Below are positions 1-25,563 of a stretch of 25,563 bases of DNA, in pieces. Source of the stretch: a virus. A program made the position numbers and the translations under genes. The notes under the pieces are model-generated. The model did not search any database and had not been told where the DNA came from. It was given only the letters and a program-made list of their open reading frames with translations. The DNA lies in the IMG/VR virus record IMGVR_UViG_3300045988_005808, positions 1 to 25,563 of that record; one strand, given 5' to 3'. Numbering within the stretch: the stretch's first letter is position 1; every line of letters begins with the position of its first letter.

Positions 1-57
1 GATAAAGAAGTGCAAGATGAATTTAATAGGCTTAGAGCACAACTATTTGGAGCATAG
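1..57 (+). CDS. 3' end of an upstream ORF (partial; ...DKEVQDEFNRLRAQLFGA*)
   Basis: Frame 1 is open from the window edge to TAG at 55-57. No recognisable function. Confidence 0.4.
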   Translation, partial: DKEVQDEFNRLRAQLFGA

Positions 58-73
58 GAAGGTGATTAAATAA

Positions 74-691
74 ATGGATTACATGATGATAAAGCCTCTC
101 ACAAATGAATTTAAAGGATTTGTGAGCGATAAACAAGTCAAAAAAGAATTAAATCTAACAGGATTACAGTTTAAAAGATTCGTGCAATTCTCAAAGCTTT
201 ATAAAGGGTGCTTATTAATTGAGGATGAATCAGAGGAGAAATCAAACAGGATTCAAGAAATGAGTCAATTAGTATGTGAAGGAAGATATGGACGTAAATA
301 TTATGTAACTACATTTGGCAATGCATATACAGTTAAAGACGGAAAAAAAACACCTTTAAAAGTTGTAAAAAAAGGTTTAAACACTTATCAAGTTAAGATA
401 AATGGTAAATATAAATCAATGTCTAGATTAATGTATCAATCTTTCATAGGTGATTTAAAAAATAATGAAGTTACGTATTTTGACGGAGGAATAACAATAA
501 ATCACATTAAAAAAAGCAGTAAGTCAGAACATTGTAGAAGATATGCAAATTGTAAAAAAGTACAGGTTGGAGATAAGGTTTACAACAATGTACAAGAATG
601 TGCAGATGATATTGGATATAGCCATTGGACAATACAAGAAAAGCTATATGGAAGAATACAGAATGATATAGGCGTTAGATACGTAGATTAA
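74..691 (+). CDS. Homing-endonuclease-like DNA-binding protein (degenerate HNH_3/NUMOD-like)
   Basis: ATG after GGAAGGTGA. The middle (YQVKINGKYKSMSRLMYQSFIG) resembles the HNH_3 core but lacks the catalytic His. The C-terminus (VYNNVQECADDIGYSHWTIQEKLYG) resembles NUMOD1/IENR1 helix-turn-helix repeats. Motif recall only. Confidence 0.5.
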   Translation: MDYMMIKPLTNEFKGFVSDKQVKKELNLTGLQFKRFVQFSKLYKGCLLIEDESEEKSNRIQEMSQLVCEGRYGRKYYVTTFGNAYTVKDGKKTPLKVVKKGLNTYQVKINGKYKSMSRLMYQSFIGDLKNNEVTYFDGGITINHIKKSSKSEHCRRYANCKKVQVGDKVYNNVQECADDIGYSHWTIQEKLYGRIQNDIGVRYVD

Positions 692-703
692 GGAGGATTA
701 AGA

Positions 704-943
704 GTGATATTGAAGAATGTATTTATTAACTGCATTTATTTATTAGGTGGCTCATTTGCATTGATGGTTTCAGTTGTCATCATACAAGTTATAATTGAGC
801 ACATTATAGAAGTAATTAGAAGATTTAGACAAGAACGCTCATTAATGAGAATTATTAGATTGCGTGAAAAAGATATATTGAAATGTGAAAGCACTGATGA
901 ATTAAATAAATTAATTGAAAGGTTTGAGAATAAACATGAGTAA
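704..943 (+). CDS. Small membrane protein, unknown function
   Basis: GTG lies 7 nt after AAGGAGG (691-697). One hydrophobic helix (IYLLGGSFALMVSVVIIQVII) followed by a charged tail. Confidence 0.6.
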   Translation: MILKNVFINCIYLLGGSFALMVSVVIIQVIIEHIIEVIRRFRQERSLMRIIRLREKDILKCESTDELNKLIERFENKHE

Positions 944-1511
944 ATGTAACAAATGTAAATACGAATATCATCCAATGATTGCAACACCATGTGTGTTTTG
1001 CAGAGAACAATACGGTGAAGGTAATCTAGAATATATAACGTTTGGCGATAAATTCCAACCAAAAGAAAAATCAGTAATTGAACATGATGGATGTAATGAA
1101 TGTTTATATGAACATTTATCAGAATTCCAAGAACCTTGCTTAAATTGTAAACACAGATTTCCACAAAGTAATACATTTTATTCAATATCAAAGGATTACT
1201 TCAAGCCAAAAGAAGAAAAAGGACATTCTTCAAATTGTACAATATCTAGTAAAGAATGCAATAAAACAGTTACGGATGGAAATTACGGATTTGAAAAAAA
1301 TTCAAATAATGAAATCGACATGGTTAATCATCCACCACATTATCAACATGGAATCGAACCTATCGAATTTATTGAATCCCATAACCTTAATTTCAATTTA
1401 GGTAGTGCCGTCAAATACATTGCCAGAGCACCTTATAAAGGAAAAGAATTAGAAGATTTGGCAAAAGCCAAGTGGTTTATAGAAAGAGAGATTAAAAGAC
1501 ATGACAAGTAA
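936..1511 (+). CDS. Cys-rich (four CxxC) zinc-ribbon protein with C-terminal DUF3310-like domain
   Basis: ATG at 936 overlaps the previous stop. N-terminal CNKC...CVFC...CNEC...CLNC. The C-terminus HPPHYQHGIEPIEFIESHNLNFNLGSAVKYIARAPYKGKELEDLAKAKWFIE matches the remembered DUF3310 signature. Confidence 0.75.
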   Translation: MSKCNKCKYEYHPMIATPCVFCREQYGEGNLEYITFGDKFQPKEKSVIEHDGCNECLYEHLSEFQEPCLNCKHRFPQSNTFYSISKDYFKPKEEKGHSSNCTISSKECNKTVTDGNYGFEKNSNNEIDMVNHPPHYQHGIEPIEFIESHNLNFNLGSAVKYIARAPYKGKELEDLAKAKWFIEREIKRHDK

Positions 1512-2016
1512 AGATATTGAATTGATTAAAAAAATGTTACAAATGCAAGCAAAACTAGATAAAGCAATCATGGATGAGTATGGATTAGATAAGATTGATG
1601 AAGATAAGTTGTGCTTAGCTATTCTAGATGAAGTCGGCGAATTGACTCATGAATTAAAAGGAAATTGGTGTTGGTGGAAGAAAACGCAAGCTCCTGTAGA
1701 CAATGAAAAGGTTTTAGACGAACTTGTTGATATTTGGCATTTTGTGCTAAGTTGGCAAAATCACTTCATGAGTGGGGAAGAAGGCTTAAAAAAAGAAAAA
1801 GTAATGATTGAAACCATTAAGCAATATGTTTGGGGATTGAAAAATTCAAAAAAAGAATTTGGTTATGTTTTAACAGGTTTACCGTGTTATACAGATTGTA
1901 GAGTTGAAGCACTTATCGCAATTACAGAATATTTAGACTTCGAGGTTGAACAAGTATATGAAGCTTATTGTGGAAAGAATAAAATCAACTATCAGAGATT
2001 GAAGGAGGGGTACTAA
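1501..2016 (+). CDS. Dimeric dUTPase-like / MazG-like nucleotide pyrophosphohydrolase
   Basis: ATGA-type overlap with the upstream gene. ILDEVGELTHELK...WWKK...VLDELVDIWHFVLS resembles the all-alpha dimeric dUTPase family. Confidence 0.65.
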   Translation: MTSKDIELIKKMLQMQAKLDKAIMDEYGLDKIDEDKLCLAILDEVGELTHELKGNWCWWKKTQAPVDNEKVLDELVDIWHFVLSWQNHFMSGEEGLKKEKVMIETIKQYVWGLKNSKKEFGYVLTGLPCYTDCRVEALIAITEYLDFEVEQVYEAYCGKNKINYQRLKEGY

Positions 2017-2194
2017 TGTGGATTCGAATATTGCGAATCTAACGAATACGGCACTGAATATTATTGCGCAGTATTTGGCGATGATGTACCCGAAGAGTTT
2101 GAAACAAACAGTTTTAAAGTATTTAATTCTTTAAACGGGATGAAGGAAAAAGGATATTTTAAAGGCATTGATGATAGAAAAGAGGTAATAAAAA

Positions 2195-2674
2195 ATGATT
2201 AATGTAGCAGTAATAGCGGGACATCTAACAAAAGATGTTGAACTATCAAAAACACAGAACGGAAATAGCGTAGCAAAGTTTACTGTAGCAGTAAATGGAT
2301 ACAATAACACTACAGATTTTATTAATTGTGTGGCATGGAATAAATTAGCGGATATTGTAAATATGTATTGTAAGAAAGGTGATTTAATTACGGTTGAAGG
2401 AAGAATCAGCGTTAGAAATTATGAGAACCAACAAGGACAAAGAATTTATATCACTAAAGTGGTAGCTAGTAACGTACAATTACCGCCTAAAAGCACTCCT
2501 AATGGACAGAATTACAATCCTAATGTAAATACATATCAACAACCTAATCAAGCATATAACAACACTTATGACACGCAAAACACGTATGTGCAACCAAGTT
2601 TGACACAACAAATTGCGCAACAAGAATATACTGAAAGCGGATTAAATATTGCTTCAAATGATTTACCGTTCTAG
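2195..2674 (+). CDS. ssb: Single-stranded DNA-binding protein
   Basis: OB-fold N-terminus (MINVAVIAGHLTKDVEL...FTVAVN...FINCVAWNKLAD...GDLITVEGRI), Q/N/P-rich linker, and acidic C-terminal tip ending DLPF. Confidence 0.95.
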   Translation: MINVAVIAGHLTKDVELSKTQNGNSVAKFTVAVNGYNNTTDFINCVAWNKLADIVNMYCKKGDLITVEGRISVRNYENQQGQRIYITKVVASNVQLPPKSTPNGQNYNPNVNTYQQPNQAYNNTYDTQNTYVQPSLTQQIAQQEYTESGLNIASNDLPF

Positions 2675-2693
2675 AGGGGGAATATTAATAGAA

Positions 2694-2882
2694 ATGAATT
2701 ATGAAGAAAGAATTAAGGAGTTAATTTCAAAAAACAATAAACTAGGAAGGACAAACATTGAGCTTAATCAGACTTTAAAAGAAAGAAATGCAACAATTCA
2801 TAATCAAACACATGAAATTAATAGATTAAAAAATAAAGTTGGCGAATTAGAAAATAGATTAATGAGGATGTATACATCATGA
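2694..2882 (+). CDS. Small coiled-coil protein, unknown function
   Basis: ATG at 2694 follows AGAGGGGG. Heptad-like sequence throughout. The track start at 2649 has no SD. Confidence 0.6.
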   Translation: MNYEERIKELISKNNKLGRTNIELNQTLKERNATIHNQTHEINRLKNKVGELENRLMRMYTS

Positions 2883-3205
2883 GTACATACGAAGATGTTA
2901 AACGACACTTCTTGTGTGAATGTAAATCATACACATATTATGAGCAAAAGATAGCAGAGCTACAAAGGGAAGAAGCAATTTATCCTTTAAAAGTCGAGCT
3001 ATTCTTAGCCCATGCAGATTATGCAAGAAGAATGAACTATGTAAAAGACAAATTAAGCCAACTTGATGATACTACTCGAGCTATGATTGAGTATAGATAT
3101 ATAAAGGGATTCAGTGCAGAAAAAACATCTAATATTGTAGGTTATGCACGAGAAGAGATTCCAAGAAAAATAAATAAAAATTTGAAAAAAGTGCTCACAA
3201 TGTGA
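2879..3205 (+). CDS. Late-gene transcriptional activator, ArpU/RinA-like (sigma-70 region-4-like HTH)
   Basis: ATGA overlap start. C-terminal RAMIEYRYIKGFSAEKTSNIVGYAREEIPRKINKNLKKV looks like a region-4 HTH. Its position just upstream of the packaging module is typical of such activators. Confidence 0.55.
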   Translation: MSTYEDVKRHFLCECKSYTYYEQKIAELQREEAIYPLKVELFLAHADYARRMNYVKDKLSQLDDTTRAMIEYRYIKGFSAEKTSNIVGYAREEIPRKINKNLKKVLTM

Positions 3206-3214
3206 GCGTTTTTT
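3186..3214 (+). terminator. Hairpin with flanking A- and T-tracts (bidirectional-type intrinsic terminator), copy 1 of a 20-nt repeat
   Basis: GCTCA(3193-3197)/TGAGC(3203-3207) stem, extendable by G.U and A-T pairs, followed by TTTTTT (3209-3214). It includes the stop codon of the activator gene. Confidence 0.6.
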
Positions 3215-3231
3215 CATGTAATAATTGTTTT

Positions 3232-3307
3232 AGCAGGATAGAGCAGTAGTAGCTCACTAGCCTTATTAGCTAGAGGTCGAACGGTGCAATTCCTTCTCCT
3301 GCAACCA
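3232..3307 (+). tRNA. tRNA-like gene, anticodon UAU (reads AUA), with initiator-tRNA-like architecture
   Basis: Hand-folded cloverleaf. Acceptor 3232-3238/3297-3303 has 6 bp plus an A1xA72 mismatch. U8 A9. D stem GAGC 3241-3244/GCTC 3252-3255 gives A11:U24. Anticodon stem CTAGC 3257-3261/GCTAG 3269-3273, loop CTTATTA, anticodon TAT at 3264-3266. Variable loop AGGTC. T arm GAA(C)GG 3279-3284/CCTTC 3292-3296, loop TGCAATT. A73 and encoded CCA at 3304-3307. Deviations: bulged C in the T stem, G55, U37, short D loop without GG. Confidence 0.6.
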
Positions 3308-3314
3308 TGTTTAC

Positions 3315-3381
3315 AAAGCCTATCGGTGAGTCCTTCCCAAATTAGATATTAAATACCAACAATGGCATGCCGTTAGGCTTT
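3315..3381 (+). ncRNA. Long stem-loop downstream of the tRNA-like gene (unassigned structured RNA)
   Basis: AAAGCCTATCGG (3315-3326) pairs with CCGTTAGGCTTT (3370-3381). That is 11 of 12 positions paired, enclosing 43 nt. No SD or plausible ORF. Confidence 0.35.
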
Positions 3382-3389
3382 GATATATT

Positions 3390-3415
3390 ACCGAGCGTTT
3401 GTCTCGGTTCTTTTA
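3390..3415 (+). terminator. Intrinsic terminator closing the tRNA/structured-RNA unit
   Basis: ACCGAG (3390-3395)/CTCGGT (3403-3408), 7-nt loop, then TCTTTT. Confidence 0.65.
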
Positions 3416-3432
3416 ATAACAAGGAGGAGAAT

Positions 3433-3678
3433 ATGGGTTCAAAAGAATTTCAAGAATTAGCAATGAAAGCAGTATTTCAAGTAAACCCAAATATTGCAAT
3501 CAGTGAAATGTTCGTTGTATGGATGGTTAAAGTGCTTCAAAACAATAAAGTATTGATTAGTGCTCAAAGCACAGATAACTATTACGAAGTAACGTATAAC
3601 GGCGATAAAAATGAATTATACGTTGATGAATACATAAAAAATACAAATACTTGTTTAAACGCAAATGAAGCTCTATAA
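3433..3678 (+). CDS. Hypothetical protein
   Basis: ATG at 3433 follows AAGGAGGAG. The track start at 3367 lies inside the upstream hairpin/terminator region and has no SD. Confidence 0.7.
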   Translation: MGSKEFQELAMKAVFQVNPNIAISEMFVVWMVKVLQNNKVLISAQSTDNYYEVTYNGDKNELYVDEYIKNTNTCLNANEAL

Positions 3679-3697
3679 GTTCACAAGGAGGAGAATA

Positions 3698-4189
3698 ATG
3701 AACATTGTTGAAAAAAGATTAAATGAGCTAAAGCCTTATGAGAATAACCCTAGAATCAATGATGGAGCAGTGAAATTTGTTAAAAATTCTATTGAGGAAT
3801 TCGGTTTCAAAGTCCCTATTGTTATTGATAAAAATGGAACGATTGTTGCAGGTCATACACGGTATAAAGCTAGTCAAGAATTAGGTTTAGAAACTGTTCC
3901 TTGTGTGGTTGCGGACGAGCAAGTAAAAGCATTTAGAATTGCAGATAATAAAACGGCAGAAAAAGCGTCTTGGGATTTAGACGCATTAAAAACAGAAATG
4001 GAAGAGCTTGAAGAAATTGACGGAATCGACATGAGAGATTTCGGATTCGGTGATTTTGAAATTAGTGCATTAACTGAGGACATGGAAGCAGAAGGATATG
4101 ATAACGAGCTTATGGACGCGTTTAGCGAACATTCAAAAGAAATGCTAAAAAAGCAATTGAATCAATATGATTATTATAGGGGGTATTGA
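3698..4189 (+). CDS. ParB-like N-terminal (nuclease/CTPase-fold) domain protein
   Basis: ATG after AAGGAGGAG. LNELKPYENNPRIND...VPIVIDKNGTIVAGHTRYKASQELG matches the ParB/Srx-fold N-terminal domain signature. Confidence 0.8.
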   Translation: MNIVEKRLNELKPYENNPRINDGAVKFVKNSIEEFGFKVPIVIDKNGTIVAGHTRYKASQELGLETVPCVVADEQVKAFRIADNKTAEKASWDLDALKTEMEELEEIDGIDMRDFGFGDFEISALTEDMEAEGYDNELMDAFSEHSKEMLKKQLNQYDYYRGY

Positions 4190-4190
4190 A

Positions 4191-4532
4191 ATAGCAGAGA
4201 AACACGCAGGAGGACGCCCAAGGGTAAAGATTGATTATGAAGCAGTTGAAAAGCTTGCTTCTATTGGATGTACTCAAGAAGAAATTGCCGATTTCCTAGG
4301 ATGTTCAGTAAGAACATTATTAAGAAATCAAAAGTTTTGTCAGACATATAAAAGAGGTATAAGCCACTCAAAAAGAAGTTTAAGACGTATGCAATTTGAC
4401 AAAGCGTCAAAAGGAAATACGACCATGCTTATTTGGCTAGGCAAACAAATGCTTGGACAGACTGAAAAGGCTGAACAGACAATGACACATGAAATTGAGG
4501 ACTTAACACCTTTAGCAGATTTATTAAAATGA
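4191..4532 (+). CDS. Terminase small subunit (HTH type); SD-favoured ATA start
   Basis: AEKHAGGRPRVKIDYEAVEKLASIGCTQEEIADFLGCSVRTL is a typical TerS N-terminal HTH. AGGGGG (4178-4183) sits 7 nt before the in-frame ATA at 4191. The upstream ATG at 4167 has no SD and is the alternative start. Confidence 0.7.
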   Translation: MAEKHAGGRPRVKIDYEAVEKLASIGCTQEEIADFLGCSVRTLLRNQKFCQTYKRGISHSKRSLRRMQFDKASKGNTTMLIWLGKQMLGQTEKAEQTMTHEIEDLTPLADLLK

Positions 4533-5866
4533 TGACTAGAACGATTCCTTGGGGGAAATTTTCAGATAAACACAAGAATTATATTAAGACCGCCCTAAAT
4601 TACAAACAAAGTGTAGCAGAAGGAGCGGTACGAAGTGGTAAAACGATTGACCACTGTATAATCTTTTCAATGTATTTAGAAACATGTGAAGATAAAATAC
4701 ATTTAGCGAGTGGGTCAAGCTTACCGAATGCAAAATTAAATATAGGCGATTGCAATGGTTTCGGCTTAGAACATATCTTTCGCGGAAGGTGTCGTTGGGG
4801 TAAATACAAATCAAACGAAGCACTATTTGTTCAAACAAAGACAGGCGAAAAGATAGTGATATTTACAGGTGGTGGAAAGTCCGATTCATATAAGAGCATA
4901 TTAGGTAACTCATATGGTGGATGGATTGCCACCGAAATAAATGAGCATTACGATTGTGAGGATTCTAGAACAAGCTTTATCAAGGTAGCAATGGCAAGAC
5001 AGATTGCAAGCGTACATCCGTTTACATTATGGGATTTAAACCCATCAAATCCAAACGCAGACATTTATAAGAATTACATAGATAAATTCATGGGGTTAGA
5101 TTGGTACAGATATGAGCACTTCAATATTTTTGACAACGCTACAATGAGCCAAGAAAGAATTGAAGAAACCAAAAACAAATATGAAATGAATTCAGTATGG
5201 TACAAGAGAGATATTCTAGGGGAAAGAATGGTTGCCGAAGGACTTGTATTCCCTTATTTTGCAAATGACTGTAAACCTTACCTATTCAAATATCAGAGTC
5301 TAAAAGAAAAGATGAAGAAAGAAGGGAAAAGGTTTAGTCATTTAATTATAGGCGTTGACTTTGGAGACAATGGCTCGAAATATTCATGGCACTTAACAGG
5401 GTTCACAAATGATTGGGATTATATGTGGGCACTTGATGAAGGAGACATGGAAAAGTCAAATGCAATAGACGCAACAAAGTTCTGCAAAGCATTTGCAAGG
5501 TTCTATAAGCGTTGTATTGAATGTTACGGATATGTAGAATGGATATTTCCGGACAGTGCTTCTAACACGTTGATAAACACGCTTAGAGCTTATTTTTGCG
5601 CCGAAGGATTAGACGGAAGTATAATTGCACCGGTTAAGAAAAATGAGCTTACAGACCGTCCTATAACAGTTGATAGCTTACTTGTTACAGGTAGGCTAAA
5701 GATAGAAGAACATTGTAAGAATTTGATAAACGCATTGAGCGAATTGGTATGGGATGAAAAGAAAGATATTCCAAAAGATGATAACGTAAACAATATCAAT
5801 GATGATTGGGATTCGTTCTGCTATACATTTATCACACATAGCAAATATATAGATTTAAGGAGGTAA
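4529..5866 (+). CDS. Terminase large subunit (PBSX/XtmB-like)
   Basis: Walker A GAVRSGKT near the N-terminus. Length and position match. ATGA overlap with TerS. Confidence 0.95.
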   Translation: MMTRTIPWGKFSDKHKNYIKTALNYKQSVAEGAVRSGKTIDHCIIFSMYLETCEDKIHLASGSSLPNAKLNIGDCNGFGLEHIFRGRCRWGKYKSNEALFVQTKTGEKIVIFTGGGKSDSYKSILGNSYGGWIATEINEHYDCEDSRTSFIKVAMARQIASVHPFTLWDLNPSNPNADIYKNYIDKFMGLDWYRYEHFNIFDNATMSQERIEETKNKYEMNSVWYKRDILGERMVAEGLVFPYFANDCKPYLFKYQSLKEKMKKEGKRFSHLIIGVDFGDNGSKYSWHLTGFTNDWDYMWALDEGDMEKSNAIDATKFCKAFARFYKRCIECYGYVEWIFPDSASNTLINTLRAYFCAEGLDGSIIAPVKKNELTDRPITVDSLLVTGRLKIEEHCKNLINALSELVWDEKKDIPKDDNVNNINDDWDSFCYTFITHSKYIDLRR

Positions 5867-5869
5867 GAA

Positions 5870-7273
5870 ATAGAAACATCTAACATACGTAATCCGTGGT
5901 TTCAGAATTACCTAAACGATAGAGGGTATTATGTAGACACAAACGCAATTCAAATCATTGAGTTGTGCAACAAATGGTATACAAATACCGAAACAGAATT
6001 TCATACGGCATACACATTAAACAATGAGGAATACACATTGGATAAGACAGACTTTGCAAAGCGTTTATGTGAGGATGACGCAAACCTTATTGAAATCCTA
6101 GATATAAACGCTACAGAGGATAGTGCTACAAATGACATTATTTCAGACATCCTAGCAAAGAATAGGTTTGACGTAATGTATAGGAAACAAGCTGAGCAAA
6201 TGTCCGCAAACGGTACGGTAGGAGCTTATGTTACGATATCAAATGCCGAGATTTACGAAGATGGTTCATTTAGCGGAGGAGAAATCAAAATCAACTATTG
6301 TGATTCAATGAATATCCTTCCACTAACTGTTATTAATGACGAAATTGTGGAAGTAGCTTTCGTTGGAGTAAATTATGAAAAACTTAAGAAAGTATACGTG
6401 ATGGTCATGTTCTTAAAAGGACAAGATGAAAGATATACTGCGGAAACACATTACTTTAAAGAAACAGGCAAAGAAATAAAAGACCGTGCTCAAATTGTTC
6501 GATTAGATGTGGTTAAACCGTTTGCAATTATGAGAAATGCAAAGGTAAACAATTTACAAATGCAAGGTTACGGCTTGCCAAAGATTTGGAGTGCAATTGC
6601 TCCACTAAAGACAATTGATTTAACCATGACAATGTGGAATAGGGACTTGTTAAAATCGGATAAAATCGTTCTTGTGAATGAAACATTAATGCAGAAAGAC
6701 AAGGATGGAAATATTAAGATGAATCCACAAATGAAAAAGATATTTGTTCAATTAGGTAGGGATAAGCTTCCGGAAGAAAAAGCTTTATGGCAGGAATACA
6801 ATCCAACAGTTAGGACGGCAGAGGTTGTTCAATCACTAGAAACGGCGTTGAGTATTCTATCAATGATGTTTGGATTTGGTACAAAGAAATACACCTTTGA
6901 AAGTGGAAGAATTGTAACTGCAACAGAATATATCGGCGAAAACCAAGACGCAATGAAGGAAGTAAACTCACAACGTAAAGAATCTACTGCATATATTCAA
7001 GATATTATTCAAGCGATAGCATACTTCTACGAATTAACACAGGGCAGAAAGCTTAATATCAATCCATTAGACATTGCTATTGATTACGATGATACATATA
7101 TCGAGGATAAACAAAGCACTGCGCAGGCGTTAAGAAATGACGCACTTACATTTGATATTCCAAGATTAAAGATTATGTACTTTATGAAGCAATACGGCTT
7201 TACCGAAGAAGAAGCAACGGAATTATTAAATGAAGAAATTCAAGATGATGGAGAGGGGGATGACGAAGAATAG
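5870..7273 (+). CDS. Portal protein (SPP1 gp6-like); ATA start
   Basis: Size and position after TerL. AAGGAGG (5857-5863) sits 6 nt before the in-frame ATA at 5870. The frame is open from 5867. The first canonical start (TTG 5963) is 31 codons downstream without an SD. Confidence 0.85.
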   Translation: METSNIRNPWFQNYLNDRGYYVDTNAIQIIELCNKWYTNTETEFHTAYTLNNEEYTLDKTDFAKRLCEDDANLIEILDINATEDSATNDIISDILAKNRFDVMYRKQAEQMSANGTVGAYVTISNAEIYEDGSFSGGEIKINYCDSMNILPLTVINDEIVEVAFVGVNYEKLKKVYVMVMFLKGQDERYTAETHYFKETGKEIKDRAQIVRLDVVKPFAIMRNAKVNNLQMQGYGLPKIWSAIAPLKTIDLTMTMWNRDLLKSDKIVLVNETLMQKDKDGNIKMNPQMKKIFVQLGRDKLPEEKALWQEYNPTVRTAEVVQSLETALSILSMMFGFGTKKYTFESGRIVTATEYIGENQDAMKEVNSQRKESTAYIQDIIQAIAYFYELTQGRKLNINPLDIAIDYDDTYIEDKQSTAQALRNDALTFDIPRLKIMYFMKQYGFTEEEATELLNEEIQDDGEGDDEE

Positions 7274-8082
7274 CAACTACATATTTTCCATTCGTCTCAA
7301 GAAATGGCGACAGATTAGTACTATATGACGCTTTTAGAAGATTATTCTCAAGCTACTTCACAAATGGTGTGTTCGTAGATGATTCTAGTTCGGACCATTT
7401 AAGAGTTGAGAAAGCTCAAGGCTTAACATTAACAGTTAAGGCAGGAAGAGCAAATATTAATGGAGCATTCTATTGGCAGAAAGATGACGAAACCATCACA
7501 CTAGAAAAGAATAGTGCTACTAAAAGCTACAATATTATTCTTAGATTGAATGATAATGACGCATACAGAAACATTGCCTTAGTAGCAAGTGATATTAATG
7601 ATGGAATCACAAGAAGTGATTCTATTTACGATTTAGTATTGGCTACGGTTACAGTAACAGGAAACGCAAGTGAAGTTAAAGGTTCGGATATTACTGATAC
7701 AAGATTAGATTCTACACGTTGTGGAGCAGTTACAAGTGCTATTAAGAGTGTACAATCGTTGGATTTATTTACTCAAGTTACTGAGTTGTTCAAGGAAATT
7801 AAGGCTCAGAATGAATCTGAAATGAACGCAAATAGAACAGAGTTCAACGATTGGTTTGAAACTGTAAAAGATACGCTAGACGCAAATACGGCAGGAAAAC
7901 TTTCTAACAGAATTTCAAACATTGAAAAGATGATTATGGAGAACCATTTCACTACGATTCTATTAACAGAAGATGGAACACTAGTAGATGAGAATGGCCA
8001 TGAGATTCTAGCAGATTGGGCGTATGAAGTAGCGAGTGGAGAAGTCGGCACGGATTGGACATATAAAGTCAAGGAGGGATAG
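7270..8082 (+). CDS. Fibre / receptor-binding-type structural protein; ATA start
   Basis: From ATA 7270 the N-terminus reads MATTYFPFVSRNGDRLVLYDAFRRLFSSYFTNGVF. This is the remembered Y-x-PF...GDR-x-Y...F...NGV motif of Bacillota phage fibre proteins. GGAGAGGGGGA lies upstream. The first canonical start (GTG 7369) would remove that motif. Confidence 0.7.
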   Translation: MATTYFPFVSRNGDRLVLYDAFRRLFSSYFTNGVFVDDSSSDHLRVEKAQGLTLTVKAGRANINGAFYWQKDDETITLEKNSATKSYNIILRLNDNDAYRNIALVASDINDGITRSDSIYDLVLATVTVTGNASEVKGSDITDTRLDSTRCGAVTSAIKSVQSLDLFTQVTELFKEIKAQNESEMNANRTEFNDWFETVKDTLDANTAGKLSNRISNIEKMIMENHFTTILLTEDGTLVDENGHEILADWAYEVASGEVGTDWTYKVKEG

Positions 8083-8085
8083 AGA

Positions 8086-8967
8086 ATAGCAGGAAAACAA
8101 GTAACAGAATTAGACGCATTACCTAGCTTTACAGATACAAGCTTATTGCCTGTACATAATGGCGCAGGATTGAAAAAAGGATTATTATCGCAACTAGCGA
8201 ATTACTTAGGAAATAAATTTAGTAATCCGAATTTATTGATTAATCCGGATTTTAAAATTAATCAAAGAGGAGCTACAAACTACGAAAGTAATTCCGGTGC
8301 ATCTGTGAATACGTATTCAGTTGATAGATGGAGTTTATATAGGCATAAATTAACGGTTAATTCTGATAAATCAATTACATTAGCGAATCCATCATCTAGC
8401 GAAGGAGCATTTTCTCAAATCTTAGAGGACGCAGTCGAGGGCGACGTAACTATTCAAATTTATGTAGTAGATGTTAGTGGCTCTGCTTCGGTATTAGTAA
8501 TGAATTCAGACGGTAGGACAGTTGTGGACGTAGGAAATTTAAAGAAGGGTTTAAATGTATTCCGTTACAGTCAAGGATTAAAAAAAATTTATATCAAAGT
8601 CCTAAATGGAACAATAACTTTGAAATATGCAAAAGTAGAGCAAGGTACAGTGGCAACCCCATTTATTGCTCCTAATCGTGCAGATGAATTAGTTAAATGT
8701 TGCAGATTCTTTCAATCGTTTCAAGTATTGTATTCGACATATGGTGTAGCAAATCAGCATTATTATCAAAAGCTTCCACTTGTAACACTTTTCAGAAGCA
8801 ATCCTACGGTATCTATAACAGAACAGTACATGTATAATGTTAGTTCAAAGGCTATTCAATGGAAAACAGACGGTGGAACAGGATGGCTTAATTTAGATTT
8901 AGTTGCTACTAACGGCTCTCAAACAGTATGTCAAATGATTTGCGCATGCGACGCAGAAATTTATTAG
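8086..8967 (+). CDS. Fibre / receptor-binding-type protein; ATA start
   Basis: AAGGAGGG (8071-8078) sits 7 nt before ATA 8086. The N-terminus AGKQVTELDALPSFTDTSLLPVHNGAGLKKGLLSQL is a typical fibre attachment motif. NLLINPDFKINQRG...YSVDRW follows. TTG 8146 would truncate it by 20 codons. Confidence 0.7.
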   Translation: MAGKQVTELDALPSFTDTSLLPVHNGAGLKKGLLSQLANYLGNKFSNPNLLINPDFKINQRGATNYESNSGASVNTYSVDRWSLYRHKLTVNSDKSITLANPSSSEGAFSQILEDAVEGDVTIQIYVVDVSGSASVLVMNSDGRTVVDVGNLKKGLNVFRYSQGLKKIYIKVLNGTITLKYAKVEQGTVATPFIAPNRADELVKCCRFFQSFQVLYSTYGVANQHYYQKLPLVTLFRSNPTVSITEQYMYNVSSKAIQWKTDGGTGWLNLDLVATNGSQTVCQMICACDAEIY

Positions 8968-8976
8968 GAGGTAGCT

Positions 8977-9324
8977 ATGGAGAACGAATATAAAGTATAC
9001 GCATCTTTGCAAGATGGATACATCACATCTATTAATTCAGAAATCTTTTTATCACAAGAAGAAATTCAAACAATGACAGAAATTGACAACGGACAAGGCG
9101 ATAAATATGCACACGCACAAAGTCAATATCTAGAAAAAGGATTAGTTGATGAACAAGGGCGATATAACTACAAATATGTAGAAGGTAAAGTAGTTGAGAT
9201 TGCAGAAGCAGAAAAGCCTACAATTGAAGAACCAAAAGCAGTACCAACCGAGCAAGAGAAGATTAATGCACAATTAATGCTACAAATTGCTCAATTAAAA
9301 GTTCAATTGAATGGGGTGAAGTAG
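8977..9324 (+). CDS. Hypothetical fibre-module accessory protein
   Basis: ATG after AGGAGG. No assignable domain. Lies between the fibre genes and the XkdX-like ORF. Confidence 0.65.
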   Translation: MENEYKVYASLQDGYITSINSEIFLSQEEIQTMTEIDNGQGDKYAHAQSQYLEKGLVDEQGRYNYKYVEGKVVEIAEAEKPTIEEPKAVPTEQEKINAQLMLQIAQLKVQLNGVK

Positions 9325-9325
9325 T

Positions 9326-9445
9326 ATGAACTATGAATTAATTAAATCGTATTATGAATTAGGCTTATTTACAAAGAGCGATTTAGAAATGTTTGCTTCT
9401 ATCGGTTGGATTACAGAAGCACAGAGAAAAGAAATAATTAAATAA
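9326..9445 (+). CDS. XkdX-like small protein (39 aa)
   Basis: MNYELIKSYYELGLFTKSDLEMFASIGWITEAQRKEIIK resembles the XkdX family pattern (Y..g.yt..dl..fv..gwIT..qy.eI). Below the ORF-track size cutoff. Confidence 0.65.
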   Translation: MNYELIKSYYELGLFTKSDLEMFASIGWITEAQRKEIIK

Positions 9446-9461
9446 GCTTTAAAAGCGTTTT

Positions 9462-9485
9462 AAAGGGCTTGAATGCCCTTTTTCT
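9462..9485 (+). terminator. Intrinsic terminator after the fibre module
   Basis: AAAGGGC (9462-9468)/GCCCTTT (9475-9481) with a T-run. Preceded by a second inverted repeat, CTTTAAAA-gcg-TTTTAAAG. Confidence 0.7.
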
Positions 9486-9501
9486 GTAGGAGGGCATATA
9501 A

Positions 9502-10686
9502 ATGTTAAGCGAAGAAGAACAAAGAGAGCAAGAGCGTAAAAAAAGGCAAGAAGAAAGAAAACAAGAACGTCTAAAAAAGCAAATTGAGAAAAGAAGAAAG
9601 CTTGAAGAAAGAGAAAGAAAAAGTGTAAAGCGTGCTAGTGTGTTTGAATTAGGAATGATGATATTCGTATCTAATAAAATTCGTGAAGTTTTAGAAAAAT
9701 CCACCGAAGAAAACGCGAAATTCAATGATATATTAGCAAAATCACTCGTGGATTTGCGTAAATTTGCGAAAAAAGAATCAAAAAGCCTAAAAAAAGATGT
9801 AATCAAGGAATCAAAAAAGGATTTTGAAGAAAATAAGAATGGAACATTAGAATTAATTCAAGAAGCAACTAAAAAAAAGATGGATGGAAGCCTTGCAAAG
9901 CATATTGCGTATGTGAATCCACAAAAGGACACTGCAAAGCGTTGGAAAAAATACATCAAAACTACTGCGAACACGTATGCAATCGGCAAAGATAAATTAC
10001 CAGTTTTCTTTACGAAATTTGTGCAAGAAGAAGTTAAAAAAGTAGTAGGTGGTAAATGTACGATTGATGATTCATGCAGAAAAGCAATCTCTAAATTGGC
10101 AGATAGTGGCGTGAAAATTGTGGAATATGATACAGGAGTTAAAAGAAATGTGGACGTATGGGTAAGGCAACAAATGCAGTACGCAGAAAAGGAATCATCA
10201 CAAGAAATTAACAATAAATGTGCAAAAGATATGGGAGTTACTGTATTCGAGTTTGACGCTCACGCAAACGCACGTCCAAGTCATAAGAAATGGCAAGGAA
10301 AACGCTATGACACGCAAGGGAAACTATATCCTAGCTTGTTTCAGTTGACGCATGGAGAAGAAAAAGACTATGGATGTAGACACTTTGCACAACCTGTATG
10401 GGATATTGATATGCCTTATGCCTACACAAAAGAGCAGTTAAAGAATATTGATACAAAGCCTTTCACATTCCAAGGAAAGAAATATGAAGGATATGAAGCT
10501 AGGCAGTATCAAAGAGAATTAGAAAGAAACATCAGAGCATTAAAAAGAGAAGTAATCTTATTGGACAATCAAGGACTAGGCAGTACAGAAGCCAAAATCA
10601 AACTAAAACACGCAAATGCAACGTATAAAGCTTTCAGTTCTGAAATGGGAGACAGAGTTCACAACGATAGGCTTAGAATCGGCTAA
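9502..10686 (+). CDS. Head morphogenesis protein (minor capsid protein 2 / Mu F, SPP1 gp7-like)
   Basis: The DAHANARPSHKKWQGKRYD motif is typical of the Mu F/minor-capsid-2 family. Highly charged KE-rich N-terminus. Confidence 0.8.
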   Translation: MLSEEEQREQERKKRQEERKQERLKKQIEKRRKLEERERKSVKRASVFELGMMIFVSNKIREVLEKSTEENAKFNDILAKSLVDLRKFAKKESKSLKKDVIKESKKDFEENKNGTLELIQEATKKKMDGSLAKHIAYVNPQKDTAKRWKKYIKTTANTYAIGKDKLPVFFTKFVQEEVKKVVGGKCTIDDSCRKAISKLADSGVKIVEYDTGVKRNVDVWVRQQMQYAEKESSQEINNKCAKDMGVTVFEFDAHANARPSHKKWQGKRYDTQGKLYPSLFQLTHGEEKDYGCRHFAQPVWDIDMPYAYTKEQLKNIDTKPFTFQGKKYEGYEARQYQRELERNIRALKREVILLDNQGLGSTEAKIKLKHANATYKAFSSEMGDRVHNDRLRIG

Positions 10687-10704
10687 AACGCTCACATTGT
10701 GAGC
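10685..10704 (-). repeat. Inverted copy of the 20-nt hairpin element GCTCACAATGTGAGCGTTTT
   Basis: The reverse complement of 10685-10704 is identical to 3193-3212. The T-tract is on the minus strand here. Confidence 0.8.
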
Positions 10705-10782
10705 TATTATTCAAGCTAAAATATAGTTAGCCAAAGCCATACCGGAGAAGATTCGGTTTATAAATAACTTTAGGAGGGCAAA

Positions 10783-11367
10783 ATGAAAAACATTATTGAA
10801 ATTTTAAAAGAATCAAACATTGAATTAACCAAAGAACAAAAGGAATCAATTACAAAGCTAGTAAATGATAACTACAAGACAATTGCAGAGTTCGACAAGC
10901 AAAAAGAAAAGCTATCTTTAGCAGAGAACAACGCAAAGGAAATTCAAACAAAGTTTGATGATTTCAAAAAGAGCTATGATGGAGTTGATGTAGAAGAGTT
11001 GAGAAATAAAATCAATACATTGACGAATGATATTGACACACAAAAGACAAGCTACGAAACTCAGATTAGCAAAATGAATCTTGATTCCGTATTAAGTGCA
11101 AAAGCTAAAGAATACGGATGTAAAGATTTCGATTTAGCAAAATCACAATTTGATTATGATGATTTGTTAAATTCAAAAGACCAAACAAATGACATTGACA
11201 AAGCTTTCAAGACTTTGAAAGAGAATAAGCCAATCTTGTTTGAAGAAAAACAAAATGAGCCTAGTGTTAAAGGTAATATCGTTGGAAGCAGTGGGCAAGG
11301 AGATAACCCAAACGCCGAAGATTTATTGCTACGACAGGCAATGGGCTTAACTACAGAAAAGAAATAA
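10783..11367 (+). CDS. Scaffolding protein (phage GP20-like)
   Basis: Acidic/lysine-rich coiled-coil protein immediately upstream of the major capsid gene. N-terminus resembles the GP20 minor structural family. Confidence 0.7.
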   Translation: MKNIIEILKESNIELTKEQKESITKLVNDNYKTIAEFDKQKEKLSLAENNAKEIQTKFDDFKKSYDGVDVEELRNKINTLTNDIDTQKTSYETQISKMNLDSVLSAKAKEYGCKDFDLAKSQFDYDDLLNSKDQTNDIDKAFKTLKENKPILFEEKQNEPSVKGNIVGSSGQGDNPNAEDLLLRQAMGLTTEKK

Positions 11368-11381
11368 GGAGGATTTAATTA

Positions 11382-12251
11382 ATACCAAATGAAATTGCAT
11401 TAGCTAAAACGTATGTCTCAAATTTGGATGAGGTATATAAGTTGGCTTCAGTAACAGGTGATTTAAATGCAGACGCTACAATGGTTAGAGCCGGAGCAAA
11501 CGCAAAAGAAATCATCTATCCACAAATTTCTGTTAAAGGTTTAGGGAACTACGATAGAAACAGTGGTTATACAGGCAACTCAGTTAAGTTAGAATGGAAA
11601 ACCGCTACATTCGACTATGACAGAGGTACTAAAATCTCAGTCGATACACAAGATAACGCGGAATCAATGAATATTGCATTCGGCATGGCAGGAGCAGAAT
11701 TAATGCGTACAAAGGTTGCGCCGGAAGCGGACGCCTACACATTCGCCAAAATTGCAGGCACAACAGGAATCACAAAGGTTTCAGAAGATTATACAGGTGC
11801 AGAAGAGTTCTTGAGCGCATTGTTAACGGCTATCACTAAAATGGATGAGGATGAAGTTCCTAGCGAACAACGTATCTTGTATTCAACACCAACATTATTA
11901 AATAGCGTTAAGGCGTTGGACACTTACAAATCTCGTGAAGCTTTACAAGGATTTGCAAAGGTTGTTCCTGTACCTGCTAGCCGTTTCTATACAAAAATCA
12001 AATTGTTGAGTGGAAAAGATACAGAGTTAGAAGGCGGATACGAAAAAGCGGAGGATGGACACGTAATCAACTTCTTGATTGTTCATAAGCCTGCCGTTAT
12101 GAAATGGGATAAACACACTGTTTCAAATGTGATTCCTGCAAGCAATAACATTGAATCAGATTCAGATGTATTGAAATATCGTAAATATGGAATCGTTGAT
12201 GTATACCAAAATAAGGTAGCAGGTATTTACTTATCTGCTAGTACTAAGTAA
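11382..12251 (+). CDS. Major capsid protein; ATA start
   Basis: Position after the scaffold gene, and size. AAGGAGGA (11366-11373) sits 8 nt before the in-frame ATA at 11382. The frame opens at 11379. The only canonical start (TTG 11424) is 14 codons downstream without an SD. Confidence 0.8.
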   Translation: MPNEIALAKTYVSNLDEVYKLASVTGDLNADATMVRAGANAKEIIYPQISVKGLGNYDRNSGYTGNSVKLEWKTATFDYDRGTKISVDTQDNAESMNIAFGMAGAELMRTKVAPEADAYTFAKIAGTTGITKVSEDYTGAEEFLSALLTAITKMDEDEVPSEQRILYSTPTLLNSVKALDTYKSREALQGFAKVVPVPASRFYTKIKLLSGKDTELEGGYEKAEDGHVINFLIVHKPAVMKWDKHTVSNVIPASNNIESDSDVLKYRKYGIVDVYQNKVAGIYLSASTK

Positions 12252-12355
12252 TGGCGAAAGAAATCGGATGGGGTTATCCTTCTAAAGTTGAAAAGCCCAA
12301 AAAAGGTAAACCTCAAACAAAAAAAAAGGAAACTAAACCTCAAAAAGAAAAATAG
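12251..12355 (+). CDS. Small Lys-rich basic peptide (34 aa)
   Basis: TAATG overlap with the capsid stop. MAKEIGWGYPSKVEKPKKGKPQTKKKETKPQKEK. Coding status uncertain. Confidence 0.35.
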   Translation: MAKEIGWGYPSKVEKPKKGKPQTKKKETKPQKEK

Positions 12356-12376
12356 CATAAAAAAGGGGGTTGTAAA

Positions 12377-12724
12377 ATGAACAACGTTTTAGATTGGGAA
12401 TATTACAATTCCCATTTTCCTAAATTTGATGAAAATCAATTCAATCAGTATTCTTACAAAGCAGAAGCAACGGTATTGAAGTATGTGAATGTTGATTCTA
12501 TTAACGAACAGAACGAAAGCACTTTAAAAGATTGTATCTGTGATGTCTTAAACAATGTAATCTTTCAAGATTCGATTGATGGCGTATCAAGTATCTCAAA
12601 TGGTGGATATTCCAAAAGTTTTATAAACACTACACACTCAGACAAAAGAAACGCGCTTGAGGATATTATAGCCTTTTGGTTAGGTGATACCGATTTAATG
12701 AAAGAAAGATGGATTGCGTTATGA
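12377..12724 (+). CDS. Head-tail connector (gp6-like adaptor)
   Basis: ATG after AAGGGGG. Assigned by size and position after the capsid gene. Confidence 0.55.
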   Translation: MNNVLDWEYYNSHFPKFDENQFNQYSYKAEATVLKYVNVDSINEQNESTLKDCICDVLNNVIFQDSIDGVSSISNGGYSKSFINTTHSDKRNALEDIIAFWLGDTDLMKERWIAL

Positions 12725-13140
12725 TAGGATTCTTTGAAGATTCAATTACACTTGTAAATCACTACTATGACACATTGACAAGAGAAGATAGGTTTCAAGC
12801 TTCTATTCTTGATAAATGTATGTGGAGACAATCTACTATAAGGACTACAAATGGTAATATTCTGAGCATAGCCACATCCACAAATATTACTATTCTATAT
12901 CGTGATGGATATGTTGAACCTTACGTATATGCAAAGCTTTCAAATGATGAAAAGCAAAAGCACTTCACATTAAATACAGATAAAACAGATTTCGTATTCT
13001 TTGGAGAAGTGAAAGAAGATTTATCTAGTATTAAAGCAATCAATGAAGCAAAGAAGAAATACAAATGGACAACAATCCAAAGCGTTACAGATTGTACGAA
13101 TGTCGATATGTTGAAGCATTGGGAGGTTGTCGGTCAATAG
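12721..13140 (+). CDS. Head closure / connector protein
   Basis: ATGA overlap start. Assigned by synteny only. Confidence 0.5.
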   Translation: MIGFFEDSITLVNHYYDTLTREDRFQASILDKCMWRQSTIRTTNGNILSIATSTNITILYRDGYVEPYVYAKLSNDEKQKHFTLNTDKTDFVFFGEVKEDLSSIKAINEAKKKYKWTTIQSVTDCTNVDMLKHWEVVGQ

Positions 13141-13142
13141 GA

Positions 13143-13499
13143 ATGAAAGTCAAACTTGATGTTGAATCAATTCCCCAAATTAAACAATCAAGAGGACTTC
13201 AAGAACGTGGACGAGTTCAACAAATGATTGACTCCGAAGTCATTAGATTTATGACCCCTTATACGCCTAGAGACACAGGAGCATTAATTAACTCGGCTAC
13301 AAGAAATACTCAAATCGGAAGTGGATTAGTAAAGCAAGGTGGACCAAGTGCCCCTTATGCTAGACGGTGGTATTACAACAAAGAGGGTGCTCATTTCGTA
13401 GGAGGTAAAACAGACCATTGGTTTGAAAAAGCTATGCGAAATGGTGGAGCAGAAACAATCTTAAAAAAAGCACAACAAATGATAGGAGACGGAGAATGA
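13143..13499 (+). CDS. HK97 gp10-like tail-completion/neck protein
   Basis: FMTPYTPRDTGALINS...GGPSAPYARRWYY resembles the gp10 family pattern (P.dTG.L..s...pYa...). The start could instead be the in-frame ATA at 13137, 11 nt after GGGAGG. Confidence 0.6.
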   Translation: MKVKLDVESIPQIKQSRGLQERGRVQQMIDSEVIRFMTPYTPRDTGALINSATRNTQIGSGLVKQGGPSAPYARRWYYNKEGAHFVGGKTDHWFEKAMRNGGAETILKKAQQMIGDGE

Positions 13500-13915
13500 C
13501 AGTATCAAAGGCATTGATTCAGTGGCTTTACGGCTACGGAAATATACAGATAGATGAACGCATTGAAACAGATGTTTTAGCGCAACAAATTATCTCTTAT
13601 GCGTTGTATAAAGAGCCTAACGCTATTGTAGATACATACATTGACGGCACTCAAATGCGTACAGAATACTACACGTTTCTAGCACGTAGGAATACACAAA
13701 TTGAATCAGAAAGGCAAGACAACAATGTTTTTCTAGAAGAATTAGAAAATTGGATTGATGAAAAGAATTTAAACGGGGAATTACCACAACTAGACGGAAA
13801 CAAATATTGTGATGATGTTTCCGTTTCAAGTGGTCTATATCTATACACGAATGAGGATAGTCAAGCAGTATATGCGTTAACTATTCAAATTAAATACAGG
13901 AAGGAGCTTAATTAA
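13496..13915 (+). CDS. Tail terminator / minor capsid-type neck protein
   Basis: ATGA overlap start. Position immediately before the major tail gene. Confidence 0.5.
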   Translation: MTVSKALIQWLYGYGNIQIDERIETDVLAQQIISYALYKEPNAIVDTYIDGTQMRTEYYTFLARRNTQIESERQDNNVFLEELENWIDEKNLNGELPQLDGNKYCDDVSVSSGLYLYTNEDSQAVYALTIQIKYRKELN

Positions 13916-14421
13916 TAACAACTCAAGGAACCGAAGTAACTACAGGGCAGACAGTCAAGAAGTATATGATTGGATTGTTCTTGCAAATGGGAGAAGCTTA
14001 TAAGCGAATTAAGAAATCTACAACTTTAGATATTTCATTTAACAGTGAAACTGAAACGTATGATTTTATCGCAGATAAGAACCCAACAGAATCATTAAAG
14101 AGTTATTCACCTCAAATCTCACAGGATTTGACTATGATTAAAGGTGAAGATGATTTTGAATATATTTACGAACAAATGATGAAATCCGTACCAAACAACG
14201 AAGAAGTAAATACAAAAGCTTTACTTGTATTTATGTTTGACGGAGACAAAACTAAAGGCTATAAAGCATGGGAGGTTGACGCTAAATTGATTTTCGATAC
14301 ATTAAGCGGTGTCGATTCAAAAATCAACTTCAATATTAACTTTGCAAGCGATATTCGCGTCGGTGTTGCAAAGGTAGCAGATGGAGCAGTAACCTTCACA
14401 GAAGGCACATCAGAAGTATAA
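13915..14421 (+). CDS. Major tail protein; SD-favoured ATA start
   Basis: AAGGAG (13901-13906) sits 8 nt before ATA 13915, which overlaps the upstream TAA (TAATA). An in-frame ATG at 13966 lacks an SD and is the alternative start. Confidence 0.65.
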   Translation: MTTQGTEVTTGQTVKKYMIGLFLQMGEAYKRIKKSTTLDISFNSETETYDFIADKNPTESLKSYSPQISQDLTMIKGEDDFEYIYEQMMKSVPNNEEVNTKALLVFMFDGDKTKGYKAWEVDAKLIFDTLSGVDSKINFNINFASDIRVGVAKVADGAVTFTEGTSEV

Positions 14422-14439
14422 AGAAAGAAGAGGTAAATC

Positions 14440-14802
14440 ATGAATAGAATCACGTATGAAGGGAAACAGTATGAAATCCAACCTAAAACAATTGAAGTTT
14501 TAAAAGCAGAGGACGTTTGTAACGCATTTCACGCTACACATGAAGAAGCATATCGAGCTAAATTCGACTATCTGAAAACAGTATTAACAGATGAACAAAT
14601 TGAAAGCATGTTGGGAAGTGCGGATTTTGAACAGGTTGATTTGATGGAAGTATTGTATATTGTCAATTTGATTGATGATGAATATTCAAAGAGAACGGTT
14701 GAACAACTAGAAAAGAAATTAAAAGCTACATTTGGAACAAATGGAATGAAACAATTTCTTGACGCAAGCAAGACTGTTTCTAGCATTTCGGCGAAGAAAT
14801 GA
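14440..14802 (+). CDS. Tail assembly chaperone (gpG-like)
   Basis: Small acidic protein between the major tail and tape measure genes. Confidence 0.55.
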   Translation: MNRITYEGKQYEIQPKTIEVLKAEDVCNAFHATHEEAYRAKFDYLKTVLTDEQIESMLGSADFEQVDLMEVLYIVNLIDDEYSKRTVEQLEKKLKATFGTNGMKQFLDASKTVSSISAKK

Positions 14803-15362
14803 TTGATTTACGCATAAAAGGCTTGCCAAATAGCATACAATCGCTAGATGGCGAGCCTATTTTATTAAATACAGATTTTCGGTTGTGGATAAGATTTTAC
14901 GAAGAACTAGAAAGATTTAATAATCATATCATTGATGAAGTAGATTGCTCTTATTTATTCGTAGATGAACCACCTATCATAGATAAGCATATTTTAAAAG
15001 AGTTGGAACGATTCCTATATAACCCTTCTAGTACACCCAGAAGTGATTCTACAGGCGTTAAGACATTGGATTATGTGCAAGATGGGGAATATATTTATTC
15101 GGCTTTTGTGCAACTTTACGGCATTGATTTAACGGAATGTGATATGCATTGGCACAAGTTTTTAGCACTAGCCAATAATATAGTTGGTGATTCTACATTG
15201 TGGGGATATGCAAAGAGTGTTAGAGGTTACGAAAAGCCTTCAAAAAATGATACACAAGATAAAGCATATCAAAGGGCAAAAGAAGCGTGGTCTTTCCCAA
15301 TCAAATTAACAATAGAGGAACAAGAAATGAAAGATGAATTCGATTCATATTTTGATGTTTAG
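14799..15362 (+). CDS. Tail assembly protein, phage Gp15-like
   Basis: ATGA overlap start. LLNTDFRLWIRF resembles the Gp15 family N-terminal motif. Confidence 0.55.
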   Translation: MIDLRIKGLPNSIQSLDGEPILLNTDFRLWIRFYEELERFNNHIIDEVDCSYLFVDEPPIIDKHILKELERFLYNPSSTPRSDSTGVKTLDYVQDGEYIYSAFVQLYGIDLTECDMHWHKFLALANNIVGDSTLWGYAKSVRGYEKPSKNDTQDKAYQRAKEAWSFPIKLTIEEQEMKDEFDSYFDV

Positions 15363-15382
15363 AAAAGGAGGTTGCAAATTGA

Positions 15383-17962
15383 ATATCAGACGGAACATTA
15401 AAGTTTGATACAAAGATTGATACAAGTGGTCTTGAAAATGGTATTAAATCTGTAAGTGATATATCGAATAAAGCTACAAACGCTATTAAAGATACTTCAA
15501 ATGCGATAGATAAGTTAGGCTCTGATGGTTCAAAAGCACCACCAAAGATCACTGATGAATTAAGAAAGTTAAATGGTGAACAAAAGAATACACAGACAGA
15601 AACTACAGAAACAGGCTCTAAATTTGATGTATTTAAACAAGTAGGAAGTAGTGCGTTAGAATCAATTCAAGGCGGATTTGATGGATTACTAGAGAAGATT
15701 CAGAATATTAGTCCGGAAGCAACTACAATCACTGAAACTTTAACAGGATTAGGCGTAGGAGGTGTTGTAGGCGTTACTGCCGTAGCAGGAGCTATTGGTG
15801 GCATGGCATTGGCTATTAAAACAGGTGTTAACCAAGCCGTTGAGCTAGACGACGCTATGGCTAAGTTTCAAGCTCAAACAGGTGCTTCAAGCAGTGAGAT
15901 GAATAAGTTTAAAAACATTGCTCGTGATGTTTGGTCTAACAATTTCGGTTCAGATGTTTCAGATGTTGCCGATATGATGGGCAGAGTCAAACAACAAATG
16001 CAAGGCATAAGTGATGTTGATTTAAAGAACGTGACCGAGGATTTATTAACTTTAAGAGATACATTCGATATGGATGAGAATGAAACTCTTAGAGGTGCTC
16101 AACAATTAATGAAGCAGTTCGGGATCACTTCTCAAGAAGCTTTCGACCTTATGGCTACAGGTGCTCAGAATGGTTTAAACAAATCGGATGAGTTAGGCGA
16201 CAACATTTCAGAATACTCCGGTAAATTCGCACAAGCAGGATATTCGGCAGATGAATATTTCCAATTAATGCAGAATGGATTAGATGGTGGAGCTTATAAC
16301 CTTGATAAAGTAAATGACGCAATCAACGAAGTTACCACAAGGTTAGTTGATGGAACTATTGAAGGAGCTTTGGATAGTTTTGATACAAAAACACAAGATG
16401 TATTTAAAGCTTGGCAAGAAGGAAGAGCCACTCAGAAAGATGTTGTAAATGCGATTGTAGAAGATATTTCAAAGACTACAAATGAGCAAGAAAAGTTGAA
16501 TAAAGCAAGTATTGCATTCGGTACGATGGGCGAGGACTTCAACGCCGGATTCATTCAGTCATTAACTACCGTAGGTGATAAATATAAAGATGTAGAAGGA
16601 GCAATGGATAAAGTCAAAGAAATTGCAAATGGTGGCTTAAAGAACGCTTTAAGTGGATTAGGGCGTGCATTTCTTGATTCATTTACTCCAATAGGCGAAC
16701 TTATTACCCCTATTCTTGCAGGTATCATCGGATTAATTACAGTAGCCATACAAGGCATTCAACAAGGATTTGCTAAAGTTGGCGATGTAATTTCAAGTGT
16801 ATTAAGTAAGATTGATACAAGTGGAATTACAGAATTGACAAGTCAAGTTTCTAACGTATTAGCTCCTGCGTTTAAAGAAGTTAAAAAAGCTATTGATGAA
16901 ATGAAATCGGCTCTTGAACCTATCGCAAAAGATATATTAAGCAAGATTATTGATGTAATTCAAAACATTGTGAATCAAGCTCAAAAGATTCTAACTGTAG
17001 TAGGACCACCGATACTTTCTGTTTTAAAGAAAATCATTTCAACGGTTTCGGGATTTATGCCTTTAATCACATCTATATTGGCTATTGTCGGAAGTGTTGT
17101 AAGTGGAGTTATTTCATTTATAAATATGGTAGTCACATATATCGGAACGGCAATCGCAACGGCAATGGGATTTATCATGCCTATAGTTCAAATCATTTCT
17201 GCAATCGTAGCAAATATTTGGTCTATTATCTTAACAGTAGCAACAAATATTTGGAGTAAGATTAGCGGAGTAATTACTGCGATTATTGGGTTCGTAAGTA
17301 ATTTATTTAAGACGGTTTCGGACATCATAAACAATATTTGGAGTAAGATTCAAGATACAATGAACAGAGTCAGGGACAAGGTAAAAGGTATCATTGATAA
17401 TATCAATAAAAATTTCAATAATATCAAGTCTACGGTTTCAGATGTATTTAGTGGCATTTGGTCTAAAATTCAAGGGGTAATGGATAAGGTAGGGAATAAA
17501 ATTTCAAATGTTTTACGAGGAATACAAAATTCATGGAATGGTTTAAAAGGGTTTGTGAGTGGCGTATTCGGTGGAATTGAAGGAGCAGTTAATTCATTAG
17601 TTGGAAGTGTAAAGGGAATGGTAAATGGTGTTATCGGTGGCATTAATGGCGCAATCGGTATCATTAATAAGATTCCAGGCGTACATATTGGAAGGATTCC
17701 AAGACTAGAGCGTGGTGGTGTATTGAAGCGTGGTCAAATCGGTTTGTTGGAAGGTAATGGTGCAGAAGCAGTTGTACCATTAGAAAGAAATAAAGCATGG
17801 ATTCGTGCCGTAGCTAAAGATATGGCTCAAATCATGCCTAGTGTAACAACAAATAACAACGGACAGACTATCAACTTCTACAATAAAGCGCAAAGTCCGG
17901 ATGAAATTGCTAGAATGTTGCGAATGCAAGCAAGATATGGATATGGAGGTGTAATTCAATAG
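15383..17962 (+). CDS. Tape measure protein; ATA start
   Basis: The frame is open with no stop from ATA 15383 (checked codon by codon), which is the first codon after an in-frame TGA. It is preceded by AAGGAGG (15365-15371). The N-terminus MSDGTLKFDTKIDTSGLENGIK is TMP-like. The first canonical start (ATG 15803) is 140 codons downstream. Internal hydrophobic and IWSKI repeats. Confidence 0.85.
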   Translation: MSDGTLKFDTKIDTSGLENGIKSVSDISNKATNAIKDTSNAIDKLGSDGSKAPPKITDELRKLNGEQKNTQTETTETGSKFDVFKQVGSSALESIQGGFDGLLEKIQNISPEATTITETLTGLGVGGVVGVTAVAGAIGGMALAIKTGVNQAVELDDAMAKFQAQTGASSSEMNKFKNIARDVWSNNFGSDVSDVADMMGRVKQQMQGISDVDLKNVTEDLLTLRDTFDMDENETLRGAQQLMKQFGITSQEAFDLMATGAQNGLNKSDELGDNISEYSGKFAQAGYSADEYFQLMQNGLDGGAYNLDKVNDAINEVTTRLVDGTIEGALDSFDTKTQDVFKAWQEGRATQKDVVNAIVEDISKTTNEQEKLNKASIAFGTMGEDFNAGFIQSLTTVGDKYKDVEGAMDKVKEIANGGLKNALSGLGRAFLDSFTPIGELITPILAGIIGLITVAIQGIQQGFAKVGDVISSVLSKIDTSGITELTSQVSNVLAPAFKEVKKAIDEMKSALEPIAKDILSKIIDVIQNIVNQAQKILTVVGPPILSVLKKIISTVSGFMPLITSILAIVGSVVSGVISFINMVVTYIGTAIATAMGFIMPIVQIISAIVANIWSIILTVATNIWSKISGVITAIIGFVSNLFKTVSDIINNIWSKIQDTMNRVRDKVKGIIDNINKNFNNIKSTVSDVFSGIWSKIQGVMDKVGNKISNVLRGIQNSWNGLKGFVSGVFGGIEGAVNSLVGSVKGMVNGVIGGINGAIGIINKIPGVHIGRIPRLERGGVLKRGQIGLLEGNGAEAVVPLERNKAWIRAVAKDMAQIMPSVTTNNNGQTINFYNKAQSPDEIARMLRMQARYGYGGVIQ

Positions 17963-18831
17963 ATATTAACAAAGTAAGAGTTATCGTCCGTAGGGATGAT
18001 GGCAAAGAATTTGAAATTGACAATCAAAAAAGATGGAAGATTCCTTCTAGTAGTGGTTTAGATGGATTTGATTATGTAGTGCCTTCATATACAACACAAG
18101 ACAATGCATTCGGAAACGGTGCAAGATTAATCGGTTCACGTATTCCAACGAAAGAAAGAAGCGTGAAAGCTACCTTTAAAGGTTCACTAGAAGAAAAAAG
18201 AGAAGAAAGGGAGAAGCTACGACGCTTCTTCCAATATTCTCATGTGTTTGATGTGATAGTTGAGTATATGGGAGAAAAGAAATATTGCAGAGGTCGTTTA
18301 TATGCGTATAGCTTGCCTACAGTTAACATCTACAAAGATTTAGAGCTTAACTTTACAATTCTATGCACACAACCTTTATTGCTTTCATTTGATGATTTCG
18401 CAAGGAATATCGCAGAAATCGGTGAAGGTTTAGCATTCAACTTTGAAATACCGGAAACAGGTGTGAACTTTGGAACATTTACATTCGCCAGAGAAATCTA
18501 TATTGATAATCAAGGCGATACAGAAACATACTGTAGAGCCGTTATTGAAGTATTTGGAGAGGTGACAAATCCGAAACTATTCAACAAAGATAAATATATT
18601 CGTGTATTAGATACGCTACACAATGGTGATTTATTAGAAATTGATTTAGTTTCTGAGCCTATTTCGATTAAAAAGAATGGTGTGAATTGTATCGGTAAAG
18701 TTGATAGAACATCATCATTCAACGATATGACGATTCAGTTAGGTGAGAATATCATAGGATATACGGCAGACAGTGGAGATACGAACCTAGCTTGCACGGT
18801 TTACTACAATGAAAGGTATTTAGGTTTATAA
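17959..18831 (+). CDS. Distal tail protein (Dit, Sipho_tail-like); ATA start
   Basis: GGAGG (17945-17949) sits 9 nt before ATA 17959, which overlaps the TMP TAG (ATAG). The first canonical start (GTG 18079) is 40 codons downstream without an SD. Confidence 0.75.
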   Translation: MDINKVRVIVRRDDGKEFEIDNQKRWKIPSSSGLDGFDYVVPSYTTQDNAFGNGARLIGSRIPTKERSVKATFKGSLEEKREEREKLRRFFQYSHVFDVIVEYMGEKKYCRGRLYAYSLPTVNIYKDLELNFTILCTQPLLLSFDDFARNIAEIGEGLAFNFEIPETGVNFGTFTFAREIYIDNQGDTETYCRAVIEVFGEVTNPKLFNKDKYIRVLDTLHNGDLLEIDLVSEPISIKKNGVNCIGKVDRTSSFNDMTIQLGENIIGYTADSGDTNLACTVYYNERYLGL

Positions 18832-18832
18832 T

Positions 18833-19846
18833 ATGTCTTATTTTGGATTAGATAAAGATTTCAATATCGTTACACATCTAGTGCCTTATAACGTGCAGTG
18901 GAATCGGCGATATTATGAAACAGGAGATTTCGAGATTTATATTGATATAGGACAGTATTCAAGCGATATTAAATACATTTATTCTACTGAGGATAAAGAG
19001 TTAGGAATCGTTGATATACCACATTATTCGGTTTCAAATAACACGAAACAAATGTTGCTAAAAGGTTCATTTTTTGAAAAGATATTAGCAGATGATTGTA
19101 TTTATCCTGCATTCTCAAGTAGCGGAAAAATTGTTGATGTTGTCAAAAAGCTATTAGACAAGTATTGCTCATGGAAAATGGGGTATAGATATGATGAATC
19201 CATTACCGATAGAGTAGAATTTCAAGAAACAGGAGCAAACCTTGACGAGAAACTTTATGAGCTATTCTATCCGTTAGAATTGTCTTTCCGTATAGAATAT
19301 GACTATGTGTCAAGTACGTTCACATTCGTGTTGTATCGAGGTCGTGACTTGACTCAGAACAATGTAGATGGAAACAACTTTGTCACATTCTCTACAGAGT
19401 TTGGGAACATTGAAGAGCCGGACGTTATGATTGATTCTAGTAAATACAAGAACTATGCAATCATTTGTGGTGAAGGACAGTCAGAAGAGCGTATATACGT
19501 TGAATATGACGCTAGAATAGATAAGAATGAAAGAATCAAAAAGTTGTTCGTAGACGCACGTTCTGAACGTATGGGGGATGATATTACACTTGATGAATAT
19601 AAAAAGGTACTGATTCAAAAAGGAATTGAAAAACTAGCAGATTGTAAGATTAAAGAGAATGTGAATTTCGGGTTGAATACTGATTCATACGAATACAAAG
19701 TTGATTATGATTTAGGTGATAAGGTGGATGTGATTGTTGCGGAGATTGGTTTAGTAATGACGGCGAGAATTAGAAATATATTCGAGGTTATTAAAAATGG
19801 ATACAGAACCTTAGAATTAGAGGTTGATAACTTAAAAATCATGTAA
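18833..19846 (+). CDS. Tail-associated protein, Sipho_Gp37-like (minimal Tal)
   Basis: The N-terminus (VPYNVQWNRRYYETGDFEIYI) resembles the Gp37-like family. Position after Dit. Confidence 0.6.
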   Translation: MSYFGLDKDFNIVTHLVPYNVQWNRRYYETGDFEIYIDIGQYSSDIKYIYSTEDKELGIVDIPHYSVSNNTKQMLLKGSFFEKILADDCIYPAFSSSGKIVDVVKKLLDKYCSWKMGYRYDESITDRVEFQETGANLDEKLYELFYPLELSFRIEYDYVSSTFTFVLYRGRDLTQNNVDGNNFVTFSTEFGNIEEPDVMIDSSKYKNYAIICGEGQSEERIYVEYDARIDKNERIKKLFVDARSERMGDDITLDEYKKVLIQKGIEKLADCKIKENVNFGLNTDSYEYKVDYDLGDKVDVIVAEIGLVMTARIRNIFEVIKNGYRTLELEVDNLKIM

Positions 19847-19858
19847 GGAGTGAATTTA

Positions 19859-20362
19859 ATAGAAAAGAACAATGGAGGATTTAAACAAATAACAAGAAGT
19901 ATGTATTTTCTAGATAAGATTAACGCAATGGGTGGCGTAGCCGTTGCCGTATTAACATATGTTTTAGGTGAACATTGGTATTTATTTGCATTCTTCTTAT
20001 TTATGAATGTAGTGGATTACATTACAGGGTGCATGAAGTCGGCGATTAATCACAAAATCAATAGCAATAAAGGATGGATTGGAGTCCTTAAAAAGCTAGG
20101 CTATTGGATTATGATTGTAGTTGCGTTCACATTCAGTGCATTCTTGGTGGAGATTGGAAAAATGTTAGGAATTGATTTCCATGTAACAACATTATTAGGA
20201 TGGTTCGTATTGGCTTCTTTATGCATTAATGAAGTGCGTAGTATTATTGAGAACCTTGTACAATGTGGATATAGTGTGCCTAGCACATTAACTAAAGGAT
20301 TAGAAGTAGCAGATAAACTCATTAACGAAGAACAAGACAATGACGAATCAAGTACCTTGTGA
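19859..20362 (+). CDS. Holin (phage_holin_4_1 / TcdE-like); SD-favoured ATA start
   Basis: Three or four hydrophobic helices. DYITGCMKS...SNKGWIGVLKKLGYWIMIVVA matches the remembered family motif. The GTG at 19850 is part of the SD (AAGGAGTG). The in-frame ATA at 19859 is 8 nt after it. Confidence 0.75.
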   Translation: MEKNNGGFKQITRSMYFLDKINAMGGVAVAVLTYVLGEHWYLFAFFLFMNVVDYITGCMKSAINHKINSNKGWIGVLKKLGYWIMIVVAFTFSAFLVEIGKMLGIDFHVTTLLGWFVLASLCINEVRSIIENLVQCGYSVPSTLTKGLEVADKLINEEQDNDESSTL

Positions 20363-20471
20363 AGCTTCTTACACAATCACGCTAGGAAATAACAGTGACT
20401 TAGATTTATCTGTTCAGAATGCAAATATCATCATTAAGAAATTAGCGCAGGCGTATCATGCAAGAGGTTAG
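20340..20471 (+). CDS. Possible small ORF (43 aa) overlapping the holin 3' end
   Basis: ATG at 20340 with no SD. Codon pattern looks coding. Uncertain. Confidence 0.3.
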   Translation: MTNQVPCEASYTITLGNNSDLDLSVQNANIIIKKLAQAYHARG

Positions 20472-20628
20472 GAAACGAAATCTAGACCTCTTAATCGAAG
20501 CAATGAGAGGACTAGAAAAAGGATACAATGATTTAGACTTTAGAGTTATGAACCAAGCTTTAGACAATATCAAAGACATTGATACAATACTAGCTATCAG
20601 TGATAAAAAACTCTTTTATGTGCTATAA
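20458..20628 (+). CDS. Small ORF (56 aa) between holin and endolysin
   Basis: MQEVRKRNLDLLIEAMRGLEKGYNDLDFRVMNQALDNIKDIDTILAISDKKLFYVL. Below the track cutoff. Helical and charged. Confidence 0.45.
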   Translation: MQEVRKRNLDLLIEAMRGLEKGYNDLDFRVMNQALDNIKDIDTILAISDKKLFYVL

Positions 20629-20629
20629 T
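20600..20629 (+). promoter_or_regulatory. Sigma-A-type promoter with extended -10 just upstream of the endolysin
   Basis: TGATAA (20600-20605), a 17-nt spacer, then TGcTATAAT (20621-20629). The -10 is bracketed by the inverted repeat ATGTGC/GCACAT. Confidence 0.5.
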
Positions 20630-20655
20630 TGGCACATAAAGGAGGATTTTTTTTA

Positions 20656-21414
20656 ATAAATTATCAAAATTTCAAAAACGCCGTATTAGGCAAAGCTTTC
20701 GATGTTGATGGCTTTTATGGTGCTCAGTGTTGGGACGGATTCGCAAAGTATATGATTGATTTAGGATATAGAGCAATTTATTGTACTACGAGCCAATTTG
20801 CAAAAGACATTTGGAACAATCGAAAAGCAAATGGTATCTTAAACTACTGTAATGAAGTCACAGTTATGCAAGCCGGAGATATTGCAGTATTTAAAGAAGT
20901 AGCATTATGGACTCCATACTCACACGTGGCAATTTTTGACCACGACGCAGGCGGTGGATACGGTTGGTTCTTAGGGCAGAATCAAGGCGGAAAGAATGGA
21001 GCATTTACACTCTGTAAATTGCCATACAGTGCCACTTTCGATACTGCTTTTAGACCTAAATGTTTCGCAAATGTACAAACTGCTAAGCCTAAACCACAAT
21101 CAAAAGAAGCGATTGACCAAATCTTACACGTAGGCAGCTATGTAACATCTGTACAAATGAAGATTGGTAATCAAGGATTGAAGAAGATTAATAACGATAC
21201 TTGCGCCTATTTATCACAATTAGGTGGTTGGTTCCCTTTATCAATGATTACGAAAGTTCGTGGTTCGGACGGATATAATGACAACGTGTTGCACACTACA
21301 AATGCGGTAGTATATGTGGATAGAGTAAGAGTTGACGAAATTAACATTTCAAAGAACCTTGCCAAAATCGGCGGAATTTGGGTAAGTGCTACACCTTTAA
21401 TTGAAGTAGCATAA
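20656..21414 (+). CDS. Endolysin: N-terminal CHAP domain plus C-terminal SH3b-like binding domain; SD-favoured ATA start
   Basis: FDVDGFYGAQCWDGFAKYM (catalytic Cys) and YSHVAIF (His) are CHAP signatures. AAAGGAGGA (20638-20646) sits 9 nt before the in-frame ATA at 20656. The TTG at 20629 lies upstream of the SD. Confidence 0.85.
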   Translation: MNYQNFKNAVLGKAFDVDGFYGAQCWDGFAKYMIDLGYRAIYCTTSQFAKDIWNNRKANGILNYCNEVTVMQAGDIAVFKEVALWTPYSHVAIFDHDAGGGYGWFLGQNQGGKNGAFTLCKLPYSATFDTAFRPKCFANVQTAKPKPQSKEAIDQILHVGSYVTSVQMKIGNQGLKKINNDTCAYLSQLGGWFPLSMITKVRGSDGYNDNVLHTTNAVVYVDRVRVDEINISKNLAKIGGIWVSATPLIEVA

Positions 21415-21466
21415 ATACACACATATTAACGTTAGAATTGTTCAACTATTATTTATTGACTAATTC

Positions 21467-21498
21467 GAGCCTACGCGTTACACGTAGGTTCTTTTTTA
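21467..21498 (+). terminator. Strong intrinsic terminator ending the late operon
   Basis: GAGCCTACG (21467-21475)/CGTAGGTTC (21483-21491) forms a 9-bp stem followed by TTTTTT. Confidence 0.85.
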
Positions 21499-21547
21499 TT
21501 GGCATAGTTTTTGGCATATTTTATATTGAAAATAATATTATAAACGA

Positions 21548-21700
21548 TTACAAGTTATTACAAATTATTATAAAAATAGTAAGTTGAATATACCTGTCTG
21601 ATTTGTGTATGTACAAAAAAAATTACAATTTATGCTTGTAAATGTACACAATATGTTGTATACTATAAATGAAGTTACAAAACATTACAAAATATTACAA
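21548..21700 (+). promoter_or_regulatory. Array of TTACAA operator-like repeats around the early promoter
   Basis: TTACAA at 21548, 21558, 21623, 21675, 21685 and 21695. Two sets have exact 10-bp periodicity. An inverted TTGTAA forms the -35. Confidence 0.5.
21636..21664 (+). promoter_or_regulatory. Early promoter (sigma-A type)
   Basis: TTGTAA (21636-21641), a 17-nt spacer, then TATACT (21659-21664). Sits in an AT-rich intergenic region ahead of the first early gene. Confidence 0.6.
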
Positions 21701-21719
21701 AATATGGAGGACACAAGAA

Positions 21720-22001
21720 ATGACAAACGAAGAAATTATCCAAAATGAAAAAAAGGCACTAGGAATGGGAGAATTTGAACCATTGCACACTTTCCAAAAA
21801 TGGAAAGAAATGGGATTCAAAGTTAAGAAAGGCGAGCATGCAGTAACTTGTACAAAGCTATGGAAACTTAAAGCCAAAAAGTATACAGATACAAACGGAG
21901 AAGAAAAAGTTGAGAACAATTTCTTCTTAACAAAAGCTTACTTATTCAAATTGAATCAAGTTGAGCGAATCAATCAAAATGCAGAACCATTAATGAATTA
22001 G
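21720..22001 (+). CDS. Early protein, possibly ArdC-N-like ssDNA-binding domain
   Basis: ATG after TATGGAGGA. HTFQKWKEMGFKVKKGEHAV...YLFKLNQVE resembles the tFkqW..lG..VkKGek...vF...Q motif of ArdC N-terminal domains. Weak recall. Confidence 0.4.
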   Translation: MTNEEIIQNEKKALGMGEFEPLHTFQKWKEMGFKVKKGEHAVTCTKLWKLKAKKYTDTNGEEKVENNFFLTKAYLFKLNQVERINQNAEPLMN

Positions 22002-22016
22002 AAAGAGGAGCAGGAA

Positions 22017-22070
22017 ATGAAATCATTGTATATAAACAATTCTTATAAAGGGAAATGTTACGAATTATAG
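22017..22070 (+). CDS. 17-aa mini-ORF (leader-peptide-like)
   Basis: ATG after AAGAGGAG. MKSLYINNSYKGKCYEL. Followed by about 145 nt with two hairpins. Confidence 0.3.
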   Translation: MKSLYINNSYKGKCYEL

Positions 22071-22217
22071 CAACCCCATTGAAATATGGTGTGAGCTTAA
22101 AAGAAACAGACAATCGAATTGATGTCAAAGTATGTCGAAACTAGCCAATAGGCTAGTCTGCTAGAGTTGATCTACTAGCACTGATGATGACAGGTCAAAA
22201 AGAAAGAGGGTGAAACA

Positions 22218-22346
22218 ATACTAGACAAAAGAATTTTTGAAGCCTTAAGCGAACTACAAAAGAAAGGCTATGAGCTTTCAGATTTTCGTCAAGGATATAT
22301 CGCTTGTATCTTAGATGAATCGAAAAGAGGTGAGAAACATGACTAA
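22218..22346 (+). CDS. Small hypothetical protein (42 aa); ATA start
   Basis: GAGGGTG (22206-22212) sits 5 nt before ATA 22218. MLDKRIFEALSELQKKGYELSDFRQGYIACILDESKRGEKHD. The stop overlaps the next ATG. No canonical start anywhere in frame, so it is absent from the track. Confidence 0.5.
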   Translation: MLDKRIFEALSELQKKGYELSDFRQGYIACILDESKRGEKHD

Positions 22347-22518
22347 AACATATTTCGTAACCTTCGACGTAACTGCAAATGTTACGTTCGAAGTTGAAGC
22401 GCATGACAGTGTAGAAGCAAAAGAAATTGCTAATCACTTGGATGTTAGAGATTTACAGGAAGTAAATCAAATCAACACTTGCGAATCTAGAATGGAGGTG
22501 TATGAGAGTGATTATTAA
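22339..22518 (+). CDS. Hypothetical early protein
   Basis: ATG at 22339 after GAGGTGAG. The track start at 22315 lacks an SD. Confidence 0.6.
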   Translation: MTKTYFVTFDVTANVTFEVEAHDSVEAKEIANHLDVRDLQEVNQINTCESRMEVYESDY

Positions 22519-22759
22519 TTATAAAGCCTTATTAGATAAAGATGATTTAATCTCATTGTTTGAATGGGATAATTTATCAAAAGGAGGGCAACGAAACAAT
22601 GCAAGTAAAGTTATGAAATCAATCCGTGAGCAATACAAGAAAGACAACGGAATTGATTGGAAAGACACATTCATTTATAAGAATGTATCACAAAATGTAA
22701 TTCCTACAGAAACGTTCTTAAAATGTTGTCCGGAGTTTAGGAAATCATTTAGGAGATAA
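22502..22759 (+). CDS. Hypothetical early protein
   Basis: ORF after GGAGGTG. The start is ATG 22502 or GTG 22508. Confidence 0.6.
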   Translation: MRVIINYKALLDKDDLISLFEWDNLSKGGQRNNASKVMKSIREQYKKDNGIDWKDTFIYKNVSQNVIPTETFLKCCPEFRKSFRR

Positions 22760-22763
22760 GAAA

Positions 22764-22994
22764 ATGCAAGATATAAGAATGAATAGTATTCAAGACGAAG
22801 AAATGGAGTTGAGCATTTATCCATTTAATCCAAGGAGAATACATTTAAGCAAGGAAGAAAAAGAGATACGCAGAGAAAAAAGGTATCAAAAAAGAATCAC
22901 AAATTGCGTAAATGTAATTCTAATTACAACAATCGTGATTCTACTTATTTCAATAGCATGTCTGGGTAAGTCGTGTGCAATGTTATTTCTATAA
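22764..22994 (+). CDS. Small protein with C-terminal transmembrane helix
   Basis: ATG after TAGGAGA. C-terminal VNVILITTIVILLISIACLG. Confidence 0.6.
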   Translation: MQDIRMNSIQDEEMELSIYPFNPRRIHLSKEEKEIRREKRYQKRITNCVNVILITTIVILLISIACLGKSCAMLFL

Positions 22995-23093
22995 AAAGAG
23001 GTGCGCACCCGACAAAAAGTACGCACACACAAGAAATGACGTTCTTAAATTAAGAACATATACATTATAGCAGATTAAAAGGAGAAACGGAAG

Positions 23094-23747
23094 ATGGAGA
23101 AATCAGTATTTCAAACATTAAATGAAATCAATGTTAATGACAAGGTTGAAAAAAAGAATAATCTTAGTTATCTGTCATGGGCATGGGCATGGGGAGAAGT
23201 AAAGAAGAAATATCCAAATGCTCAATATAAAATTTATGAGCGTGAATCAGATTATGGACCTATTAATTATTTCACAGATGGAAGAACGGCATGGGTTAAG
23301 ACAAGTGTAATCATTGAGGGACTAGAACACATTGAAGAATTGCCTGTAATGGATTACAAGAACAAATCAATTACACTTGATAAGTTGACTTCATTTGATG
23401 TAAACAAAGCAATTCAAAGAAGCTTAACAAAAGCAATCGCAAGACATGGTTTAGGCTTATACATTTATGCAGGTGAAGATTTACCGGAAGAAGATAAGAA
23501 AAAGGAACTAGAGCCAAAAGAAGAAACGGTTAAGAAATTTGTTGCAATGCAAACGGAAATGAATGAATTAGGAATTGACTTTAGAGAACAATATGCAAGT
23601 TGGATTCTTAAACATTCAAATTGTGAATCACAAGATTTGCAGAAGCTAAATGAACCTCAATTGCAATCAACTATTAAAGCTTATGGAACATTAATCAAAG
23701 GCTATAAAGAAAAGATTGCGAGGGCAAGGAATAAAGAAAAGAGATAA
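23094..23747 (+). CDS. Rad52-like single-strand annealing protein (DUF1071/Sak-type)
   Basis: LSYLSWAWAWGEVKKKYP...LPVMDYKNKSI...NKAIQRSLTKAIARHGLGLYIYAGEDLPEE matches the remembered DUF1071/Sak signature. Confidence 0.8.
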   Translation: MEKSVFQTLNEINVNDKVEKKNNLSYLSWAWAWGEVKKKYPNAQYKIYERESDYGPINYFTDGRTAWVKTSVIIEGLEHIEELPVMDYKNKSITLDKLTSFDVNKAIQRSLTKAIARHGLGLYIYAGEDLPEEDKKKELEPKEETVKKFVAMQTEMNELGIDFREQYASWILKHSNCESQDLQKLNEPQLQSTIKAYGTLIKGYKEKIARARNKEKR

Positions 23748-24024
23748 GTCAATCTTACAAAAAGATATGTCTAAGTGCTATGTGTGTGGTTCAACTTTAG
23801 ATTTACATACACATGAGATTTATTTCGGCACTGCAAATAGAAAAAAGTCTATTGAGCATGGTTGTTATGTACGTTTATGCGCTAGACATCACAACATGAG
23901 CAGTGAAGGAGTACATTTTAATCATAAATTAGACATGAAGTTAAAAAAGGAATGCCAACAGGCATTTGAGAAAACAAACACAAGAAAGGAGTTTATGGAT
24001 ATATTTCATAAAAACTACTTATAA
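23731..24024 (+). CDS. Small Cys/His-rich HNH-like phage protein; start uncertain
   Basis: CYVCGS...HTHEIYFGTANRKKSIEHGCYVRLCARHHN...GVHFN is the C..CG...H.H.i.G.anRk.S...G....LC..HH pattern of small phage HNH-like proteins. ATA 23731 lies 6 nt after GAGGG. ATG 23767 has no SD. Confidence 0.55.
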   Translation: MKKRDKSILQKDMSKCYVCGSTLDLHTHEIYFGTANRKKSIEHGCYVRLCARHHNMSSEGVHFNHKLDMKLKKECQQAFEKTNTRKEFMDIFHKNYL

Positions 24025-24034
24025 GGAGGCAAAT

Positions 24035-24265
24035 ATGCATTCATACAACGTAATTAGAAATCAAGAAAATTACCCAAGAGAAATCTATTATTCACAAGCT
24101 AAAAGGATTGAGGATTTAGAAAATTACATCATGGATGAGAATTTCAATCCGTATCAAGATTCTTGGACGGATGTTAACAGGATGAAAGAGCTAGGAATTA
24201 CAGAAGAGCAAATGGAATTTTTCAGAATTCAGAAATTTGAAGAAATGGAGCAAATGAGATTTTGA
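24035..24265 (+). CDS. Hypothetical early protein
   Basis: ATG after AAGGAGG. Confidence 0.65.
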   Translation: MHSYNVIRNQENYPREIYYSQAKRIEDLENYIMDENFNPYQDSWTDVNRMKELGITEEQMEFFRIQKFEEMEQMRF

Positions 24266-24813
24266 AAACGAAGTTGATAGGTAACTTCATCCGAAAATCA
24301 AGAAATGAAGATGGAAACCTAGAAATAACATTTGAATTAACTGAGCCAATATACGAATCATACGCTCAGACGCTCGAAAAAGGAGCATACAGCGTGATTA
24401 TTGATTCTGTTAAGCATTTACGTACTAACAATCAAAATCGGCTTATGTGGGCACTAATCAAGGAAATAAGTGAAAACGAAAACGCAAGCTACAACGATAC
24501 ATGGGATATGTACTGCGAGTTCTTGAGAATGGCAAAAGCCTTATATACATATGTTTCAGTTGTTAAAGAAGGCTATGACGAATTGTGCCGAGCACATGGA
24601 GTTAGAGCAGTACAGGCGTTAGGTACAGAAATAAGAAATAACGGAAAAGAATTTGTTAATTGTAGAGTATTTCTAGGTTCATCACAAATGGACACAAAAC
24701 AAATGGGAGTCTTAATTGATTGCATATTAGATTATGCGGAACAATTAGGAATCAACACTCAATATTATTTAGATAAAGGAATCAAGGTGGAAGAAAATAA
24801 AATTTGTAATTAA
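24262..24813 (+). CDS. NinB/Orf-like recombination mediator
   Basis: LRTNNQNRLMWALIKEISE resembles the lambda NinB core RSLDQNRKLWACLGDVSRQ. TTG start overlaps the upstream stop. Confidence 0.55.
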   Translation: MKTKLIGNFIRKSRNEDGNLEITFELTEPIYESYAQTLEKGAYSVIIDSVKHLRTNNQNRLMWALIKEISENENASYNDTWDMYCEFLRMAKALYTYVSVVKEGYDELCRAHGVRAVQALGTEIRNNGKEFVNCRVFLGSSQMDTKQMGVLIDCILDYAEQLGINTQYYLDKGIKVEENKICN

Positions 24814-25174
24814 AGGAAAACTAGATGGATTGAATGAATATATTAATGCTTGCAGAACAAATCGTTACAAAGGAGCAGAAATGAAGAAAAAGAATGAGCG
24901 ATTAGTTATGGCCTATATCTTACAGGCAGTAAATTTCGGTGAAATTTACGAAGTTAAGGACTACCCAATTAAACTAAATATTAATTGGTATGAACCGAAT
25001 TCAAGACGTGATGTTGATAACGTAACATTTGCAACTAAATTCATTCAAGATTCATTAGTTAGAGCAGGAATACTTGAGGATGATTCAAGAAAATACATTA
25101 ATCAAGTGAGTCATTCAGTATTTACAGATAAACAAAATCCAAGGATAGAAGTAGAAATTCTAGGGGGTGATTAG
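24797..25174 (+). CDS. rusA: RusA-family Holliday junction resolvase; ATA start
   Basis: RRDVDNVTFATKFIQDSLVRAGILEDDSRKYI is the RusA D.DN...K...D.L....i..DD motif. From ATA 24797 (AAGGTGGA 5 nt upstream) the N-terminus is MKFVIKGKLDGLNEYINACR, the usual RusA beginning. TTG 24830 would remove it. Confidence 0.8.
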   Translation: MKFVIKGKLDGLNEYINACRTNRYKGAEMKKKNERLVMAYILQAVNFGEIYEVKDYPIKLNINWYEPNSRRDVDNVTFATKFIQDSLVRAGILEDDSRKYINQVSHSVFTDKQNPRIEVEILGGD

Positions 25175-25175
25175 A

Positions 25176-25541
25176 ATAGCAGAACCAAAGAAATCGTATT
25201 GCGCAATAATACCTGCAGAAGTTCGATATGATGAAGAATTGCCACCAAACGCAAAACTATTGTATGGAGAAATTACATCATTATGTAATGAAAAAGGATA
25301 TTGTTGGGCAACAAATCAATATTTCGCAGATTTATATAAAGTTTCTAAAATTACAGTAAGTAGATGGATTAGCACTCTTAATAAAAAAGGATATATTTCA
25401 GTAGAAGCACTATATAAAGAAGGAACAAAAGAAATTATCGGAAGACATTTGTATATTGTTAATACCCTATTAACAAAAATGTTAATAGGTATATACAAAA
25501 ATGTTAATACCCTATTAACAAAAATGTTAATACCCTATTAA
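25176..25541 (+). CDS. Replication initiator / replisome organiser-like HTH protein; SD-favoured ATA start
   Basis: LPPNAKLLYGEITSLCNEKGYCWATNQYFADLYKVSKITVSRWISTLNKKGYISVE is an HTH_36/DnaD-like initiator N-terminal domain. The GTG at 25167 is inside the SD (AGGGGGTG). ATA 25176 follows 8 nt later. The 3' end runs into the iterons. Confidence 0.65.
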   Translation: MAEPKKSYCAIIPAEVRYDEELPPNAKLLYGEITSLCNEKGYCWATNQYFADLYKVSKITVSRWISTLNKKGYISVEALYKEGTKEIIGRHLYIVNTLLTKMLIGIYKNVNTLLTKMLIPY

Positions 25542-25563
25542 CAAAAATGTTAAAGATAATAAT
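25458..25563 (+). repeat. Tandem 23-bp iterons (putative origin of replication)
   Basis: GTTAATACCCTATTAACAAAAAT occurs at 25458, 25503 and 25526. A 22-nt variant is at 25481 and a partial unit at 25549. Each unit contains the palindrome GTTAATA-ccc-TATTAAC. The array runs to the window edge. Confidence 0.85.

What the first reader, a model, noticed from the sequence alone, without database searches (positions are those of the whole stretch)
3232..3307. Phage tRNA-like gene with anticodon UAU and bacterial initiator-tRNA hallmarks
**Fold (seen in sequence).** A 76-nt cloverleaf with an encoded CCA end sits between the late activator and the packaging genes. The anticodon loop is CUUAUUA, so the anticodon UAU is complementary to AUA.

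**Initiator-like features.** The scaffold looks like tRNA-fMet rather than an elongator:
- Position 1:72 is unpaired (A1xA72), followed by A73-CCA. The 3' end GCAACCA is the same as in E. coli and B. subtilis tRNA-fMet as I recall them.
- G2:C71 and C3:G70 are present.
- The D stem is GAGC/GCUC, giving A11:U24. Elongators normally have Y11:R24.
- The variable loop is AGGUC.

**Established knowledge.** The 1:72 mismatch, G2:C71, C3:G70 and A11:U24 are the known determinants for methionyl-tRNA formyltransferase recognition and for exclusion from EF-Tu.

**Inference.** This may be an initiator tRNA retargeted from AUG to AUA.

**Caveats.**
- The three G:C pairs of the anticodon stem used for IF3/P-site selection are absent (A29:U41, G30:C40, C31:G39).
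- The T stem has a bulged C.
- Position 55 is G and position 37 is U.
- The D loop lacks GG.
- An elongator tRNA-Ile(UAU) supplying AUA decoding for an AT-rich genome is the main alternative.
Basis: partly seen in the sequence, partly recalled or inferred. Interest (0 to 1): 0.93.

Follow-up and report, generated by a model that had tools for sequence, protein, structure and literature searches.

The report
Phage initiator tRNA for AUA starts
A family of human-gut phages carries its own start-type (initiator-like) tRNA whose anticodon reads AUA instead of AUG. About a third of their genes, including portal, capsid, tail, holin and lysin, begin with ATA, so the phage appears to bring its own private start codon.

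Summary

It is one of 12 sequence variants found in all about 40 related gut-phage contigs that cover the region.
- Six stem pairs covary.
- Position 1 is A, G or C but never pairs with A72.
- G2:C71, C3:G70, A11:U24 and the loop CUUAUUA never change.
- The most canonical variants are 76-77% identical to E. coli tRNA-fMet, against 56-60% to the Met and Ile elongators.

The decisive new fact is that the phages use ATA start codons.
- In the window 11 of 39 genes start with ATA after a strong Shine-Dalgarno: portal, head protein, major capsid, tape measure, Dit, holin, endolysin, a replication initiator and others.
- Ten of these 11 lie in the packaging-to-lysis module.
- The starts are supported by conservation, an ATG/ATA swap at one orthologous start, profile matches that reach the N-terminus, and ATAG start/stop overlaps.
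- Relatives without the tRNA have none.
- The base before ATA is A in 31 of 32 contexts. This fits four-base pairing with the invariant U37.

Not established: expression, the charged amino acid, formylation and the host. I found no published precedent.

The parts
3232..3307 (+). Initiator-like tRNA with anticodon UAU (positions 34-36 = window 3264-3266), U37, A1.A72 mismatch, G2:C71, C3:G70, A11:U24, A73 and an encoded CCA
   Evidence: ARAGORN. Rfam RF00005, 50.2 bits. MFE fold is the cloverleaf. Family alignment and covariation. 67-77% identity to E. coli tRNA-fMet.
3193..3214 (+). Hairpin GCUCAC-AAU-GUGAGC followed by a T run. Likely terminator of the upstream sigma-like gene, and it isolates the tRNA as its own unit.
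   Evidence: Sequence. The scan reports the palindrome. Conserved in A-type relatives.
3217..3225 (+). Extended -10-like element TGTAATAAT (TGCGATAAT in relatives), ending 6 nt before tRNA position 1. Putative tRNA promoter (inferred).
   Evidence: Read from the sequence. The sigma-70 scan, which requires a -35, did not call it.
3390..3416 (+). Intrinsic terminator-like hairpin plus T run downstream of the tRNA
   Evidence: All tRNA types in relatives are followed by such a hairpin.
5870..7273 (+). Portal gene starting with ATA (AAGGAGG, 6 nt, ATA). The first ATG/GTG/TTG is 31 codons downstream.
   Evidence: (ATA conserved in about 55 locus copies). A homologue in L096 starts with SD-ATG at the equivalent position. 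G- and C-type phages also use ATA for the portal gene.
7270..8082 (+). Head (MuF-like) protein gene starting with ATA, in an ATAG overlap with the portal stop
   Evidence: Starting at 7270 adds homology to PHROG 1220 positions 8-44 that is lost from the GTG at 7369. Conserved ATA. Overlap.
8086..8967 (+). Structural gene (tail-fibre-like hits) starting with ATA. Most relatives have ATG at exactly this codon.
   Evidence: identical SD and flanks, ATA in 3 contexts and ATG in 15.
11382..12251 (+). Major head protein gene starting with ATA
   Evidence: PHROG 422: residues 3-288 match profile positions 3-294 of 297. ATA conserved even in 56%-identical G-type phages and in the C type.
13137..13499 (+). 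Minor head / connector-like gene, probable ATA start in an ATAG overlap with the upstream stop
   Evidence: Less certain, because an in-frame ATG exists at 13065 without an SD.
13915..14421 (+). Tail-module gene (PHROG 3099) starting with ATA, in a TAATA overlap with the upstream stop
   Evidence: (residues 10-167 match profile positions 4-169 of 171).
15383..17962 (+). Tape measure gene starting with ATA. The first ATG is 140 codons downstream.
   Evidence: ATA conserved in a 62%-identical relative; profile match from residue 7.
17959..18831 (+). Distal tail protein (Dit) gene starting with ATA, in an ATAG overlap with the tape-measure stop
19859..20362 (+). Holin-like gene starting with ATA (AAGGAG, 8 nt, ATA)
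20656..21414 (+). Endolysin (CHAP) gene starting with ATA
   Evidence: residue 2 matches profile position 5. Residue 3 aligns with codon 4 of the characterised Streptococcus phage B30 lysin.
25176..25541 (+). Replication-initiation (DnaD-like) gene starting with ATA. The only ATA start outside the virion/lysis module.
   Evidence: conserved, GGAGGTGATTAGA-ATA; residue 6 matches profile position 1.

Best explanation
The gene encodes a phage-made initiator tRNA, derived from bacterial tRNA-fMet, whose anticodon has been changed from CAU to UAU. It lets ribosomes start translation at AUA codons.

**Proposed mechanism, step by step.**
1. The tRNA is made from its own small unit between two terminators. 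This is inferred from the sequence.
2. It is aminoacylated by a host synthetase. Given the UAU anticodon and A73, this is most likely IleRS giving Ile, but Met is not excluded. Inferred; the amino acid is unknown.
3. The conserved 1:72 mismatch, G2:C71, C3:G70 and A11:U24 make it a substrate for the host formyltransferase. They also keep it off EF-Tu, so it does not compete at the internal AUA (Ile) codons the phage still uses. The features are shown; the consequence is inferred from established knowledge.
4. IF2 places it in the 30S P site. There U34-A35-U36 pairs perfectly with AUA, so IF3 accepts the complex. The invariant U37 adds a fourth pair with the A that precedes almost every ATA start, giving an A-AUA quadruplet. 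The conservation statistics are shown; the pairing is inferred by analogy with tRNA-fMet position 37.
5. As a result, about 30% of phage genes are translated efficiently only when the phage tRNA is present. These are mostly virion and lysis genes with strong Shine-Dalgarno sites but an ATA start. This amounts to a private, orthogonal start codon.

**Likely uses (inferred).** It could gate late or lethal genes, or insulate phage translation from the state of the host initiator tRNA.
For: **tRNA is real and conserved.**
-.
- It is found in 39 IMG/VR contigs, all belonging to one TerL family, plus L041, which has a variant variable loop.
- About 30 further gut-metagenome contigs carry it.

**Covariation.**
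- 6 pairs have changes on both sides.
- 94% of cells are paired, against 39-57% when the partners are slid.
- 1:72 is unpaired in 11 of 11 variants, with A, G or C at position 1.
- 2:71, 3:70, 11:24 and 30:40 are invariant.

**Initiator descent.**
- 76-77% identity of the C-type and L006 variants to E. coli tRNA-fMet (that sequence was verified).
- 56-60% identity to E. coli Met, Ile1 and Ile2 elongators.
- BLAST neighbours in phages are annotated tRNA-Met or tRNA-fMet.
- Streptococcus phage Javan59 has a C1.A72 / A11:U24 tRNA(CAU) at the same genomic position.

**ATA starts.**
- (ATA is the commonest codon at SD+5-10 just after an in-frame stop).
- Family loci: 194 strict SD-ATA starts against 452 SD-ATG starts.
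- Non-family loci: 1 against 40.
- 0 in 77 kb of tRNA-less relatives and other phages.
- In the window, 10 of 22 genes in the packaging-to-lysis module use ATA, against 1 of 17 elsewhere (p 0.011).

**Base at -1.**
- A in 31 of 32 ATA contexts against 87 of 156 ATG contexts (p 1.7e-6).
- Still 21 of 22 after removing contexts where a stop codon directly precedes the ATA (p 1.4e-4).

**Literature.**
- Position 37 of tRNA-fMet pairs with mRNA position -1; A37U and A37G mutants shift the preference (PMC10018350).
- AUA read by the normal initiator gives only 0.02-3% of AUG in E. coli (bioRxiv 10.1101/063800).
- The 1:72 mismatch with 2:71 and 3:70 is the major Fmt determinant, and natural initiators exist without the full three G:C pairs (PMC5389676).
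Against: - There are no expression, charging, formylation or N-terminal protein data.
- Only one of the three anticodon-stem G:C pairs (30:40) is invariant. The third pair is U.G or C:G, in Y:R orientation, unlike any natural initiator variant cited. P-site selection may therefore be weak or work differently.
- The A-type variants, including the window's, have an abnormal elbow (no G18-G19, G55, a bulged T stem). ARAGORN misses most of them.
- The tRNA and the ATA starts co-occur within a single phage clade. The association is therefore essentially one evolutionary event.
- MetRS should not charge a UAU anticodon well, and IleRS identity elements other than the anticodon and A73 are absent. 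Efficient aminoacylation is therefore not guaranteed.
- The A at -1 could have another cause, for example an AT-rich spacer or neighbouring stop codons.
Confidence: 0.8

Rival explanations
1. It is an ordinary elongator tRNA-Ile(UAU). It supplies extra decoding capacity for internal AUA codons of an AT-rich phage, and the ATA starts are unrelated.
For: - ARAGORN labels it tRNA-Ile.
- The phage uses AUA as an internal Ile codon: 107 codons, 14 per 1000.
- Phage tRNAs that match phage codon usage are common (general knowledge).
Against: - The 1:72 mismatch is kept in 11 of 11 variants despite A/G/C variation at position 1. By established knowledge this disfavours EF-Tu binding.
- A11:U24 is present instead of the Y11:R24 seen in the E. 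coli elongators fetched here.
- U37 excludes t6A37, which ANN-decoding elongators carry (general knowledge).
- Identity to tRNA-Ile is 56-62%, against up to 77% to tRNA-fMet.
- This reading does not explain the ATA starts or the A at -1.
Confidence: 0.06
2. It is a replacement or decoy initiator tRNA for counter-defence. Its altered anticodon loop (U34, U37, U31.G39) would make it resistant to host nucleases that cleave tRNA-fMet, such as VapC-type toxins. It would then initiate at AUG by U.G wobble as well as at AUA. On this view the ATA starts are a by-product.
For: - The anticodon-loop changes are strictly conserved.
- Phage tRNAs with loop changes that evade anticodon nucleases are known (general knowledge).
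- An unmodified U34 could wobble to G.
Against: - No defence or toxin context was examined or seen near the gene.
- A decoy role does not predict conserved ATA starts in essential genes.
- It does not predict the ATG/ATA interchange at one start, or the A(-1) bias specific to ATA starts.
- It is compatible with the main explanation as an added benefit rather than a true alternative.
Confidence: 0.07
3. The ATA starts are read, weakly, by the host's normal tRNA-fMet, perhaps aided by translational coupling. The tRNA gene is a decaying or neutral passenger copy of an initiator gene with a C34U mutation.
For: - AUA supports low-level initiation with the normal initiator.
- Sporadic C34U copies of initiator genes exist in unrelated genomes and metagenomes without any sign of ATA starts.
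- Four ATA starts overlap the upstream stop codon.
Against: - The family tRNA shows compensatory substitutions and an invariant loop across phages whose terminase is only 63-72% identical. That is purifying selection, not decay.
- Abundant proteins such as the major capsid, portal and tape measure would be made at 0.02-3% efficiency, despite strong SDs.
- Seven of the 11 ATA starts do not overlap the upstream stop.
- Every family contig that covers the region has the tRNA.
Confidence: 0.05
4. It is a phage attachment-site remnant: a tRNA gene copy carried because the phage integrates into a host tRNA gene.
For: Many temperate phages integrate into tRNA genes and carry part of one (general knowledge).
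Against: - It is a full-length tRNA with its own flanking terminators.
- It is not adjacent to an integrase, and none was seen in the window.
- The family pattern with U37 has no match in 185,579 representative bacterial and archaeal genomes.
- It sits before the packaging module in all three subtypes.
Confidence: 0.02

Closest known systems
Bacterial initiator tRNA (tRNA-fMet, anticodon CAU)
   Same: - 1:72 mismatch, G2:C71, C3:G70, A11:U24, A73-CCA, variable loop AGGUC and G30:C40.
- Up to 77% identity to the E. coli sequence.
   Different: - Anticodon UAU instead of the universal CAU.
- U37 instead of A37.
- Only one invariant G:C pair in the anticodon stem; 31:39 is U.G or C:G.
- Position 1 may be A or G as well as C.
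- The A-type variants have an aberrant D-loop/T-loop elbow.
- It is encoded by a phage and matched by ATA start codons.
Phage-encoded initiator-like tRNA(CAU), e.g. the unannotated gene in Streptococcus phage Javan59 (MK448817.1, 20081-20153)
   Same: - Same genomic place, just upstream of the small terminase gene.
- C1.A72, A11:U24 and a following terminator.
- 77% identity to the C-type variant.
   Different: - Javan59 keeps CAU and A37.
- Its genes show no ATA starts.
- It has no encoded CCA.
Engineered anticodon-mutant initiator tRNAs (amber initiator, tRNA-fMet(GAU), i-tRNA(AAC)) used for orthogonal initiation
   Same: - Same principle: change the initiator anticodon and initiation moves to the complementary codon.
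- The amino acid then follows the new anticodon.
- Sources: my knowledge of work by Varshney and RajBhandary and by Schulman; bioRxiv 10.1101/2021.05.25.445580 is listed.
   Different: - Those are laboratory constructs in E. coli.
- Here the system appears natural, with co-evolved start codons in about 30% of genes and a second change (U37) matched by A at -1.
Phage suppressor tRNAs with stop-codon recoding of late genes (crAss-like, Lak and other gut phages)
   Same: A phage-encoded tRNA with an altered anticodon makes a codon readable, and that codon is concentrated in virion and lysis genes. The likely result is that late genes depend on the phage tRNA (my knowledge of the literature).
   Different: - Those act in elongation on stop codons.
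- This one acts at initiation on a sense codon that keeps its normal meaning (Ile) inside genes.
AUA decoding by other routes: tRNA-Ile2 (lysidine CAU), tRNA-Ile(UAU) of Mycoplasma mobile, mitochondrial tRNA-Met (f5C34) that initiates at AUA
   Same: They read AUA. The mitochondrial case also uses AUA as a start codon.
   Different: - Those are elongators, or a dual-use tRNA-Met with a modified CAU.
- None is a dedicated initiator with a UAU anticodon.
- The scaffold here is unlike tRNA-Ile.
Quadruplet pairing of tRNA-fMet A37 with U at mRNA position -1 (PMC10018350)
   Same: Position 37 and the base before the start codon are complementary: here U37 with A(-1), in 31 of 32 contexts.
   Different: - The pair is inverted (U:A instead of A:U).
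- It appears nearly obligatory, rather than a modest enhancer.
- It is inferred here from statistics only.

Membership tests
tRNA (Rfam RF00005) | Cloverleaf covariance-model score above the gathering threshold | tested here: met
   50.2 bits against a threshold of 29. 48.8 bits for the relatives L001 and L041. Covariation in 6 pairs.
Bacterial initiator tRNA (tRNA-fMet) | [quoted passage not shown] | tested here: met
   A.A in the window. A.A, G.A or C.A in 11 of 11 variants, and never U1.
Bacterial initiator tRNA (tRNA-fMet) | G2:C71 and C3:G70 (formyltransferase determinants) | tested here: met
   Invariant in 11 of 11 variants. Their role is described in PMC5389676.
Bacterial initiator tRNA (tRNA-fMet) | A11:U24 in the D stem (elongators have Y11:R24) | tested here: met
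   A:U in 11 of 11 variants. The E. coli metT, ileT and ileX genes fetched here have C11.
Bacterial initiator tRNA (tRNA-fMet) | Three consecutive G:C pairs at 29:41, 30:40 and 31:39 | tested here: not met
   Window: A:U, G:C, C:G. Family: 29:41 is A:U or G:C, 30:40 is always G:C, and 31:39 is U.G in 10 of 11 variants. Natural au/GC/gu exceptions exist, but with the opposite orientation at 31:39.
Bacterial initiator tRNA (tRNA-fMet) | Anticodon CAU, charged with Met | tested here: not met
   The anticodon is UAU in all variants. The charged amino acid is unknown.
Bacterial initiator tRNA (tRNA-fMet) | Overall sequence relatedness to tRNA-fMet rather than to elongators | tested here: met
   67-77% identity to E. 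coli tRNA-fMet, against 52-64% to E. coli Met, Ile1, Ile2, Gln and Ala tRNAs.
Bacterial initiator tRNA (tRNA-fMet) | Formylation by Fmt, IF2-dependent P-site binding, exclusion from EF-Tu | not testable with these tools
   Needs biochemistry or tRNA sequencing in infected cells.
Bacterial initiator tRNA (tRNA-fMet) | Its cognate codon is used as a start codon | tested here: met
   SD-preceded ATA starts in 11 of 39 window genes. Family loci have 194 strict ATA starts, non-family loci have 1.
Elongator tRNA-Ile(UAU) | Anticodon UAU | tested here: met
Elongator tRNA-Ile(UAU) | Paired 1:72 and Y11:R24, as in elongators | tested here: not met
   1:72 is never paired, and 11:24 is A:U.
Elongator tRNA-Ile(UAU) | Purine 37 (A37, the site of t6A) 3' of an anticodon that ends in U36 | tested here: not met
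   U37 is invariant in the family.
Elongator tRNA-Ile(UAU) | Sequence relatedness to tRNA-Ile | tested here: not met
   56-62% identity to E. coli ileT and ileX, which is lower than to tRNA-fMet. No Bacillota tRNA-Ile was available for comparison.
Phage tRNA-mediated recoding system (tRNA with altered anticodon plus matching codons in phage genes) | Co-occurrence of the special tRNA with otherwise unusable codons, concentrated in late genes | tested here: met
   The tRNA is present in every family contig that covers the region. ATA starts are absent from tRNA-less relatives. 10 of 22 genes in the packaging-to-lysis module use ATA, against 1 of 17 elsewhere.
Phage tRNA-mediated recoding system (tRNA with altered anticodon plus matching codons in phage genes) | The recoded codon is a stop codon read by a suppressor tRNA during elongation | tested here: not met
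   The codon is the sense codon ATA at start positions. Window genes are open with the standard stop codons.

The most novel reading that the evidence does not exclude
This would be a natural orthogonal translation-initiation system. A virus-encoded initiator tRNA with a non-CAU anticodon (UAU) recognises a four-base start signal, A-AUA, through U34-A35-U36-U37. The phage thereby gets a private start codon that the host initiator reads at roughly 1% efficiency. Virion, lysis and one replication gene are then translated only when the phage tRNA is present. The proteins probably begin with (formyl-)isoleucine rather than methionine. If so, it would be the first natural exception to the rule that initiator tRNAs carry the anticodon CAU.
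Probability: 0.6. Interest if true: 0.95.

Novelty: new variant of a known kind. Interest (0 to 1): 0.9.

Why it matters
- **The rule it breaks.** As far as I know, every natural initiator tRNA has the anticodon CAU. Non-AUG starts are read by that same tRNA with a mismatch.
- **What is new.** A phage clade with a dedicated UAU initiator and co-evolved ATA starts would show that the start codon itself can be reassigned in nature by a mobile element. This parallels stop-codon recoding by phage suppressor tRNAs.
- **Biology.** It suggests a new layer of phage gene control, in which late genes are locked at the level of initiation.
- **Engineering.** It offers a ready-made orthogonal initiator/start-codon pair. 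It also provides a natural test of the quadruplet model, in which tRNA position 37 pairs with mRNA position -1.
- **Annotation.** Standard gene callers mis-annotate these genomes. Portal, capsid, tape measure and lysin are truncated or split in public collections. Phage annotation pipelines would need to allow ATA starts when such a tRNA is present.

Tried and rejected
- **Close cultured relatives.** Megablast of the tRNA region against 50,697 GenBank phages found nothing.
- **Host identification.**
  - The genome-contig scan with the family pattern (position 37 left free) found no family member in 185,579 species representatives. It found only sporadic C34U initiator copies with A37, in unrelated bacteria.
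  - The look-up of encoding contigs gave only human-gut metagenome contigs.
  - Endolysin neighbours are mostly Streptococcus phages, with some Clostridium innocuum and Amedibacillus phages. This is suggestive only.
- **Relating the tRNA to E. coli tRNA-fMet by blastn.** This failed for lack of an 11-mer seed, so I used global alignment instead.
- **ARAGORN on relatives.** It misses most A-type copies. A pattern scan and Rfam were needed.
- **Apparent ATG-to-ATA polymorphisms at the starts of genes 1501 and 2195.** On inspection these were one- to three-codon alignment offsets, and I discarded them. Only gene 8086 is a true swap.
- **Other UAU initiator-like tRNAs with A37** (L103/L144, L113, L125/L140, L149/L150 and others). 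None showed SD-ATA starts nearby.
  - L140 is a TAG-recoded phage without SD use, so its start codons could not be resolved.
- **attP remnant and pseudogene readings.** Both are rejected; see the rival explanations.
- **Literature.** Four full-text searches found no description of a natural non-CAU initiator tRNA or of systematic ATA starts in phages. The library does not cover subscription journals.
Full report
**1. The observation.**

ARAGORN finds a single tRNA in the 25.6-kb window, at 3232-3307 (+), with anticodon tat. Rfam's tRNA model matches 3232-3304 at 50.2 bits (threshold 29) and marks 1:72 as a non-standard pair. The thermodynamic optimum is the same cloverleaf, with 1:72 open and one bulged C in the T stem.

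- A1.A72, G2:C71, C3:G70, A73 and an encoded CCA.
- D stem GAGC/GCUC, giving A11:U24, and D loop AGUAGUA.
- Anticodon stem CUAGC/GCUAG and loop CUUAUUA, giving UAU and U37.
- Variable loop AGGUC and T loop UGCAAUU, giving G55.

The gene sits in a 227-nt intergenic gap. Upstream is a small ORF with only a weak sigma-factor-like hit. Downstream are DUF6275, a ParB-like nuclease, the small and large terminase genes and the portal gene. The gap is bounded by terminator-like hairpins on both sides.

**2. It belongs to a conserved family.**

The window has no close relative among GenBank phages. Its large terminase, however, has about 50 relatives in IMG/VR at 43-98% identity.

A pattern built on the D arm and anticodon loop hits 39 IMG/VR contigs, every one of them a member of that terminase family. 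One more family contig (L041) has the tRNA with a variant variable loop. About 30 further copies occur in human-gut metagenome contigs. No family member occurs in 185,579 representative bacterial and archaeal genomes.

There are 12 distinct sequences in three types:

| Type | Acceptor stem | 1:72 | Elbow |
|---|---|---|---|
| A (the window's) | AGCAGGA.../...UCCUGCA | A.A | aberrant |
| G | GGCAGAG.../...CUCUGCA | G.A | canonical |
| C | CGCAAGG.../...CCUUGCA | C.A | canonical |

On the aligned family of 11 variants:
- Six stem pairs change on both sides (5:68, 6:67, 7:66, 27:43, 28:42, 29:41).
- 94% of cells are paired, against 39-57% for slid partners.
- 1:72 is never paired, although position 1 takes three different bases.
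- G2:C71, C3:G70, A11:U24, G30:C40 and the whole loop CUUAUUA are invariant.

This is purifying selection on a working tRNA, and specifically on the initiator hallmarks.

**3. The scaffold is an initiator, not tRNA-Ile.**

I verified my recalled E. coli tRNA-fMet sequence: it is 100% identical in all 5,426 genomes, with a median of 4 copies. I also fetched the E. coli metT, ileT, ileX, glnV and alaT genes.
- The C-type and L006 variants are 76-77% identical to tRNA-fMet, and 56-60% identical to the Met and Ile elongators.
- The window's own, more derived, copy is 67% against 56-62%.

BLAST neighbours among phage tRNAs are annotated tRNA-Met or tRNA-fMet. One neighbour is an unannotated gene in Streptococcus phage Javan59. 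It lies just upstream of the small terminase gene, with C1.A72, A11:U24 and anticodon CAU. This is a plausible ancestral state.

Relative to a canonical initiator, the family differs by C34U and A37U, and 31:39 becomes U.G (C:G only in the window). In most members 29:41 also becomes A:U.

**4. The matching codon is used as a start codon.**

Many long + strand ORFs begin, right after the upstream stop, with a strong Shine-Dalgarno (typically AAGGAGG) followed 6-11 nt later by ATA. The first ATG/GTG/TTG is far downstream. ATA is the commonest codon in that position class: 10, against 7 for ATG.

My start map of the window has 26 ATG, 11 ATA, 1 GTG and 1 TTG. The ATA-start genes are:
- portal (5870)
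- a MuF-like head protein (7270)
- a structural gene (8086)
- major head protein (11382)
- a connector-like gene (13137)
- a tail gene (13915)
- tape measure (15383)
- Dit (17959)
- holin (19859)
- endolysin (20656)
- a DnaD-like replication initiator (25176)

Independent support:
- **(a) Conservation.** The ATA is conserved in orthologues, including relatives at 56-62% identity with different flanks.
- **(b) A natural swap.** At gene 8086 most relatives have ATG at exactly the homologous codon, with the same SD and the same following codons. Three contexts have ATA.
- **(c) Profile matches reach the N-terminus.**
  - Major head residues 3-288 match PHROG 422 positions 3-294 of 297.
  - The head protein gains profile positions 8-44 when started at 7270 rather than at the GTG at 7369.
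  - Endolysin residue 2 matches profile position 5.
  - Endolysin residue 3 aligns with codon 4 of the characterised B30 lysin.
  - A 44%-identical portal in L096 starts with SD-ATG at the equivalent place.
- **(d) Start/stop overlaps.** There are three ATAG overlaps and one TAATA overlap, mirroring the usual ATGA and TAATG.

With a strict definition (SD, ATA within 15 codons of the upstream stop, no canonical start within 7 codons, ORF of at least 100 codons):
- tRNA-carrying loci have 81 ATA starts in 399 kb.
- tRNA-less terminase relatives and other phages have 0 in 77 kb.
- Every non-ATA hit in tRNA-carrying loci is merely a codon adjacent to an ATA start.

Over all held loci the counts are 194 ATA against 452 SD-ATG starts in the family, and 1 against 40 outside it. 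The G- and C-type phages also use ATA for the portal and capsid genes. Internal ATA is still an ordinary Ile codon (107 occurrences). Only initiation is affected.

In the window, ATA starts are concentrated in the packaging-to-lysis module: 10 of 22 genes, against 1 of 17 elsewhere (p 0.011).

**5. U37 and the base before the start codon.**

U at position 37 is highly unusual for any tRNA, yet it is invariant here.

The nucleotide preceding ATA starts is A in 31 of 32 distinct contexts. For ATG starts in the same phages it is A in 87 of 156 (p 1.7e-6). After removing contexts where a stop codon directly precedes the ATA, it is still 21 of 22 (p 1.4e-4). At roughly gene-family level, 14 of 15 gives p 0.002.

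In E. coli, position 37 of tRNA-fMet pairs with mRNA position -1, and A37U and A37G mutants shift the preferred -1 base accordingly (PMC10018350).

I therefore infer that the phage tRNA reads a four-base signal, A-AUA. This would compensate for a codon-anticodon helix made only of A-U pairs. It is an inference from statistics and analogy, not a demonstration.

**6. The most likely mechanism.**

The phage tRNA is transcribed as its own unit and charged by a host synthetase. Ile is the best guess, because the anticodon dominates IleRS and MetRS recognition and MetRS needs C34. That rests on my knowledge and is untested.

It would then be formylated, because it keeps the Fmt determinants, and kept out of elongation by the 1:72 mismatch. 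IF2 would place it in the P site, where it pairs perfectly with AUA.

With the host initiator alone, AUA gives 0.02-3% of AUG in E. coli. That is far too little for capsid, portal or tape measure, despite their strong SDs. The tRNA thus makes ATA a phage-private start codon.

The purpose is unknown. Options are gating late or lethal genes, independence from the host initiator pool, or resistance to nucleases that target tRNA-fMet.

**7. Weak points.**
- Only G30:C40 of the three initiator G:C pairs is invariant. The 31:39 pair has Y:R orientation, unlike the natural exceptions au/GC/gu.
- The A-type elbow is abnormal: no G18-G19, G55, and a bulged T stem whose bulge varies.
- The association of the tRNA with ATA starts is confined to one clade, so it is essentially one evolutionary event.
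- The host is unknown. The lysin resembles Streptococcus phage lysins.
- There are no expression or protein data.

**8. Rivals.**
- An elongator tRNA-Ile(UAU) fails on 1:72, on 11:24, on position 37 and on sequence relatedness.
- A pseudogene or passenger copy is contradicted by covariation and by universal retention.
- A decoy or counter-defence role is not excluded as an additional benefit, but it does not predict conserved ATA starts.
- An attP remnant is contradicted by the context and by the absence of a host counterpart.

**9. Comparison with what is known, and novelty.**

It works like the laboratory anticodon-mutant initiators (the amber initiator, tRNA-fMet(GAU), i-tRNA(AAC)). Conceptually it is like phage suppressor tRNAs that recode stop codons in late genes.

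It is not a standard member of the tRNA-fMet family, because two defining features (the CAU anticodon and the three G:C pairs) were tested and not met. It clearly descends from that family.

Four full-text searches found no description of a natural non-CAU initiator tRNA or of systematic ATA starts in phages. I rate it a new variant of a known kind, with high interest. If confirmed, it would be the first natural exception to the CAU rule for initiator tRNAs.

Noticed in passing
L140 (reverse complement), contig ERZ779669.22 NODE-22, 95.8 kb; tRNAs at rc 2767-2839 and 2848-2922; ORFs at rc 4552-11722: An unrelated human-gut phage-like contig carries an initiator-scaffold tRNA with anticodon UAU, A37, all three G:C pairs and C1.A72. 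Next to it is a tRNA that ARAGORN reads with a 4-base anticodon 'tgaa'. The long genes are full of in-frame TAG, so the phage is TAG-recoded. One 497-codon ORF has only an ATA and no ATG/GTG/TTG in its first 50 codons. This may be a second, independent case of AUA initiation, but without SD use the start codons could not be resolved.
   Followed up: partly
L098 6001-6073 (Streptococcus phage Javan59, MK448817.1, 20081-20153): An unannotated initiator-like tRNA(CAU) with C1.A72, A11:U24 and no encoded CCA, scoring 68 bits in Rfam. It lies just upstream of the small terminase gene and is followed by a terminator. Javan74 has the same gene. No ATA starts were seen in that phage. Why a temperate streptococcal phage carries its own initiator tRNA is unexplained.
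   Followed up: partly
L103 (OGVJ01000174.1) and L144 (OGWF01001288.1); also L113, L132, L149/L150, L092: Sporadic initiator-scaffold tRNA genes with UAU and A37 occur in unrelated metagenome contigs and genomes, for example an Arsenophonus endosymbiont. L103/L144 share the Javan59-type acceptor stem. No SD-ATA starts were detected near any of them. They may be mutated gene copies or something else.
   Followed up: partly
window 3217-3231: An extended -10-like TGTAATAAT (TGCGATAAT in relatives) ends 6 nt before tRNA position 1. In A-type phages transcription may therefore begin at A1 itself, giving a leaderless tRNA with no RNase P step. The G- and C-type genes lack this arrangement.
   Followed up: no
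window 3245-3251 (D loop) and 3279-3296 (T arm): A-type tRNAs have D loop AGUAGUA (A where G18 is expected), T loop UGCAA(A/U)U (G55 instead of U55), and a T stem with 6 nt on the 5' side and 5 nt on the 3' side. The extra base varies (C, U, or a GA rearrangement). The A18/G55 combination may be a compensating tertiary pair, and the elbow is where IF3 contacts the initiator. G and C types have a canonical elbow.
   Followed up: no
window 3261 and 3269 (positions 31:39): All family members except the window's variant have a U31.G39 wobble closing the anticodon loop; the window has C31:G39. The window's variant also occurs in L099 and L136. A conserved Y:R pair at this position is the reverse of the G:C of normal initiators and is unexplained.
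   Followed up: no
L099 and L100 (ERR414247 human-gut assemblies of the same phage); window 5870-7273, 11382-12251, 15383-17962: Public gene calls truncate the ATA-start genes. The portal is called at 411 or 436 aa instead of 467, the major head protein at 269 aa instead of 289, and gaps are left between genes. Protein databases therefore hold N-terminally truncated versions of these proteins.
   Followed up: yes
window 5870, 7270, 8086, 13137, 17959, 19859, 25176: Seven of the 11 ATA starts are followed by G (ATAG). In three of them the TAG is the stop codon of the upstream gene. Across the family, G is the commonest base at +4 (21 of 32 contexts), mostly from GCN or GAN second codons.
   Followed up: partly
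window 3308-3432: The 125-nt spacer between the tRNA and the DUF6275 gene is conserved among A-type phages. It holds a promoter-like site (ATGGCA, 16 nt, TATATT with an upstream TG) directly followed by the terminator hairpin. Its role is unknown.
   Followed up: no

What the first reader, a model, noticed from the sequence alone, without database searches (positions are those of the whole stretch)
4191..25178. Systematic use of ATA as the start codon, enriched in late structural and lysis genes
**Genes with no canonical start (seen in sequence).** In 8 genes a strong SD is followed 5-11 nt later by an in-frame ATA. No ATG/GTG/TTG exists between the upstream in-frame stop and a point 11-140 codons downstream. 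For the small ORF none exists at all.

| Gene | ATA position | Next canonical start |
|---|---|---|
| Portal | 5870 | +31 codons |
| Fibre | 7270 | +33 |
| Fibre | 8086 | +20 |
| Major capsid | 11382 | +14 |
| Tape measure | 15383 | +140 |
| Dit | 17959 | +40 |
| RusA | 24797 | +11 |
| Small ORF | 22218 | none |

The skipped stretches read as genuine N-termini: the RusA MKFVIKGKLDGLNEY, the fibre YFPFVSRNGDR motif, and the TMP MSDGTLKFDTKID.

**Genes where ATA is only SD-favoured.** In 6 more genes the ATA is the codon correctly spaced from the SD. The canonical alternative is either inside or upstream of the SD, or has no SD. These are TerS 4191, major tail 13915, holin 19859, endolysin 20656, the Cys/His protein 23731 and the initiator 25176.

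**Distribution and context.** Ten of the 14 are late genes. Several share the context (a/g)aATAGCA.

**Established knowledge.** AUA is a very poor initiator with normal tRNA-fMet.

**Inference.** The phage relies on its own UAU-anticodon initiator-like tRNA (3232-3307) to translate these genes. That would give it a private, temporally gated or host-independent initiation channel.
Basis: partly seen in the sequence, partly recalled or inferred. Interest (0 to 1): 0.92.

Follow-up and report, generated by a model that had tools for sequence, protein, structure and literature searches.

The report
Phage-encoded initiator tRNA for ATA starts
A group of gut phages starts about 40% of its genes, including the main virion and lysis genes, with ATA instead of ATG. 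Each carries its own initiator-type tRNA whose anticodon matches ATA, which looks like a natural private start-codon system I could not find described anywhere.

Summary
All 14 listed sites are ATA behind a Shine-Dalgarno (SD) sequence, and I add two more (13137, 2688), giving 16 of 42 genes.

- **Start positions:** homologues and family profiles place the family's start exactly at the ATA (capsid, 7270 protein, endolysin, 23731). Relatives carry ATG at the same aligned codon in two genes.
- **Controls:** sister phages without the tRNA have no such ATA starts.
- **The tRNA (3232-3307):** ARAGORN calls it tRNA-Ile(UAU), but it is a remodelled bacterial initiator tRNA.
  - Position 1 varies (A, G or C) opposite an invariant A72, so 1:72 is always mismatched.
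  - G2:C71, C3:G70, A73, A11:U24 and G30:C40 are kept.
  - It is 66-77% identical to E. coli tRNAfMet, against 56-64% for elongator Met and Ile tRNAs.
  - Its anticodon loop is CUUAUUA in every copy.
- **New point:** U37 is complementary to an A found at -1 of 16/17 ATA starts (11/22 for ATG). This suggests a four-base AAUA pairing.
- **Distribution:** every clade member with enough upstream sequence carries the tRNA (about 70 metagenome contigs).

Initiation by this tRNA is inferred, not shown. The amino acid, the host and any timing role are unknown. Late-gene enrichment is not significant (p=0.12).

The parts
3232..3307 (+). Initiator-derived tRNA with anticodon UAU and anticodon loop CUUAUUA (U37). 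It has an A1.A72 mismatch, G2:C71, C3:G70, A73 and an encoded CCA.
   Evidence: ARAGORN. Rfam tRNA at 50.2 bits, with the terminal pair flagged non-standard. Alignments A1 and A3 and covariation. 67% identical to E. coli tRNAfMet (66-77% across the clade's variants), against 56-62% (56-64%) for elongator Met and Ile tRNAs.
3193..3214 (+). Terminator-like hairpin GCTCACAATGTGAGC plus a T-run, directly upstream of the tRNA. TGTAATAAT (about 3217-3225) resembles an extended -10 box.
   Evidence: hairpin listed on the - strand; on + it is followed by GTTTTTT. Conserved in relatives. The promoter reading is inference.
3315..3414 (+). Conserved structured spacer of about 65 nt (stem AAAGCCTA...TAGGCTTT), then an intrinsic-terminator-like hairpin at 3390-3408 with a T-run. 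Together these close the tRNA cassette.
   Evidence: z = -2.9; conserved in A-type relatives; G-type relatives also have a hairpin plus T-run after the tRNA.
2688..2882 (+). Small coiled-coil protein with an ATA start. Not in the original finding.
   Evidence: SD GAGGG 9 nt upstream. ATA in all 19 unique orthologous contexts. A at -1.
4191..4532 (+). Small terminase subunit, ATA start.
   Evidence: ATA in 20 relatives. phrog_309.
5870..7273 (+). Portal protein, ATA start.
   Evidence: ATA in 38/38 aligned relatives. phrog_533 aligns from residue 22 to profile position 27.
7270..8082 (+). ATA start in an ATAG overlap with the portal stop codon.
   Evidence: ATA in 37/37 relatives. Four PHROG profiles align from residues 2-7 to profile positions 5-8.
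8086..8967 (+). Fibre-like protein, ATA start.
   Evidence: The same aligned codon is ATG in 22 unique relative contexts and ATA in 2 further relatives, with the same SD and the same second codon in most.
11382..12251 (+). Major capsid protein, ATA start.
   Evidence: ATA in 37/37 relatives. Homologues at 70% identity begin MPNxIALAK aligned to ATA-PNEIALAK. phrog_422 aligns residue 3 to profile position 3.
13137..13499 (+). Minor_capsid_2-like head-completion protein. ATA start in an ATAG overlap. Not in the original finding.
   Evidence: SD GGAGGT 9 nt upstream. Pfam model positions 3-77 align to residues 5-85. ATA in 16 unique contexts.
13915..14421 (+). Probable major tail protein, ATA start in a TAATA overlap.
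   Evidence: ATA in 9 unique contexts and ATG in L041. phrog_3099 aligns from residue 10 to profile position 4.
15383..17962 (+). Tape measure protein, ATA start. The next canonical start is 140 codons downstream.
   Evidence: ATA in 7/7 relatives, including G-type phages.
17959..18831 (+). Distal tail protein (Dit), ATA start in an ATAG overlap with the TMP stop codon.
   Evidence: SPP1_Dit domain.
19859..20362 (+). Holin (Phage_holin_4_1), ATA start. The alternative GTG 19850 lies inside the SD.
20656..21414 (+). CHAP endolysin, ATA start.
   Evidence: The CHAP model aligns from residue 19, so the next ATG at +32 would remove the QCWDG active-site region. 63% identical to the Streptococcus phage B30 lysin from residue 3.
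22218..22346 (+). 42-aa ORF with no canonical start at all, ATA start.
   Evidence: ATA in 6 unique contexts.
23731..24024 (+). Cys/His-rich protein (phrog_7566), ATA start.
   Evidence: The profile (96 positions) aligns at positions 2-96 to residues 3-97.
24797..25174 (+). RusA-like resolvase, ATA start.
   Evidence: RusA model positions 19-123 align to residues 22-121. ATA in 12 unique contexts.
25176..25541 (+). HTH_36 replication-initiator-like protein, ATA start.
   Evidence: ATA in 6 unique contexts.

Best explanation
The window is part of a siphovirus-like phage. Its relatives come from gut metagenomes (human gut where a source is named); the host is unknown and probably a low-GC Firmicute. 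The phage belongs to a clade that has moved about 40% of its start codons from AUG to AUA.

**The tRNA.** Each clade member with enough upstream sequence carries one tRNA gene that descends from a bacterial initiator tRNAfMet. Its anticodon loop has changed from CUCAUAA to CUUAUUA.

**Proposed mechanism (steps 1-6 are inferred from sequence).**
1. The tRNA is transcribed from its own small cassette, flanked by terminators, just upstream of the packaging genes.
2. It is aminoacylated. Isoleucine is most likely, because the anticodon dominates the identity of anticodon-swapped initiators and a Firmicute IleRS accepts U34. Methionine is not excluded.
3. The host formyltransferase accepts it, because the 1:72 mismatch, G2:C71, C3:G70 and A73 are intact.
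4. The same mismatch keeps it off EF-Tu. Internal AUA codons therefore stay isoleucine, read by the host tRNA.
5. IF2 places it in the 30S P site, where the invariant G30:C40 pair is retained.
6. There it pairs cognately with AUA behind a normal SD, and U37 adds a fourth pair with the conserved A at -1 (5'-AAUA-3' with 3'-UUAU-5').

**Consequence.** Efficient synthesis of capsid, portal, tail, tape measure, holin, endolysin and some replication proteins depends on the phage's own tRNA.

**Shown here:** the ATA start positions, the tRNA features, their co-occurrence, the ATA/ATG interchange and the -1 A bias.

**Not shown:** initiator activity, the amino acid attached, and the biological purpose (timing, a safety lock on lysis genes, or independence from the host initiator).
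For: **ATA sits at real start sites.**
- Positions, SD sequences and absence of canonical starts are verified.
- ATA is the top SD-preceded ORF opener.
- Capsid homologues at 70% identity start with M exactly at the ATA.
- PHROG and Pfam profiles align from the ATA-defined N-termini. The B30 lysin aligns from residue 3.
- Start and stop codons overlap as ATAG or TAATA at 7270, 13137, 17959 and 13915.
- ATA is conserved at orthologous starts: portal 38/38, MCP 37/37, 7270 37/37.
- ATG replaces ATA at the same aligned codon in 8086 and 13915.

**The tRNA is initiator-type.**
- Nucleotide 1 is A, G or C while A72 is invariant, so 1:72 is never a pair.
- G2:C71, C3:G70, A11:U24 and G30:C40 are invariant. 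Eight pairs show compensatory changes, and 0 of 500 shuffles reach the observed score.
- It is 66-77% identical to E. coli tRNAfMet against 56-64% for elongator Met, Ile1 and Ile2.
- The 1:72 mismatch with 2:71 and 3:70 are the Fmt determinants, and the middle G:C pair is the essential one (PMC5389676).

**Coupling of tRNA and ATA starts.**
- The tRNA motif is in 37 of 50 TerL-related loci. L041 has a variant. Most of the remaining clade loci lack the upstream DNA, and four of those lie on contigs that carry the tRNA elsewhere.
- Sister phages and outgroups have no tRNA and 0 strict ATA starts.
- All three tRNA subtypes go with aATA starts.

**Fourth base pair.**
- A at -1 occurs in 16/17 ATA starts against 11/22 ATG starts in the window (Fisher p=0.0045).
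- Across the clade it is 151/176 against 219/397 unique contexts.
- At 8086, ATA occurs only where -1 is A.
- A position 37: -1 pairing is experimentally supported for E. coli tRNAfMet, including an A37U mutant (PMC10018350).

**Against an elongator role.** Internal ATA is 17.8% of Ile codons, against 35-38% in sister phages without the tRNA.

[quoted passage not shown] A UAU tRNA with unmodified U34 binds AUA strongly and AUG weakly on B. subtilis ribosomes.
Against: - Nothing here shows expression, charging, formylation or P-site use.
- The three consecutive G:C pairs of canonical initiators are incomplete: au/GC/cg in the window, and au/GC/ug or GC/GC/ug in relatives.
- The common A-type has a bulged T stem, a UGCAAWU T loop (G55) and a D loop without GG. 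ARAGORN called only 11 of the 37 motif-bearing loci, so the elbow is irregular.
- A pyrimidine at position 37 is unusual.
- Phylogenetically, the tRNA/ATA co-occurrence amounts to about one origin, so it is not many independent trials.
- The outgroups may infect other hosts, which confounds the comparisons of ATA starts and internal ATA use.
- In S. aureus, AUA starts with extended SD sequences reach 10-30% of AUG using the normal initiator. The host tRNA could therefore contribute.
- Formylation of non-Met aminoacyl-tRNAs is less efficient (discussed).
Confidence: 0.75

Rival explanations
1. The ATA codons are real starts but are read by the host's ordinary tRNAfMet(CAU), helped by strong SD sequences. 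On this view the phage tRNA is an elongator tRNA-Ile(UAU) that supplies AUA decoding, or a nuclease-resistant spare.
For: - ARAGORN types it as Ile(tat).
- The three G:C pairs are incomplete.
- S. aureus infC, ccpN and citZ start at AUA with extended SD sequences at 10-30% of AUG.
- Phage tRNAs with altered anticodon loops are known as an escape from anticodon nucleases (PMC10264068, listed).
Against: - The 1:72 mismatch is preserved while nucleotide 1 changes. A11:U24, A73 and the Fmt determinants are present, and the nearest sequence is tRNAfMet. An elongator needs a 1:72 pair and normally has Y11:R24 and a purine at 37.
- Internal ATA use is half that of sister phages without the tRNA.
- The -1 A bias matches U37 and makes sense only for a P-site initiator.
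- 16 of 42 genes, including the capsid gene, use ATA. Host-read AUA starts are rare and attenuating.
- SD sequences of ATA genes are not significantly stronger than those of ATG genes (5.9 vs 5.0 nt, p=0.26).
Confidence: 0.13
2. The unknown host itself initiates efficiently at AUA, through an unusual host initiator tRNA or a relaxed IF3. The phage merely mirrors host usage and its tRNA is redundant.
For: The host is unidentified. The genome scan found no prophage of this clade. Outgroup phages without ATA starts may infect other hosts.
Against: - The tRNA is retained in every clade member with adequate sequence, with compensatory substitutions, across subclades whose TerL is 63-72% identical to the window's. 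That indicates purifying selection on it.
- No bacterial lineage with routine AUA initiation is known to me, and none turned up in the literature searches.
Confidence: 0.05
3. The genes really start at the next downstream ATG/GTG/TTG, and the SD-ATA arrangement is incidental.
For: Gene callers make this choice. The close capsid cluster is recorded as 275 aa starting at the TTG.
Against: - The skipped N-termini are conserved and align to the first residues of homologues and profiles.
- TMP would lose 140 residues, and the endolysin would lose its CHAP active-site region.
- The downstream candidates mostly lack an SD.
- The 42-aa ORF has no canonical start at all.
Confidence: 0.03
4. This is a sequencing or assembly artefact, or a systematic G-to-A error at ATG.
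For: None found.
Against: - The same ATA codons occur in dozens of independent assemblies from different samples and at different divergence.
- 22 genes in the same window keep ATG.
- The matching tRNA anticodon would have to be a coincidence.
Confidence: 0.01

Closest known systems
Bacterial initiator tRNA (tRNAfMet, anticodon CAU)
   Same: 1:72 mismatch, G2:C71, C3:G70, A73, A11:U24 D stem (GAGC/GCUC), AGGUC variable loop and G30:C40. 66-77% identical to E. coli metZ.
   Different: The anticodon is UAU rather than CAU, and position 37 is U rather than A. Only one or two of the three G:C pairs remain. The T arm and D loop are irregular in the commonest subtype. It is phage-encoded. It probably does not carry methionine.
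Engineered anticodon-swapped initiator tRNAs, such as the amber initiator and i-tRNA(AAC), including phage biocontainment with an amber initiator
   Same: An initiator body with a new anticodon starts translation at the complementary non-AUG codon behind an SD. The amino acid follows the new anticodon (preprint 10.1101/2024.07.29.605542, listed).
   Different: Those systems are laboratory constructs. This one is natural, conserved in a phage clade, used for about 40% of genes, and has an apparently co-evolved fourth pair (U37 with A at -1).
Phage suppressor tRNAs and stop-codon recoding (for example TAG to Gln in crAss-like and other gut phages)
   Same: A phage-encoded tRNA changes the meaning of a codon used in the phage's own genes, notably structural and lysis genes. 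Standard gene callers mis-annotate the genome (PMC9523058 and PMC10879173).
   Different: That system acts on termination and elongation at internal stop codons. This one acts on initiation and leaves the internal meaning of AUA untouched.
Elongator tRNA-Ile(UAU), as in the B. subtilis tilS-suppressor tRNA1Ile and the Mycoplasma mobile type
   Same: The UAU anticodon reads AUA. A Firmicute IleRS can charge a U34 tRNA, and unmodified U34 binds AUA strongly and AUG weakly (PMC3919564).
   Different: Elongators have a paired 1:72, Y11:R24 and a purine (t6A) at position 37. The phage tRNA has none of these.
Host-read non-canonical AUA/AUU starts (infC and, in S. aureus, ccpN and citZ) and mitochondrial AUA starts
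   Same: AUA functions as an initiation codon behind a strong SD.
   Different: Those starts are read by a CAU initiator (f5C-modified in mitochondria; my own knowledge). They are few and attenuate expression. Here a cognate UAU tRNA exists and the most abundant virion proteins use ATA.

Membership tests
Bacterial initiator tRNA (tRNAfMet) | [quoted passage not shown] | tested here: met
   A.A in the window, and G.A or C.A in relatives. A72 is invariant. Rfam marks the pair as non-standard.
Bacterial initiator tRNA (tRNAfMet) | Formyltransferase determinants G2:C71 and C3:G70, plus discriminator A73 | tested here: met
   Invariant in all 12 phage variants. Their role is taken from PMC5389676.
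Bacterial initiator tRNA (tRNAfMet) | A11:U24 in the D stem (elongators have Y11:R24) | tested here: met
   Columns 11:25 of A3 are A:U in 14/14 rows. The E. coli elongators fetched for comparison have C11:G24.
Bacterial initiator tRNA (tRNAfMet) | Three consecutive G:C pairs at 29:41, 30:40 and 31:39 | tested here: not met
   The window has A:U / G:C / C:G. Relatives have A:U or G:C / G:C / U.G. Only G30:C40 is invariant. Natural au/GC/GC and GC/GC/gu initiators exist, and the middle pair is the essential one in E. coli.
Bacterial initiator tRNA (tRNAfMet) | CAU anticodon and methionine identity | tested here: not met
   The anticodon is UAU in every copy, with loop CUUAUUA.
Bacterial initiator tRNA (tRNAfMet) | Formylation, IF2 binding and P-site initiation activity | not testable with these tools
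   Requires biochemistry or infected-cell experiments.
Elongator tRNA-Ile(UAU) | Watson-Crick 1:72 pair, Y11:R24 and purine 37 (t6A) | tested here: not met
   1:72 is mismatched, 11:24 is A:U, and position 37 is U.
Elongator tRNA-Ile(UAU) | Serves a genome with raised AUA codon demand (codon compensation) | tested here: not met
   Internal ATA is 17.8% of Ile codons here, against 35-38% in sister phages without the tRNA. A host difference is a possible confounder.
Phage tRNA-mediated recoding (suppressor type) | A phage-encoded tRNA whose anticodon matches the recoded codon | tested here: met
   The UAU tRNA and ATA starts co-occur throughout the clade.
Phage tRNA-mediated recoding (suppressor type) | The recoded codon is an in-frame stop codon read as sense | tested here: not met
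   All 42 genes are open under code 11. The recoded positions are start codons.
Phage tRNA-mediated recoding (suppressor type) | Recoded codons concentrated in late or lysis genes | tested here: inconclusive
   11/22 late genes against 5/20 other genes, odds ratio 3.0, p=0.12.
Orthogonal initiator tRNA / start-codon pair (engineered) | An initiator body with a swapped anticodon, plus the complementary start codon behind an SD | tested here: met
Orthogonal initiator tRNA / start-codon pair (engineered) | Translation of the target genes depends on the tRNA | not testable with these tools
   Needs reporter assays with and without the tRNA.
Host-read attenuating AUA starts (infC type) | Rare, and confined to a few low-level or autoregulated genes | tested here: not met
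   16 of 42 genes use ATA, including MCP, portal, MTP and TMP.

The most novel reading that the evidence does not exclude
This would be a natural orthogonal translation-initiation system. A virus-encoded, initiator-derived tRNA (UAU anticodon, U37) reads a four-base AAUA start signal and begins about 40% of the phage's proteins with formyl-isoleucine instead of formyl-methionine. Virion and lysis gene expression would then depend on the phage's own tRNA. It would be the first natural initiator tRNA without a CAU anticodon, and a natural exception to 'translation starts with methionine'. The initiator-like CAC tRNAs seen in high-GC viral contigs (L141, L143) hint that anticodon-variant phage initiators may be more general.
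Probability: 0.4. Interest if true: 0.95.

Novelty: new variant of a known kind. Interest (0 to 1): 0.88.

Why it matters
- **Biology.** As far as I know, every natural initiator tRNA described so far has a CAU anticodon, and initiation with other anticodons is known only from engineering. A conserved phage-borne UAU initiator with matching start codons would be the first natural case of start-codon recoding. It would be a counterpart, at initiation, of phage stop-codon recoding.
- **Testable questions.**
  - What are the minimal requirements for an initiator? Here G30:C40 is kept but not all three G:C pairs.
  - Is the position 37 : -1 fourth base pair real?
  - Can proteins naturally start with formyl-isoleucine?
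- **Regulation.** The phage may use the tRNA as a timer, as a lock on lysis and virion genes, or as insurance against host attacks on tRNAfMet.
- **Annotation.** Standard gene callers truncate or miss these genes. The capsid cluster of 1224 sequences is recorded 14 residues short, so databases are already mis-annotated for this clade.
- **Synthetic biology.** The tRNA offers a ready-made orthogonal initiator for Gram-positive hosts.

Tried and rejected
- **Mis-counted tRNA pattern.** My first pattern was off by one N and matched nothing, which wasted one viral scan. The corrected pattern worked.
- **Near-identity DNA search against GenBank phages.** No hit.
- **Host identification.**
  - The single genome-contig scan found no prophage of this clade. 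It returned only six hits in unrelated bacteria, four of them fMet-like tRNA genes with a TAT anticodon.
  - Endolysin similarity points loosely to Streptococcus or Erysipelotrichaceae-type hosts.
  - Long metagenome contigs carrying the tRNA showed only phage DNA in the stretches held.
- **Pfam.** It was of limited use for N-termini. PHROGs was better.
- **False ATA/ATG switches.** Four apparent switches (1501, 2195, 4529, 14799) do not count. Three have an ATG next to the ATA or a few codons upstream, and 14799/L039 rests on one context that is only plausible. Only 8086 and 13915 count.
- **L045.** Its two 'strict' ATA sites have weak SD sequences in one ORF and are probably false.
- **Late-gene enrichment.** Not significant (p=0.12).
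- **Stronger SD for ATA genes.** Not significant (p=0.26).
- **Ribozyme or other known RNA beside the tRNA.** No credible Rfam match.
- **Scans for initiator-type tRNAs with other anticodons in IMG/VR.** These gave only a few sporadic leads, not a second clear system.
- **Literature.** Six searches found no description of a natural AUA-reading initiator tRNA, and a seventh was too broad to be informative. The library covers open-access papers and bioRxiv only.

Full report
**1. What the window is**

The window is 25.5 kb at about 35% GC, with all genes on the + strand. The gene order is as follows.
- Replication and early genes: dUTPase, SSB, DUF3310.
- One tRNA.
- A ParB-like gene.
- Small and large terminase, portal, two virion proteins, minor head protein, scaffold and major capsid.
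- Head-tail genes, tail tube, tape measure, Dit and a minor tail protein.
- Holin and CHAP endolysin.
- More replication genes: RusA and an HTH_36 initiator.

There is no near-identical record among GenBank phages. The large terminase is at most about 51% identical to unannotated 'Bacteriophage sp.' records from human faeces, and about 46% to C. difficile phages.

**2.

All 14 positions are ATA, with an SD-like motif ending 4-11 nt upstream by the scan. MTP (13915) also has no canonical alternative before +17.

Several counts show this is far beyond chance.
- Among every sense triplet that is SD-preceded, lies within 20 codons of an upstream stop and opens at least 40 codons, ATA ranks first: 19 sites against 12 ATG and 2 GTG. 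No ATA site qualifies on the minus strand.
- Under a stricter rule with no canonical start nearby, the window has 8 such ATA starts and its relatives have 1-9 each.
- Nine of ten loci from phages outside the clade have none.

I add two sites:
- 13137, a Minor_capsid_2-like protein whose Pfam model aligns from residue 5;
- 2688, which is ATA in all 19 orthologous contexts.

Position 707 is ambiguous because GTG 704 is adjacent. My gene table has 16 solid ATA starts, 22 ATG, 1 GTG and 2 TTG, plus the ambiguous 707, among 42 genes.

**3. The ATA codons sit at true start positions**

*Capsid.* Database proteins 93% identical to the capsid protein are recorded as 275 aa because gene callers began at the TTG. 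Homologues at 70% identity are 289-290 aa and begin MPNxIALAK, aligned residue for residue with ATA-PNEIALAK.

*Other proteins.*
- PHROG profiles align from the first residues of the ATA-defined proteins: capsid residue 3 to profile position 3, the 7270 protein residues 2-7 to profile positions 5-8 in four families, and the 23731 protein residue 3 to profile position 2 of 96.
- The endolysin aligns with the Streptococcus phage B30 lysin from residue 3.
- Starting the endolysin at the next ATG would remove the CHAP active-site region.

*Overlaps.* Four ATA starts overlap the upstream stop codon. Three do so as ATAG (7270, 13137, 17959) and one as TAATA (13915). These are the ATA counterparts of the familiar ATGA and TAATG coupling overlaps.

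*Conservation among relatives.*
- In 50 related loci from IMG/VR (TerL mostly 63-98% identical to the window's, with one 43% outlier), the aligned start codon is ATA in 38/38 portals, 37/37 capsids and 37/37 copies of the 7270 gene.
- At 8086 the same codon is ATG in 22 unique contexts and ATA in three (the window and two relatives), with the same SD and, in most, the same second codon.
- At 13915 one relative has ATG.

So ATG and ATA are interchangeable at these positions.

**4. The tRNA is a remodelled initiator**

ARAGORN calls 3232-3307 tRNA-Ile(tat). Rfam scores it as a tRNA at 50 bits and flags the terminal acceptor pair as non-standard.

The clade has 12 sequence variants in three subtypes.
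- Nucleotide 1 is A, G or C, while nucleotide 72 is always A. The top pair is therefore always a mismatch.
- G2:C71, C3:G70, A73, the encoded CCA, the GAGC/GCUC D stem (A11:U24) and G30:C40 never vary.
- The acceptor and anticodon stems carry compensatory changes: 8 pairs, 99% of cells paired, and 0 of 500 shuffles as good.
- Against real E. coli genes, the variants are 66-77% identical to initiator metZ and 56-64% to elongator Met, Ile1 and Ile2.

According to PMC5389676:
- the 1:72 mismatch with 2:71 and 3:70 are the main formyltransferase determinants;
- natural initiators with au/GC/GC or GC/GC/gu stems exist;
- only the middle G:C pair is essential in E. coli.

The phage tRNA keeps that middle pair but not the full set (au/GC/cg in the window).

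Relative to tRNAfMet, the anticodon loop has changed from CUCAUAA to CUUAUUA in every copy. C34U makes the anticodon complementary to AUA, and A37U is a second invariant change.

The commonest subtype also has a bulged T stem, a G at position 55 and no GG in the D loop. That is why ARAGORN called it in only 11 of the 37 related loci that carry the motif.

**5. tRNA and ATA starts go together**

- The tRNA motif is present in 37 of 50 related loci, and a variant is present in L041.
- Most of the remaining clade loci lack the upstream DNA, and four of them lie on contigs that carry the tRNA elsewhere.
- It occurs in 39 IMG/VR contigs and 31 metagenome contigs. All belong to the same three subtypes, and all come from human gut where a source is named.
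- Phages that share a 70%-identical capsid but lack the tRNA use ATG throughout.
- All three tRNA subtypes accompany aATA starts on capsid and tape-measure genes.
- This is phylogenetically close to one origin, so it is persistence rather than repeated correlation that counts.

**6. A fourth base pair**

- In the window the base before the start is A in 16 of 17 ATA starts. It is A in 11 of 22 ATG starts (Fisher p=0.0045; binomial against base composition p=3e-6).
- Over the clade it is A in 151 of 176 unique ATA contexts (86%) and 219 of 397 ATG contexts (55%). It is A before 36% of all ATA triplets in the window.
- At 8086, ATG tolerates C, T, G or A at -1, but ATA is found only with A.
- This A is complementary to the invariant U37.
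- Pairing between initiator position 37 and mRNA position -1 has experimental support in E. coli, including an A37U mutant (PMC10018350).
- Such a contact exists only for a P-site initiator, so the bias independently argues for initiator function.

**7. Against the main rival (elongator tRNA plus host-read ATA)**

- Internal ATA codons are rarer here (17.8% of Ile codons) than in the tRNA-less sister phages (35-38%). This is the opposite of codon compensation.
- ATA genes do not have significantly stronger SD sequences.
- ATA is used by the most abundant proteins.
- Still, in S. aureus AUA starts with extended SD sequences reach 10-30% of AUG with the normal initiator. The host tRNA may therefore contribute, and may have eased the evolutionary transition.

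**8. What is inferred**

Expression, charging, formylation and P-site use are not shown.
- *Amino acid.* Isoleucine is the likelier one. [quoted passage not shown] From my own knowledge, IF3 checks codon-anticodon complementarity, and MetRS depends heavily on C34.
- *Transcription unit.* The tRNA sits between a terminator-like hairpin (3193-3214) and a second one (3390-3414), with a conserved hairpin of about 65 nt in between. This suggests its own transcription unit just ahead of the packaging genes.
- *Timing role.* A timing or lock function is plausible but untested. Late-gene enrichment is only an odds ratio of 3 (p=0.12).

**9. Novelty**

- Six searches of the open-access library found no natural phage or cellular initiator tRNA reading AUA, and a seventh was too broad to be informative.
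- The closest things are engineered anticodon-swapped initiators and phage suppressor-tRNA recoding.
- I rate it a new variant of known kinds, namely initiator tRNA and phage tRNA-based recoding. The caveat is that no natural precedent for recoding at the start codon was found.
- Interest is high. The probability that the tRNA-dependent AUA initiation model is right is about 0.75.

Noticed in passing
window 3193-3414: The tRNA lies in a compact cassette conserved across A-type relatives. The order is a terminator-like hairpin with a T-run, a TGTAATAAT extended -10-like box, the tRNA, a conserved structured spacer of about 65 nt (stem AAAGCCTA/TAGGCTTT, z = -2.9), and a second terminator-like hairpin. 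G-type relatives also have a hairpin plus T-run right after the tRNA. The role of the spacer is unknown, and it has no credible Rfam match.
   Followed up: partly
window 25455-25552: Three to four direct repeats of about 23 nt (GTTAATACCCTATTAACAAAAAT) lie inside the 3' end of the HTH_36 initiator-like gene. They look like origin iterons embedded in the initiator gene.
   Followed up: no
window 7270, 13137, 17959 (ATAG) and 13915 (TAATA): These ATA starts overlap the upstream stop codon. They are the ATA equivalents of ATGA and TAATG translational-coupling overlaps.
   Followed up: partly
whole window versus L096 and L098: Internal in-frame ATA codons are about half as frequent as in sister phages without the tRNA (13.4 against 26-30 per 1000 codons), despite the lower GC content. 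This may reflect avoidance of spurious internal initiation by the AUA initiator, or a host difference.
   Followed up: partly
protein cluster P0001: Public databases hold the close capsid homologues as a 275-aa protein (1224 member sequences) that begins at the internal TTG. Gene callers systematically truncate the ATA-start genes of this clade.
   Followed up: partly
L141:6038-6114 (-) and L143:8731-8807 (+); also L140 and L142: Viral contigs of about 50 kb and 60% GC carry a tRNA that ARAGORN calls Val(CAC). It has an initiator-type D arm (A11:U24), an au/GC/cg anticodon stem like the window's, a G1.A72 mismatch (also U2.C71) and a GCAACCA 3' end. It may be a cognate GUG-reading initiator. 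L140 and L142 have the same 5' half followed by a second, CAU-containing anticodon-arm-like segment.
   Followed up: partly
L136 and L137 (viral, 64% GC); L091, L092 (Arsenophonus), L094 (Collinsella MAG) and L095: These are sporadic tRNAfMet-like genes with a TAT anticodon but A37 or C37. No ATA starts were seen in the two viral loci. They look like isolated point-mutant copies rather than the system described here.
   Followed up: partly
L138:3566-3639: A 60%-GC viral contig has a tRNA with a GAU anticodon, U37 (loop CUGAUUA) and an initiator-like D arm. It has a paired G1:C72.
   Followed up: no
window 704-709: GTG 704 and ATA 707 are adjacent behind one strong SD (AAGGAGG). The start of this small membrane-protein gene cannot be assigned from sequence alone.
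   Followed up: no
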